Source: Amoebophrya sp. A120
Taxonomy: Eukaryota; Protista; Dinoflagellata
Length of the DNA stretch: 64,000 nt
Assembly: GCA_905178155.1 (NCBI GenBank)
Contig: CAJINV010000002.1
Coordinates: 6,490,476 to 6,554,475 of the forward strand
Reading direction: 5' to 3'
Shown: one piece after another, positions 1 to 64,000 of the stretch
How the letters are laid out: each line of letters opens with the position of its first letter
Numbering within the stretch: the stretch's first letter is position 1
The notes under the pieces: model-generated
What the model saw: only the letters and a program-made list of their open reading frames with translations
The model's database searches: none
What the model was told of the DNA's origin: nothing
Position numbers and translations under genes: made by a program

Positions 1-45
1 GTTCTGCATCACAGATTTACACTTACACAGTTTTTTTCATGCATA
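1..45. mobile_element. Probable right end of a TAT...ATA element, truncated by the window edge
   Basis: Ends ...TTTTTTTCATGCATA (reverse complement TAT-N7-AAAAA) and contains the GCATCACA motif found in the other elements. The frame of the downstream exon opens immediately after it (in-frame TAA at 44-46). Confidence 0.55.
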
Positions 46-46
46 A

Positions 47-3000
47 CAAGACCACGCCGGCGATGAAACCTACAGTTTGCACCAAGCCTGGCAGGAACTG
101 GAGGCCGCCGAAGACGGACCCGTCTGCGAAACGGAGGTGTTGGGGCTTGTTTCCACTGGTCCTTGCGACCACGCCGGCTTCCACATTGAAGGGCTGGACA
201 ACGATGGAGAGGAAAATGCCGCGACCACTCCAGGAGCAAGAGGATCGAAAGTTGTTTCGCAGCAAACCACGACACCGAAAACGAAAGGCAGAGCGAGCCC
301 TGGTGGAGCTGCCGGGGGTAAAAAGACCAAAAAAGAGAAGCGGAAAATGAAGAAGGAAAGTTTACTCCAGGCCGGTGCAGCAGCAGACGATGATGTCGAA
401 TTGACAGGCACTGCGGCGTCCTCCGGTTCCGGTTGTGCAACAACTAAAAATTTGGATTTTTTTCCAACCGGTTGTAGTAAGCGCTTTTCGACGTCGTCTT
501 GTCAAGAAGAAGGTCAGGACGTTGACCTCCACGAGGAACAATCGCTCCAGGAAGCAATAAGGTTGCGGCCTGGTCGGCAGAAGGACACGGTCCGAGCAGT
601 GAAACGCGTGATCGAAGAGGAGACGGCCGCGTTTTTGGACAACATCCAGGAAAGGGAGAAGCAGGCCACCAAGAATCTGGTCAGCGGCATGGCCGTGCTG
701 GAGCTCGCTATTCGCCGCCCTGATTTCTCCTTTCTGGTTAACGCAGAATTTGCGAATACAACCGCAGATGATGGAACAAACGGAAACACAAATGACAATA
801 AGGCAGGAGGAACATCTTCAGATGCGAATGCCACAGCAGGTCCAAAAGTTGACTTGATCGCGCAACTCGGGACGAAGTTGGAATTTTACACGACCTACCA
901 CAAGAGTTTAGAAACGGTGTTGGAAGTGTGCCGCGCGTTTTCGAAGAATAAACAATCGGCGGAGAAGAAGGATTTGTGCTTTCAAACGTACAAGAAGCAC
1001 ATGGAAAACTTCTTTTTTCCGGATCCCGTGGTTCTAGCAACGGGGGACAGAGCCGCGGTCGAGGCGGAGATGGAGCGGAAAATGCCGTTTTTGGAGCGGG
1101 GAATCACCGCTATAACGAATGATATAGAGAAGAAGTTCGGGAGACTGCTTTTGCAGCAGATGGTAACATATGGATTGTAAAAATGTCTGGGTCTGGAAGA
1201 ATGCAAGATTTGTGATGCAGGTTTTTTATGACCCATGAGGTCTGGAATGCGAGACCCAGCATGACAGATTCTTTGAGGTCTTTATCATGCCTTTCCTGCA
1301 TGAGAGACTCCCTCTCAACTTGGTCAAAAGCGAACAGCTTTTGGTACTCACGCAACACAGATTTTTGCATCATTCAGATTTAGCATCACAAGTTCTAATC
1401 TTCCAGACCCAGACACTTTTACACTTGATATAACATCCGGCTCGGTGCCGGACGCCGTTGCCGCCCTCTACCACGAACTGAAACAGAGCGCCACGAACGC
1501 GGTCGCCGGGGAGATGAAGAATGTCTCAGCTCCCGAAAAATGCGGTCGTGCAACGGATCTTTCGAATAAAACTACGGATAGTGCGCCGGGGGAAGAAAAC
1601 TACGCCGAAAGGACCGCTTCATCTGGTAGTTCTGGAAGTAGTGCGAGCTTTTCTACTGCTGCTCGTCAACAAGATGGGGAGTCAGAAGGTGCTGCTGCTG
1701 GTGTTGTATCGGCAAACAAGCAAGGGGACGACAGCGGGGTACGACTTGGGTTGCAGTACACGGCCAAGGAGTTGGTTAGTCGGATGGACAATTTGGTCGA
1801 GCAGAACCGAGCTTCTGCGTCACAGCAGGTTCATCAATGTGCAGCGCAACACCACCCGGACCCCTTGCTGGATTTGAACATCATGCAAAACGTCCTCTCC
1901 CGGATGGAAAAGCACGCGAGAGACAAAGCGAAGCAGCGACAGAGCAAGCACGCCCACCTGCGCGACAAGAAACAAGTGAAGCAGCAGCGGCAACACGACC
2001 AGGAGTTGCAAAAGTGGGAGATTGCCGCCAAGATCGCCTCCGGCAACCAGGAGTGCTTGTTCGGTTGGCACGACATCTGCACGAACTTTTACATGGACAG
2101 TTTGGGCGGCTGCAACGTGAATTTGGAGTTTTTGCTCCGCCGGCTCTTACCCTACAACATCAAAACGACGCAAACCGTGTCCACCATGCACCTGAACGCG
2201 ATCAAAAACAACCTCGTCACCCTCGCCACCGGGCAGCCGCCGTTGAAAAAGAAGTTGCTCATCGACTGTGACCGAACGACGGGGCGAATCGCGAGACGGG
2301 AGGTGTTCGAACCCTCTAAAACCTTCGCGATCGTAGATAGCACGATCAAGCAGCTGAAGCATCTGAAGGCCTTTCAGTTTCTGAAGCAGCTGTTCAAGAT
2401 GCTGCTAACGTGGCTCGCGGATACGAACAAGTACTTGGACGGTATGCGGGAGGTGGTGAAGGCGATCGGGCTACCCACCAAGCAGAAGACGGGAGAGTAC
2501 GTATCATGTGTAAAAACGTCCCCACCCCATAGCCAAGTTGGGAACTTAGCAACACAAACCCAGAAGCTTTGGGAGCAACGCATGACAAATTCCAGTTCGT
2601 AGTGTAGTGCAGTTTAGCAAGTGCAGTCGCATCACGAATCCGTCTGCTCATCCCGTTTACAGCATTACAAATTCCAAAACGCGATTGGAAATGCCTCTCA
2701 TGGAGATGCGCGTTACAAATTTTCCTGTAATCGTAAATCTGCATGACAGCTATGGGGTGGGGACGTTTTTGCTCAGGAGAGTACGTGACCGGCGTGATTC
2801 CCGGGTCGCCGGAAGACATGCGGTTGAAGCAACTTGGGTTCAAGCACCCCACGAACGCAAACCTGTACACCCCCATCGACCACGAAAAGTCCAAGGTGGG
2901 GTTATTACAGTGAAAAATGCCCCCACCCCGAACTTGGCAGCATTTGTATTGCAAACCTTTCCAATGGAAACATTCCCCGTCTTGCATCTATCAGCATCAC

Positions 3001-4922
3001 AAATTTGCCATGCTGAATAGCTCGAATTTGTGTTGCAAAGGATCCCAACAGCAGCCGGATCTGTTATGCAAAAGATACCTTGCGCAGCTAGATTCTGCAT
3101 CAGAGAAGCTCGTAGTCCTTTCATGCAAGACAAAGAGCTTTCATTTGGAAACTTTGCATGAGAAACTCTTGCAAATTCCGGGCTGGGGGCATTTTTCAGT
3201 GCAATAGGGGTTGGATTTCGTCTCCTGCATGAAGCAGTTGATCGACGAGAACCCGTATCAAATGCAAATATGTCTGGGTCTGGAAGGATGCAACTTGTGA
3301 TGCTGTCTTTGCATTCTACCAAAATCTGTATTGTGTGAGCAGCAAGAGGAGTTCAGGTTTTGCTACGCGGAGGGCTAATTTCTCATGCGGTATAGTCATC
3401 AGGGTGCGCTTACAATATCTGTGATGCTGGGGCATGCATCACAGGCATCTTGGATCATGCAGATTGTGCATGAGAAGTCTTGCAATCTCCCAGACCCAGA
3501 CATATTTGCAATGCATAACCCGTTTGAACAGGCCATGAAACTGTTCGGGCTGGCCACGGAGATCGAAACGCTCGATTGGAATAGAATGTTGTCACCCGGA
3601 GGCGACGAGGAGTATAATGCGGAGAATATTAACAGTAGTTCTCTCGCCGATGATGCCTTCATCTCGGAAGAGATCGAGGACGAAGCGGAAAATAGTTGTA
3701 CTCCTGCAGCAGGGTCTGGGTCCTCTTCATTTTCCCCGGGAGCAGAAGGTGACGAAAACGGTGTGAAGGTGAAGCACCGCAGGGTCCGGATCCAATTTGA
3801 CGAGGAGAAAATGAGGCAGTTCAAGGCGAAACAGGTAAACGCGTTTTTGTCGATTGTGGAGAGGCTGGACTGGTACCGAATTAGCCACGCCGAGAAACAA
3901 CTGGAAGAGGACAATAAAGCGAGGGTGATGAAAATGAATGCTGGCGCAGCTTCTACTCCACAAAGTCGTGGGGTTGACCAGCACTCGGGAAAGGACAGCA
4001 GCGTTGGTGGAAAAAACAAAAAGAAGAGCTGCAATAATTCCACCGCGCCAAATGGAACAAGTAGTGCTGATCTGAAAAATATGTTCGACCCTTCTTCCAC
4101 TAGCGGCGGGCCGCAGCACCTGCTCCCAGCAACGCCCACCGCTGCTGCTGCGGCTGCGCAAAGCAGGGGCCACGTTGCGCCTCGGCGCGTCAGTGCGGGA
4201 CGGAAGTGCCTGGCCCTGGTGCCGCACTCTTACGTCGGTTTGCACGATGAGCTCAGCGCCGTGTCAGATCTGACGGGGATGGGGGGACGGGTGCAGAAGC
4301 AGGAAAAAGCAGAGGAACAAAGACAAAGAGATGAAAGTGCTGGAGCTGGTGCACATCAGGATAAAAACTTTTCAATGGAACCAGGACAACAATCTTTCAC
4401 AAGAGAAACGACGCCGGGCGATCATGATCAAGATCAAAATGAAATGGAGGACATCGAGAGGGAGATCAGGGAGAGGGAAGAGGAAATTCGGCAGCGATAC
4501 CCCGACCCGATGGACGACGTGGATTTTATGGCGTTCTCAAACGTTACATTCTCAACTGTTGCATGAATTCGTCATGCAAAAATACCTTAAGCCGGCAGAT
4601 GATCGAGCTGCTTCGCATGACAAATTTCGGAAGGGCTAGACAGCATCTAGATCTGCGCCAAACTTGTGATGCAAAAGGCGCAATCTTCTTCCTTTCACGT
4701 TTGCCAGTCTTGCATCACCCAGTTGAGAGTGTAACATTTGAGAACTCCATAGATTTGGATTTTTTCATCGGGACTACGGAATTCAAGAGCCCGGACACGG
4801 GCCATTGGTTCTTCCGCACGGAAGCGGGACGGCATTTCATGGTGCCGGAAGGCCGGTTATTCGAGATGGTGGAACAACCGGAAGAGGGAGGAGCCGGGCC
4901 GGGGGCGGAACGGAGTCCATGA
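47..4922 (+). CDS. 5'-partial hypothetical protein (~1,170 aa in window) split by five TIR/TSD elements; exons 47-1168, 1436-2501, 2786-2902, 3212-3255, 3523-4526, 4757-4922
   Basis: ORFs 77..1180, 1445..2602, 3385..4566 and 4563..4922 join in one frame after removing each element + one TSD (QMVT|SGSV, GEY|VTGV, KVG|LDFV, ENP|FEQA, DVD|LDFF). No domain recognised. Confidence 0.8.
1169..1430. mobile_element. Introner-like element, family A (262 bp), TSD TAACA
   Basis: TIR TATGGATTGTAAAAATGTCTGGGTCTGGAAGA / TCTTCCAGACCCAGACACTTTTACACTTGATA; TAACA at 1164-1168 and 1431-1435. Confidence 0.93.
2502..2780. mobile_element. Introner-like element, family B (279 bp), TSD GTACG
   Basis: TIR TATCATGTGTAAAAACGTCCCCACCCCATAGC / GCTATGGGGTGGGGACGTTTTTGCTCAGGAGA; GTACG at 2497-2501 and 2781-2785. 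Confidence 0.9.
2903..3206. mobile_element. Introner-like element, family B' (304 bp), TSD GGGGT
   Basis: TIR TATTACAGTGAAAAATGCCCCCA / TGGGGGCATTTTTCAGTGCAATA; GGGGT at 2898-2902 and 3207-3211. Confidence 0.9.
3256..3517. mobile_element. Introner-like element, family A (262 bp), interior inverted relative to 1169-1430, TSD ACCCG
   Basis: TATCAAATGCAAATATGTCTGGGTCTGG / CCAGACCCAGACATATTTGCAATGCATA; ACCCG at 3251-3255 and 3518-3522. Confidence 0.93.
4527..4751. mobile_element. Introner-like element, family C (225 bp), TSD GATTT
   Basis: TATGGCGTTCTCAAACGTTACATTCTCAACTG / CAGTTGAGAGTGTAACATTTGAGAACTCCATA; GATTT at 4522-4526 and 4752-4756. Confidence 0.9.
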
Positions 4923-5576
4923 GAGGGTGAAGGTGTTGCATTCTCCCAATGTGTAAGAAAGCAGAAAGTTGTATCACGTCAGGCTTAAGTGGCGCCATAT
5001 GTTGTACCTATTAATACACCACTTTATCCTCCACCCGTGAGTGCGATATTCAAATCAGAATGAGTATCAGCCTTATGCCGTAATACCGTTGCATAACGCC
5101 GCGAATTTTAGGCCGCAACCGTATAATATGCACCGTTTGATTTTTTACTGTATGTCTATAGTCGATAAGGACAACTTCAACTGGGCGCTGTGAGCTTGAG
5201 ATGACGGATAAATACGGTGCCAAACCAGTATTCGTTGATTTAGTACTTGCAGACCGCATTTCTTGCACGTGGACTCGAGAATTTCACTTCTATTGCTACT
5301 TGGAGTCGATTCAGTTTCGTCGGAATCACTCCCTGTTTGTACTCCTATTCTTGTATTGATCTCGTTTTGCAAGTGTTCGAGGAACAAGAAAATTGCATCC
5401 CTACCCAGTGCTCTTTCAATGGTATGGCTTCGTGCGTTTCGTGGAACCGCTCTGGCTCCTGCAGATCGTGGTCAAGAGCGAGGGCCAGTCTGTGAACTTG
5501 ATGAACTGCTTCCGCCTGAACGTGAGTTTTTCCAAAAGTAAGGACCAAGCTCATTTTCTTCGGTCAACATTTTCCG

Positions 5577-6200
5577 ATGATGGCACTCACCCGTGGTCAT
5601 CGCCTAACAGGGTTCTGCTCAAACGTGTTGTACGCAATGCCGCCTGCAGCTTCCTCTTCTTCCCGAGGAAGCAGGCACTTTTGCTTCACAGCGTCACAAC
5701 TTCCTCGAGGAAAAGGTGGCCCGGTGGAGCATACTTTTGCCTCGGGCGTCATAGTAGACACGACGAATTCTCCTGCCGCGCTAGAGAAGGACGGCAGCTC
5801 TGGAAGTACGCTGGCCAACCGCCCCGCGCATCCGTCTTCCGATTCTTGTGAGGAGCGACGGGACTACACCGACGTGGCCCATTCGCGGTCAGCAACCACA
5901 AGAATCGCCCCGCTCCAACCCCAACATCTTCGTGGCACAACCGTAGTACCAGCAGCCGTCGACCCCCCACCGGTCCGCGTGCAGTGGAAGATATCCGCTT
6001 ATTGCCCTGATTGCGGAAAAAATACGGAGAAGGACCAGGTGTCTGTCATGCGCAAGTTCTGTCCCACCATGTGGCGAAAATACATGTTCGTGGACGATCG
6101 GCACTGTCCCCTGTTTCTAGCAGCCAAAGTGAAGGACGATTTGATTGAATCCACGGAAACGGGGTGGAAAGACATGCCAAGGATAAAGGGACGCAGCTAG
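5577..6200 (+). CDS. Hypothetical protein with Cys-containing C-terminus (CPDCG...C...HC); start uncertain
   Basis: 207-aa ORF; the 3' half looks protein-like; no family recognised. Confidence 0.35.
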   Translation: MMALTRGHRLTGFCSNVLYAMPPAASSSSRGSRHFCFTASQLPRGKGGPVEHTFASGVIVDTTNSPAALEKDGSSGSTLANRPAHPSSDSCEERRDYTDVAHSRSATTRIAPLQPQHLRGTTVVPAAVDPPPVRVQWKISAYCPDCGKNTEKDQVSVMRKFCPTMWRKYMFVDDRHCPLFLAAKVKDDLIESTETGWKDMPRIKGRS

Positions 6201-6715
6201 TACTAGTAATGCTAGAATGGCTTTAAAAATGCACCACACTCCATCGGTATATCCAAAAGCAAAAACAAGTTAAAGCAGTAGATTCGGGTGCAGAGCAGTT
6301 TGATCGGAAATATACCGATGAACAGCTCCCCATTCTTTCCCGCTAGCTTGCTGGCGACTACAGTTCTTGATCATGACGAAGATTGTAGAGCAGTTCTGTA
6401 CATCGATCTGTAAAAAGTCTCCTTTTTGGAAGATGCATATGTTCTTCGGTATCCAAGCCGCGTTCGGTCGTTCGAAAGACAAGCCAAAGATACCGCCGAT
6501 CAGTACTTCGATCACCCTCTTTGCTTTTGTCGGAGGTCTCGAGGAGTAGATGACTTTATCTCCAGTAGACACCAGGTCTGCAACACTGATGTAGATTACT
6601 TGCTCCCTAAGTACTCGAACTGAACTCTATAAAATCTCTCGAGGCATACCTTCCTTCCACTGCCACACTTGTCATTGCGCTTCGATCATATTCAAGAACA
6701 TATAGATTTATCATC

Positions 6716-7156
6716 ATGAGCGCCACCTCCGGTCGGCAAGATGGCGGCCCGATGGCACAAGCGTCTTCTGGTCTGAGTGCGACAGCTGTCACCCCCGATC
6801 TTCAAGCTGCCATCCAATCGCTCTCCGCCGACGGCTCTGCCTGGGTTACGATAACACTAGCGCAGAACAAGACTCCAGAACTTGTCGGTTCCTCCGCAAC
6901 CGCCGGCAGCAGTCCAACGAAGGAGTCACTACTCGACGCTGTTGCTGATGACAAAATAACGTTTGGGTGTTTCCGAGCGAGTAGCGGGAAACTGTATGGT
7001 TTTGTATGTGTGGGGGACAGCGCTCCCGGTATGGCCAAAGCGAAGCAGATGATGCACAAGAACGCGGTCATGAACCTCTTTGAGGGGAAGCACGGAGAAA
7101 TACATGTGGAAGGCGTTTCGGAGTTTAAACAGGAAGTGGACAAAGTTTGGCCATGA
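6716..7156 (+). CDS. ADF-H domain protein, coactosin-like actin-binding protein
   Basis: 146 aa; W-V...DDKITFGCFR...K-x-x-FV-x-VGDS-x-x-GMAKAK...HKNAV pattern resembles coactosin/ADF-H domains. Confidence 0.6.
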   Translation: MSATSGRQDGGPMAQASSGLSATAVTPDLQAAIQSLSADGSAWVTITLAQNKTPELVGSSATAGSSPTKESLLDAVADDKITFGCFRASSGKLYGFVCVGDSAPGMAKAKQMMHKNAVMNLFEGKHGEIHVEGVSEFKQEVDKVWP

Positions 7157-7647
7157 ATCATCAGAGTTTGTCGATCAAGACCGCGAACTGGAACATGCTT
7201 TCAAAAAGACAGAATCATGCAACGAGTATAAATTCGTACACATAAAAGACAAACCTGCGCTCGGCAAAAATGAACGAAGCAAAATGATCACACATACTTC
7301 TTCTTTTTCAGTGCCAGATTTTACCACGGTGACTGCACTGCAGCTGTGAAGGCCACGGAAAATAAATTAGCAACATGATCCACAGTGGGGGCTGTGTTCG
7401 ACGCCTGATCCTGTAATTTCTTCGGTAGGTTGATCTCGTACGTGCAATCGCAATGCGGTTCGGGTCTCACTAAGGCCGAGGGAAGCGACGTTTCTGATCC
7501 AGACATGACTCCTTCCTTTTGTCATGTTCCCTTTTCGTTGCAGAAAAACGAGCCGGCGACCTTTGTTTGAGATTGTCTTGCCCCTTTCGACGGGGACGGT
7601 TTCTTTCCATCCTGCTCGTTTGCTGCCTTGTTTCATTCGTGGACAAA

Positions 7648-10600
7648 ATGAAAATGCGTGAGCTGCACCGAGCTCGGGGGCCAAGAGGCTCCGTCCTCGC
7701 CGTTTCTTTGCTTCTTTTCACGAGTGCCGCCGTTGGAACAAAATTAAGGCTGCAGCTGCACCGGGCAGAAGTGCCACAACCACATCCACACCCACCTCGG
7801 GACGTCGAATCGGTAAAAATATCTCCCGCGCACCAAGCACTAAACGGCTACCTCGCTCCCGCCACGGAACAAGTTGTTGACTTGCAACCCTCGGCACCGC
7901 CGATCTCGGCTCTGGAGCGAGATGAAGATCCTGTAGGACTGCAGCAAAGGGATGACTTTTTCCTTCAGCCGGAAACGGAAGAAAGCAGGCGGGGGGAACA
8001 AGAACATCTTGTTCAACAAGTGCCACAGAGTTACGGCGATTCTGGCAACTACGTCGGTTCACCAGGCGCTTATGTCGACCCGCCCTACAACCCGCTCGAA
8101 AGTACCAGCTGTCCTGCACAGCCTGCAGTCGCGCCCAGTCGAGTTGTTCCTGCGACTCCTGCAGGAACTCTGGCTCAGCAGGTCAATTCACCACTGGGAA
8201 CAATGCAAGCGCGTTCATCTTCTTCGCACCAGCAGAACAACGACCCCCAGAGCAACGATCCACAGGAACATCCGGACTACAGTCTGAACGAACAGCAGCT
8301 GATCCAGGCCTTGACCTCCTTTTTTCAGGGCGAGCTCGACCCGATTTCCCTGGCCGAGCAAATAACCCGCGTCGCCGATTACGACGGGGGGATATCTGCC
8401 ACGATGTTGGCCATGCAAGTGGTCGGAAGTTCGTCGGGCGCCGGTTTGTTCGCGAATTCGGTTGAAGTCGGCAGCACTTCAAATAGTGCGAGCAAAACTT
8501 CTGCGGTTTCTGCAGCTCCTGGGAGGACTATTTGGGACGCCGTTTTGGAGCTGGATCAGCAAACTGAGGAGGAGACTGCCAACGCAGGTGTCGTGCCTTC
8601 TTCCAGCCGTGCGGACGAAACGCAGCAGCACCAGCAGCAGGTACATCCAGTGTCCGTCAGTGTGGGTATGCCCTACCGTAACTACGAAAATGCTGGGAAC
8701 TGTGGCCGGGTGGTGGAGGCTACTAGCTTCCAGGCGTCGCCAGTAGCGGCAATGCCCACGACAGCGCAGTCCAGCGGAGGCAGTAGGGGACACAAACACC
8801 TTTCCTGCCGGGAAAAAAGAGAACAGCGCCGGGAGATGAAGTCTTGCATTCACAGGGGAACACACTATGAATCTGGTATCGGGTCAAAATCACCCGGCGC
8901 GCAAGGAACTACAGGAAAAAAGTCGGTCGCGGCCCCTCCGCAAACGGCAGTGACGTCGTTCCTTTTGCCGGTTGAGGAAGATGTGGACATACAGTACACG
9001 CCGGCCTACCTTCCGCCACCTCTTGCGAACACTAGCGCGCAACCAAGCCTCGCGCAGGCGTATGGGGTGGCTGCTACGGCACCAGCTTTTGGCGTGACGA
9101 GCCAACAGCTCTCCCTGTTACAGCACGATTACAGCACAGCGAAAAGTGGGTCTCTGCGGTGGGCGCGGCTCATGAGCGAACTCGGACAGACGCCACTACA
9201 CGTCAGGACGGTGTTTGACATACTCGACAAAACGAGTACCGGCTCCTCTTCTAACCTTGCTGCCTCCACACACCACTCCTACTTCGACCTGGAGAACTCG
9301 CTTCGGACACTGAAAAAGTGTGCGAATTTTGAAAGAGACGCGAGTCTAAGTTACCGGGTCAAGAAACTGTTCGACGTGAATGGATCTTCGGCGTGTAGTG
9401 CTGGGGGGAACTCGTCGTCTTCCCCCTCTGGTGCCACAAGTAAAAACAAGTCCTGGAACCAGCTGCAGATGCACACGAACGGGTTGTTTCTGACTACAGG
9501 AGATGCTGGAAAGACATGGATGGCCAGAAAGCGTAGCGCGCAGGCCAAGGCGCGTGAAATCCGCGAGCGGATTCGGAGTAGAATGGTGGGAGGCGGCAGA
9601 GGTCCGCGGGGCCCCTGCAAACCGGTGGGACAGGTTCCAGGGCCACCGCCTTTGAAGTTGGCGCCGGCCTATGTTCGCCCGGGGGCGGGGCCGGCTTCCT
9701 TGCGCTTGCCCGCCCGGGGCACAGCTCCCCCACCGGCCTTGTGAGTGTGCTTGGGTCGAGGTGGCGGCCGTTTCAACATTCCCCGTCGGCCCGGCCAGGT
9801 TCCGGGTGCGCCTGTATCCTAGGTTTCTTTTAGCCCGCGGCCGGCCCCGGGCTTCCGTGTGTGTTCCCGCACGGCTTCGCGGTATCGGGGCTCTGGTTGT
9901 TGATCGTCCCAGGGCCGGTTGTTTGTCCACCGGGCAAAAGCCAAGGCGCCGGCGAGCCATAGGCCCGCCCCGGCCTCTAGTTCAAAGCGCAGACACACAA
10001 GGCGGCGCGCGGGCTCACCGCGTCGCTTTCTCCCGGCCCGGGCCCTGGTTACGCTATTGCGCGCGGGCTGACGCGCGCGCGCAGGGGGGTTGCCCCGCCT
10101 TTTTGGACAGGCCGGCGCACTTTTTTTTGGGCCCCCCCGCTCGGCCTCCCGGCATATTGTGGTCGCTTGGCGATCAGCGTTGGCGCACGGCGGCGTGGCC
10201 AAGTGCTTTGGCCGGGTTTGCTCAGGGTCGGGAACATGGGGGAAGCCGTGGGGCCGCCACGCAGGAAGGGCAACGCATTTTGATACTAGCAAGGAGCAGG
10301 CTTTCCGCTGGTACGCCCTCCCGGGTAAGTCATTTGTGGCAACACGCGCCGCGCCCAAGGATATTGCCGCGGAATCCAGGCAGGGTGCTGGAAAGGGGCC
10401 ACGCGCAAGGGGGCGACGTTGCTAATTCACTGCCCTCCCACCGCGCCCGTAATCAAAAGCAAGGGCAGACAGCGGCGCCGGTTGCGGCCCGCTTCAACAT
10501 TGACTGCATGCCGGCGCGGCGGCGGCGCCGTCCGGCTGGGGCGCGTGTATTCTTTATCGCCAACAAGCTGGCGGGCCGCCAGCGAGCGCCTTCGGGCTGT

Positions 10601-11932
10601 GCCCGCGCACGTTCCTTCGTGCGGATTTTCGATGCTACCGCGAGGCATCGCGATGTTGCGTTTCTGGGTCCCAAGCACCAGAAAGCGCGATTTTAGCATG
10701 TTCCGCAGGGTTCCGTTTTTGTACTTTGTCCCACCATATCCTGGAACCAGCTGCAGATGCACACGAACGGATTGTTTCTGACTACAGATGCTGGAAAGAC
10801 AGATCGCCGGTGCGGGGGTAGGGCGCGGGCAGGTCTGTGTAGGACAAGAACATCAAGGGAGCAAGACCACAGCGCAGCTTCGCAGGACGACAGACTCCTG
10901 CCCACGACCAAGCCGGTGGTGGTGGAAATGTCGCTCTTTCGGGAGAAGGAAGGAGTTGGAGAGCAGCAATTGCTGTTTTCTTCAGTAGCAACATCTTCTC
11001 CGAGTAGCTCAGGCAGTTCAACCTCCGCGTCGACAAGCGCGTCAAGCGTTGCGTCCTCATGGAGTAGAGGTAGTGGCAGCTTTAGTTCAAGAACTTCTTC
11101 TAGCAGCAACCGAGGCAGCACGAGTAGTAGTTTTAGTGCTGCAGCCGGCAATTATATTCCAACGAGAATCGTGCATTCTCAAAGCGCGAATCCCGCCATT
11201 GTGCGGAATTCCTTCGCGGGACGGATTGTGCTACTACAGAAGGATGATTTTGTGAAGTTTTCCGCTACTCCACGCTTGCACGGAACAAGCGGGTTCGCAG
11301 ATTCTGCGTTGCATGGCGGAAATCCCTATCCCTTTCTGTTCAATCCGGAAGCACGAATTGAACAGGACCAAAAGTGTTTCCTATTCAAAAAGTGGTGGAA
11401 GAAATGGCGGCAACGGCAGCAACGTGGATCTGGGCGGCACTGCGGAAACCTGCTTGGGGAAAGTGATCGGGAGGAACTCGCGGAGGAGCGGAGGAGGAGC
11501 GCTGGTCGTGTGGAGGAACATGACATGCAGAGAACGAACTGTGCCGGCGCAACTACTGCATCTACTAGTACAGCGTCCGCGTCCACGATCTTTGCTAGTA
11601 CAGTGACAGCCGCTTCTTCTGCCACTGGTACAACAACTACCGGGGTGGGACAAGCAGCTTCGTTTGTTTCCGGACACAATCCACCTTCTCACGAACAGCT
11701 GCGGGAATCTGCGTCTACCCATGTTGAAATGGTCCCGTATGAATTCAACCGACTGTCGGAACTGCACTTGCAGATCGGGACGGGAATGTCGGCGACGCAC
11801 TGGAAATTTACGCGGCGGGTGCGCATGCAGAGCAGTCGTCCGGTGGTTACGGGAAATTATAACCCTGGTAGTTCAACATCTGGTTTCAGTCGGGGTGCGG
11901 ATGCTGCATTTGGGCCCGACGACTGCATCTAA
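7648..11932 (+). CDS. Hypothetical low-complexity protein with N-terminal hydrophobic segment, interrupted by a 1.2-kb GC-rich insert (9517-10738) flanked by a ~63-bp duplication
   Basis: ORFs 7519..9744 and 10757..11932 both encode SWNQLQMHTNGLFLTT(G)DAGKT and join in frame if the insert and one copy of the duplication are removed. Confidence 0.55.
9451..10801 (+). repeat. Direct repeat (9451-9516 and 10739-10801) bracketing a GC-rich insert
   Basis: TCCTGGAACCAGCTGCAGATGCACACGAACGG(G/A)TTGTTTCTGACTACA(GGA)GATGCTGGAAAGACA present twice. Confidence 0.9.
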
Positions 11933-12731
11933 AATCCCGGAAAGTTGAAGTTGTCGAATATGTGGACAAAACGAACAACGCCCTTCGAAGCATGGAGGGA
12001 CTTGAGATTGTCAAGCCATCGCCCTGGAAGATCTTTGTTGATCCTGGAGAATAAAGGGCAGGCCGCCTAATGTGTAAGTGTAGGATAATATAGAAGAAGA
12101 GTCGAATCCGAATGTATATGGCGAGGAACAATTTCTTGCTGGAAAATGCACGTGAAAGACCACAGGAGACCCAATTTATTAAGTTGTGCTGGAACAATAA
12201 ATGTACTGTGCTGCTTTTCTTCGAGGTAAGTGAATGAAAAAAACAAACATAAGAGGTAGAACTGCACATGCTGCCTCGGTCATCAACATAGTCTAGGTCT
12301 ACCGAGGTTTTTAGTAAAAGGCAACGCTGTGCCACCACCTAACTCTGTCTGTCCTGGTCTGCCTAAAATTCAAAGTCTAAGAATGTAAATTTTATCGCGC
12401 CATCGCGTAGTGGCCTTTCTGCATTCTCTGCCGGGCGTTTTGTTTTTTCCGCCTGATCATAATTCTGTGTTCTTCACAACTACGACCACGAGGGATGATT
12501 CTTAACTACGACCACGAGCGCGACTGAGAGCAGTACGGGGGACGGCGATCATGCGCATCAGGACTAAGTTTAGGATTTTGAAGAGAGGCCTTAAACCAGA
12601 AGAGCCTCACCATTCACGGTAAGCTGAGCGATTTTCTCGGCTACGCAGGACCCCATCAGCAAATACTTCAAAAGATAAAAGACCCAGCTCTAATATCCAT
12701 TGATACCTACTTACGCAGAATAAGGAAACGG

Positions 12732-13643
12732 ATGAAAGTAGACAGTGGAGTTATTTCTGTGACGAGCCACGACGGTGCTCCTCACGCTCAACATGTAAAT
12801 GAGGACAGCTTCTTGAGACCTGAATACACTGAGCTCGCTGACCGGAAGAAGCTCGACGCCGCAAACACCTTTTTCGAGAAGCGGTGCGCACCGAATTTTC
12901 CCGGAGTCGAGAACATTACCACGGAGGAGATTTTGGAAAAGATCGGTAAAGCACAAGCAAGATCTGGTGTGAATGATGGGGAGGAAGCACGAGGTGAGGA
13001 AGAAGAAGAACACGTAGTTCTTTTGGTTGACTGCCGTTCGGCGCAAGAGCAGAACGTTTCTAAATTTTCTGGAGCACTTACGAAGGAAGAATTCGAAGAA
13101 AAGATTTCACATGCAAGCAAAGTAAAAGGACCAACACCCACAACCATTGTTCACGTCGTCTGTTACTGCACGATTGGAGGGCGAAGTGGCGAGTATGCGC
13201 AGCAGCTGAAGAAGAGGCTGGTGAAAGACGGCGAGCCGGGTCGTGAGAATAAGGGTTCAAGTGGTAGCGCTGGTGTTACTACCTACAAGATTTACAACTA
13301 CAAACTGTCCTTGATCGATTTCGCGCATAAGAATAAGCCACCAGGAGCAGCACCAGCAAGGCTGTCACCTCGGACGGACGCATTGTCAGCACATCTTCAT
13401 CAAGGCAACTACACTCGCATTTCGAGACTCGAACTTATCGACCCGAAAACGAACCAGCCAACGAACAAAATTCACGCTTGGGGTCTCCTGTTTGCTGATT
13501 TTTTCCCTGAAAGGAGTGGAACAACGGGAAAGGCAAGTCCTTTTGATGTCACAGTCCTACCTAAACCCGAAGGCCGCGAAGGGCGCCCCTGGATGCTGTT
13601 TTTGACCAACATCTGGCATTTTGTTTCGAAGCCGTTTGGGTAA
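12732..13643 (+). CDS. Rhodanese-like domain protein
   Basis: VLLVDCRSAQEQNVS...GAL and VVCYCTIGGRS active-site loop typical of single rhodanese domains. Confidence 0.8.
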   Translation: MKVDSGVISVTSHDGAPHAQHVNEDSFLRPEYTELADRKKLDAANTFFEKRCAPNFPGVENITTEEILEKIGKAQARSGVNDGEEARGEEEEEHVVLLVDCRSAQEQNVSKFSGALTKEEFEEKISHASKVKGPTPTTIVHVVCYCTIGGRSGEYAQQLKKRLVKDGEPGRENKGSSGSAGVTTYKIYNYKLSLIDFAHKNKPPGAAPARLSPRTDALSAHLHQGNYTRISRLELIDPKTNQPTNKIHAWGLLFADFFPERSGTTGKASPFDVTVLPKPEGREGRPWMLFLTNIWHFVSKPFG

Positions 13644-13687
13644 AGGAAAAGTTTTTTCCCTAATGTGACGCAGTTCCAACAAGGAGG

Positions 13688-14863
13688 ATGTTGCGGGCCT
13701 CGAGGTGCTGCCGCTGCGCGGGCACTATTCTCTGGAGGCCGCGTAGTGGATTAGAAGGAGGAGGCTACAAGAAGCGAATTGAACAAGGTAGGGGAATCGG
13801 GTGGTTTGTCGATGCGGCACACCACGCTGCACCATCCCTCGAGTTTTTTAGCTTGCCGAGGATGTCGCTTTTTCCGCTCTTGATGCGAATTCGGTCTGCG
13901 CAGGCAAAATGTGCGACTGAAGGCCCGTGGATGGCCTTGCAGGTGCGCAATACGGAAGTTGCATACCAGAACGCAGCGAAGGGAGATATGCTCTGCGAAG
14001 TCCGCCATACCTCGTTCTCACGGTATCCGGACATGCCACTGATTGTTACCTCGATCCCAACCAAGTCGTTGTTCGTCCTGGAGACGCCGCACTTCCGCGA
14101 GCGATTCAAGCTGAGCCTCACCTCCGAAAGTGAGCACCGCCTGCAGGTGGATCGCCCCGAGCATATGCAGCTTCTAGCTGCACGGCTCGTGCGCCTCTAC
14201 GAGGTTGCGATGGCTTGCTCCACTAGCTATACGGGCAGCTTATTCTCACTAATGGAGGCTGCAGCGACGTCGACTGCGCTGCGGCGAAACCGCCGGGTTT
14301 TAGTGGAGGTGATGCAGCTTCCCGTCTTCTCGGAATTGCAGTTTCCGGTGGAAACGCAGATGAAGCCAGGGGCCCACAATGCCACACTCCGCGGGCTGCG
14401 CGTGACATTCCGTGCCACCACGGAGTACTTTCGCGGCGGAGCGTCAGGGAACTTGCCAGTGCAAATTTTCCTTCCCAACGTGGTCGACACGGATGGTTTT
14501 TTGTTTTTGGTTGCCGACGACCCGGCAAACAAGATGCGGCTGACGCGGATCGGCCTCGTGCCGAACCGCGTAGTGGTAGACCGTGGTCTTTTGAACGGTA
14601 TGGGCAGGCGGGGTACTAGCCGTTATGTGCGATGGTCTCCGACATCAGAAAACAGTGCGATGGACGACACGTTCCAAAGTCAGGAGATCATCATAACTGG
14701 CTCGAGCTTTAGTGGTTTGGACTCGTACTTCATCTCGGTTGAGGCTGGTGAGCACGCTATTCATGCCTTCGCGACGCGCATTTTGGCTGAGATACACGCC
14801 TCAAAGGCAGCGCCACCCATTGGATCAAAGCTGGATGATGACGGTAAATGCGCGTATCAATGA
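13688..14863 (+). CDS. Hypothetical protein (391 aa)
   Basis: Long intact ORF with globular-type composition; no family recognised. Confidence 0.5.
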   Translation: MLRASRCCRCAGTILWRPRSGLEGGGYKKRIEQGRGIGWFVDAAHHAAPSLEFFSLPRMSLFPLLMRIRSAQAKCATEGPWMALQVRNTEVAYQNAAKGDMLCEVRHTSFSRYPDMPLIVTSIPTKSLFVLETPHFRERFKLSLTSESEHRLQVDRPEHMQLLAARLVRLYEVAMACSTSYTGSLFSLMEAAATSTALRRNRRVLVEVMQLPVFSELQFPVETQMKPGAHNATLRGLRVTFRATTEYFRGGASGNLPVQIFLPNVVDTDGFLFLVADDPANKMRLTRIGLVPNRVVVDRGLLNGMGRRGTSRYVRWSPTSENSAMDDTFQSQEIIITGSSFSGLDSYFISVEAGEHAIHAFATRILAEIHASKAAPPIGSKLDDDGKCAYQ

Positions 14864-14889
14864 AATTTCACTCACCTCCAAGATTACAA

Positions 14890-15262
14890 CTACAAGATTT
14901 ACAACTACAAACTGTCCTTGATCGACTTCGCGCATAGGAATAAGCCAGCAGGAGCAGCGGTAGCAGGATCAGTAGCAGGTGAAACTGACATCTTGTCACA
15001 CCAAAATCAGCGGAAGAATCACCCTGGCAATAGTTCGAAACTCGAACTAATAGACCCGAAAACAAACAAGCCAACGAACAAGATCCACGCCTGGGGCCCA
15101 CTGTTCGCTGAGTTCTTTCCCGAGGGGAATGCTGGATCGCTGGGAACCAATTCAAGTCCGTTTGCAGTCACGGTCTCGCCGAAACCGGAAGGCCCTGAAG
15201 GGCGTCCGTGGACATTGTTTCTGACTAACATCTGGCATTTCGTTTCGAAGCCTTTTAGTTAA
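14890..15262 (+). pseudogene. Partial duplicate of the 3' part of the rhodanese gene
   Basis: YKIYNYKLSLIDFAH...LELIDPKTNKPTNKIHAWG...PWTLFLTNIWHFVSKPF closely matches 13281-13643; the catalytic half is absent. Confidence 0.7.
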
Positions 15263-16216
15263 TTGGGTCGACTTCTAGGCATTATAATGAGCAGTGGCAC
15301 ATCAACTGCTGTCGCAAGGTTTTGAGTCCGTCGCCACACTTATTGTTGTCGATCAAACTATCCTGTGTATGTGAATATCGTGATCGGTTCGGCGTGTGTA
15401 GGTCACGCGTGCCCAGCATGCTGGTACCATGCCAGGAATAAAATATCAAGTTCGTATGAATGGTGATGATCCTGGAGCATCTGGAGATCAGTTTACATGA
15501 ACAAGAAGAAGATCTTTTTCCGGTCCATGAAAATGTCAAGACGGTGACGGTGAAAAATAGTTTCCACGATCAAGAAGACATTCAGCATGTGGATCTGTAG
15601 CTGAACCAGCTTCTCGAAACACCAAGAAATCAAAATGCAAATAGACCTGGCAGGTGCCGTACTTAAAATCTATTTCGGTTTTAATATCGTTCTCCAAGTG
15701 TGACCCACAAATGAAAATGTACCGACGAGTATTTTAGTTTGAAAGACCGGCGGCAACCTTCTTGTTGCACCGCGATTGCAGTCACAACCATGAGTACCGT
15801 ACCAAAAATCACAACAGTTGTAGACGCATCCTAGTAGAAACTTCCAGTAGTAAAACGAAGCAGCTGCGGAGTCGTACACACAACTACGTCTCGCACAACT
15901 TTCAAAACCTCTTTCTTTGTAGTATTTAGTTTCGTGCCCATCTTCAAGTCAAGTCGATTTTTATGCCCAATGAATGAATGCCATAAGTAATTATTTGCAC
16001 CAAATTTTTCGGACCATCCACATCAGGTGAAAGCCTGATCTTCATCGCATCTTCGACAACTGTGTCGGTAGTAACATCAAATTACTTCTGTGCAGACGAG
16101 AACACCACGTATCTAGCACTGACATCGGACTGTTCCAAGCTCGTCTACATATCTGTTATATAATTCTGAGAACTGCTCTGCCAAACCCAAACCCAGAAGC
16201 CACAGGACAGCTAACA

Positions 16217-17755
16217 ATGATGGTCCGCGGTCACGCTCATGCAACCGGCGCCGGCACGCGCGTTGTCACAGTGCTGGCTCTCGCCGGCGCATGTCTTTTT
16301 GGACCCATTTTTCCGGTGCTCGCTGAGCCTTCCCCTTGTCAACAAACCGTAGCCTGGCACCTGCAGTACAATAACCATCCGCCTACTCGTATGCTGGAGG
16401 AGGTGGCAGCGCAGGAATCGCCGCAGTGCAAAGAGTACAAGTACCGCCAAATCACGAAAGGCGCCGAGGACAAGGAAGTCAAACGTGATACCCCTGTGCC
16501 GTCGATGCCGCCGCGCTTTTTTGGTGTGCCCAACAGCCATGGAGGCTGGTTTCACAAAACCACTTCTCCAGCACGTGGAGTGGAAATACCCGGCCGCACT
16601 CCTCCGAATGGAGAACCTGGGGCCTTGGGAAAGAACGACTTCGGGCATTTGCAGTTTGCGTTCTGCAGCAGCACGGACGACGCCAAGCCATGCAACCAGG
16701 ATGCCACGGGGGCAAGGTCCAGCGGTACGGACACCCCGCTGCACCAAGTTGCGGCAGCTATCTTTCGCGAAGTGCATCGCGATCGCGATCCGATGGAGCA
16801 GAGAAGCCACAACTACCAACACCGGCGGGTTGCGGTCTGGACCAAATCCAGCCCGAAAACCGCTGCGAGTGGTTTGCGGACGGCCGTGGCCGGTGCGGTC
16901 AAGGGGGAAACCCACAAGGAGCTGGAGATTCCCTCTTTGAAACCTTTCACCAGCCAGCTGTGCAGCGGCAGGCTGAACTGGACGCAACTCGCGGCCTCCG
17001 ACCGTACCTACCAGCGCCGCCTCGTCTTCAAGCGGCACGCCGACGCGATCCGGTTCTACACCGAACTGCAACTGTTCCAGTTGTTCACGGATTTTCGCAT
17101 CTCGCCCCAAGCCGCGGAGATGGCCGGACTACTGACGCAGCTCCCACCGTCAGAAATTGGACAATTCTCTGAGAAGTGCAAGAAGTTGACGGAGGTTTTT
17201 GAGGGCGTTCGCGCCCAGGTGGAGTACGACGTGGTCACTTTGGAGCAGGACCCGATCCTAAACCAGAAGGGCGCACCCCACCGCCGGGACCCGCAGCGGC
17301 AGCACGAACCGGCCGGGGTGCCGCAGGTGCTGGCGGCGATCGGGGAGAACTTGGAGGAAGAATTGCGAGCGTTTGCGGCGGCCGATAAGAGCACCAGGTC
17401 GGAGGTCCGGCGGCCCAAAAATCACGACATCTTCGCGACGCTGCAACGGGCCGCGCACGAGCTGTTCGGAGAGCAAACAAGATCTGCCACCAGCCCCTCA
17501 GCCGGTGGAGCTGCGGCGCCAGCAGCAGCAACCGGAGGTCTTCCCGCTGGTGAAGCAGCAGCAGCTACCTTTTCGAAGTCGCATCAGGGGAAGATTGCGG
17601 AGCGCCGCGCCAAGTCGCAGGAGCGGGACCGCGTTCGCGCGGCGCGCGAGCGTGGGAGCGCCATGCGGGAGAAAATTGCAGAGCTGCTTTTCGGCGCGTC
17701 GGACCGGTTGCAGATTTCTTTGCTCGATATGTGGCCGAGTGATGTATCAAGTTGA
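16217..17755 (+). CDS. Hypothetical secreted protein (512 aa)
   Basis: N-terminal hydrophobic signal-like stretch VVTVLALAGACLFGPIFPVLA; long intact ORF. Confidence 0.6.
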   Translation: MMVRGHAHATGAGTRVVTVLALAGACLFGPIFPVLAEPSPCQQTVAWHLQYNNHPPTRMLEEVAAQESPQCKEYKYRQITKGAEDKEVKRDTPVPSMPPRFFGVPNSHGGWFHKTTSPARGVEIPGRTPPNGEPGALGKNDFGHLQFAFCSSTDDAKPCNQDATGARSSGTDTPLHQVAAAIFREVHRDRDPMEQRSHNYQHRRVAVWTKSSPKTAASGLRTAVAGAVKGETHKELEIPSLKPFTSQLCSGRLNWTQLAASDRTYQRRLVFKRHADAIRFYTELQLFQLFTDFRISPQAAEMAGLLTQLPPSEIGQFSEKCKKLTEVFEGVRAQVEYDVVTLEQDPILNQKGAPHRRDPQRQHEPAGVPQVLAAIGENLEEELRAFAAADKSTRSEVRRPKNHDIFATLQRAAHELFGEQTRSATSPSAGGAAAPAAATGGLPAGEAAAATFSKSHQGKIAERRAKSQERDRVRAARERGSAMREKIAELLFGASDRLQISLLDMWPSDVSS

Positions 17756-18125
17756 AAAGTGCCCCCCCGCCCCCGGATGTTTCAAAGGTTTTTGTTGCAG
17801 CCTCAGCTGAAGGTTTAGCTCATCAAATCTATTCCTGCTTCGGATTCTGAGAGCGCAATAATAAAGCAGGAGCTCCCACATGACAAGTGCCCTTCGTTTT
17901 GCAACACAGAGCTTCGCTTCTCTCAATCAAAAATCTGTCATGCTACTAAGTACTGACATACGATACAACTTGCTACAGTGCGGAAAATCTTTCCACGTGG
18001 GAACTGTAGCTGCAGCACAAGCTGCGATTTAAGTTCTGGTAGCGCCGTCGGTTTAGCGCACAGCGCAAACGCTCTCACGTAGTTCTGGGGTAGGGCGGTG
18101 CTTTTCACTTTGATACCATGAGGAA

Positions 18126-18503
18126 ATGAAAGAGGTCCTCGCGTCGGTGACGGACAAAAAATCGTTCATCAAGGGATACTTAAAGGGCTGGGAGCACGCG
18201 GGACGGGCGGGCGCGAATGGGGCGCGACTTTGTGCAGCGGCCCACCGCCTCTACACCGACGTTATGGCCTCTGAAGCTCCCTCTGAAGCACCCTCTGGAA
18301 CTGCAAGGCCCGCGAGCACGTCGTTCCACCCAGGCAGTCAAGCTTATGTCCCTCGGTCTTCGGGTTCGTCTCCTGGCACATCCTCCACCCGCAGCGGGAG
18401 TCGCAGCAGCCGGATTTCGGGCAGCAGCGGTCCGAGTCGTGTGTTCTCTAGCCAAGGTGGTTCAGGCCGCGGGCGCTCTCCCCTGGTCGGAGTGCTGCCG
18501 TGA
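18126..18503 (+). CDS. Small Ser/Gly-rich hypothetical protein
   Basis: 125-aa ORF with ATG start and coding-like GC content. Confidence 0.35.
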   Translation: MKEVLASVTDKKSFIKGYLKGWEHAGRAGANGARLCAAAHRLYTDVMASEAPSEAPSGTARPASTSFHPGSQAYVPRSSGSSPGTSSTRSGSRSSRISGSSGPSRVFSSQGGSGRGRSPLVGVLP

Positions 18504-20257
18504 TCATCTCTGCGAGTCCGACGCGAGTAGTTACCTTTTTTTATGTGCAAAAATAGAAGAGATGATGTGTGCCCTTTTTTTGACGAGACTGTTTTGGATG
18601 GGCATTTTTTAAGAGACGAGAAATTTTATGGATTCCGAATCTGTAGGCAAGTAAGAACTTAGTTTTACTTCTAGACGTGGATTGATGTTACTGACAGAAG
18701 GACCACGTCGGGGTCGCCAAGAGATTCCATTTGCTGGAAAGTTTTGTAGCAGGAGGAATGTCGCATTTCACGTGCTGTTTCGCCCGGCACATCATTCCCC
18801 CTCCAGATTAAATTTCTTCTCTATTTGCTCCATGTAGTTTATTGGGCAGAGCGATTTCGGGTGATCGTACGTTCATAAAATTCAAATTGTATAAACACCT
18901 CCAGATCTTCAGGGCGGACGGAAGTAGTACACCAGGATGAGTTTAGTTGTCGCAACTTGAAGTTGTAAAATGGTATTAACAGAAGTAGCGGAGAATTTAC
19001 TGAAAAAGCGAATTTGTACGGAGGACAAGGACATACTTAGGTTCCTATACCTCTACGAGGTGGCGAACCTGTACGTGATAAACAAGATTGAGATTTTTAA
19101 AGACGTGTATGATGGTGCCTCAACAAAAAGAAAAAAGTGAGAAATCTAGTATAAGATAGCCAGGAGAACGTGAACAAGACCGCAGTATTTCTATTTGGGA
19201 TTTAACACGCATTCGCATAACACAGGTCCCGGATCCAATTTGAAAAAAGATCGTGACAGAAGACGTATTAGTATATGGTCATCACATAGAGTTAGAGATA
19301 CCTGTACCAGATGAAAAGACGATGTACCCCTGTCCATACAGTTGTATATCGCCTGTGAAAAGCAGAAGCACCGGAGTTTTTGGTTTCCACACCCCCGTGA
19401 AAAATTCGACAGAGCCCCGACGGTTACTCGTTCATCCAAAAGAAGCGACTGCGCGTGTGGTTCTCTCACTCTCTTCGGAACTAGGAGGAGATACGCAGCA
19501 GAAACTAGAATATTACAGGAAAATGTCGCTTGACTTTTGCAAGAACAAAAACAAAGTAGAACACGAGGAGGACAGCTCCTGTCGTAAGTATTTAGTACAC
19601 TGTGCCCCGCATCAGCATCAGTGCAGCCAATGGCGTAAAATGCGGACAGGGTGCGAAGTCCACTGTCATGTCGTTTTCGGAGCAGAGCGCAGCATTTTTG
19701 TTGCTGCGACAGAAATAACTCGTCAAGAGATGAGGAGATGAGATGTCGCACAAATATGCGGAGAAAATTGTTGAGGTGAGAGATCAGGTGTCCTCGCAAA
19801 TGTGCGTAACAAGTACTGCATCCGCTTTTGAACGTGTGCGTGTTGTGGAGTTGTCAGAGCGACAGGTGGAAGTTTCTGTGAGTTGTTCTCCTTATTCCTC
19901 CTCCGAAGTAGCGTTGGCTCGAGGACTCGGGTTATATCCATGGACCTTCTTCCTTGTCCTCGCGAATGTTAAACGGCCGCATGATGCGCATGGTGCTCAT
20001 AAATATTGCAAAGGTCTTCGTCTTCTGTAGCGCACAAAATAAAGTGCTTCCAACATTCACGCGCGCTGCGCGGACCCCGCCTCCACTGCTTGCACTTCGA
20101 CAGAATGTACACCGGAACCAGAAATTGTGACAGCCAGCACGACGTCGTGTACAACCTTGCACTATCTTCGAGGGCCAGCATGCTGCAGCGACGTCAAAGT
20201 TTATTTTCTTAGCACGAGCAGAAGCATTACATCACGACGACCTTCCTCGAGCGGAAT

Positions 20258-23200
20258 ATGGGCGGTTGTTTCCCCACCGCTCTTGGGGGCACTGGTTGGG
20301 GCGGGGGCGGGGCGCAAACGTGGACGGAAGTGGTCTACGGTGCGGAGCCGAGGTATGGAAGCGTCAGAATTGAAATCGTCAAAGTTGAAGTAATTTCTCA
20401 TGCATAAATTGCAAGGCATGGAGTGCCTCTCTTGCAGGGACGGCAAGTGAGGCCGACTGTCAGCCTGTTTGGGGTCTGCGGTAGAGCTGCTAAAGTAGCA
20501 TGACACAAGACGCCTTCTGTCCCTAAACAGCATGACAAACTGGATTTAGTCGGTGCCGAAATTTGTCATGCACCGCTTGAAAATTGGGCTTGGCTTCCGA
20601 CTGGTATCGATTTCATGCATCACAAGTCATTTCAACTTTGTCAATTTCAAACCTGACACTCCCATACGAGGCAGTGTTTGGAGTCCAAGAGAAACAGCAG
20701 CTGTGAGTTTTACTTCAATGACAAAAAGGAAGACAAGCTGAGCGACGACTTGTCGGAGTTGCTGAGGGAAATCTACCCCGGACTGCACAAAGTTTTCCAG
20801 GAAAGAATCTTCAAGACCACAGGGAGTTCCGAGTTGGACGACCTCCCACCAGGAGGCCGGAACAACGATTCCACTTCACACCAGCGATTGGTTTACACGC
20901 CTGCCATTGGCGACTGGCAGCGGGACTTTCCGGGTTCTTGGATGCTCCAATTTGTGCCTGCGCTGCCTTTCAACGCAGAGTTGCGACAGCAGATATTCCT
21001 CGTGCCGCAATTGACGAGCGAGCAGGAGAACAGCTTGTCTGAGGAGGAGAAGCAAAAACTGCAGCGCCAGAAACAGCAAAACAACGCTTGCACCTTCTTC
21101 ACGTACGCCTTCGGCCCCTTGCCGTTTTTGAACCTGGACAACATAAAAGAGGCACGCATGGTTGTAAACGCGAACCAGAAGTTTTTGGGGTTGGCTTTCG
21201 ACGACTACGGTAAGTTTGTGAAACAATTCGACGTGCTGGATCTCGACTTGACGGATAAGGGGTTCGAGAAAATGGAGATTGTCAACGAGGACTTCGAGGA
21301 AGAACTGAAGAAAAATCCGTCGGAAGTTCCCAAATTGAAACAGTCCTCGAAACTGAAAATGGTTTTCCCCTGCACAAAAACCATCCTGGACGCGAACGAC
21401 GAAGACGAGGACGATTTTATCAAATCCTTCAAATTCCATTTCACCTTCCTCGGCCGGTTTTCCCCCCATCTAATCCCCTTCGGCAACGTTTTCTACAAGG
21501 GGAAAATAGCCGTCGCCCCGCGGAGCAAAGGCGCACAGCTGCTGGAGGAGCAGCAGAAAATCGGATGTGCGCTCGGCTCGGTGTTGAGCGGGATGCTGCA
21601 CACACGGTCGTTCCAAACGGAGCTGTTTCTCAGCGACAGAGGGTGGCAACTGAAGGTTTTTCCAGGGAGGGACAGTAAGTCTCCTGACAGAGCAGGAGAG
21701 CAACAGCAGCAAGAACAGAACCTTCAAACGAACAATAGCAGTAAACATTCCCATTCGATTTTCGTCTGGCCGCTGCTGTTCTTCCCGATTGACGTGGTGA
21801 AAAAACTCCCCCTGTACGACGGTGGTACGTCCTACCTTCGGGGAACGGCAAGACCGGAACTGGCGACGGAGGAAGACTTGGCACCAGATGAGTTCGACGA
21901 GGAAATTCTGGAAACCAACATTTACACGCAGCTTTCCTCCCTCGAGTGCCGAAAGGAGGAGGGTTTCGTGCCGAGCTGCTACAGCATGCGCGACAGTTTC
22001 CGGTTTGCTGGAAATAATAGCGAGCAAACACTATCAGAAATAGCGACAACAGCCGGAGCTGCTGAACATGAGCAACTCGAAACCCTCCTGAGCACGACCC
22101 CAACCCCTTTCGCCTCCACGCCCGAACAGCAAGCGGTGTTCTTGCAGGACAACTACGGGAACTACCGGATTTTCTCTAAAGTACAAGAATCCAGCTTGAA
22201 CTTTATCCGGGTGGATTTCCAGCTGCTGGAGGTAAAGGACTCGGGGATCGCAACCGGGGCAGATATGGAAGAAATAAGCGGGGAAGATGCGAGTACAACA
22301 AGTCCGAACAGACGAAATTCTTCCGGAGGTAGTTCTTTGGATCATCCGAATAAAGATGTTCTTGCACCTCCTCCGCCACAACAGCCAGAGATGATCGAAC
22401 TTTTCACGTTTGAAGGGTTTCCAATGCCAAATCCCTGCTCGAAGTTGGTGGAAATTGCACCTTATGAACTGCAAAAGTATCGTACTCGTATAAATGCATC
22501 ACAAATTTCCTCAGCGTGAGAAATAAAATTTCTCATGCTGATTTACCTTAAGAAAAAGATGCAAGACTTGCATTTACACGATACTTTTGCACAGGATACG
22601 CCTCCGGCGGAGCAGGATTTATACGACGATCACCTTCTTGCAGGAGCCGGCGCTCCGAATAGTACTAACCTGACGCAGTCTTTGCCGATAGCAGGAGGAG
22701 GATCTCCGACTGGCCCTCGTCCCACCTCCCCCTCCGGCCGCCCGGGACTGTCCAATCTGGACGCGAAAATTGCGCAGGACCAGAGGGCCAAAATCGGGCA
22801 GACGAAGAACCTCGTCGACCAGAACAAGAAGAACTTCGAGCTGAATCAGCGCATGCAGCAGCAGTTCATGCAGGCGGACATGGAAATGAGCAAGAGCCCG
22901 CAGTCGTCGCCCGGGAGCCGACGGCGGTTGAACCGGTTGAGTTCCATGGGGATGGGGGGGAGGTTATCAAAAGGAAAAATTTATTCCCGTTCCCATATCG
23001 AACAAAAGGAAGTTTGTGATGCCGGATGTGCGTACACAAATCAGATTTGTCTTGCAGCAGAGAACTGCAGTCATATGCCAACCCTGGGCACCAGCGAGGT
23101 TTTGACGTAGGGGCTTAGCATTACAAATGTCCACACTGTAGGCCGAGCAGCATCACAAACCGCCTGCATAATGCGGCGTAGCCTGTGGAGTTGCCTTCTT

Positions 23201-24214
23201 GCAAAACAGTGACGATTTGTGGCCACAGATCAGCATTGCAAATTTTCTGTGGCCTCCTTTTCGATATGGGGAGGGTGGATTTTTCCTTGCGATAGAGGTC
23301 TCGGTCGATGCTCGGCTTTGGTCTCTCCCCGACGTCGGGCTCCGGGCCATATCAAATGCAAAAATGTCTGGGTCTGGAACGTTGCAAGACTTGTAATGCA
23401 GGTTTTCCATGACCCATGAGGTCTGGAATGCGAGTCCCATCATCACAGATTCTTTGAGGTCTCTACCATGCCTTTCCTGCATGAGAAACTCCCTCTCAAC
23501 TTAGTCAAAAGCGGACAGCTTTTGGTACTCACGCAACACAGATTTTTGCATCATTCAGATTTAGCATGACAAGATTTAGCGCAGTTCAGATTTAGCGAAG
23601 TTCAGACTAGCATGACAAGTTTTAATTTTCCAGACCCAGACATATTTGCAATGCATAGGCCAGTATCGCCCGCAATGGAAAAGAAGCAGGTGGAGCAAGC
23701 CAAGCCGGTGATCCAGGAACTCGTGAAGGACCTGACACTGCAAATCACGAAGCAAGTGATGGAGACTCTGGAGAAGGACGAAATGCAAGAGAAACTTCTC
23801 CGCTATGAGCCGGACAACATCGAAAGGTTTCACGAGAGCGTCATGCGGGAGAAGAACCGGTTGATTCAACTGGAGGAAAAACGGAAAGAACGGATACGGT
23901 TGAAGCACGGCGTGGACGACCTCGATTTCTCGGCCGTGGGGAAGACGTACGACCACAAGGGGTTGGACAAATTCTTTCTCGAAGAAGAAGATGAGACTGT
24001 GAAGCCGACGAAACTGAACGCGAGCGCCGCGATGGGGCAGTCCGCCGGATCGGCCGGGCTCGGATTGGTGGAAAAGTCGGAGACCATGATCCGGCACCAG
24101 GAGCGGATTCAAAGAAAGGAAAAAGCGAAAAAGCAGCGATTACTGGAGGAGGAAGAGGAAAGGGACCAGATGCTGGCGAGGTTGGCGAAAAAGCAAGTGC
24201 TGGCAACGGAATAG
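20258..24214 (+). CDS. Hypothetical ~949-aa protein with N-terminal MGGC (predicted myristoylation/palmitoylation) and coiled-coil C-terminus; exons 20258-20353, 20672-22462, 22604-22964, 23300-23349, 23663-24214
   Basis: Removing four elements joins MGGCFPTAL...AEPR|QCLESK, VEIAP|PAEQDL, MGGR|SRSML and GSGP|VSPAM into one frame; total exon length 2850 nt. Confidence 0.78.
20354..20666. mobile_element. Introner-like element, family E (313 bp), TSD CGAGG
   Basis: TATGGAAGCGTCAGAATTGAAATCGTCAAAGTTGAA / TTCAACTTTGTCAATTTCAAACCTGACACTCCCATA; CGAGG at 20349-20353 and 20667-20671. Confidence 0.88.
22463..22598. mobile_element. Mini introner-like element, family G (136 bp), imperfect TSD CACCT/CGCCT
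   Basis: TATGAACTGCAAAAGTATCGT / ACGATACTTTTGCACAGGATA (14-bp perfect core). Removing 141 nt fuses ORFs 20678..22519 and 22535..23110 in frame. Confidence 0.82.
22965..23294. mobile_element. Introner-like element, family D (330 bp), inverted relative to 34606/37962, TSD GAGGT
   Basis: TATCAAAAGGAAAAAT...CCCATATCGAA / TTCGATATGGGG...ATTTTTCCTTGCGATA; GAGGT at 22960-22964 and 23295-23299. Confidence 0.9.
23350..23657. mobile_element. Introner-like element, family A (308 bp), TSD GGCCA
   Basis: Family A TIRs; interior closely matches 1169-1430; GGCCA at 23345-23349 and 23658-23662. Confidence 0.93.
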
Positions 24215-24869
24215 GGCGGGAAAGAGATGAGTTGCGAGGACTCGGCCTCGGCAAAGAACTGTGTCGACGAAGTTGTTGGGTGCTTTTTGACACATTTTGA
24301 ATATCTGTATGATGGTGTTGCCGAGGAAACAGTAAGTTTCAAGAACGAAGATACTGAAAGAATACCCACGACCTGTGTAGAAGTCGATTTTTCCAGGCTC
24401 AATAGCTGCTCGTCTGTAAGGCTCTCCTGTCGCAGCTGCGAGGCGCCTCGTTGTTCGAAAAGCCAAACGAACTGAAAAAAATGGTTCCCTTTCCGGCGGA
24501 CTGAAGAAAAAAGAATTGACACAAAGTTGGATTGCGAATGAGTGACTTTTGTGAAGTAGCGAGATTTTTTTGTGGAGAAAGGTTGAGTTGCAGTCACGTT
24601 TACTTTCTTGAAAATCGCGCATAGGGATAAAACATCGCTGCACATCTTGGATAGCTTTGATGCTCGAGCTTTGTGTTTCAAATGAAGCTGCATAGTATGT
24701 AAGTGCATACAATGCGTTTACTTGCCGTGTTGTGTTTCCATGGGAATAAGCCATACATTACAACTAGCGCCGTACTATTAGCGATTTCTTTTTAAGAACG
24801 GAAAAAGAAGTTGAGCTAACCAGGAACTAAAGTTGATCGATCGGAGAGAAAACCAAAACCACCTTCACA

Positions 24870-27800
24870 ATGCCATCTCTCGCGCCGACCGGCGGCGAGC
24901 AAGCCGCACGGCGGGCAAGTTTGGAGAAGGAAAAAGCGCCCAATCCAGATGAAGCCGGACCAACAGTAGAAGCTGGGGCACCAACACATCCTAAAGAAAC
25001 CGCAGCCAGTTCCTCTACCACCGCCGCTGCCGCGGCCTCGAGCATAATCAAATCTGCCGCTGCGGCGGTACCGGTTGACCCAATAGCTGCGGAGAAGAAA
25101 AAGCAGACCGCTGCCGCGAAGAAGAAGGCGAAGAAATTGGCGGAAGACCTGAAGGAGGAGAGTGACTGCTTTGACAAGGAGAAACTCGAGAAACACGGCT
25201 GGGAATATTGCAAGAAGGAAGTAGAGGAGGTTGTGTACATCAATAGCAAGTCAAAGGATAAGAAGGAGTACCTGAAAGAAGACCTTCCGCCCAGGATCAA
25301 GAGTTCATTGGAGAAAGGCGAACCGTTGGTGAATTTCACAACGCAGAAGAAAATGGTGGAGAGAGAAGAATGGAAACATAAGGAGTGGACAGGTATGCTA
25401 TGTAGTCGCGTTTCAAATTTTTAGGCGGGTAGCATTGCAAATGCAGCCGTGGCTTGCTGTCATGCGAAGCATAATTCGTACCCCAGCACGTCCTCGAATG
25501 CAATCGCTACTACATTCATGAAATACAGAGGAGACCTTCGGCAAGAAGGAGAAGCTGTTCAAATTTCTGAATGTGTTCCAGCCGGTGAAGGAAAAATCAG
25601 CCAAGCCCCCGGCGGAGAGCAAGGAGGAGGAGAACAACGCCGCCGGCTCCACGCTGCTGTTCAGCAACGCCGGCGGGCAGTTTGCCACCACCACGACAAA
25701 CAACGCCGACGTTGCGCCTCCGAAGAAGCAACCGGAGGACTTTTTCGCCGACTTCGCTACTCTCGGCCAGAACAAAGCGGACGTCGCGAAGGCGGTGAGC
25801 AAGGCCGGGGGGTTCTCCGTGAACCAAAATTTGCAGAAGGATTTGGATGCCGACCTGGGCGGGAAGGACGGGCAGGTGATTGACTACGAGAAGGAGATCA
25901 TCTTCGACGAGGACCTGAAAAAGGAAGAAATCATAAAGCCGTGGTCAGATGTTGAAGAGTCGAAGAAAGGCGCGGAGAAAAAGTCCTCCAAATCCTCAAG
26001 CTCGTCCTCATCGAAGAAAAAAGCAGAAAAGAGTGGCGAAAAGCAGGATAAAGAGGAGCCGGCAACGACCGGAGCTACCGCCGGAGGGGGCGCGGCAAGT
26101 TCATCGTCAAGTTCTTCAGCGGCCGCTGCTGTTGACAAAACAGCGACAGCTGTAGTCGAGGAGAAGAAGGGAGAGGAACCACCAGCAGGCGAGGTCGCAG
26201 GAGAGCAGGCGAAGAGCAAGCGGGGTAGGAAGAAGGGCACAAGCAGCAAAGCGAAAACGTCAAAAGAAACTAGTACAAAAGCTGGTGGTGGCGCAGCTGC
26301 AGTAGTAGAGACGGGCGAAGAGGAAAACAAAGGCGACGAAGAAAAGCCGGACGAGAGGGAAAAGACGCCCGGGGCGGGTGCGAAAGCCGCTGCCGCCCCA
26401 GTGGAGACACTGCCCGGGATGCCAAGTATGTTTGGCAGCATGGCAGCTGGATCGGTGCACAAGGTCAAGGGGAAGGGAGCGGCTGGTATTGTGGATAGAT
26501 TTGCTTGCAGGGCCAGGGCCGTTGCGCTTGTGCTACTTTTTCGGTTGACTCTGTCCGATGCGTGGATTGCATGCAAGGCTCTGCAAGATCATGATCTATT
26601 TCCTGTCGACACTCAAATTCATTGCGCATGACAACTCAATTCTCAGGTCTCAACAAGAAGAAGCAGTTGAAGAAGCAAGTCACGATCGCCGACCCGCCGG
26701 AGGAAAAAACCCCTGCGGACAAGGAGGCAGAAATAAACAAAGAGAAGCCAGAAGAGGAAATATTTGTAGGGCCTAGCCCGGTGCCAGAGGTACGGGGGGA
26801 GAAGAAGGCTGTAACGTCTACCGGTGCAGCTGCAGCAAGTAGTAGTAGTAGTAACCCAAACCAAGACGTCATAATGAACGACAGTAGCAACTTTTTGAAA
26901 TCCAACAACATCGCTCTAATGGAAGACAGCGAGGAGAAGAGAAAAGCGACGAATAAGCGAAACCGTTCCGACGAGGAGGACGAGGGTGAAGATGCGGGCG
27001 ATGATAAGGCACAAATTTACTTTTGTCATGCATGAAGGCAGCGCGTGGGCTTATTTGGCTATGCATGACGTGCACGCGGCAAGGTGCTTCAAATATTCGT
27101 TTGTGCGTCGAGCATGAGCACGTAGGTGATTTCCACTAGCAAAAAAAACGCAGGGCGACACGGCCACCCGCCAGAGTCTTCCCAAGCTCCAGTCCACGCA
27201 GCAGGAGCCGGTGGCGCACGTCGCCAAGCGCAAGAGAAGAATTGCGGCCGGGTCGAAGCGGGAACTTTCAAAAGAATACGATGCGGACGCGCAGCGACAG
27301 TCGGAGCGTATTGATGCATAAGTTTTGCTTACAACAGTTTGAGTTTTGCTTGTATTCCATCTACATCATGCACCTGTTGACAATACCAGAAACGGCTTGC
27401 CATCGAGGTCGGCGTTTTTGAATCAGCATATGTTCGATCTCGCCATGCATGCATTACCTCCCAGGTGTCCCCCCTTCCGCCGAGGACGACTGCATCTGCG
27501 ATGCAATTATACCGCAATGGGCCCTTCCCAGTCCCTCCGGCAAGGATTCCGTGCAGTGCGACGTCGCGTTGTTTCGCCCGTTTAGCGACACGATGAGCCA
27601 GACGCCAATACTGTTTTCCTCCGTGCACCAGAAAAACTTTATCGTGCACGCGGATGTGCTGACAAGATTCGCTTTGCCCATTGTGGACCCGCAGTCTCAC
27701 TGCCAGTTTTTCTACGATGCGGCCAAGAAAGAGCTCAGAATTTTTACGCAGGACGACAGGTAGTAGAGGACTAGACTCGGCTTTGCTAGGTCAAATAGAA

Positions 27801-28329
27801 CAATGAATAGCGAAATTATCCCTATTCTGCAACAAGAAATAAGGCACGCAATCCCAATCGGAAAATGCAATCATTTTCGTCGTTCCTTCTGATTAAGCAC
27901 CCTCTTCACAACTACAGTGACTACAAGACCTTCGTCAACGGAGAATTGCTCGAGAGATTCCAGACGAAGCAGCTCCAAAACGAGGACGAAATTTCCATCC
28001 ACGACCGCGATACGGTGGTTTTTGTCGTTTGCTTCGATCCAGAAGTTCACTCAGTCACCGATAAGCGCCGGAAGGAGTTCAAACAGCTGCTCCTATCTGT
28101 CATGACGGAGATCCAGCGCGCGTCGTTAGTGGAGGTGGCGACGATTTTGCGCAAGAAAAGTCCGAAGTTGTGCGACGAGATGGGGTTGAAGACGACGAAG
28201 CGCGGACACTACTCCATTTTCGTCGAGGAGACCTTGAAGAAAGTTTTTATCCCCGTGCTGGAGAAGTTGGGGAGGAATGACACGCAGGTAGTGCTGGAGG
28301 TGGGGATGTGTTTGGCACTGAAACCCTGA
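24870..28329 (+). CDS. FHA-domain protein with long Lys/Glu/Ala-rich region (~900 aa); canonical introns 25393-25528, 26486-26646, 27009-27153 (GC-AG), 27308-27464, 27760-27917
   Basis: Splicing gives one 2703-nt frame containing ELRIFTQDDS-DYKTFVNGELL...LQNEDEISI, an FHA-like motif. 3' end uncertain. Confidence 0.7.
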
Positions 28330-31245
28330 AGGAGGGGAACGAACAAACCACAAGTGTAGGAAGTCAGTGTGCTGTTGAAACTGAATTCTGAACCAGTAAT
28401 CGAGCTCCGTTAAAGTTGACGTGTACAAGTAGAACAAACGCCAAGAATATTTTCGAAAGTTTTTCAGCTCTGTAGTACTCATCAGAATTAATTTCTGGCA
28501 ATCTGCGGATTTCGTCGAGCAGAGCGGGAACGGTTCTGAACACAACTAAGACCTTCAGCCTTATTGCAATGAGCTACTGTATTAGAAATCAAATCTGTCA
28601 ACGTCTACTTTTATACAAGAAAATAGAACTTTCACGTTGATGCGGACCATGCCCAAAAGAAAACTAAGAAGTAGGCGACCGCATCCGCGTATCGACCGCT
28701 GAAATGATTTTTTGAAATAGTAATCGAGACGTTTATATTCAGCAGGGAACCACTGCATGGCAGCAACACAAGAGAGCCAACCGATGTGAATCGGAAAAAT
28801 ACTTCGCTAAAAACAGCGTTAACGACCAGCATGGAAGCGAGGCAGAAAAATGCTACGACTTGTTTGAAGCTGTTGTTCCTTATTGCCCCCGCCAGTTTGC
28901 GCGTTTTTTTTTGTCAAGGAGCGACGGTCTGTCTTTCAACTTCAACAAGGGCAACGCCAGGACCGCGCTCGCCCAGGATCGGCGACCGAGCGGGGTGCGC
29001 AGGTGAAGCACGGGGCGCGGCGAGATTTGTCACGCCGGCGGGGTTTTGAAGAGGGGAGCAGCGTCGAAGGTCCCGCGGCCGGCGCGCGTGCCGGAGCCGC
29101 CCAACAGCAAGCCGGGCGGGTTGGTGTTTTTCGTGCGCAGGCGGGCCGCCGGGGCTTGCCAATTGATTAAGTAATACGCAGACCGGGGCGCGGGAGCTAG
29201 GGCCGAAGCCAGGCGCCGGAACCTGTGCTAGCGTATTCGCCTGGCTTTTAAGCCATCGCAAAAAGGGTCCGTGGCGAACAGGCGCGGCGTTCGCCCCTGC
29301 TGGGCGCCGGTAAGTTCGGTTTTCATTCTGGTCTAACCCGAACACGCGGGCGCTGGCTTCGCAGCTTGCGGCAAGTGCGGACGAGTTGGAGCATGGACAG
29401 AGCCAAGGGGGGAAAGGCAGCTCCTCCAGAGGAAAAGGCAGCGGCTTCCAAAGCGATTCGTGGCGGAGCTCCCCGTTGCGCCGGGTGAATCGGATGCAAG
29501 CAGGGTCGGCGCCGCACTATTCTGCCGGAATTCGCGAAGGGGCGCAACATCGCGTCCGGCATATCTTTCGGCGCAGGCAGCGGGGGCGTCTAGGAGCGGG
29601 GGCCCGGATTGGCCAGGCCCGCGCCCCTGGCCCGCCCCGCGATGGGCGCCGCGCGAATATTGCGCGCCGCGCAGCCGCCCAGGCTTCCGCTTGCCCCTAG
29701 CAGCTGCAAAAATAAACGGCGCGGGGGCGGGGGCGGGAGTGTTTTCAGGCTTCATACGGCTCGCCGGGCGGACGCTTGTTGGGCAGCCCGCCGGGCTAGC
29801 ATGTCCCGACTGCGCCGCTGCTTGTGTGCGTGTTCGCCCCCCAGGCAGCGGGCAACGTGTTGCAGACGCTCGGGAGGTGGCGGATTGTGGTGCCGGTCTT
29901 AAAAGGATGCAGCAGAAGTGCGCCCCCCGGGCGGGGAATGGGGTTGGTCAGCTTGATGGCAGAACGCCCCAAACCCGTGGCGCCCGGGCTGCTGCGCAGC
30001 TTGCGCCGCAGGAGATAACGGCCGCAGCGGTCGATCCAAGTTTTCGACTTTCCGTGAATGTCCCGCACAGCAGGACGCGAGGACTTTTTTTCGCAAGAAG
30101 AGCAAACTCGTTTATCTCGAGAGCTTCCCACGCGAGACCCCAAATAACCAATACAGTGCGCCGTCCGGCTTGCTGCCATGCGGAAGGAGCTTGCTGCCAT
30201 GCGGAGGGAGCTGGGCCATTTGAAAAAGAACGTGGGGGAGTAAAAGGAGGCGGCGTCCGGGCAGTCTCTCAGGAAGGAAAGCGCTTTCTGTTTAGGTTCA
30301 GTGAGTTCCTCCCTGCCCTCCACAAGATGCGCGCGCGTGCGCATGGTTAGCATCGAGCGGCACCAGCAGGGTTGCAGCCCTACCCATTGCAGCCGCCCGA
30401 CGGGATCCCAGCTTGTTTGCTCCGCAGAGCCGAGGCTCTTCGCGTCGTAGCGCCGCAGGGGCAACGCCGTGCGTCGAGACGGGCCCGAAGACAAACCGAC
30501 AGCGAATGCGCCGGGCCAACGCGGTCGCGTGCCTGCGAGACAGGGCAGCCAGCCCACCCGCACAAGGGGCGGGGGGGGGCCCGCTGGCAAGCAGGGGCGG
30601 GGGCCGGTCCCCCGCTGCTGGTGTTTGTTGCCCCGCTGCGCCGCGCCCGCCCGTGTTTCCTGGGGCTTAGGCGCTGCCCGCCCCCTGTGTCGCGTGTGGG
30701 GGAGCGGAGGGTGGCCGCGGCTGCGTGCCGCGCGCCAGCCGCAGTTGAGTTCCGATGGATCGCCGGCCGCGGGGCCGCTTGGGTCGGTGCCAGCCCTGGC
30801 GCGCGGCTGCGCGGCCTTGTTTTGGTTTGCGAGCGAGGAGGCCGGCTCTGTCCGCCTGAGTTTATTTCTCGTGGATCAATTACAATCATTCGCGGCCCGC
30901 CGGACGTGTTTTTCTATTGCGCGGCCCCCCTGCCTGCTGCCTATTTTTCTTTGATTTTTGCACGGGGATCCAGGCTATTTCTGTTCCTTGTTCTTTGCGA
31001 TGTTCATTAGCGTGGCGGTGCCGCGTCCTCTACGTGCTTCTGTTGTGCTGTAACTGACTGAATTGAAGACAACGACAAAAGTGGACCGCTGCCAACGAAC
31101 TCAATGAAGTATCGAATAGAGTCGCGCAGCTGAGGCTGCGTGACGTAAATGTAATCTTTTGCGATGCATGTGCAGGTCTGCATAGTCGCTTTCGCTGATT
31201 TGTATTTGGATTTATGCGTAGCATAGTCGTTGTCGTACTAGGAAA

Positions 31246-34200
31246 ATGTCTTCCCATCGGGCCTCTCCAGAAAAGGCAGCCTCGCCCGGTCCGCAAAGTC
31301 CGCCCCTCTTCGCCCCGGGGTCAACGGCAACCGGTCATGATCTACATCTTAACAGTTCGGACAACAGTCCGTGGGCCGAGACCAACGAGGCGGTGCGCGA
31401 CCTGCATCGCAAGGCCCTCCGCCAAGCGGTGCTCACCCACCAGCCCGGCGTCTCCGTGCCGCTTGCGAACCGACGCGCGGTAGATGACATCGATGTGCGG
31501 GATGGCGGGCCGCCCGAGCTCCTCGGCGACTTCTCGTTTGCCATGCTCGCGCTCCCCGGCGGCTTCCGGCGGGGTCACCTCGCGGAAACGGCCGACGCAG
31601 CGAGTAGTGCGTCGTCCGCGTCTTTGGGTGATTTGGAGAGGACGAGTCACGGTGTTTCTTCCCGACTACCTCCTCCATCGTCCACCTCTGCGGGGAGAAA
31701 CAGGAAGAACCTCAAGCCTACTGCCGCGTCCACTTCGTCCGCATCCGCCTCCCGCACCAGGAAGCAGCCCGAGGGAGAGCAGCAGCAGCACCAAGCTCCG
31801 TCACCAACCTCCACGAAGGTGCGCGCTCGCGGCGGCTCGGTTCCGACCCTCCCGGATCGGTTGGCGCTACTGCATCGGTCGTCTTCGTCCAACAGCGTCG
31901 TTTTGCCGATGGAGCTGCCCGGTCGCGACTCGCAAATGAATCGAACAAGCGCCGGGCCGATCAGCAATGCGTTGATGGAGCGCGTTGTGGTGATTGATGT
32001 GAATAGTGCTGGTGTGGCACTGACGCAGCAGCAGCAACCCGGAGCGGCCGGAAGCATCTCCGCAGGACAGCAATTCCTTTTGCCCAGGAGCGCAAGTCCC
32101 GTAGAGCCGTCTCCGCTCGACAGCTACGACAATCAATTGCAATTTCCGCCCAAGCCCAGCTTCGGGCTAGATTTTGGCAGCTTCGTGTCCGACCTCCGTT
32201 CCTTCTGGGAGGCGCGGCAGCGAATTGCGTACGGTAATTCTGCGCTCTTGCAGGCGGTTGAGGAGGGACAAGAGGACAGTATCGAGGAGGATGCAGCTTA
32301 TCTGGTTTCATCTAGCAGGAGTGGCAGTGCAGCAGAGGACGCTGCTCCAGCAGACCGATTACCGTCGCACGACTCCTTGAGTATCCCCATGCCCCCTCGG
32401 GAACTGACCGCGTCGTCGTCCGAGGCTGTGAGTAGTGCTAGTCGGACACAACTGACGAGCAGCAGCAAGAGGAACATTTTGTTCCCTGCGAACAACAAGA
32501 GAATCTTTCCCGCTGAGGGTGAAGCTCTGCCAGAAGGCGAAGTGCAGTCCCCCGTGATCACAAGTCAAATGCACGCGCAACAGCAATTGATATCCGGCAC
32601 ACCGACGGCGAGCAAGGACACCAGCTGGTCTCTCGTGCCAGCTGCCGGCGGCACAACTACAGGAGTAGCGGTTTTGTCGCCGAGCAAAGGTACTAGAACT
32701 TCGCTACTAGCCCCACCTATGGTCCCTATTCCGCAAGTGCCACCGCAACATGACCTTAAAGCCCCTCCAGCGGGAACACCAGAAGAGCATTCCCAGCACC
32801 TCATGTCGGTTCGCGCCACGATTGTGTGTCTGTTCAAGATGTACTTCTGTTCCGGCGTTCTGTACATCCCCAAGGCCTTCCAGAACGGGGGGATCCTTTT
32901 CGGCTGGCTCTGCTTCGGCGTCTTCGTTCTCACCACGACTCTCTGCGTTTTCCAATTGATCAAGCTCCGGATTTACTTCGACAAGGAGCTGAAAAAGCGG
33001 AATTTGCACAAGGAGTGCTCGTTCGGCGATTTGGCTCTGCTGACGATCGGGAAAGTGGGAAAGGTGTTGGTTGACATTTCCGTTTTCCTATCGCAGTGTT
33101 CCTTCGCCATGTCGGGACACGTGGTGATCGCGCAGTGCATCGCGACGGCTTTTTCCCCGATGGCGAACGTGCCCGCGCCGAACAGCGTGACGCCGTACGT
33201 GGAGAAGGGGGTTGTGAATGTCACAAGGAACGGAACCTTAGTGACCAACCCGCATCACGTTCTTGTCGCACCTTTGAACAAAACGAACAGCACTGTTCAT
33301 CGGCTTGATCATGTACTTGGCCCTACAACAATTTCTGCGAAAACGGCAACGAACACTACTTCCGTTGCCACAACCCTCTCATCTATTGTGACAAACAGCA
33401 CAAAAGAACAAATACTAGAAGCAGCGCGGCGCGTTGATAATGATGATGAGTCCGCGTGGTCCACCGCTTTTCCCTGGCTCGACTACTTTGCGGAGCTGTT
33501 TGTGGTTCCGGCGGGGACTCCTGGAGAAGGGACGGCCGAAACGAGTTTTGTCACCAGAGCTCCAGCCGCGACCAAGAAGTTCGTGAAGAAGGAACTGAAA
33601 TCCGAGGACGAAACCAGAGAGCAATTCCAAGACCAGGTCGGCTCCTACATTCTGCTCGAGCCGTTTTTGTTGATCCCCTTAGTTTGGATCCGCCGCTTGG
33701 CGAAGTTGGACCTCTGTGCGATTTTCGGCGACGTGGCGATTTTCGGAATTCTGTTCTACGTCTTCTTCTTCTCCATGAGCGATTTGTTTGCGAAAATCGT
33801 GGCTGCGATGGCACTTGGACGAGGAGAGGGAGTAGAGGACGAAGCTGCACGACGCGCCGCAGCTGGAACATCGAGTCCCATAATTTCGGCTAGCAACGGT
33901 GCGGACGGTAGTTCCGCAGCCACTGCAGCCAGCACTGCTTTCCTCGGCGTTGAGTTCTTCTTCGGCTCTTCCAACACGATCGGCCTCACCGTCGGCACGT
34001 CCATTTTCGCTTTCGAAGGGATCGGCGGTCTGCTCCCCGTATACGCGTCGATGCAGGAGCCGGAAAAGTTTCTCGACATCTACCTTTACTGCATCATTGC
34101 CATTGGGTTTCTCTTCTGCAGCTTCGGCACCATCATTTACCTCGCTTTCGGGGCCGCGGTGCCGACAAACGCGATGCTGACCTTGCCGCTTGACTCCCTC

Positions 34201-35663
34201 GGCCGGGTGATCTACTTCGTGTACGCTTTAGGGGTGTGCGCGACTTACCCGCTGTTATTATTCCCAGCTGTCAGGGTGGCGGAGACCTACATGTTTCCCA
34301 ACGAGTACGAGGAGCGGAAGACGATGCGGGGAGGGTTTGGTGGCGCAGGAGTTCTTTCAGAGCGGAAACACAGGACAACCATCTACGACGTCGTCGACCG
34401 GAATAGTACGATGAGTACTTCTAACCTGCAACAGCCGCTCCTGCAGTTTGGTACGTCTACCGCACCAATCCACTCGAGAAGCTCGAGCAGACAAAAGTCG
34501 GAGCAGAGCAGCCCGTTTCACAGCAAATCCAACTCCCCCGCGCGAACGCCCCGGGAACTGATTCTGATAAACAAGGGAAAGTTTAAGTGGTGGAAGAACT
34601 GCTTTTATCGTAAGGAAAAATCCCCCCTCCCCATATCGAAAACGTATCCGTCTGAAAATTTGTGATGCGCATTTGTGACCTCAAATCCTGTCTGTCTTGC
34701 AAGAAGGCAAGTCCAGAAAGCGTTCCGCATTTATTTGCAGGCGGTTTGTGATGCTGTTGGGCTAAGAGCATACGCGTTTGTCATGCTAGGCGCCTACGTC
34801 AAAACCTCTCGACTGAGGCTTGGCATATGCCTGCAGTCCTCTACTGCAAGACAAATCTGAAGACTTGTGTATGGAGATCCAGTATCAGAAACTTCGTTTC
34901 GATATGGGGAGGGGGGATTTTTCCTTTTGATAGCTTTCGGGGGGTAGTTGTCTTCATCCTCAGTTTCGTCTCCTACTACGGGGCAGAGGCATTGGATGTC
35001 TTCGTCGCGGTGCTCGGCGCGCTCTTCTGCACACCGATGGGCCTGGTGTTTCCACCCTTGATGCTCCTGTGGATGAATTTTTCAAAAAAGAATGCACAAG
35101 GAAACACGAAATCAACATCACTATCATTGAAAATAAATGGCGGTGCAAATAACAAAATGAACGATCTCTCCTACGCGAAAACTTTCGGCCGCTTCTTGGG
35201 TCGCACGGAGTTTTTGGTAGCCCAACTAGTGTTTGGGTTTGTGTGTATGGTGTACACGTGCTACAGTTCTTTTTCGAAGGTCTATGACCTGCTGAACAAA
35301 TCAAAATGTGAAGCCGGCGGAGCCCTTACTCTCTGGTCCTGGCGCAGGAGTTGCGAGATTGATGAAAATCTGGGTATTGTAGCTGAACGCCGCTGTTCTA
35401 CGAAATTTTTGAAATTTTGTTGGGGAGAGAACGAGTTTTCGACAGATCATCAGGTCGTGGTGATCCATATACTGAATCAAAATGTAAAATGCCATGAGCT
35501 GAGTCACGTTCGTTGTTGTCTTCAGAGAAGCTGCAGATCTAAATGTTCTTTTGATCCGTATAATTTCGGGAAAGTTGATCTCCTTTTTGTGTTGTGCTTC
35601 TGGAATTTTTGGTCGTGTTTCCTGAAAGCATTACATGTTGACAAGGATGTAAACTTTTTCTGA
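31246..35663 (+). CDS. Amino-acid/auxin permease (Aa_trans) family transporter, Avt3/Avt4-like, long disordered N-terminus; exons 31246-34605 and 34938-35663
   Basis: LFKMYFCSGVLYIPKAFQNGG, SFGDLA, GTSIFAFEGIG, YPLLLFPA; removing the element gives KWWKNCF|RGVVV...DVFVAVLGALFCTPMGLVFPP. C-terminal end uncertain. Confidence 0.9.
34606..34932. mobile_element. Introner-like element, family D (327 bp), TSD GCTTT
   Basis: TATCGTAAGGAAAAATCCCCCCTCCCCATATCGAAA / TTTCGATATGGGGAGGGGGGATTTTTCCTTTTGATA; GCTTT at 34601-34605 and 34933-34937. Confidence 0.93.
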
Positions 35664-36575
35664 CCGAATGCGATGCTGCTGTCTTTTGCAGAATCTGAGG
35701 CATTCTTTGAAGATTAAACTATCTAGTTTTCAATCGTCCCACCTGAAGACTCCCTTGCTCAAAATAAAAGTCAAAAAGGATAGAATGTCCCTGCTCCCCG
35801 AGTCCGTATCTTGGTAAAAGTGTGTCTGGTGTGATGCCTCATTGCCCCGCAGCGAGCCATGACGTATCACTGGTCACCTATCTATGGCTATGATGACGAA
35901 TCTACATGATTTTGATTCTCTCTTGATTCGCAATGGTCTTCACGTTGTATGAAACGCCTCCTGTTTGAACCTTCATTCCGCAGTGTCACAGAGAATACAG
36001 AAAACCAAAAGTCGGCCGCTACTTCATGAACCATATTTCCCTCGGAAACAAAGTCAACGTGTACTAGCGCAACATCAAGATTCTTTGTCAATCGGATGTC
36101 CGTCTAAGTCTGTTTGTCCAATGAAGCAGATGAATACCCACCCATCCCTATTCCGGTTTTAGCTAGTTATTGAACCCCGAAGAAGTAAACTCAGAAATTT
36201 CGCACGACATCACACGACATAAGTTCCTGTAAGAAAACGACCTATCTATCATCCCCACTAAGCCAACGTTTTTCTCAAGAATGTTCGCTTATATGGTGCG
36301 TCAACATTTCGTCTTCCTGAAACAGCACAACAAGATGGTGTCCGTCTTTGGACAGCTTCACCACTACTCTTGTGTGCTGTAGTGAAACTGGATGATGATG
36401 ATCGCACTACTTTAAGGGCGACAGTCTTATCGCTTCTTTAAAGTCGACGTAAAAGGGTTTAGAAAAGTTTAGGGTTTAGAGCAAAAGAACTCAACTACAG
36501 CCTTCTTCTTCTTTCCTTTGAAACAGACTGTAAAAGCCGCTCTTTACAGCGTCTTCCCCCGCAAGAACCAACGCA

Positions 36576-39500
36576 ATGTCGGGCGATCACAACCGGACTT
36601 GGGATGACGATTCCTTCTGGGACGGCGGTGTTGGCCCGGACGGCGCTTTCGGAGCACCCGCGAACGTCCCGACCTACTGTGCGGACGGGGTGACTCCAAG
36701 GTATGGTCACCAATCCAGCGCTGAGGGCAATGGCCAGCAGAACCAGCGTGGGTCGTATATTGGGAATGGCACTTCTGCGACTAGAGGCAATTACTACACG
36801 CAGGATCATCTGGAGCAGCACCAACAGGTGCAGCCGGGGAACAATTATCCCAATTACAACTACGATCCGCAGCAGCGTGGTTGGGACAGCAGCCACCAGA
36901 ACCATGCCAACTATGGAAATAACAATGCGAACAATTACAACACGGCTTCTCAGGCCGCCGGCTGGAACCAAAACCAGTACAACCAAAACCAGTACATCAA
37001 CCAGAGCGACAACCATGCGGGAGTATACAACCCGAACCACCAGGCAGCGCTCCAGCACCGGCACGATGCCCGGTCGGAGGCGACCAGCGAATCAGACCCG
37101 GACACAAAGCGGCTGAAGCAGCAGGTCATCGAAAGCTCCTCCGATGAGGAGCACGAGCGCGCGTTGCAGACGCGGACGCCGACAGGTGCAGCCAACAAGC
37201 ATCACCACTATCAGCAACATTCGAACCAGATGACCGCAGACGAAGCGTGGAAGCAGCAGGAACTGCTGTTGCAAGCAGGTCGTGGCGGGCGACAACTTCA
37301 GAGCGGTGGTCAGCAGCAAGAACAACAGCAGCATGTGTACAATCCGAACAGGATTCTCCCACTGGGGAATCAAAATCAGAATCAGCAGCAACAGAACTAC
37401 GGGCAGAATAATGCGGCCCCTTATGATCAAGATGCTTACGACTACAACCAACAGCAGCTGCAGAACATGCAATACAATCAGCAGCAACAGCAGCAAAGCC
37501 AATACCAAAACTACCAGCAAAATGTTGATCACCAGCATCAAAATAACCAAAATCTGAACCAGAGTTTCTATCAAGAACGCACTCTCCCTGCTATGTACGA
37601 TGCCACGCAACTGCCCGGCTACGAGCAGCATCAGCGGGATGTTCAAGAAACGAAGCGTTCTCGGGAGCAATGGATGGCGCAGAATTTTGGCATGCAAACG
37701 CCGCGATTGGATCAGAACGACACTGCTACACCCACTGGCGCAGCAAACCAACATGATCCAAACGCTGACCGACAGCCTACCTACGATCAAGGTCGGCAGA
37801 ATTTCCAGAACGCTTTCCGAGCCAACAAGGGAAAGGGGAAACAAAGCCGATTTAACGGGCGGAATGACTTCCGGGCCCTGGATTTGCAAAACGCAATCGT
37901 CGGTCTGTCCATCGCCAGTGCGATGGAGCAGGGGGATCAAGCGGACATTCTACCCGAAATCTATCAAAAGCAAAAATCCCCCCTCCCCATATCGAAAAGG
38001 TATGTTTCCGAAAATTTGTGTTGCTGATTTGAGGTCGCAAATCACATTTGTATTGCAAGAAGACAAGGGCAGAAGCTTCCGCCCCACTATGGAAGCGATT
38101 TGTCATGCTGTTGGGCCTAAAAGAGAGCCGCTTGCCATGCTGAACAACTACACGCGTGCGCCCCTTCTACCTAGACTGGGGATCTGACTGCAGTGCTTTC
38201 CTGCAATACAGACCTGATTTGTGTACTCAAATCCAGCATCAGAAATTTCGTTTTGATGTGGGGAGGGGGGATTTTTCCTTTTGATAAAATCCCCCCTACG
38301 TTTTCAAAAGACACTTACACCAAATCCTTCGCGCCCTACCTTCTCCAGGAAGTTCGGGCGCACGTGGCGCACGGCACCAGCAGTCTTCCCTTCTCCGAGA
38401 TGCTTAAGGGCGAAATTCGGTTCACGGGCAAGGGAAAAAAGTTGCACAATTGCCTGTCCCTGGAGTGCGACTTTCTCGGCGAGGCGAAGACCATGATGGA
38501 CGGGACTCTCAAAGGGCGGGATTTCGGAGAAGAAGACGGGATCGATATCGGGCAGGAAACGGCGACGGGCCTGTCGAACGAGGAGATTGAAGAGAGGAAG
38601 AATGAGAAAGAGAAATTGAAAAACATGACGGAGGCGGAAAAGTACATCCGGGCGACACAGTCGGTGCAGTTTGGTTCCAAAGAGTTCGAGAAATTGTTTT
38701 GTTTGAATGATGTCTGCGTCTTGATTCCGAAGAAGCGGTATTCCAAGTTTATCGAGCAATGCAAGCAGCAGGCGCAGTACTCCAACACCTTTGCGCAGGG
38801 GTATTTCGACAAGAAGTTGAGGGAGGCGACCGAAGCGGGAGACGAGAAAATCTACGAGTCGGCGTTGCGAGACCTGCTATCCGCGCAGTTCTATGCATTG
38901 CAAATATGTCTGGGTCTGGAAGAGTGCAAGTTTGTCATGCATGCTTGTCTGGCTCTGGCATGACTCCAGAATCTGTGTTGCATAGGCACGAAAAGGCCCT
39001 CGCACCTGTCATGCAAAAACGCAGTTTGCCATGCGGAATACGTAAGACATGGGAGCCAAAAAATTTGTCATGCTCAGCTGCGCATTGCAGTGCGTCTAAC
39101 ATTCACTTTTGGCATTACAAGTTTCCAGACGAGACCCAGACATATTTGCAATCCATAAGTTTCGGAATTTCAAGGACTTCTTACTGACCATCGACGAGTT
39201 CTCGATATTGGCCATGACGGTCCCCTATCAAATGCAAATATGTCTGGGTCTGGAAGATTCCGAGACTTGTCATGCAGTTTTTCCAAGCTCCGCCAAGTCT
39301 GTAATGCAGGGCATGGCGTCACAGGTTCTGCAGCCCCTTGGTGATGCCTATCGTGCATGAGAAGTGCCCTCTCAGCATGGCCAGAAATGGACAGCTTTTG
39401 CAAGTCATGCAACACAGATTTTTGCATGATTCGCAACATACATCACAAGTTCGCATCCTTCCAGGCCCAGACATTTTTGCATTTGATATCCCCTGCCGCG

Positions 39501-42500
39501 TCACGAAGGAGATCGCCACGACGGATACGGAAGGGAATGTTTTGACGACTCTGGACTCGGTTTCTTCCTTGGCGGTTTACACAGTAGCCGACGGGTTTGC
39601 GAAAATCCTGCAGGAAGCGAAGATGTTGGACGGTGGAAACAGCTATCAGCAGCAGCGACTCGTGTACGGGGCGGACGGGCGGCAGGTCAATCTCGACGGA
39701 CAGAACCCGTCTCTGAACTCGTGGCTGACGGGTCAGGGAAATGATAGTACCGGTACAAATGGGATGAACACGACAGCGCAAAATAATAGTCCAAATGCAA
39801 CAAACGACAATGTGCCCTATCCGAACTTCCAATCGGTTGAGGAAACGTACGACGACGACACGCCGCCGGAAGTAAGAGCCGCGGCCGGGATGGATTTCGT
39901 CTTAATTCGCATGTCGAACATCATCACGCAGCTGCGCGTCGCGAAGGCGCTCGAGCAGCAAAACGGCGAGAATGCGGCGTTTTTCGAAACCGAGTTGTCC
40001 GGTATGAACCCCGTGCAGGAGACGATTGTCAACACAGAAGTCGCGAACGTCTTCCGCGCGGAACGGGATGAGCGACTGGATGAGTCGCAGAACCTCATGA
40101 TCGACAAAGCCTTGACCAAAGAGCGCGGTATCACCGTCGTCCAGGGTCCGCCCGGGACCGGGAAGACGAAGGCAGCGCAGTGGCTGTTGCTCTGCCTGAC
40201 GGAGAAGGAAGACCGAATTATGGCCACCGGCCCGACGAATCAATCGGTGGAAGAACTCGCCTCGAACTACCTGCAGAACCCGGTCGTCCGGGAGATGCGG
40301 CGAAAGAACAAAAGGCTTTTGAACCCGTTGACGTTACCCCACCAACCGCCGCTCGTCGAGGTGATTGAGGACTTTTCCAAGGATATGATCGTGTGCTCGC
40401 GGAACAAGATGAACGTGAACACGATCGAGACGAAACTGAAGCAGGAGGGGACCAGCACCGATTTGTCGAAGTGTATGATCTACAAGCGGGGCGACGAGCT
40501 GGTCGTGTTTCTCTTGAGAATGTACGAGGCGGTGGACCAGGGCATCGAAATGTGGACGAAAATACCGCTCAGCATGCTCTTGGAGTCCTGTTACCTCTAC
40601 TACGAGGAACATAAGAATCGGATCGCTTTCGGGAACGTGGAGCCGCAACAGCGGGAGCTCTACGCCGATGGGACCTGGCAGTTTAAATTTTCCAAAATTC
40701 ACCTGTGCGCGAAGGCGGTCATCCAGAAGGGCAAACTCGCCGACGTCGTCATGGAGTTCATGCAGCAGAAAATTTTACGGAAGTTGTGGGAGCTTCGCAA
40801 GGAACTGGAGCCGCACATTGTGGCGAGCCCCCAGAATATCAGATTGATGAGCATCCGGCGGGTGTTGGAGGACATCTGGCCCAGTGTGCAATTTGGAGAA
40901 GACGACGAAGAAGTGATCAGGAGGTGCAAAAGTAAATGGTCGCTGATCAAGTCCTGGAAGCAATTCACGGACAACATTGTGCAGAAATTGCGCGATCCGG
41001 CAAGACACGCGACCGCGTCGTCGGCGGCCGCGGGGGGTGCTGGAGCTAGTACCGGAAATAGTAGTAGTAACCAAGAGCTCGATGTGGCGCAGATCATTCT
41101 AGAGGCGGAATCCTCGGGAAGACTGGCGGATCAGTACGGGAGGAAGCGTATGGATTGTAAAAATGTCTGGGTCTGGAAGAATGCAACTTGTAATGCGTAT
41201 TTCAGAACACAGAAAAGTCTCTCATGCATACGTAGCAAAAGCTCCTACTTTTTGTCTCGCCAAATAGGGGATTTGTCATGCGGATTCGGCATTGCGGAAG
41301 GTTCTCGAAACCTGTGATGCTAGAGCTTCCATGCCAGACCTTCTGTGTCATGCAAAGACAGCATGACTCTTCCAGACCCAGACATTTTTACATTTGATAA
41401 AGCGGGCGTTTGAGCTATTCGGCGTCGACGACATGGACCGCGGGTGGGTGGATTTGAACAGACAGGAAAGTCATGAGGATGATGATACGCAACTACGCGG
41501 TGACAACGAAGATTCCAACAGCGCAACATCTTCCGCTGCTGAGGATCATGGCACGACAACCAACAACCTCGGCATTTCCTCCGACTTCAGGCAACGGGTG
41601 AACACTTTGCTCAAGGGGAAAGGAAAGAAGGGGAAGAAGGGTGGGAAAAAAAGTGGTAAAAATGACCGGTCTGCCTACGCGGCGTACATCAACACTATGG
41701 CGACGACCCGCTACGCGGAGATCCGCAAGACGCTACGGCTGAAGGAATTTTGCGGGAAAGACCCGGAAGAGGTGAGCACGAAAAATATGAAGATGTTCAT
41801 GCAGGACTCCCGGGTCATTTTCTGCACGGTAAGTGTCGGGGGGCGGGGCACGTTTGAACAGCTGTACTTCTCGTGTGTCTTAATCGACGAAGCGGGGATG
41901 GTGCCCGAGGCGGAGTCCGCGATTGTGATCAAAGATACGACCCGACGACTGATTCTCATCGGCGATCCGCAGCAGTTACGGGCGACCGTTATGTCGAATG
42001 TTTGTCAGAACTGTCTCTACGCTCGATCTCTGATGGAGCGGCTGATGAATTTCAACGGGTTTCCGGCGCACAGATTGCGATTGGAGTACCGGATGGAAAG
42101 AGAGATCATGGCGTTCCCAAACAAAGTTTTCTACGAGAACGTCCTGCAGATCTCGAAACAGGTGCGGGAGAGACGACACCCCTGCATGGCGATATTGCGT
42201 TCGAAGCAAGACCTCTACGACGCCCAGCACATTGTCCCGGCTTTGAAGCAGCAGGATTTGCGGCAGAGGGTGGATGAGGATGAGGAGATGGAGAACTTCG
42301 GACAACAAGTCTCCGCCGCAGCGGGGAACGACGAAAGTGCCAGGGTCGCGAACGTCGCGACCATGTCCTCGATGTACAAGAGTGGCCGGATCAACTGCTT
42401 CCAAACGTTGGTCTGGATCGACACCTCCAGGTTGAACCACCGGCAGGATATACGGACGGGGGGCAGAAGCTTCACAAATCCCAAAGAGGTGGACTTGATC

Positions 42501-45500
42501 ATCGACCACGTGAAGAGGCTAAACCGGAATGTCTGCCTGTTGAAGAGAATCCCGTTTCCGAAGAACAAATCGATCCAGCCGCTACTGTATGGATTGCAAA
42601 AGTGTCTGGGTCTGGATAAGTGCAAGGTTTGTCATGCTAGGCTAGCAAGACTCTTAAGTCTTTCATGCAGGTTACCCAAAGGCCCTGTGATGCAGAAACG
42701 CAGTTTGTCACGCAGAATAGGCAAGAACACCTGGAAGCTCAGAAACTTGTCATGCCGAGCCGGCACTTGTGGCCTCCACATTCTAAGTCACTCAGCATTA
42801 CGAGTTTCCAGACCCAGACATATTTGCATTGCATATACTGGAAGAATTTTCCATCGGCATCACCTCCCCCTATGCGGCCCAAGTGGAGCTACTCCGCGAG
42901 ACCGTCCAATCGGAGTTTGGGTTTGCGCAGGCGACGGAGCGGATCAAAATCCGGTCGATCGACGGGTTCCAGGGGGGAGAAGCGGATATCATGTTGATAT
43001 CCTGCGTCCGGAGCAACGAGAAGAAAGTGGTTGGCTTTTGCAAGAACCCGGCGCGGTTGAACGTCGCGCTGACACGGGCGCGGCTCGCTTTGCACATTTT
43101 CGGCGACAGTGAGACATTGTCTTTGGGGGACCCGAAACACTGGAAGCTCTTTGTCGATTTCTTGCGGGAGAAGGAACTGATTTTTGATCTCGCTGCGCGG
43201 CAACACGCGAAAATCGTGGAGAAGGACGTGACCGGGAGAACCCGAGAGGCTCTCCGCGTGGTCGAGAACGCGCTGAACGCGGGGAATGGGCTCTTAACGG
43301 GTGAAATTTCCCGGCCGACTTTGACGCACAACCCGAACTTGTTTCGCGGCCAGGACGAGATGTCCGCACTGGCGATGCACGTAAAGAAAATGGAATTCGA
43401 AATGCCGAAGCAATTCTTGCAAGGTACGGAACAACAGCGGGAGGACGAAAGTAGACACGAAGATTTGAAGTTCAACATCTCGCCCAACCTCAACAAGCTG
43501 CGCTGGTGGATGGACCCGAAGGCGGAGGGAAATGTTTTCGCGATCGTCTTTTCTGAATTCGCGCAACGGTGGTACAATGCGGGGCAGAGGCTCTTGCAGC
43601 TGAAAATCCTGATCGCCGCGGAAATCGCGGGTTTAGTGAAGGGGGAGAAGATGCGGATCCACCCGGACAGTCAGATCAGGAACTTCAGCGAGGAGGAACT
43701 CGTCAACGCCGCGGCCGAGCACCTCCAAGTTCGACCGCAGATCGCGAACGGTGGCGCAACTGGCGTCGCGGTACAGACGAAAATTACCTCCTCCGGTCTA
43801 GAGTCGTTGAAGTCCATGAACAAGAGGCAGCAGCAGCAGTACGACCAAATGTCAGTCGACATTCTGTGGCACATGCAGATCGACACGGACACGGGGAAGC
43901 AGCTAATTGTCGTTTGGAACATCGTGCACGCCGGGCAGTTCAAGCAGGCGCGGGCGGAACATTTACAGGAGTTGCGGCGGTTCAAAACGGAGTATTTGCG
44001 GGACTGTTTAGTTCGGAAAACAACCGCGAATGCCGGAACATCAAGCGGCAGCGCAGGGGACCAAGGAAAAAAAGGAGCAGGGAAGAAAGGCACTTCGGAG
44101 AAGCAGGCCCGGGGGGTGTTGGTCGTCCCCTACATGCCGATCGATGAACGCACCCAGCAGAGGAAGTACAAGGTGAATTACGATCACTTGAAACCCTTAT
44201 CCAGACAGGAGTACGGGGAGCTGCTCGCGAAGAACCAGAAAGACGGGATGAGCCTCAACCTCCACGGGGAGAAGAACACGATCGGCATCTCGCGGACAAA
44301 ATTGTACGACGTGCACGGTGCGCAGGCGATGCGCTTGCTGATGGCGGACAAACCCGTGATTCTGCCCCTAAAACTTTCCCAGGAGGAGAAGCAGGCGGTT
44401 CGGCACCCGCGGTCCATCTTCGTCCATGGTCGTGCCGGTACGGGGAAGACGCAGGTTTTGGTCGCAAGAGGGTACGAGCACCAAACCATGTGGATCAAGG
44501 AGCTGGAGGACACGGCGGGAGAAGTAGAACATAGCACCACAGCAGCCGCTTTACCTCCCATCGAGGAGGAGCTGGACGAAGAGAAGTTGAAAGCGGAGGG
44601 TTTGAGCCGGATGCAGATCAAGATGCGAATTCTGAAAGCCCAGCAAGCCAGGAAGCAACGCGAGAAGGAAGCGAAGAAGCGCACGCAGGAGCGGGAGAAG
44701 ATGAAAAAGGAAAACTTGAAGCTTGTCCTGTTCGTGACCGCGTCGCCCACATTGGCCATGCAGGTGAAGAAGTTCTATGATGGGCTCTTAGAGTCGTACT
44801 TGGTAGCCGAGAAGAACAAAGACAGCGTTTCCTGGGCGCAACGGGGGGACGAGGTGTTGAAGAAATTGAACATGGAAAAACAGATGGATTTGGAGGGGAA
44901 TCTAGTAGAAGGTGGTGCGACGATTGAAGAAGTTGATGACGATGTTGACCAAGCAGATGAGGAAAATAACAACTTCGACAGCGACGATGACCAAAATGAG
45001 AAGGACGAGCTGAAACTGCTAGAAGATTTATCCCTCTCCGACTACGACGACGCGGATTTTTTGGAGTTCGATCCGGTGGACGAGCAGGTTTTAGCGAACG
45101 CGAAGCCTCTCGAACATTTTCGCACGCCGAAGAACAAAAAATCTTCCTCGTCGTCCAGCGACAACGACGACGCGGACACGTCAGAAATTGTCTCCTCGAT
45201 CGTGTCCACACCGAGTTCCTCGAAGACCTCCCGCGCGGCTAGTTCCACGACGAACGCGCCGGGGTCGTCCGGGGTCGTGTCGAGTGCTGATGTCGTCGGA
45301 ACTACAAATAAGGACGTGACGCATGGTGCAACTAGTACACCGGGTGTCACGAACGACCAGACTGACACGAGCGGGAAAACTTTGCTCCAGTCCTCGACCA
45401 AGTCGCAACACACGGCGAAGAAGAAGTACCGGCAACGGCTTGGTACCAATCATGGGGCAACTTCTGCCACCACCTCCGCTGCGACAGAGAAGAAAAGGGC

Positions 45501-48500
45501 GGATAAGATGATCAAGGATATTTCCAACAAGGACAAAACGGACAATATCCTGAGTAAAAATGTCCCCACACCAGAGTCAAGATGGGAAATCTGCTAGACA
45601 AATCTACAAGTTTTGGCTGTCTTGCATGACAAATTTGGACTCGCAGTGTAGTGCTGTTTGAGCTACCTCAGAAGCATCACAGATCTAATATATCATGCTG
45701 ATTGGAGCATGGCAAATTCCAAAACACAACTAGAAAATGCTTCTCATGGGGATCCGCATGAGAAACATTCTCAACATGCAGATTTGCATTACAACTATGG
45801 CGTGGGGAACTTTTTTCAGTACGATAGACAAGGAGAAGGCGGACGAGGAAGAACTCGTCGCGGCCTACGCTGAGGCCAGTGTTGGGATCGGGTTTGCCGT
45901 ATCAACTGCAAATATGTCTGGGTCTGGAAGATTGCGAGATTTCTCATGCTAGTCTGGCATGACTCTGAACTCTGTGTTGCATGGCCGCGAAGAGCTCCTC
46001 CTCCCTGTCATGCAAAAACGCAGTTTGTCATGCGGAGTACTTACGCAACTGCAACTCAGAGCCATGAAAAAAACCTGTCATGCTTTGCAGCGCATCATAG
46101 TGAGTTCACTATTCCCTCTCTTGCATCACAAGTTTCCAGACCCAAACATATTTGCAAGGCATACGCCCCTTTGACCCCGCAAGAGCGGCAGAAGGAGGTC
46201 GCCCGGATGCCGAAGACGTTCTCCGAGATCCGGGACCGGGCGGAGCACGGGGCCGCGAGTTTGATCACGAATTATTTGCACTTTTTACAGGTGTTAGACG
46301 CCAGTATCGACGACGACGAGGAATTTTTCCGGATAAACAAAACGGAACAGTGGATGGCGGATTTTCACACGCTCCCGCCGGACGAAAACCGCTTCGAGCC
46401 GAAGCACCCGGATTCCGAGGTCAATTTCCGCCGTTTCTGCATCAACTACTACGACAGTCTCCGCGGCGGGGACGCGGATACAGAGAACGCGAGGTCTTCC
46501 TCTTCTTTGATACCGACAAGTAGTTCCAGCAGTCCGCACGGGATTCTCTCGTCCATGGGAGGACAACTGACAACGCCGAACAGTAGTTCCTCGTCTTTGG
46601 ATCAACTCCAAGCGGCACTAGGCCAGCAGCAATTATCCGGAGGCAACATCGGGCTCAAAGAGCTCGTCCGGGGAGTTGCTGCGGTGCCCGATGCGAGTCA
46701 GCTCTTTAAGGAGTTCCACATCATCAAGGGCGACTACCCGCCGGAAACCCGCCAGCACAAAACGGAACTAGACGACGTGTTAGACATGGCGGAGAAGCAG
46801 CACTACGGCGGGAACGCGCGGACCACCGCCCACCGCGTCCGGCCGAAGCTGATGGAGGGCAATCTGGGCCGATTAGACTCTTCGAAAGCGAAGGACAAGT
46901 ATGGGCGCAGGCATCGGGACAAGGACGCGGAAATTTACTTGTTGCAGAAGGAGGGAAAGGATGTCGACACGGAGCAGCTGCAGTACATTGACAACCTCTC
47001 CAAGCAGCAGGAAGCGCTGAAGGACCCGCTGTCGCACATCGGGGAGACGTTGACCCAGAAGCAGTACGTGGACGACCCCCCGGCGGAATCTCTGCTGCAG
47101 AACGCGTCCCGAGCGGACCGGGAGAAGGTGTACAAAGCCTTCGAGAAATACGAAGCGCACAAAAGAAAGCGGAACGAGTGGGACATGAACGACTGCGTGT
47201 CGAAAATTTGGGAGCGGTTGTCGTGGCGGCTGCGGCGAAGGAACGAGAACGAAGACAGGAAGGGGCTGCTGAAGGACAACCAGCTCTACAACGGGCCGCT
47301 GGTTAGTTGCTTGCTATCGGACGAGTCGCAGGATTTGTCCATTTTGCAAATGCTTCTGTTCGCGTTGGTGTGCCAGGACCCGAACGCGTTCACCTTCGCC
47401 CACGACCCCGCGCAGTGCATTGCGGAGGGGCGGGTTTTCAAGCACGCGCGGCTGAAGGATTTGTGGCACGGATTGTACAAGAAGATTCTGAAGCAGGCCA
47501 ATGTCGAGGGCGACACGGAGGAGGAGAGGCAGCAAAAAGAGCGGGACTTCAAGGTCGAAATGCCCGCGGAGATCCACCTCACCCGGAATTTCCGTGCGCC
47601 GCAGCGGATTCTGAACATGGCGCAGGTTTTGGTCGAGATCTGCAAGCACTTCTGGCCGAAGCGCATCGACGAGGCAGCGCCGGAGATTTCGTACGAACGC
47701 GGGGAACTGCCGACGATGGTGGTCGGCGTCTCGGCGAAACAGTTCCGCAACGCCTTGCTGTCCGCCGGTGCGGATGATCCGTTGCTCAGCGGGCAAGCCG
47801 GATCGATTGCGGAGAAGAACCTCCAGGATGCGGAGAAAGCGCTCGCGAACAAGTCGGGAGTGTCGAAAAAGAAAAACAAACAGGTGAACTTGCAAAAGGT
47901 GACGTCTACCACCGCGTTGAAGACGGGGAATGAAGGTACAACTAGTATTAACTCAGCGACCAGCACGACCCCCGGAGCAGTTGTAAGTGCCTCTACTTCA
48001 ACTACCGCTGCAGCAGCCGCGGGGGGCGGGGGCTCCGGGAAAAACATGTTCAATCCTGCAACCAATTCTGGCGGGGGGATCACCACCTTCGGCGCGGATC
48101 AGGTGGTTTTAGTTGGCACGGAAGAGGAGAAAAATTTCGTGGATCAGTTGCTCGGAGATCGCGGGATCGTCGTCTTATTGCCGGCGGAAGCGAAGGGGCT
48201 GGAGTTCAACGACGTCATTCTGTGGAACTTAGTCAGCCGCAGTGGGGTCGACGGGGAAAGGGAAGAGAAAGTTTGGACGGTTCTGTTCGATTTCATGCGG
48301 GCGTGTCTCGCGCAGTCCAATGTGCAGCAACTGAGAGAAGATAATACGAGAAATACTGGTCGTCAACAAGGCCGAACCACTTCTAACACCGCTGCAGCAG
48401 CGTCTTCGAAGCAAACGGAGGCTGAACAAGAGAACTCCGAGGACTTCCCAGACTCCGACGACCTTGAGGAAAACCAGCAAACTGATCAGCAGCAGGGTCC

Positions 48501-51500
48501 GAAGAAGCAAAACTACACGAAGGAGCAACTGGACGTGATCCTGGACCAGTTTGAGCAGAAGGTGATGAAGAAGCAGCGACAGGGCGATAGCAAGGATCAG
48601 GTCACGGAGTTGTGGAACACGCGGCTGAAGGAGCTGATTGTCTGCATCACCCGCGCGAAGAAGAGGCTTGTGATCTACGAAACCGACGCCACCTCTACCG
48701 CCGTGCGGATGTTCCAGACGCTGTACCACGAGGCGCCGCAGACCGGGCTGCCGTTGTCGAAGCGGCAGGTGTTGGATACGTCGGACGTCGAGTCTTTCGA
48801 CGACGACATTCCCTTCGGCGGAGCTGCAGCTGCCGGCGCGTCCCCAGCAGAAATGAACGGGAAAATGGTTTTGGGGAAGCCGCCGACAGCGACCATCGCA
48901 TCATATAACGACGCGCTTGCGAGTTGCGGGTACACGAGGGACCCGCTTTGCTCGTTGGTGACGACGGTCGAGCAGCTAGGCGAAACGGAAGCAGTTGTAG
49001 ATTTCCCGAGAAAGTCTTCGAAGCAGGAGTATCTCCGCAGAGGGCAGGAGTACTACAATAACGAGCAGTTCGTCGAGGCAGAGAGGATGTACCGTGTTGG
49101 GGGCAACATCCCTCTAGCATTGTGGGCGAAAGCCGCCGGCGCGGAGCAGAAGGCGAGGGATGTCGGCGTGGATGTCCGCCGGTTGAACGACGCGAGTAGG
49201 AAGGAAAGGATGCTTCTGTTCCGCGAGTCTGCGCAGTTTTACATGCAAGTCTGGACCACCGTCGCACAGGAGGACAACAATAAAGCTGCTGCCCAGGGCG
49301 GCGGCGGTGGAACAACAACCGCGGTGCAGTTGTCGAAGAGGCAGATGAATTTTGACCTAACGCAGTCCCAATCCAGTGAGCTCGGCGAGCGGGCGCTGAG
49401 ACAGGCCGCGATTTCCTTCGGAGAGGCGGAAGACTGGAAATGCGCCGCCGAGGCTTATGAAATGATTGCGAGCCGGTATTTGCAGCGGAACAGCGAAGAT
49501 ACCCGGCAGTTGTTCTCCCAGGCGGCGGACTGCTACCGGAAGATGCATCTGTTCGAACGCGCGGGGGATTCCTTTAAGAAAGCGGGCAACGACAAAGAAG
49601 CCCTGAAATCCTTCCGGGACGGAAGACTGTGGCACCGTGCGCTCGATTACTTTGAGAACCCGGGAGTGGAAAAACAAAATGGAATGGCGATCGCGGACAG
49701 TACCTTTTTGATGAAGTCACCGGATCTACTTTTGAACAACAACGATAACGAGTTAAACGACTCGAATTTGTTGAACGACCCGCTGCAGAATCAAAACTAC
49801 TTTGACGACAGTGAGTTTCGGCAAATGAAGATTCAAAACGCAAAGCTGATCGCACGGAGAATCGCCCCGATCCCCAACCAGTGCAGCGAGGAGCAGGTTC
49901 TGGCGATCAAGCTTCACTGCGCAACCATCCTGGAACAGGAACTGGAGGAAAACGGCGGGCGGATCTCCTACAACGATTTCGGTGTCTTTCTCGATGACCA
50001 CCAGATCCGGAAACAGTTCTACGAAGAGAAGCAAGATTGGGAGAAAGCCGCGGACGCCCACGAGCGGTGCGGGGAAATCTTCACCGCCATGGAGATCACG
50101 CAGAACCACCAACTGAAAAGCTCGCTGTGCCTGAAATACAAACGACTCACGCTCGCTCGCGACATGAACGACTTGCGCACCTGGTTTGCGAAGAATCCGG
50201 ACAAAATGGAAACCATTCGGGCGAATGTCATGCTCACAAACGACTCGGAGGACGGCGAGCAGCAGCAGCCGCTAATGTGGGACGCGGCGAAGTCGAATAG
50301 TGATATGGAAGCGGCAGAGTTGGAGTTGACGATCCTGTTAAAGGACGTGGGGGCGAGAAGAGGCGTGAAAATGCCGGCGGTGCATCAAGGTACGCAGAAA
50401 GACTATTTTGATAATATGGTCGATGCTTGCAAATTATGAAAAAACTGAATCGCGAGCAGGTGCTGTTTTTTGCAGGTAAAGCCATTATAAGTAGAAAACA
50501 TCATCATCATCATCAATTACAAGTGGAGTATGATGGTTTTCGACAGCAAAAATATTTTTGAACTTCAAAACATAGAAAATATTTTTTTTTTTGCGCGTCC
50601 GACGCAACAGTACTGTCAGCTCTCAGGCCGGTACGTAGGTACGTAGGTACGTTGGTACGTAGGTCGCGCAAAAGCAACGTACCTACGTACCGAAGGACCC
50701 GAATATCCAGGTATCGAAGTAACTACCTCGCGGGACCTACGTACCTACGTACCTACGCGTCCCACACACTCCCGCGACCGGGACCTACGTACCTACGTAC
50801 CAGCACGTCCCACACACTCCTGGTCGGGACCTACGTACCTACGTACCTCGGCACCTGTTCGGGTCCTTCGGTACGTAGGTACGTTGCTTTTGCGCGACCT
50901 ACGTACCAACGTACCTACGTACCTACGTACCGGCCTGAGAGCTGACCTTACTCCGACGCAAAGTTTTTGTAGCCTTCACGCAAAGAAACAACATTTGCAG
51001 TAAAACCGCAGCGTCTCGTCGTGATTCGCGCTTTTTTCATCAAGAGTCACGGTTTCCGCAAAGCGATTATGCGCTTGATAATTTAGAGAATGCGCTTTAA
51101 CGTCATTTGAAAGCAGGAGAATACCGAATAAATTCGAATGTCGAAAATAAAGCACAATTACTTACCAAAATTGACAGCTGCGGAGTCGATCATGAAGAAG
51201 TTTTTGAAGCACAACCAACCCCTTCCCTTCCAGCACGAAGAGAACGACGGTCTGCACCACTTTATCTGTACCCCGATGCCCACCTTCCGCACCACAATTT
51301 ACCTGGCCGAAGCGTTCAAGCAGGCTGTGCAGCTAGATACCGAAATGGACAGCAAAACCCACGCGCAAATCTTCTACATCATCAAGGACCTTGCGTTCAA
51401 GTGCCTGTATGGGATGAGCGAGAACAGTTTCGGTTTGGTGGAGGTGTTGCAGGCCGTGCAGAAGATGCTTCAGGGAGGGGCAGACGGTTTTAACAAAGCA

Positions 51501-54500
51501 GATGTCGACTACGCTTTGTTCAACGCGGAAGGTAGTTCTTTGGCCCGGAACGGCATCAAAGGCGGCAGTAGAGCGGGTAACAATATTAAATTGGGCCGGC
51601 ATCATCTCGCGCTGAATGATGCAGCGGACGAGATGGATCGCGATGGCTTGGCGGGATCCGGATCTAATGGCTTGTTGAACAATCACCAACAGAAGATCGT
51701 GAAATCCAAAAAACGGCAAAACAACCGGAACCAATTTGACGACGAAGAGGACGAGACGGTCTCGACTCGCGAGGTCTTGTTTCACGATTTTTTCGCCCGA
51801 GAAATTCAGGACGAGATCCTCATCGCCTTCAATCTCGACGCGGAGGCAAAAACGCCCGCTCTGGTCGAGCCGGAGGCGGAGTTTTACAAACTGTGCGAAC
51901 AGGATTTGTTACGCGCGGAAGTCACCGTGTTCGAGGTGTTGCTGCAAATGTGTTTGGAACTGAAGTCGCTCCGTCAGTCCCGGTGCCCGAAGGAAGCGAT
52001 CTGCGGCCGGTGTCCGGACTACCACAATGGTTGCAGATTTCTGCATTGGAACGACGACTACGCTCGACAAAAGGACGACATCGAAAAGGGACGGGCCGCG
52101 GCCAGCGCGGGCGCCGGTGCAGTTGTCGCGGTGGACAAAGCGGCCCAGGAGCTGAACAAGCACAACGCGTTTGGGATCAAAGACACACTGGAACAAATCT
52201 TGAAGGCGACATGCTGCTTGGGAGGAGAGCGTGAAGATGATCAGGAGGGCAAAAATTCAACAGCAGGAACCGCGACCGCGAACCAGAATAGAGCTGCAGT
52301 CAACAAATATGCGAACAAGCACAGCAATAAGAAAAACAAGAACAATCAGCAAGTGAAACAAGACACGTCGGGCGCCGCAACTACGGAAACAACTATCGCG
52401 GTATCAGAATCTTCTTCAAAGCCCTGCGTTCTTGAAGACGAAAGTAAGCTCGAAGTCACGGAGCAACAACTGTCCCGCGATCAGTACGAATTGATGAAGG
52501 TCTTGCAGAAAAAGCTTCAGTCGTCCGAACTCGAGAAGGCCCTGACGGTCGGAAAAGCCACGGCCGGGTTGGTCGCAAACACCAATTTGCTGCAGCAAAT
52601 TTTGCAGAAGACGACGCAGTCGCTGGAACCCGTTTTCAACCCGCTGGTGTGCTGCGAGTCATTATCCGCGGCAGTCAAGCCAACTGCGGCGATGAAGAAA
52701 CAGTTCTACAGTGACCGGGCACAGGAACTGTATTATTTTTTAGCCTATTTATTTACGCGAACCAATTCCAATTGTGTCTGTGCTCGTCACGTGGTCTGCC
52801 TTTTTCTCAGGTGAAGCACTAATGTATACGATCCACCTGCTCACATTTACGGTTTCTGTTTCTGAAGGAACTAACTCTGACGCCGTTTGACGCTGTTTCA
52901 TTTCTACTCTTTTCTGCACCAAAAATAATTGATAAACTATGACTATCCACAGTTACCAGCGCCTGCAGTCCCGACTGGAGCCTGCGACGATCTCAGATCT
53001 CACCGAGTGGACCCAAGCGCTGCGGTCGTCGGAGTGGGATGAGGACCGGTGCCGGCAGTTTAGCGAATACGTTTCGCCAAAGAACAACCGGATTTGGCAG
53101 GACACTTTCGTGTACATCTTCTGGAAGGACACCGCCGCGAGTGTGCGGTGGGGCAACGCAGCTACTGTGGAGGGGGTGTACTGTCACGAATCGAAAGACA
53201 GGTATTGTTCCGGAATTTGTGCACTCTTGGTCTTGCTTGTGCAGCCTCTAAAGGAAAACACCTCTTGATAATTTCACTTTGTGGAGAAGTCGCATAGCTC
53301 CAGTTGAATGAATACGGTTTGAAATTGATTTCGCTTTCCAAAAAGTCTCTTCTTTTTCCCCCTTCTCTACGTGTGTGGTCCAGATGGTACTATGTATGGT
53401 ATTTGGATTTTCCGTCTTCTCGAATGAAATGCAAGAAATGAAGATCAGCATTTGAATACAAGGTGCTATTATTTCTACCTACAGGTACTGCAACATGCGC
53501 AATAAAAACGTGACGCTCGAATTCCAGACGGCGCTGCCGGAGCCGGGGAATCCCGGTCGATCCGGTGGGAAGTGGATCATAAAGGACCGCAACACGGTGC
53601 TGATGGACGCGCTTGTGTATGTTTTGTCCGAAGGTAATAGCAAGGACGACAAGCCGAAGACCTCCTCCGCCCCCCTGCCAAAGAGCCACAGCTGGAGGCG
53701 GCTTCGCGACGGTCTTGCGCGCGGAGATGAGATGGACGATAAAGTCGTGACGGAAACTTTGTTTGTGATCCCAGACACCATGGTAAGTGACTACGTCGCG
53801 TCGTTGAAGAAGGAAGTGAACGGAATCCGGTTGAAGAACGAAGGGGACTTGCAGTACGACCAGATTGACGCGCTTGCGAAGAAGTCCAACGACGTGCTGC
53901 AGGCCCTGAACCCGCAGACCCGCGTCGACGTTTACGACGACGAGGGCTGGTACGAAAAGACCTACTACGAGAAAAACCGGAGGCCCGTGCCGCTCCGACT
54001 CTTCATGCAGATCTGCTCGCCCGAGGGCTTTTTGTCCATTTTGGAGCGCGCATCTGTCTGGACGTCGGCGATGGCAACGCAGATGAAGATGTTTTCCCTG
54101 CCGCGATCGGTGTGGCTGCGACACTTCGAGTTCTCGGAACACCTGTTCTGGCCGATGTTCGAGACGAAATTCATCCAGGCGGACTACGAGAAGTCGCGCA
54201 AGACGGCGATGCTGAAGAGCAACCGCGCCGAGGATACTTTGGGAGTCTTGCTGCACTTCGTGAACCCCGCGGAGGTGGTGCTCGAACGCGACTGCCAGGC
54301 GCACGAGCAGGGTAAGACCGTGCTGGAGGTGTGGTGCCAGCGGTGGGTACACCAGAAGGAGCTCGAACGGAAGAAAACCTACAGCAGAACCCCGAACGTC
54401 CTGTCCGACCCTGGGCTCCGGGCGGAAAACATGTTTGTGCAGTTGAATTTCCGGTTCTGGACGTTACTACTATCCCACGCGTGTCAGACCTCTCGGCAGC

Positions 54501-56803
54501 GGCGGTACTTGGTGCAACGCCTGCAAGAGATCAACACGAGGGCCAAGTCTGAAGGTATTCTGGAACGGCACCGCAAGTATCTCCCCGGGTACATGCGCTG
54601 GTTGCTAAAGTACCCCCAGGAGCGCATGGCGGACGTGGAGCGCCAAGATACGCGGCAAGGCCACGACAAAAAGTGGCAGATCGACCAGATCACCCCGCGC
54701 ATGAACATGGACCTGCGGAACCCTCTGATCCAAGACGAGGTTCTGATTGTGGACCGCCCGGACGTGGGGGTGGGGCCGCAGTTCAACCCGGAAAACGGCC
54801 CCAAGCACAGCACGGCGTTCTTTCCGACCTACCGGCTGGCGTACCTGTATCCCATGCTCAGCCCGAACGTGCCGGATCTGGTGCTTCCGAGGAAGTACTA
54901 CCTGTTCGACGACGAGAGCCGCAGGTTCTTCACCCTGCAGGAACAGGAACAAATGATGAATTATGCGGCTTGGGACACGGAACGACGCCGAGGACACGTA
55001 ACTCGCGGAGGTCAGCAACAGATGACTGTGGCAAATGCCGCGTCGGGCGCGCGCCTGATTCCCAATCCGGCTGTGTCAAGGAACAACAAAGAACAAAGCG
55101 GCAATTACAGCAACTATGGATCATCATCTTCATCTTCTCTGCAGCATCAAGCCAACTTTGACGAGCAAGACGACAATTTAGAGTGGATGCGTTTCCAGCC
55201 GCGCTGGAAACGCAACGTCAACCGGTCCTCGCCCAGGAATGCAAATAACGCCACTATCAGAGCTGCCTCCGATCATGCCAAGAGTAAAGCGAACAAGGGC
55301 GGGAATTATGCAGCTGACAAGAAGGCCCAAGTGCAACAACAGCCTAAGAAATCTGCGTGGGGTGTCGTGGACCAACAGTACTTGCTGGACGGCAAAGAAT
55401 CGGAGAAAGAGGACGTCGCACAGCTAGAAAGCAAGCTGCAAAACATCGAGCCCATGCAGCAGAGGAACAACAATTCCGCGCAAGTACTCGCCGCTTCTGT
55501 TGGTAGCAAGACGTCCAGTGCAGTACCTGCCGCTGCACCAGCGGTGGGAGCGGCCGCCGCGCCAGGATTTTCTAATGTTCCGCAAATGAGTATGAGTGGT
55601 CCGAACGGCAGTAAAATGACCACTGGTCCTCATGTGGGAAGTAAGATGACGGGCGTCATGGGTGCGACGAACCGAAAAACGCTGGTTGCGCACAAGTACC
55701 AAGTGGCGCAACAGACAATGGAGTACATCGAAGATGAATGGATTCCTATGATAAACGATGCGTGTCTTTTCGTTCTGAAACGGTTTGTCAGGCGCTTTCG
55801 CGAGCGGAAACACAAGGAACACGAAGAGAAGAGCGCGAAGCGCCGTCGCGAAATTGCAAATGTGGCAGTGCTGTTCGGGGTGAGAAAGGAGGAGCAAGTG
55901 CAAGTGATGGAAGCTGTGCCGGACGAAGTACTAATCTTCTTTTCTTATGTTGATTTACGTATAAAAGTAAGAATATGATGCACGACTAGCTTCAATATAG
56001 TGGAAAGACGTATCGATGACTATGAGCAAGAACAAGTTGAAGCATTGTCGCATTTGCCTTCAAATCTGTTTGTGTTTTTGGCCCGCAGGGGAATTTCCAA
56101 CCACAACATGATGAAGTGATTTGCTTTTCGAAAACAACAGACCGTCGCGTGCTGGAACTTTTCCTTCGGAGACCGCCGTAAACGCGGCGCCAACGCCCGG
56201 CTGGAGGAGCTGGCGCTGGAGCTGAAGCGAGCCGCGCAAGAGTTTTCCCGGCAAGCGACCAGCGACCTCGCCGACGACGCGGCGCTATTGGTCGACGACG
56301 CTGAGACGCTAAAGCAGTCCACGCACAAGATTCGTTCGAAGCCCGCCAACGAGCTGCTTGCGTCGCGCATGCGAAACGACAACAAGCATTTGTTGCAGAG
56401 CCGCTACAAGGCCATACTGAAGATTTGCGACTTCTTCACGAAATTTGTGGGCAAGCACCACATCATGATCTCCAAGAGGAAGCGCGCCTGCTACCTCATG
56501 CTGTGTGCGTACTTGCGAACCGCGCTGCTGGGAAAAATGCCCTGGTCCATGTCCGAGAAGTTGGCAGCAAACACCGCGGGCCACTCGCCGAGCAAAATTA
56601 ACTTTGCCTCGAACTTCAAAACGGTGAATAATTATGCCCGGAGCGGCAACGCGAGCAAAACCAAGGTTCCCTCCATTCTGAGCCTGACGGACGACCTGTT
56701 GCGGACAGACCCAGCGTCGATCGCAGTTGTGCACAGTCTGGTGAAAGAACTACGGATCCGGAAAAACTACATTGTCGTGCAGCGACGGAAATCGTCGCAA
56801 TAA
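36576..56803 (+). CDS. Giant (~5,620 aa) TRANK1-like protein: Q/N-rich N-terminus, Upf1/Sen1-type SF1 helicase, second UvrD-like helicase, TPR-like repeats, CCCH-like motif; 7 introner-like elements plus GT-AG introns 50390-51177, 52811-52952, 53202-53484, 55928-56140
   Basis: First helicase: QGPPGTGKT, IDEAG, LIGDPQQL, IGITSPYAAQV, SIDGFQGGEAD, RLNVALTRAR. Second: HGRAGTGKT, SDESQDL, HDPAQ, LTRNFR, AKGLEFNDV, CITRAK. Reconstructed exons total 16,869 nt in one frame. Confidence 0.85.
37962..38286. mobile_element. Introner-like element, family D (325 bp), TSD AAATC
   Basis: Family D TIRs; AAATC at 37957-37961 and 38287-38291; removal gives PEI|PPTFSKDTYTKSFAPYLLQEVRA. Confidence 0.92.
38892..39157. 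mobile_element. Introner-like element, family A (266 bp), imperfect TSD AGTTC/AGTTT
   Basis: Family A TIRs; removal gives SAQF|RNFKDF. Confidence 0.9.
39226..39488. mobile_element. Introner-like element, family A (263 bp), TSD TCCCC
   Basis: Family A TIRs; TCCCC at 39221-39225 and 39489-39493. Confidence 0.92.
41149..41399. mobile_element. Introner-like element, family A (251 bp), TSD AAGCG
   Basis: Family A TIRs; AAGCG at 41144-41148 and 41400-41404. Confidence 0.92.
42588..42835. mobile_element. Introner-like element, family A (248 bp), TSD TACTG
   Basis: Family A TIRs; removal gives QPLL|EEFSIGITSPY inside the helicase domain. Confidence 0.92.
45546..45826. mobile_element. Introner-like element, family B (281 bp), TSD GACAA
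   Basis: TATCCTGAGTAAAAATGTCCCCAC / GTGGGGAACTTTTTTCAGTACGATA; GACAA at 45541-45545 and 45827-45831. Confidence 0.9.
45900..46163. mobile_element. Introner-like element, family A (264 bp), degenerate TSD TGCCG/CGCCC
   Basis: Family A TIRs; removing 269 nt restores the frame. Confidence 0.87.
50608..50952. mobile_element. Foldback/Mutator-like MITE inside a canonical intron
   Basis: Perfect 89-bp inverted arms (50615-50703 / 50858-50946) built of GTACGTAG units; flanking direct repeat TCCGACGCAA at 50598-50607 and 50952-50961. Confidence 0.85.
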
Positions 56804-58596
56804 GGTGAAATCTGTGTTTGGTTGTTCATGATCTCGTCGTCATGCGGCCGCTACGCAAGGGAAACCCATCTGCTGCCGAAACGCAAGCAAAGGAGCAAGG
56901 ATTTTACTGATGTCGGAGTGCAGAATTGCGACCATCAAGTTGTAGTTGCGCAGGGGTTCGTTTCCTGCTTGTTTGAAACAGCAGCGCAGAAGAGATGGAC
57001 ACTTCCTAGCCTATAACGTACGATTAGGAAATAAAATGTGCCATGGAAGTAGATAACAAGCACAGAAGTCAAAGCTCTTTAGCTTTTACAGGCCTGAGAA
57101 TATAGGTGGATCGTGGTTTGAACAATCAACATGCACATGCTCCTCTTCTATCTGAAGAACTTCGGCTGAGAATTTGGCTTGGGTTTTGCTAGACCAGTGC
57201 TTCTGTGTCGTTTGTGACGGTCAATCATACGAAGCCAAACAGTACGCAGCGGTGGTCTCGACGTGCGGGAGTGGTCAGTGACACTACTAGAGTATACAGA
57301 GAATAAAGGCCTTCCCTCGCGGAAGAAACAGACGAAAGGCCTCTTGGTATTGGCTGGCTCGACCACCTGCTAAATTTCTGGTACGAAGAGGTACTAGAAG
57401 AGCATCTCGCCACAGGCACAGCAGCTCGAGGCGCAGTTGCTATCCAGTTTTTTCCTGCGATAGAAAAGGTGGGAGGTCCTCGCTAGCACATTGTAGAACC
57501 TACCCCGTCCATGTTTACGACTTTTTCAACTTCTTTATTTTATATCAGGCAGTGTGGAGATCGTCGGGAGCAGAATCATGTGCACCGCGATCAGATAAAG
57601 AATGTAGATCTCAACAACTGAAAAAATGACACGACGAATTTGCGCTTTTGTTGTAGCGACAACTAAAATACAAAAGGTTGCAAGCACGAATGAAATCTTC
57701 CACTATTGATTGCTTTCATCTCCTCGACATATGATGAATTTTACACAGTATGTATTCGCTTTTTCCTGCGACGAACAGGAACAAAAGCAGGCTGAGAAGT
57801 CGGATCAAAAACGTGTTGACGAGTTGTTCATGCAATTTTCGCTCGTTCGCTCGCACTCCCCGTGGAGATCTTCGAGAAGATCATTGTGGGAGACCCTAGC
57901 TGTTTCGGTTTTGTGAAGATTCATCACGCTCCTGAGAAATGTCGCTGTCGTGCTGGCGCCAAGATATTTATGATCACTTCGATCTTTTGCGAACATATCA
58001 ATATCTTTTGCATTTGATGTCGTGAGCTGGTAAAAAGTTCGATGGTCACGTCCTCCTCTCGGCTGAGATTCCTGTTTCGAAAGTAGTTCCTCTTGAGATC
58101 GATGATCCTGCGAGATCTTAAGAAATGACTGGAAGCTCCTGGTAGATCTACAACTACAGCGAAGAAAATGTGATCATCGCTGCGCCCAGCATGCATTGAA
58201 TATCGGTTTCAGCATCATTGTACTCAACCCGAAGGCGTCGGGCTGGAACAACTACAGAATGCAGACTTTCCGCACGACGCTGACTCACGCTCACCGAGAA
58301 CAGCATTCTTCTTTAGTCTTCACACAGAGTACAAATTCTCTTCTAGTTAGTACTTGTTTTGTGCACTTTTATTTGAATAGCATTACGTAGACGTTACTCA
58401 CCCCGAACTTGCAGAGAAGAAGGCGACCTAGACATATATACCAAACGACCAACATTTTGGGCGAAGAATGAAGATGGAACGAGGACGACCAGAGGACCAT
58501 CTTCAACTACACCTGCAAAAACGTAGCATTATGTGTGGCGAAACAAAGCGAATAAAGATGAAGCTCGCGCATTCTTCCGGGCTTCGGTCTGAGTCG

Positions 58597-61500
58597 ATGT
58601 CTCTTCGTCGCGCCGTAGTGCTTCGATTCTTCATCCTGCCGTTGTTCACTGTAGTCGAAGCGCTTCCGCGACCTGCCGTGGATCCGCATGCGTACTACGA
58701 GTTTCTGTTTGGCTACCCCGAAACAGAAGTTTTCACTCCGCCTGGGCACCGCGCTGACAATGCCACTAATTTAGCGATTAGGAACAACTTCGATGTCAGC
58801 TTTGAAAGGGTGCCGTTCGAACCGAACTACACAAGGACTCCAGATCATGGTGGAGGTGGCACGGCAAATAATCTTCAAGCTCAGGATATTCTGATTAAAA
58901 ACGTCCCCACACCAGAGTCAAGTTGGCAAATCTGCTAGACAAATCACACAGCTTTGGTCGTTTGGCATGACAAGTTTGTCCTCGTAGTGTAATCCTGTTT
59001 CGCTAGCTCAGAAGCATTACAGATCTAGCCTACCATACTGATTCTAGCATCACAAATTCCAAAACACGAATAGAAAATGCTTCTCATAGGGCTCCGCATG
59101 AGAAACTTTTTTGGCATGCAGAATTGCATGACAACTCTGGGGTGGATACGTTTTTACATAGGATACAGGATCCTGCCCTGTCGGAATTTCTCACCACTTG
59201 GGTTGCGAAGCTGAAGAGTCGGCTATCCTGAGTAAAAACGTACCCACACCAGAGTCAGGATGGGGATTTTGCAACACAAACCTAGGACTTTTGTGAGTCA
59301 CGCATGACAAGTTGCACTATGCAGTGTAGTGCAGGTTCGCAAGTGCAGCCGCATCACAGATTCATCTGCTCATCCTGTTCACAGCATCACAAATTCCAAA
59401 ACACGACTGGAAATGGCTCTCATGGGGATGCGCATTACAAGCCTTTCTGTCTTTGCAAATCTGCATTACAACTTTGGTGTGGGTACGTTTTTACTCAGGA
59501 TATCGGCGGAACAACCGAGAGCTGCATGCCGGGAAATTTTCTTCGATTACCGTGGGAGAATTTGAGGCGTCCCTGAAGCAGAAGCTCGCGGGAAAAAAAT
59601 TCACGGCTTTGTCCGATACCAATTCTACCTTCACCGCCAAACGGTTTACCTTGTCCGACGCGAGCACGGACATCGGACAAGTCACTGCGTCGCACCCGCT
59701 GGCCACCATCCAGGGCGCCAGTCAAATGAACGGCTTGGAGCAAACGTCGGACAACGCCGACCCGCATGGCATTGTGAACTACTTCTCTGACGACACCCAG
59801 GGCCCCGCAGTCGCCCTCACCGGGTTCGCCGGGACGCTGTGGCGCAACCACTTTGTGCGGCTCGGGAACACAACTCCGACGAACCGGCGACGTGTTATCG
59901 ACGAGACGGCCGCGACCCCGTACGACCCAGCGGACCTGTTTCGGGGGCAGACGGCTGATAATCTCGGGCCCGGTGGAATCAGGCGGCGGTTCGACGAAGT
60001 CCAGCAGCTGGACAGCTTCCACGGCGTGTGGGCCGCGATTCTGCAGGCCGCGGGTTCTGCCACGGACGCAAACGCCGCTGGATACCCGGTCCGCAACGGG
60101 TATCTGCAAGTTGATGATGTCCGAACGGAGTTCCAAAACGCGCGTAGAAGTACTACTACCGGTAACCCGGTCCTCGGGGACGCGCAAATCGAGCAGATTT
60201 TTCGCGACCGGCTCCGGGTGCACGTCCAAGAGGACACGGAGTTTACGGGCTACCGCGACGCGACTGGTCGCGGCCAACTCGCGCCGGATTTGGGTGGAGA
60301 CATCAATACCAGCAAGCCTTTCAAGGAAAAGCATCTGATTACCCAAGTGTACGGGTCCGGCATCCCCGGACCCTCCGCGGTCGACGTGGACGAGATATCA
60401 AATGTAAAAATGTCTGGGTCTGGAAGATTCTAAACTTGTAATGCTGTCTCTGGATTCTAAAAAAATTTGTATTGCATGACCAGCAAAAGGGCTCCAGTTT
60501 GTGCTACGTGGAGAGGGCATTTCTCATGCGGTAGAGGCATCACAAAGTCCTCTAAAGATCTGTGATGCTAGGGCATGCATCAGCATCACAGACATCATGG
60601 GTCATTCAAAATATGCATGACAAACCTGGCAATCTTCCAGACCCAAACACTTTTGTAGTTGATACGAGAATGCGCCGAACAACGTGGCGGTTTTCTACAA
60701 GAATTTTCTGCGGTACCAGTACCGTGCGGCCTTCGCCGTCGCACTGCGACAGGCGGTCAAGTATCGTATTTAAAAACGTCCCCACCCCATAATTGTCATG
60801 CAGATCTGCAAGCACAAGTGCACTTGTAATGCGTATCCCCATGATAGGCATTCCCGATCGTGTTTTGGAACTTGTAATGCTGTAAACAGGATAAGCAGAT
60901 GGATTTGTAATGCGACTAAACCTTGCTAAACTGCATTACAATACGGCCTGCAATTTGTCATGAGTGGCTCCCAAACCTTCAAGGTTTGTGTTGCAAAATC
61001 CCCATCTTGACTTTGGTGTGGGGACGTTTTTACTCAGGATATCAAGTGGAACTTCGGGAAGTCGTCGAGAAAGCTGTTTCTGACCGGGCTGGGGTACGGG
61101 GTGTGGTCGGGGGGGCAGGAAGCCGCGTTGACGGAGATTTTGAAAACCGTGATCGCCGAAGCGTTCTTCGCCTACCGGAACTGCGGCTTGGAGGTTCAGC
61201 TTATCGTCGGAGCGTCGCCGGCGGTGGTGAGCAATCTGCTGCAGGGGGTGCAAGAGAAAAAGCAGCAAATGCTCGCGGACAACAAGGACGATAGCGTCTG
61301 TGGACTGGGGTTGAATGATCCTCATCCAGGAGGCAATTCGCCTGGTGGAGGTTCTCCCGGTGGCGGCGGTTCTGGCGGTGGCGGTTCTGGTGGCGGTGCT
61401 GGTGGCGGTGGTGGTGCTGGCACTCATCCTCCAACAGTTCATCCAGCCGGCACGCCCAGGAGCAGTTCAGTCACGTACACGCCGATAGTCTTTTGGGCGC

Positions 61501-61826
61501 TCTACGGTGTGGTTTTTTTGAGCTTCCTGGTTGCGGGTGTGGTCGTGTGTGTTTGCCTGTTGAAGAACAAGCCAGGCTGCCGTGGTAAGGGTGCACCAGG
61601 TTCATCGGTGGTTGTTATTGTTAACGATCATTATGCAACTCCACCTCCAGGCGAGCAGCAGGCTCAGTTCAACAAAGGTGCTCCTGAGGGGGACCTCGCT
61701 CCAAGACCTGCCGAGGGCCAAGCTTTGCCGGTTCTCAGAGACAGTAGGGATCTTTCGGAGGAGGTAGAAGAGCCGGGAATTGGGCAGCCGCTCCTGGTGA
61801 CGGGAGAGCGGGAAGATGTGGTGTAA
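58597..61826 (+). CDS. Predicted type-I membrane protein (~700 aa): signal peptide, putative macrodomain-like ectodomain, Gly/Pro linker, one transmembrane helix; exons 58597-58886, 59171-59223, 59508-60395, 60670-60761, 61047-61826
   Basis: Removing four elements gives one 2103-nt frame. Motifs YEFLFGYPE, GASQMNGLEQ, YFSDDTQGPAVAL, GTLWRNHF, LFLTGLGYGVW; transmembrane segment IVFWALYGVVFLSFLVAGVVVCVCLL. Confidence 0.75.
58887..59165. mobile_element. Introner-like element, family B (279 bp), TSD CAGGA
   Basis: Family B TIRs; CAGGA at 58882-58886 and 59166-59170. Confidence 0.9.
59224..59502. mobile_element. Introner-like element, family B (279 bp), TSD TCGGC
   Basis: TATCCTGAGTAAAAACGTACCCACACCA / TGGTGTGGGTACGTTTTTACTCAGGATA (perfect); TCGGC at 59219-59223 and 59503-59507. 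Confidence 0.94.
60396..60664. mobile_element. Introner-like element, family A (269 bp), TSD CGAGA
   Basis: Family A TIRs; interior similar to 3256-3517; CGAGA at 60391-60395 and 60665-60669. Confidence 0.92.
60762..61041. mobile_element. Introner-like element, family B (280 bp), inverted relative to other B copies, TSD TCAAG
   Basis: Family B TIRs; interior is the reverse complement of 2502/59224; TCAAG at 60757-60761 and 61042-61046. Confidence 0.92.
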
Positions 61827-62764
61827 ATAAATGCGGGGCGGTGGCGTTGTATTTACTAGGAGGGGTTCTATGCCGGCATTCCAGCGCGAGCGCGCAAAGC
61901 GGTCCTACATCCTTCCTGCTACCTCGATCTGAATAAATGTTGCGACGATCATTCTAAGTTCCAGTCAATGTGGCCAGGAAGCAGGATGTTTTTGAAACGC
62001 GACAGTGTACTCAGTCTCTATTGGTCTTCATTTGAGTACACACGTACGTATGTGAAAATCACCCGCTTTCTATTTTCTTTTCGTCAGAAGTGAAGGGCGA
62101 CTTGTGTCTGCTCTTCAAACACCTTCCTTACTACATAGAATCATCGAGGAGCGGGTATGCACGTGCTCTTTGCAGGGTCCGTGTGCAAACAAGCGAAAAT
62201 GACGAAAATGTTATATGATACTCCACAGTAAAAGTTTTTTTTGTTATTTCTATTTCCCGGCCATCGGCATGCCAGATGTCACGATTTTTTTGTTTTTGGC
62301 ATGGGAAGTAAAAAAGACTGGCTCGAAATTAGCACTTGACGTAGGACGAAGAGCATTCCTTTCATGTATGATCGATAAGTGTGTTTTACCGTTTTGGAAG
62401 AAGCAGATTCCACGACTAAGTGCCGGTGCTGTTGGCAATGTGATAAAACATTTCACATCAAGTGTTCGACATGTACGACGATCGTTAATTCCGCGGAATG
62501 ACAGCTCAAGCCTTGTAGTTCTTCTTCCCGGGTGATTCGTTTCGAAAAATAGCCATCATAATTGATCTCTGCGGTAGTTTTCATATATGTCTTCTTCCGA
62601 CTACGCACTGACATTGTGTTGTGCAAAAAATCAAGTAGGCCTCAGCTGCTCTGAGCGCGAGCCAAACAGAGCAGATCTGCTTCCTGGATCTAAGGGCTGT
62701 ATGCTCATGTTTGTCTACTGATATTATTCTTGAGAAAATTTCAGTTTTTTACAAGTAAAAGAGA

Positions 62765-64000
62765 ATGCATTTCGTGTTTCTTTGTGCCTCTAGTACAACT
62801 AGAGGAACGACCAGGCGGGCGACCTCCTCGTCGTCTAGTTCTGCCAAACGCTTTTTCTCCAGCGCGTCATCTGCCGTGGCAGGCAGTTCCTCCTTCGCAG
62901 CCGAGTCTAACAGCAGCTTGCGCCGTAGGGCACGGAAGCTGGGTGTGAACCCAGCCGCCGCGCTATTTCAGCAGCATGATGATCAAATACTGCAGCCCCC
63001 GTCTGGAAGTAGTAGTAGAACAGGACAGAAACAGATGCAGACCAACGCCAACGATCCCAACTTGGATGCGGAATTCAACAACGAACTGAAGCGGCGTGCG
63101 CGGCCAAAGGGGAAGGAGAAATACCGAATCACGCAAGACTTTCTCGAGGCGGAAAAAGAGGAGCGAGACACGGTGCTGATGCCCAAAGACAACGTGCTCG
63201 AATCGCTGCAGAAAAAAGCGGTGGAGACCAAAGCGGAACTGAAGGCGAAGAAGATCCGCTTGCAGGAGAAGGAGCGCATTGCGCGCTCGAAGGTGGTCCC
63301 AGAACTCGGGTTCTGCAGGATCCCGCCCAGGAATGTCAACAAACGGAGTTGGTCGGAGGAAAGTTTATTGCAGGATGAAAATGATGGTTCCGGCTTCCGG
63401 CAAGAAGCAGAAGATATTAATAACGGCGACAAGTCTACTTCATCATGCACCTCCGCTCGCGAAGGACGAGAAAAGGAAAACCAAACCGCCGAAACCGGGA
63501 GTACGTTGGCTAGTGCACAGGAAGTTGCTGATGCGTATTTTGGTTCTACCAAGCGAGCGTTTCTCGGCCGCGAGGGAACATCAAGATCGACTGACCTAGG
63601 TCACGCGAGGGACAGCACAGCCGGTCGCAGAGCCGTCTCTTCTCGACCTGAGCCGGAGCCGCTGCCGTCGCAGCCGTTGGGAAGAATGACGCCAGACGTT
63701 TTGTTTTCCCGAATAAATAAGTCCGCTCCAAGTAGCAGTGCAAAACTTGTTCCACCCACCTCGGCGTGGTCTCACACCAGCATCATGAGCAGTGCAAGTG
63801 GACGAGGACAGCACCAAAAACACACCGACGACCACAATGCCGTGAAGTCGGTGGGTGGACTGGTCAGGAAATTGTGGAATTTGAACAAGAGTGGAGCTGC
63901 AGCTATTTCTGTAGCGAATCGACCACCAGCACAGAGTTCCTCCAGTTGTGGCTCAGCTTCAACATCACAAGAAATTTTCGAAATCCTAGACAGATTGAAA
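62765..64000 (+). CDS. 3'-partial hypothetical protein, runs off the window
   Basis: Frame read by hand is open from ATG 62765 (or 63035) to the window end; charged coiled-coil-like segment LQKKAVETKAELKAKKIRLQEKER. Confidence 0.65.
   Translation, partial: MHFVFLCASSTTRGTTRRATSSSSSSAKRFFSSASSAVAGSSSFAAESNSSLRRRARKLGVNPAAALFQQHDDQILQPPSGSSSRTGQKQMQTNANDPNLDAEFNNELKRRARPKGKEKYRITQDFLEAEKEERDTVLMPKDNVLESLQKKAVETKAELKAKKIRLQEKERIARSKVVPELGFCRIPPRNVNKRSWSEESLLQDENDGSGFRQEAEDINNGDKSTSSCTSAREGREKENQTAETGSTLASAQEVADAYFGSTKRAFLGREGTSRSTDLGHARDSTAGRRAVSSRPEPEPLPSQPLGRMTPDVLFSRINKSAPSSSAKLVPPTSAWSHTSIMSSASGRGQHQKHTDDHNAVKSVGGLVRKLWNLNKSGAAAISVANRPPAQSSSSCGSASTSQEIFEILDRLK

What the first reader, a model, noticed from the sequence alone, without database searches (positions are those of the whole stretch)
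1169..61041. Multi-family invasion of exons by TIR/5-bp-TSD elements that must be removed with single-base precision
Seen: 21 complete elements of 136-330 bp in 7 families (A x9, B x5, D x3, B', C, E, G) interrupt five genes. All have TAT...ATA termini (one AGA), TIRs and 5-bp TSDs. Removing element + exactly one TSD restores the frame every time, including conserved motifs (transporter KNCF|RG, helicase LL|EEFSIGITSPY). Known: Amoebophrya genomes are reported to carry non-canonical introns with inverted repeats and short direct repeats, so the class is probably not new; to my knowledge the removal mechanism and mobilising transposase are unresolved. Inference: MITE-like elements functioning as introns.
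Basis: partly seen in the sequence, partly recalled or inferred. Interest (0 to 1): 0.9.

Follow-up and report, generated by a model that had tools for sequence, protein, structure and literature searches.

The report
Transposon introns cut inside their footprint
In the marine parasite Amoebophrya A120, short transposon copies sit inside coding exons in either direction and are missing exactly from the RNA although they lack normal splice signals; the class is already published, but copies with imperfect flanking repeats show that the join lies inside the repeat, which makes the still unknown splicing route testable.

Summary
Real, and a published class: these are the introner elements of Amoebophrya sp. 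A120 (Farhat 2021). Eighteen have an exact 5-bp duplication (TSD), four an imperfect one. RNA contigs lack element + 5 nt at 6 of 8 sites laid. The annotated A120 proteins, and an AT5 orthologue at four sites, read colinearly across the joins.

Not found in the main texts I read: (1) removal works in both element orientations within one gene; (2) at 45900 (TGCCG/CGCCC) the RNA keeps base 1 of the left copy and base 5 of the right copy, and the orthologue has the matching F-A-P, so the join lies inside the TSD, not at the TAT/ATA ends; (3) no offset gives shared splice dinucleotides.

Best reading: the terminal inverted repeats set a cut at a fixed offset, likely by a U1-less spliceosome (0.45); a non-spliceosomal cut-and-ligate route is close (0.38). 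No transposase was found; the ends fit the integrase-like Ginger/IS3/IS481 clade. The scan earlier noted similar hairpin introns in other dinoflagellate genomes (unchecked).

The parts
1169..1430 (+). Family A element, 262 bp, TSD TAACA/TAACA
   Evidence: in-frame stops if kept; about 94% identical to a copy in another assembly
2502..2780 (+). Family B element, 279 bp, ends AGA, TSD GTACG/GTACG
2903..3206 (.). Family B' element, 304 bp, TSD GGGGT/GGGGT
3256..3517 (-). Family A element, reverse orientation, TSD ACCCG/ACCCG
   Evidence: (I1)
4527..4751 (.). Family C element, 225 bp, TSD GATTT/GATTT, lacks the N7-AAA motif
17745..18115 (.).
20354..20666 (.). Family G element, 313 bp, TSD CGAGG/CGAGG; can be read GT..AG at one offset
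22463..22598 (.). Family E element, 136 bp, imperfect TSD CACCT/CGCCT
22965..23294 (-). Family D element, reverse orientation, TSD GAGGT/GAGGT; can be read GT..AG at one offset
23350..23657 (+). Family A element, 308 bp, TSD GGCCA/GGCCA
34606..34932 (+). Family D element in the transporter gene, TSD GCTTT/GCTTT
   Evidence: RNA contig skips 34601-34932; protein KNCFRG; orthologue ungapped
37962..38286 (+). Family D element, TSD AAATC/AAATC
   Evidence: in-frame stops if kept; absent from the annotated protein; no bridging RNA contig listed
38892..39157 (-). Family A element, reverse orientation, imperfect TSD AGTTC/AGTTT
   Evidence: removed in RNA contig X1 record 3
39226..39488 (+). Family A element, TSD TCCCC/TCCCC
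   Evidence: removed in the same RNA contig; fold z -8.4
41149..41399 (-). Family A element, reverse orientation, TSD AAGCG/AAGCG
   Evidence: one-sided RNA support; protein and orthologue colinear
42588..42835 (-). Family A element, reverse orientation, inside the AAA_12 domain, TSD TACTG/TACTG
   Evidence: RNA contig skips 42583-42835
45546..45826 (+). Family B element, TSD GACAA/GACAA
45900..46163 (-). Family A element, reverse orientation, imperfect TSD TGCCG/CGCCC; key site, RNA keeps T-GCC-C
58887..59165 (+). Family B element, TSD CAGGA/CAGGA
59224..59502 (+). Family B element, perfect 25-bp inverted repeat, TSD TCGGC/TCGGC
60396..60664 (-). Family A element, reverse orientation, TSD CGAGA/CGAGA
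60762..61041 (-). Family B element, reverse orientation, TSD TCAAG/TCAAG
   Evidence: (I2, I5)
47..4919 (+). Host reading frame 1 (five elements), no family assigned
16031..18500 (+). Host reading frame 2 (one element)
20213..24211 (+). Host reading frame 3 (four elements)
31222..35660 (+). Amino-acid transporter gene (PF01490), A120 protein CAD7934325.1
36534..50436 (+). SF1 helicase gene (AAA_11, AAA_12, UvrD-type), seven elements; A120 protein CAD7934327.1 (5595 aa) continues past a canonical intron at 50390-51177
58432..61823 (+). Host reading frame 6 (four elements)

Best explanation
These are non-coding transposon copies with TAT...ATA ends and a 5-base duplicated target that are missing from RNA contigs together with one duplicate's worth of bases, in either orientation, with the join inside the duplicate; they are likely spliced out by a modified, U1-less spliceosome that takes its position from the paired element ends rather than from GT-AG. 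Shown: the anatomy; net loss of element + 5 nt (6 of 8 sites laid); loss in both orientations; join after base 1-4 of the TSD at 45900. Predicted: each element folds into one long hairpin closed by TAT/ATA, with both TSD copies single-stranded at its base. Inferred: a factor reading TAT-N7-AAA on both arms sets two cuts at fixed distances that sum to five bases, so any target and either orientation give a perfect join; spread was by an integrase-like DDE transposase acting in trans. I put RNA-level, end-guided removal at about 0.85 and the spliceosome as the enzyme at about 0.45 overall.
For: RNA contigs skip 34601-34932 and 42583-42835 exactly, and leave 69 and 63 nt across the two element pairs, as element + 5 predicts. 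X4 also skips a GT..AG intron at 27756-27913, so it is spliced RNA. 38892 and 45900 match 39226 better reversed (158 and 160 identical columns against 141 and 140), and one contig removes both 38892 and 39226. At 45900 the contig resumes at 46165 with no mismatch; the A120 protein and the AT5 orthologue both read GFAPLTP, which needs base 5 from the right copy. Folds with z -4.4 to -8.4 leave both TSDs unpaired. For the spliceosome: U1 was not detected in A25 and A120 while U2, U4, U5, U6 (A120) and 83 of 89 proteins were (PMC7789003 section 10); U1 is present in the canonical-intron strain Kv (PMC12005148 passage). By my reading, the 3' arm gives a U-tract, then UA-N, at offset 1, and the 5' arm gives N-UAU at offset 4, both resembling relaxed splice sites (inference).
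Against: No offset gives common terminal bases: only 2 of 22 can be read GT..AG, each at a different offset. GT..AG introns persist in the same genes. In some searches, with 20-nt flanks, the outermost TAT/ATA pairs were not formed. The internal join rests on one firm site and one weaker site (38892, middle piece not listed). All RNA evidence is reverse-transcribed and assembled; X1 and X4 are only guessed to be RNA. U1 may be too divergent to detect. No lariat or branch-point evidence.
Confidence: 0.45

Rival explanations
1. Same substrate and geometry, but a separate protein endonuclease-ligase route, independent of the spliceosome, measures from the hairpin base and rejoins the exons, as suspected for Euglena nonconventional introns.
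For: Removal is blind to orientation and target sequence. Euglena introns are defined by paired ends with fixed 3-nt and 5-6-nt spacers (PMC12501133 passages) and are released as circles without lariats (PMC11282704 passage). Canonical GT..AG introns coexist in the same genes.
Against: Does not explain why U1 is missing in the two strains rich in such introns. Fritillaria shows that a spliceosome can adapt to transposon-derived non-canonical ends. No candidate enzyme was identified.
Confidence: 0.38
2. The elements are cut out of DNA in the transcribed, vegetative nuclei (like ciliate internal eliminated sequences), so RNA lacks them without any splicing.
For: Loss of element + one TSD is what precise DNA excision would give, and the ends are transposase-type. 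The life stage of the DNA run is unknown.
Against: DNA contigs of X5 run from exon through the TSD 23-29 bases into the element at six sites, and no empty-site joint is among those listed (contigs show presence, not absence). Element sequence is present in the RNA runs.
Confidence: 0.06
3. The skips are reverse-transcriptase jumps across hairpins flanked by direct repeats, and the genes are dead or never made whole.
For: A hairpin with direct repeats at its base is the known recipe for such artefacts (PMC8240250 passages), and the RNA data are cDNA.
Against: Kept elements bring in-frame stops even when length preserves frame (3 of 3 translated), yet the flanking frames stay open for up to 3990 codons. 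They match the AT5 orthologue without gaps at four joins. A site with only a 3-base match (45900) is removed exactly. About 29,850 such introns are reported genome-wide.
Confidence: 0.03

Closest known systems
Introner elements (IEs) of Amoebophrya sp. A120 (Farhat et al. 2021, PMC7789003; abstract, passages, sections 10, 11, 12, 16 read; supplements not seen)
   Same: Same strain, same TAT + 7 nt + AAA end motif (39 of 44 ends), short direct repeats, similar length, non-GT-AG, removed in RNA.
   Different: The main text gives variable 3-5-nt repeats partly overlapping the inverted repeat, says the border position is unknown, and argues against general transposase mobilisation. Here the repeat is a uniform 5 bp directly outside TAT/ATA, the join is bounded to offsets 1-4, and both orientations are removed.
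A120 introner family 38 and other A120 TIR introners (Gozashti et al. 2025, PMC12130899; passages read, datasets not seen)
   Same: TIR DNA-transposon introners in A120; one family has an ORF related to Copia/Gypsy integrase-like sequence, a plausible mobiliser.
   Different: I could not link any family here to family 38, and found no coding copy.
Euglena nonconventional introns (PMC12501133, PMC11282704; passages read)
   Same: Hairpin-paired ends, slidable direct repeats, cuts at fixed spacers outside the stem, likely MITE origin, coexistence with GT-AG introns.
   Different: Signature N3-CDG...CHG-N5-6|R instead of TAT...ATA; polar (one swapped configuration fails), unrelated lineage.
Ginger2/TDD, IS3EU/GingerRoot and IS481EU transposons (PMC10045372; passages read)
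   Same: IS481EU ends TNT..AYA, IS3EU ends TA..TA, Ginger2 TSD 4-5 bp; the ends here are TAT..ATA, with one TCT end in the window and one TGT-type end in L026.
   Different: No named superfamily combines TAT ends with a 5-bp TSD in the passages read (IS3EU 6 bp; IS481EU about 4, 15 or 25 bp); no transposase to classify.
Spliceosomal introners of Micromonas and Aureococcus; Fritillaria non-canonical introns (PMC11282704; passages read)
   Same: MITE-derived introns with TIR and TSD.
   Different: Those supply or co-opt definite splice dinucleotides (GT/GC-AG; AG-AC/AT); these have none in common at any offset.

Membership tests
Amoebophrya A120 introner elements | Host is A120 | tested here: met
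   Two window proteins are 100% identical to A120 records CAD7934325.1 and CAD7934327.1
Amoebophrya A120 introner elements | Inverted repeats at both ends, starting TAT + 7 nt + at least three A | tested here: met
   39 of 44 ends; TAT-N7-AAAA 38 matches in the window against 4.9 expected, 30 of them element ends
Amoebophrya A120 introner elements | 3-5-nt direct repeats at the borders | tested here: met
   5 bp, exact in 18 of 22
Amoebophrya A120 introner elements | Removed in RNA-seq, non-GT-AG ends | tested here: met
   6 of 8 sites laid are bridged by contigs; 20 of 22 have no GT..AG at any offset
MITE | Short, non-coding, TIR + TSD, many copies | tested here: met
   136-371 bp; families at unrelated sites; about 770 stored stretches estimated for one family-A end in the metagenome collection
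MITE | Cognate autonomous element with matching ends | tested here: inconclusive
   None among 8 long candidates read; whole genome not held
Ginger2 / IS3EU / IS481EU clade | Termini and TSD length of a named superfamily | tested here: inconclusive
   Ends fit TNT..AYA or TA..TA; 5-bp TSD fits Ginger2 only
Ginger2 / IS3EU / IS481EU clade | Integrase-like DDE transposase | not testable with these tools
   No coding copy found; records behind the loci could not be searched
Euglena nonconventional introns | N3-CDG...CHG-N5-6|R signature | tested here: not met
   Stem opens with TAT/ATA
Euglena nonconventional introns | Excised as circles without lariats | not testable with these tools
   Needs raw reads of excised introns
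Spliceosomal GT-AG introners (Micromonas type) | One splice site from the element, one from the TSD, giving GT/GC..AG | tested here: not met
   2 of 22 only, at different offsets

The most novel reading that the evidence does not exclude
Amoebophrya A120 runs a second nuclear splicing route with no spliceosome: a factor, possibly transposase-derived, reads the TAT-N7-AAA hairpin on RNA and cuts at fixed distances inside the two target duplications, so that any copy of a whole transposon clade is harmless at any site and in either orientation. It would be an alveolate parallel to Euglena, serving some 30,000 introns.
Probability: 0.35. Interest if true: 0.9.

Novelty: already known. Interest (0 to 1): 0.42.

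Why it matters
How A120 removes some 30,000 introns without splice signals has been open since 2021, partly because direct repeats hide the cut site. Imperfect duplications remove that ambiguity: 4 of 22 copies here, and 7 of 30 read in a second assembly, are informative, so existing RNA-seq could fix the register at thousands of sites. Offset 1 or 4 would point to a relaxed spliceosome reading the element end as acceptor or donor; offset 2-3 to a symmetric nuclease; a mixed offset to sloppy cutting rescued by the repeat, or to an artefact. The same trick gave Euglena its splicing code.

Tried and rejected
Whole genome not held, so no genome-wide count, transposase search or TSD statistics. 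The script machine was lost, so the planned G-U versus A-C asymmetry test of the stems was not run, and later tallies are by eye. RNA was not read at 17745 and 22463, so offset 1 versus 2 or more is open. No RNA holder on record was listed; X1 and X4 are guessed RNA. Raw-read run X8 laid only 139 reads, all on element ends, none on exons: uninformative. Family-A end: 0 matches in viral contigs. No autonomous copy among 8 long candidates: most were separate short elements, three (L002, L013, L036) were family-A copies with long inserts, and the two scanned had no ORF over 137 aa. Integrase search in the records behind the loci was not possible. Two helicase searches missed the A120 protein because of length limits. 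No Rfam match in 30000-64000. No Pfam match, hence no transposase, in 11 of 11 other window ORFs scanned. Six of eight mismatches in near-perfect TSDs are synonymous (window 4 of 6; L062, L070), about p 0.08 by my rough estimate: a hint of variable offset, not evidence. Supplements of PMC7789003 could not be seen, and those of PMC12130899 were not requested; they may already state TSD length or orientation. Look-up of earlier findings by sequence gave nothing.
Full report
Observation. A scan for TAT..ATA/AGA ends, an exact flanking 5-mer and at least 14 of 25 inverted-repeat matches gave 18 elements, against 1, 0, 0, 0, 0 in five shuffles. Alignments confirm the families A x9, B x5, D x3. TAT-N7-AAAA occurs 38 times in the window against 4.9 expected, and 30 of these are element ends; with three A, 39 of 44 ends match. 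All 22 elements lie in long + strand frames. Removing element + 5 nt opens one frame across all elements of each of six genes; 0, 3, 4, 6 or 7 extra bases do not. Three of three elements translated in frame carry stops, including two whose length would keep the frame.

Identity. The transporter and the helicase are 100% identical to Amoebophrya sp. A120 proteins. Farhat et al. 2021 (PMC7789003; abstract, passages and sections 10, 11, 12, 16 read) describe 29,850 A120 introner elements with inverted repeats starting TAT + 7 nt + AAA and 3-5-nt direct repeats. They report U1 undetected, no transposase in A120, and the intron border as unknown. The finding is therefore that class. Gozashti et al. 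2025 (PMC12130899, passages) add an A120 family with inverted repeats and an integrase-like ORF.

RNA. I laid 4 of 10 listed runs on 27001-46900, which holds 8 elements. X4 record 9 skips 34601-34932 (327 + 5). X1 record 5 skips 42583-42835 (248 + 5) and has 69 nt between 45540 and 46165, as loss of both 45546 and 45900 with 5 nt each predicts. X1 record 3 has 63 nt between 38886 and 39489, matching loss of 38892 and 39226. That is 6 of 8; 41149 has one-sided support and 37962 no listed bridging contig. X1 and X4 are guessed to be RNA; X4 also skips a GT..AG intron at 27756-27913. DNA contigs of X5 run 23-29 bases into the elements at six sites, and no empty-site joint is among the rows shown (942 joints were not shown). 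Raw-read run X8 did not cover the exons. The annotated helicase lacks all seven elements in the same register, but it probably derives from similar cDNA data and is not independent.

Orthologue. A protein model from strain AT5.2, whose introns are 99.98% canonical, aligns without a gap across the joins at 34606, 41149, 42588 and 45900. This is independent of reverse transcription in A120.

Where the join lies. At 45900 the left copy is TGCCG and the right CGCCC. At perfect sites the tool starts the downstream piece at base 1 of the right copy. Here it starts at base 2, with no mismatch through base 5, so the RNA reads T-GCC-C: base 1 from the left, base 5 from the right. The A120 protein and the AT5 orthologue both read GFAPLTP; keeping the whole left copy would give GFAALTP. 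The cut thus falls after base 1, 2, 3 or 4, and the changed bases are the intronic ones. 38892 agrees (offset at most 4) but its middle piece was not listed. 17745 and 22463, which would separate offset 1 from larger offsets, were not read in RNA.

Orientation. 38892 and 45900 match 39226 better reversed (158 and 160 identical columns against 141 and 140), and the internal motifs line up only so; 1169/3256 and 59224/60762 are long inverted pairs. One RNA contig removes 38892 and 39226, which are opposite. The signal must lie in the symmetric ends.

Splice signals and structure. No offset gives common end dinucleotides; 2 of 22 can be read GT..AG, at different offsets. Three elements folded with only their TSDs form one long hairpin closed by TAT/ATA, with both TSDs unpaired (z -8.4, -4.5, -4.4). 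With 20-nt flanks two folds (z -6.0, -7.1) did not close the last pairs. By my reading, offset 1 makes the 3' end U-tract...UA-N, like a relaxed acceptor, and offset 4 makes the 5' end N-UAU, like a relaxed donor; both lie within the allowed range. U1 is reported in the canonical-intron strain Kv (PMC12005148, passages) and missing in A25 and A120, which tilts me to a modified spliceosome (0.45). Euglena's hairpin introns, with fixed spacers and circular products (PMC12501133; PMC11282704; passages), keep a non-spliceosomal route close (0.38). RT skipping (PMC8240250, passages) cannot explain intact, conserved frames around stop-bearing inserts, though it could blur the offset seen in cDNA.

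Elsewhere. The family-A end gave 0 matches in viral contigs and 182 stretches in metagenome contigs from 10 of 64 parts scanned; all 176 loci kept come from one assembly prefix. In eight stretches read by eye, 23 of 30 elements had an exact 5-bp duplicate; one degenerate long copy and one element whose far end I did not place were left out. A copy there is about 94% identical to 1169. No autonomous copy turned up among 8 long candidates. Ends and TSD fit the integrase-like clade loosely (IS481EU TNT..AYA, IS3EU TA..TA with 6 bp, Ginger2 4-5 bp; PMC10045372, passages); this is a lead, not a classification.

Novelty. The class, the strain and the spliced gene models are published. Searches found no paper, in the open library searched, that gives the cut offset, orientation independence or the enzyme. 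Supplements of PMC7789003 and PMC12130899 were not seen, and Roy et al. 2023 was seen only as a reference entry; any of these may cover TSD length. Earlier notes of this scan describe similar hairpin introns in other dinoflagellates (unchecked). Verdict: already known, with a usable new handle on an open mechanism; interest 0.42.

Noticed in passing
window 50390-51177: Canonical GT..AG intron of the helicase gene (the annotated protein joins across it and runs to 5595 aa). It holds a 95-bp, 98% inverted repeat (50609-50703 / 50858-50952) built of GTAC-rich 8-mers, unlike the TAT..ATA families.
   Followed up: partly
window, inside families A, B, D: A shared internal motif, TTGT(C/G/A)ATGC in the left half and its complement GCAT(G/C/T)ACAA in the right half, recurs several times per element across families; possible protein-binding sites.
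   Followed up: no
L013 5001-6255: Family-A copy carrying an insert of about 970 bp flanked by a 20-bp duplication of element sequence; outer TSD only 3 of 5.
   Followed up: partly
L036 632-1465; L002 3141-5028: Family-A copies of 834 bp (exact TSD) and about 1.9 kb (degenerate left end) with long inserts; L036 has no ORF over 137 aa.
   Followed up: partly
L026 3401-3667: Family-A copy whose right end is ACA (TGT-type) with an exact TSD, hinting at integrase-like end tolerance.
   Followed up: no
run X8 laid on 39405-39432 and 41368-41399: 73-113 raw RNA reads from one other locus keep a family-A-like 3' end, while the window's exons have no reads: a retained element end in an expressed RNA, perhaps of another strain.
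   Followed up: no
P0007 (AT5.2 model): The 6501-aa model fuses the transporter and the helicase, which suggests the two genes are neighbours in AT5 as well.
   Followed up: partly
window 13421-13643 and 15034-15262: Two 80%-identical direct repeats about 1.6 kb apart, probably a tandem gene duplication.
   Followed up: no

What the first reader, a model, noticed from the sequence alone, without database searches (positions are those of the whole stretch)
1169..61041. Same element families occur in both orientations within + strand genes
Seen: family A 1169/23350/39226 is inverted relative to 3256/60396 (1169 and 3256 share one gene). Family B 2502/45546/58887/59224 is inverted relative to 60762 (three of these share one gene). 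Family D 34606/37962 is inverted relative to 22965. Known: spliceosomal signals (donor, branch point, acceptor) are strand-specific. Inference: removal is guided by the symmetric TIR stem, either through an RNA hairpin-directed splicing pathway or through programmed DNA excision analogous to ciliate IES removal.
Basis: partly seen in the sequence, partly recalled or inferred. Interest (0 to 1): 0.85.

Follow-up and report, generated by a model that had tools for sequence, protein, structure and literature searches.

The report
Amoebophrya transposon introns, either way round
Small hairpin-ended transposons sit in both orientations inside genes of the marine parasite Amoebophrya A120; contigs from likely RNA libraries skip such copies exactly, so these already published introns are likely recognised by their mirror-image ends, which narrows the still open question of how they are spliced.

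Summary
Observation confirmed. The window holds 21 TAT...ATA inverted-repeat elements flanked by 5-bp duplications. Families A, B and D occur in both orientations, all inside + strand genes. Removing each element plus one duplication restores five ORFs of 755-3990 codons; two match annotated Amoebophrya sp. A120 proteins exactly. They are the published A120 introner elements (Farhat 2021). Of 14 elements laid against likely-RNA contigs, 4 show exact skip joints (D in both orientations, A forward, one other), 3 more follow from contig arithmetic (A inverted, B forward twice), inverted B (60762) is unresolved, and 6 gave nothing. A likely-DNA run shows filled sites, so DNA excision is unlikely. 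Best reading: a retooled spliceosome reads the ends and likely cuts 1 base before and 4 after the element; a Euglena-like hairpin pathway is the rival. I did not find orientation independence stated for Amoebophrya in the papers searched, but this scan reported it earlier on other pieces of this genome.

The parts
1169..1430 (+). Family A element, forward; duplication TAACA
3256..3517 (-). Family A element, inverted, same gene as 1169; duplication ACCCG
23350..23657 (+). Family A element, forward; readable as GC..AG in one register
   Evidence: joint 23344->23658 in X3
39226..39488 (+). Family A element, forward
   Evidence: no joint seen, low cover
60396..60664 (-). Family A element, inverted; no GT/GC-AG reading in any register
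   Evidence: X3 contig 13 leaves the window at 60389, the leftmost exact-skip point (inferred); absent from P0001
41149..41399 (-). A-related element, same orientation as 60396
   Evidence: no joint seen
2502..2780 (+). Family B element, forward; 3' end AGA instead of ATA
   Evidence: absent from P0003
45546..45826 (+). Family B element, forward
   Evidence: filled in DNA-like run X1, no RNA joint listed
58887..59165 (+). Family B element, forward
   Evidence: skip inferred from contig arithmetic, 77 of 77 letters; absent from P0001
59224..59502 (+). Family B element, forward; no canonical reading
   Evidence: skip inferred from contig arithmetic; absent from P0001
60762..61041 (-). Family B element, inverted, same gene as 58887 and 59224
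   Evidence: absent from P0001, A25 ortholog aligns across the junction; RNA contig unresolved
34606..34932 (+). Family D element, forward; no canonical reading
   Evidence: joint 34600->34933 in X4 and X6
37962..38286 (+). Family D element, forward
   Evidence: no joint seen
22965..23294 (-). Family D element, inverted; readable as GT..AG because its duplication is GAGGT
   Evidence: joint 22959->23295 in X3
22463..22598 (.). Short singleton element with unequal duplication copies; RNA keeps the first two bases of the left copy
   Evidence: joint 22459->22601 in X3 and X4
38892..39157 (.). Family E element (A-type ends, different interior)
42588..42835 (.). Family E element
45900..46163 (.). 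Family E element; duplication copies differ at positions 1 and 5
2903..3206 (.). Singleton TAT...ATA element
4527..4751 (.). Singleton TAT...ATA element
20354..20666 (.). Singleton TAT...ATA element
47..4919 (+). Host ORF, 1172 codons after removing 5 elements; from 689 on identical to annotated A120 protein P0003 (958 aa)
20213..24211 (+). Host ORF, 964 codons after removing 4 elements
   Evidence: one X3 contig skips three of them
31222..35660 (+). Host ORF, 1369 codons, amino-acid transporter domain
36534..50436 (+). Host ORF, 3990 codons after removing 7 elements; superfamily 1 helicase-type domains
58468..61826 (+). Host gene; spliced product identical to annotated A120 protein P0001 (743 aa); A25 ortholog 33% identical over the queried exon

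Best explanation
These are non-autonomous inverted-repeat DNA transposons of Amoebophrya A120 that sit in coding exons in either orientation and are missing, with one copy of their 5-bp duplication, from contigs of likely RNA runs, likely because a retooled spliceosome reads their mirror-image ends instead of GT-AG. Shown: anatomy, both orientations, frame restoration, exact skips for 4 elements. Inferred: cut-and-paste insertion made the duplication. Inferred: the intron starts one base before the element (N-U-A-U, a donor lacking its G) and ends four bases after the final AUA, the 3' cut being set by distance from the end-to-end stem and not by an AG. Because both arms carry the same motif (TAT, seven variable bases, A-run), inversion changes only the interior and leaves these signals intact. 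That the spliceosome is the catalyst is untested.
For: Arms are symmetric: TAT 21/21 and 20/21, A13 21/21 on both arms, no 5'/3' difference at positions 1-22. Exact joints for D inverted, D forward, A forward and 22463, in runs that also skip GT-AG introns; arithmetic fits for B forward twice and A inverted. Annotated proteins equal the in-silico splice over 9 of 9 junctions compared. Only 3 of 21 can be read GT/GC-AG in any register, against 6.3% of coding 5-mers, so most need non-canonical cuts. Register: the one informative RNA joint places the cut at or after duplication base 2; all 9 predominant A120 non-canonical sites in Farhat Table S4 begin N-T; the 7 ordinary donors in the window read GTAT x4, GTAG, GTAC, GCAC, and 21 of 21 elements show +2T,+3A only in register 4. 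A120 keeps U2, U4, U5, U6 and 83 of 89 spliceosomal proteins, U1 RNA undetected. Precedent: Fritillaria non-canonical transposon introns are reported as spliceosome-excised (review).
Against: No lariat, branch point or spliceosome dependence was tested. No acceptor-like motif exists at the inferred 3' cut. The register is only bracketed here (positions 2-5, one element); the 1+4 rule came as a lead from unreviewed earlier notes, and Table S4 boundaries may reflect aligner choice inside the duplication. The only inverted copy with a listed joint (22965) can also be read as ordinary GT..AG and rests on one contig; the clean inverted case (60396) is indirect; inverted B (60762) is unresolved and the contig tail also fits retention. 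X3-X6 are one sample of one study, and their RNA status is the tool's guess. A stable stem would have to be unwound to expose a donor and branch point. G.U pairs do not exceed A.C mismatches in the arms (11 vs 13, 18 elements), so a role for the RNA stem is not supported by selection in this sample.
Confidence: 0.55

Rival explanations
1. A second, non-spliceosomal RNA pathway (endonuclease plus ligase, or a dedicated complex) recognises the end-to-end hairpin, cuts at fixed offsets outside it and releases the element as a full-length circle, as proposed for euglenid nonconventional introns.
For: Every element folds far more stably than shuffles (z -3.2 to -15.1) and equally on both strands; positions 1, 3 and 11-13 pair in 18 of 18 elements and position 2 in 17 of 18 (3 with shifted arms left out). 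18 of 21 lack any GT/GC-AG reading. U1 RNA undetected. Euglena introns use a paired motif at fixed spacing from both cuts (abstract) and leave as circles (review).
Against: The inferred 5' end matches the organism's ordinary donors at +2 to +4. No G.U excess. Folding strength is expected of any inverted-repeat transposon. The spliceosome is nearly complete. No such enzyme was identified.
Confidence: 0.35
2. Programmed DNA excision as for ciliate IESs: the elements are cut out of the DNA before transcription, leaving one duplication copy.
For: Exact removal of element plus one duplication is also what DNA excision with microhomology repair would leave; orientation would not matter; only 15 of more than 300 joints were displayed, so rare empty sites could be hidden.
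Against: Contigs of likely-DNA run X1 run from unique flank into the element at all 6 elements laid, at about 22-41x depth, and no empty-site joint is among those shown. Amoebophrya has no known germline/soma nuclear split (recalled), so excision would be inherited and the elements lost. The likely-RNA runs also hold contigs joining element ends to unrelated flanking sequence, as unspliced precursors would (DNA carry-over not excluded).
Confidence: 0.04
3. Only one orientation, or only copies that happen to offer GT/GC-AG, are spliced well; the others are retained or poorly removed.
For: 60762 unresolved; the two skipped elements listed from contig X3-1 in families A and D both have a canonical reading; contigs cannot measure efficiency.
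Against: 34606, 22463, 59224 and 60396 have no canonical reading yet are skipped. Retention gives an in-element stop in 20 of 21 cases and a frameshift in the other, yet the reading frames stay open on both sides, and the A25 ortholog aligns across the 60396 and 60762 junctions.
Confidence: 0.06

Closest known systems
Introner elements (IEs) among the non-canonical introns of Amoebophrya sp. A120 (Farhat et al. 2021, PMC7789003; read: abstract, sections 10, 11, 12, 16, passages, supplement part 2 of 5 and searched table rows; figures not held)
   Same: Same organism; inverted repeats beginning TAT, seven variable bases, then three or more A; 3-5-nt direct repeats at the borders; non-GT-AG borders; multi-copy families; hairpin and MITE-like origin already proposed.
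   Different: Nothing structural. The paper's 4 main-text and 3 supplement uses of 'orientation' concern gene orientation, and it calls the splice position variable relative to the hairpin; both-orientation removal and a fixed register are not stated in the text I saw.
Introner-like elements of Polarella glacialis and Aureococcus anophagefferens (Roy et al. preprint 10.1101/2020.10.14.339549; read: passages of section 5; supplements not seen)
   Same: Inverted-repeat transposons with target duplications that create introns in either orientation.
   Different: They build GT/GC/GA-AG sites from element and duplication, so need particular target sequences; here the 21 duplications show no clear base preference and 18 of 21 have no GT/GC-AG reading.
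Nonconventional introns of euglenids (PMC12501133: abstract and passages; PMC11282704: section 6)
   Same: Non-GT-AG borders, paired ends, duplication-like repeats, MITE origin proposed, cuts at fixed spacing from a paired motif.
   Different: Different motif (CDG/CH'G); circles are reported for Euglena, not tested here; 'orientation' does not occur in the Euglena paper's main text.
Non-canonical introns of Fritillaria borealis (review PMC11282704 section 6; PMC13326754: search listing and two passages only)
   Same: Transposon-derived introns with inverted repeats and non-canonical ends, reported as removed by an adapted spliceosome.
   Different: Preferred AG-AC/AG-AT ends; spliceosome role is reported there and untested in Amoebophrya.
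Ciliate internal eliminated sequences (recalled, not read)
   Same: Transposon-derived inserts in coding DNA, removed exactly with one copy of a flanking repeat, orientation-blind.
   Different: Removed from DNA in a somatic nucleus; here the likely-DNA run shows filled sites and the duplication is a variable 5-mer.

Membership tests
Amoebophrya A120 introner elements | Host is Amoebophrya sp. A120 | tested here: met
   Two exons match proteins named Amoebophrya sp. A120 at 100%
Amoebophrya A120 introner elements | Inverted repeat starting TAT, seven variable bases, then three or more A | tested here: met
   TAT 21/21 and 20/21; A at 11-13 in 19, 19, 21 of 21 on both arms; definition
Amoebophrya A120 introner elements | 3-5-nt direct repeat at the borders | tested here: met
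   5/5 match in 18 of 21, 4/5 in two, 3/5 in one
Amoebophrya A120 introner elements | Removed from mRNA at mostly non-GT-AG borders | tested here: met
   4 listed joints and 3 inferred of 14 laid; 18 of 21 without GT/GC-AG reading; RNA status of runs is a guess
Amoebophrya A120 introner elements | Repeated, in families | tested here: met
   Families A, B, D, E in the window; summed depth over elements in X1 is hundreds to thousands of times the flank depth (not a copy number)
Spliceosomal (U2-type) introns | GT/GC-AG borders | tested here: not met
   3 of 21 in any register, 1 of 21 in register 4
Spliceosomal (U2-type) introns | Lariat intermediate and snRNP dependence | not testable with these tools
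   No raw reads covered the host exons (X9, X10); contigs cannot show lariats
Euglenid-type nonconventional introns | CDG/CH'G paired motif at set spacing | tested here: not met
   Ends are TAT/ATA versus the signature
Euglenid-type nonconventional introns | Full-length circular excision product | not testable with these tools
   Needs RNase R or long-read RNA data
Ciliate-type IES (DNA excision) | Empty sites in DNA of the expressing nucleus | tested here: inconclusive
   Filled sites at 6 of 6 elements in X1; empty sites not among 15 joints shown of more than 300; life stage unknown
MITE / non-autonomous inverted-repeat transposon | Inverted ends, target duplication, short and non-coding, multi-copy, either orientation | tested here: met
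MITE / non-autonomous inverted-repeat transposon | Cognate transposase with the same ends | not tested
   No genome held; Farhat report no transposase in A120

The most novel reading that the evidence does not exclude
Amoebophrya A120 runs a second, orientation-blind and target-blind RNA excision system, separate from the spliceosome, whose whole code sits in about 30 terminal bases: any TAT...ATA transposon landing either way round in any coding 5-mer is cut out at a fixed 1+4 offset without a scar, making transposition into genes nearly free.
Probability: 0.3. Interest if true: 0.85.

Novelty: already known. Interest (0 to 1): 0.4.

Why it matters
How Amoebophrya removes tens of thousands of non-GT-AG introns without a detectable U1 RNA is an open question. 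Removal of the same family in both orientations confines the signal to the symmetric ends and gives natural matched pairs (same gene, same family, opposite strand) for lariat, circle and inhibitor tests. It also explains how such a transposon can spread through coding DNA at little cost. The elements themselves are published, both-orientation introners are known elsewhere, and this scan noted the same on other pieces of this genome, so the gain is a sharper constraint, not a new system.

Tried and rejected
No whole genome is held, so no genome-wide orientation count was made. Run search listed no holder on record as RNA. In one search the DNA-like run filled the joint table with cross-copy joints, so direct RNA joints there were not displayed. 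No joint for 37962, 38892, 39226, 41149 (low cover); 7 of 21 elements (1169, 2502, 2903, 3256, 4527, 20354, 42588) were never laid. Strand-specific selection on the RNA stem: not found (G.U vs A.C 11 vs 13; folding energy sense minus antisense averages +0.7 kcal/mol). A transcript-side branch-point bias at arm position 16: not found (T 15/21 on the 5' arm, 16/21 on the 3' arm). Target preference for G at duplication base 5: 7 of 21 vs 29.8% background, none. Unequal duplications at 38892 and 22463 are silent in protein, and 45900 separates only register 5 from the rest, so protein comparison cannot place the cut. Rfam: no match in the window. The non-canonical-looking joint 27006->27152 is an ordinary GC-AG intron two bases over. 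Literature searches for both-orientation statements found none for Amoebophrya; the Current Biology version of Roy et al., Huff et al. 2016 and the introner datasets of Gozashti et al. (whose method allowed opposite-orientation matches) were not seen and may hold it.
Full report
Observation. All 13 cited coordinates start an element that begins TAT, ends ATA (2502: AGA), has 25-35-nt inverted ends and is flanked by a 5-bp direct repeat. I count 21 such elements, 136-330 bp, 5,751 bp in all: 19 from the detector (0-3 per shuffle in 20 block shuffles) plus 2502 and 45900.

Host genes. Removing each element with 5 nt opens five + strand frames: 47-4919 (1172 codons), 20213-24211 (964), 31222-35660 (1369), 36534-50436 (3990), 58432-61823 (755), which contain all 21 elements. 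Retaining any one gives an in-element stop in 20 of 21 and a frameshift in the last. Two exons hit proteins named Amoebophrya sp. A120 at 100%; these equal my spliced translations over all 4 and all 5 junctions. An A25 ortholog (33% over the queried exon) aligns across the 60396 and 60762 junctions; the alignment near 58887/59224 is gappy. Whether each annotated junction has read support is not known to me.

RNA and DNA. Fourteen of 21 elements were laid. In one search (runs X3-X6; one sample, one study; RNA status guessed by the tool, but they skip five ordinary introns) four joints skip exactly element plus 5 nt: 22959->23295 (D inverted, X3), 23344->23658 (A forward, X3), 34600->34933 (D forward, X4 and X6), 22459->22601 (X3, X4). 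Four elements there gave no joint. In one search, X3 contig 13 matches 59503-60389 from its letter 78; exact skipping of 58887 and 59224 predicts 77 preceding letters, and 60389 is the leftmost exact-skip point for inverted 60396. Its last 128 letters equal the next exon plus 30, which fits either skipping or retention of inverted 60762, so that copy is unresolved; 45546 and 45900 gave nothing. Caveat: 22965 can be read GT..AG and 23350 GC..AG thanks to their duplications; 34606, 22463, 59224 and 60396 have no canonical reading. Run X1 covers introns and spacers evenly (likely DNA); its contigs pass from flank into the element at all six elements, and no empty-site joint is among the 15 shown of more than 300.

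Why orientation does not matter. The 5' arm and the reverse complement of the 3' arm have the same profile at positions 1-22: TAT, seven variable bases, an A-run. A transcript therefore starts and ends the same way whichever way the element lies. That confines the signal to the ends but does not say which machine reads it. The elements fold strongly, on both strands alike; G.U pairs are not favoured over A.C mismatches (11 vs 13), so I have no evidence of selection on the RNA stem. Only 3 of 21 offer GT/GC-AG in any register (6.3% of coding 5-mers would), and the duplications show no clear base preference.

Register. Earlier unreviewed notes of this scan proposed a cut 1 base before and 4 after the element. 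I could test this only partly. The unequal duplication at 22463 places the cut at or after base 2 of 5. All 9 predominant A120 non-canonical sites in Farhat Table S4 begin N-T, as register 4 predicts, although aligner choice may shape that table. The seven ordinary donors here read GTAT four times, GTAG, GTAC, GCAC, and the elements show +2T,+3A in register 4 only (21 of 21; at most 1 of 21 elsewhere). No acceptor-like motif follows.

Mechanism. Best (0.55): a retooled spliceosome takes N-U-A-U as donor and sets the 3' cut by distance from the paired ends. A120 keeps U2, U4, U5, U6 and all but six of 89 proteins, with U1 RNA undetected. Rival (0.35): a separate hairpin-directed cut-and-join pathway as proposed for Euglena. 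DNA excision (0.04) conflicts with the filled sites. Orientation- or motif-biased splicing (0.06) is not excluded, as contigs give no efficiencies. Catalysis is untested in every case.

What is known. These are the introner elements of Farhat et al. 2021 (PMC7789003): TAT-led inverted repeats, 3-5-nt direct repeats, hairpin model, MITE-like origin, 29,850 repeated introns in A120. Introners that work in either orientation are described for Polarella and Aureococcus, with G[T/C/A]-AG sites. I found no statement of orientation independence for Amoebophrya: the word occurs in Farhat only for gene orientation and six searches gave none; figures, subscription papers and introner datasets were not seen. 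This scan reported both-orientation removal on other pieces of the same genome.

Verdict. Real, already known system; the orientation point is a true and useful constraint on an open mechanism, not evidence of a new pathway by itself. Interest 0.4.

Noticed in passing
window 50609-50952: Intergenic palindromic element of another kind: 95-nt arms 98% complementary, built of short GTAC-type repeats, between the helicase-like gene and the next gene.
   Followed up: no
window 1-45: Looks like the tail of a further TAT...ATA element cut by the window edge, so the first gene may extend upstream although the annotated protein starts at 689.
   Followed up: partly
window 36534-50436: A 3990-codon frame with AAA_11, AAA_12 and UvrD-type helicase domains, interrupted by seven elements.
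   Followed up: partly
all 21 elements: An 8-nt motif (GCATNACA type or its complement) occurs 81 times in 5.7 kb of elements against 10 times in 58 kb outside, tending to face inward from both halves; shared by unrelated families, a candidate transposase or splicing-factor site.
   Followed up: partly
arm positions 4-10 of each element: These bases vary between close copies (1169 vs 23350) and are often unpaired between the two arms, whereas positions 1-3 and 11-13 are nearly fixed.
   Followed up: partly
window 25393-25528, 26486-26646, 27009-27153: Three short ordinary introns each carry one copy of the element's 8-nt motif; they might be decayed elements that became canonical introns.
   Followed up: no
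window 13421-13643 and 15034-15262: Two stretches about 80% alike, 1.6 kb apart, likely an internal or tandem gene duplication.
   Followed up: no
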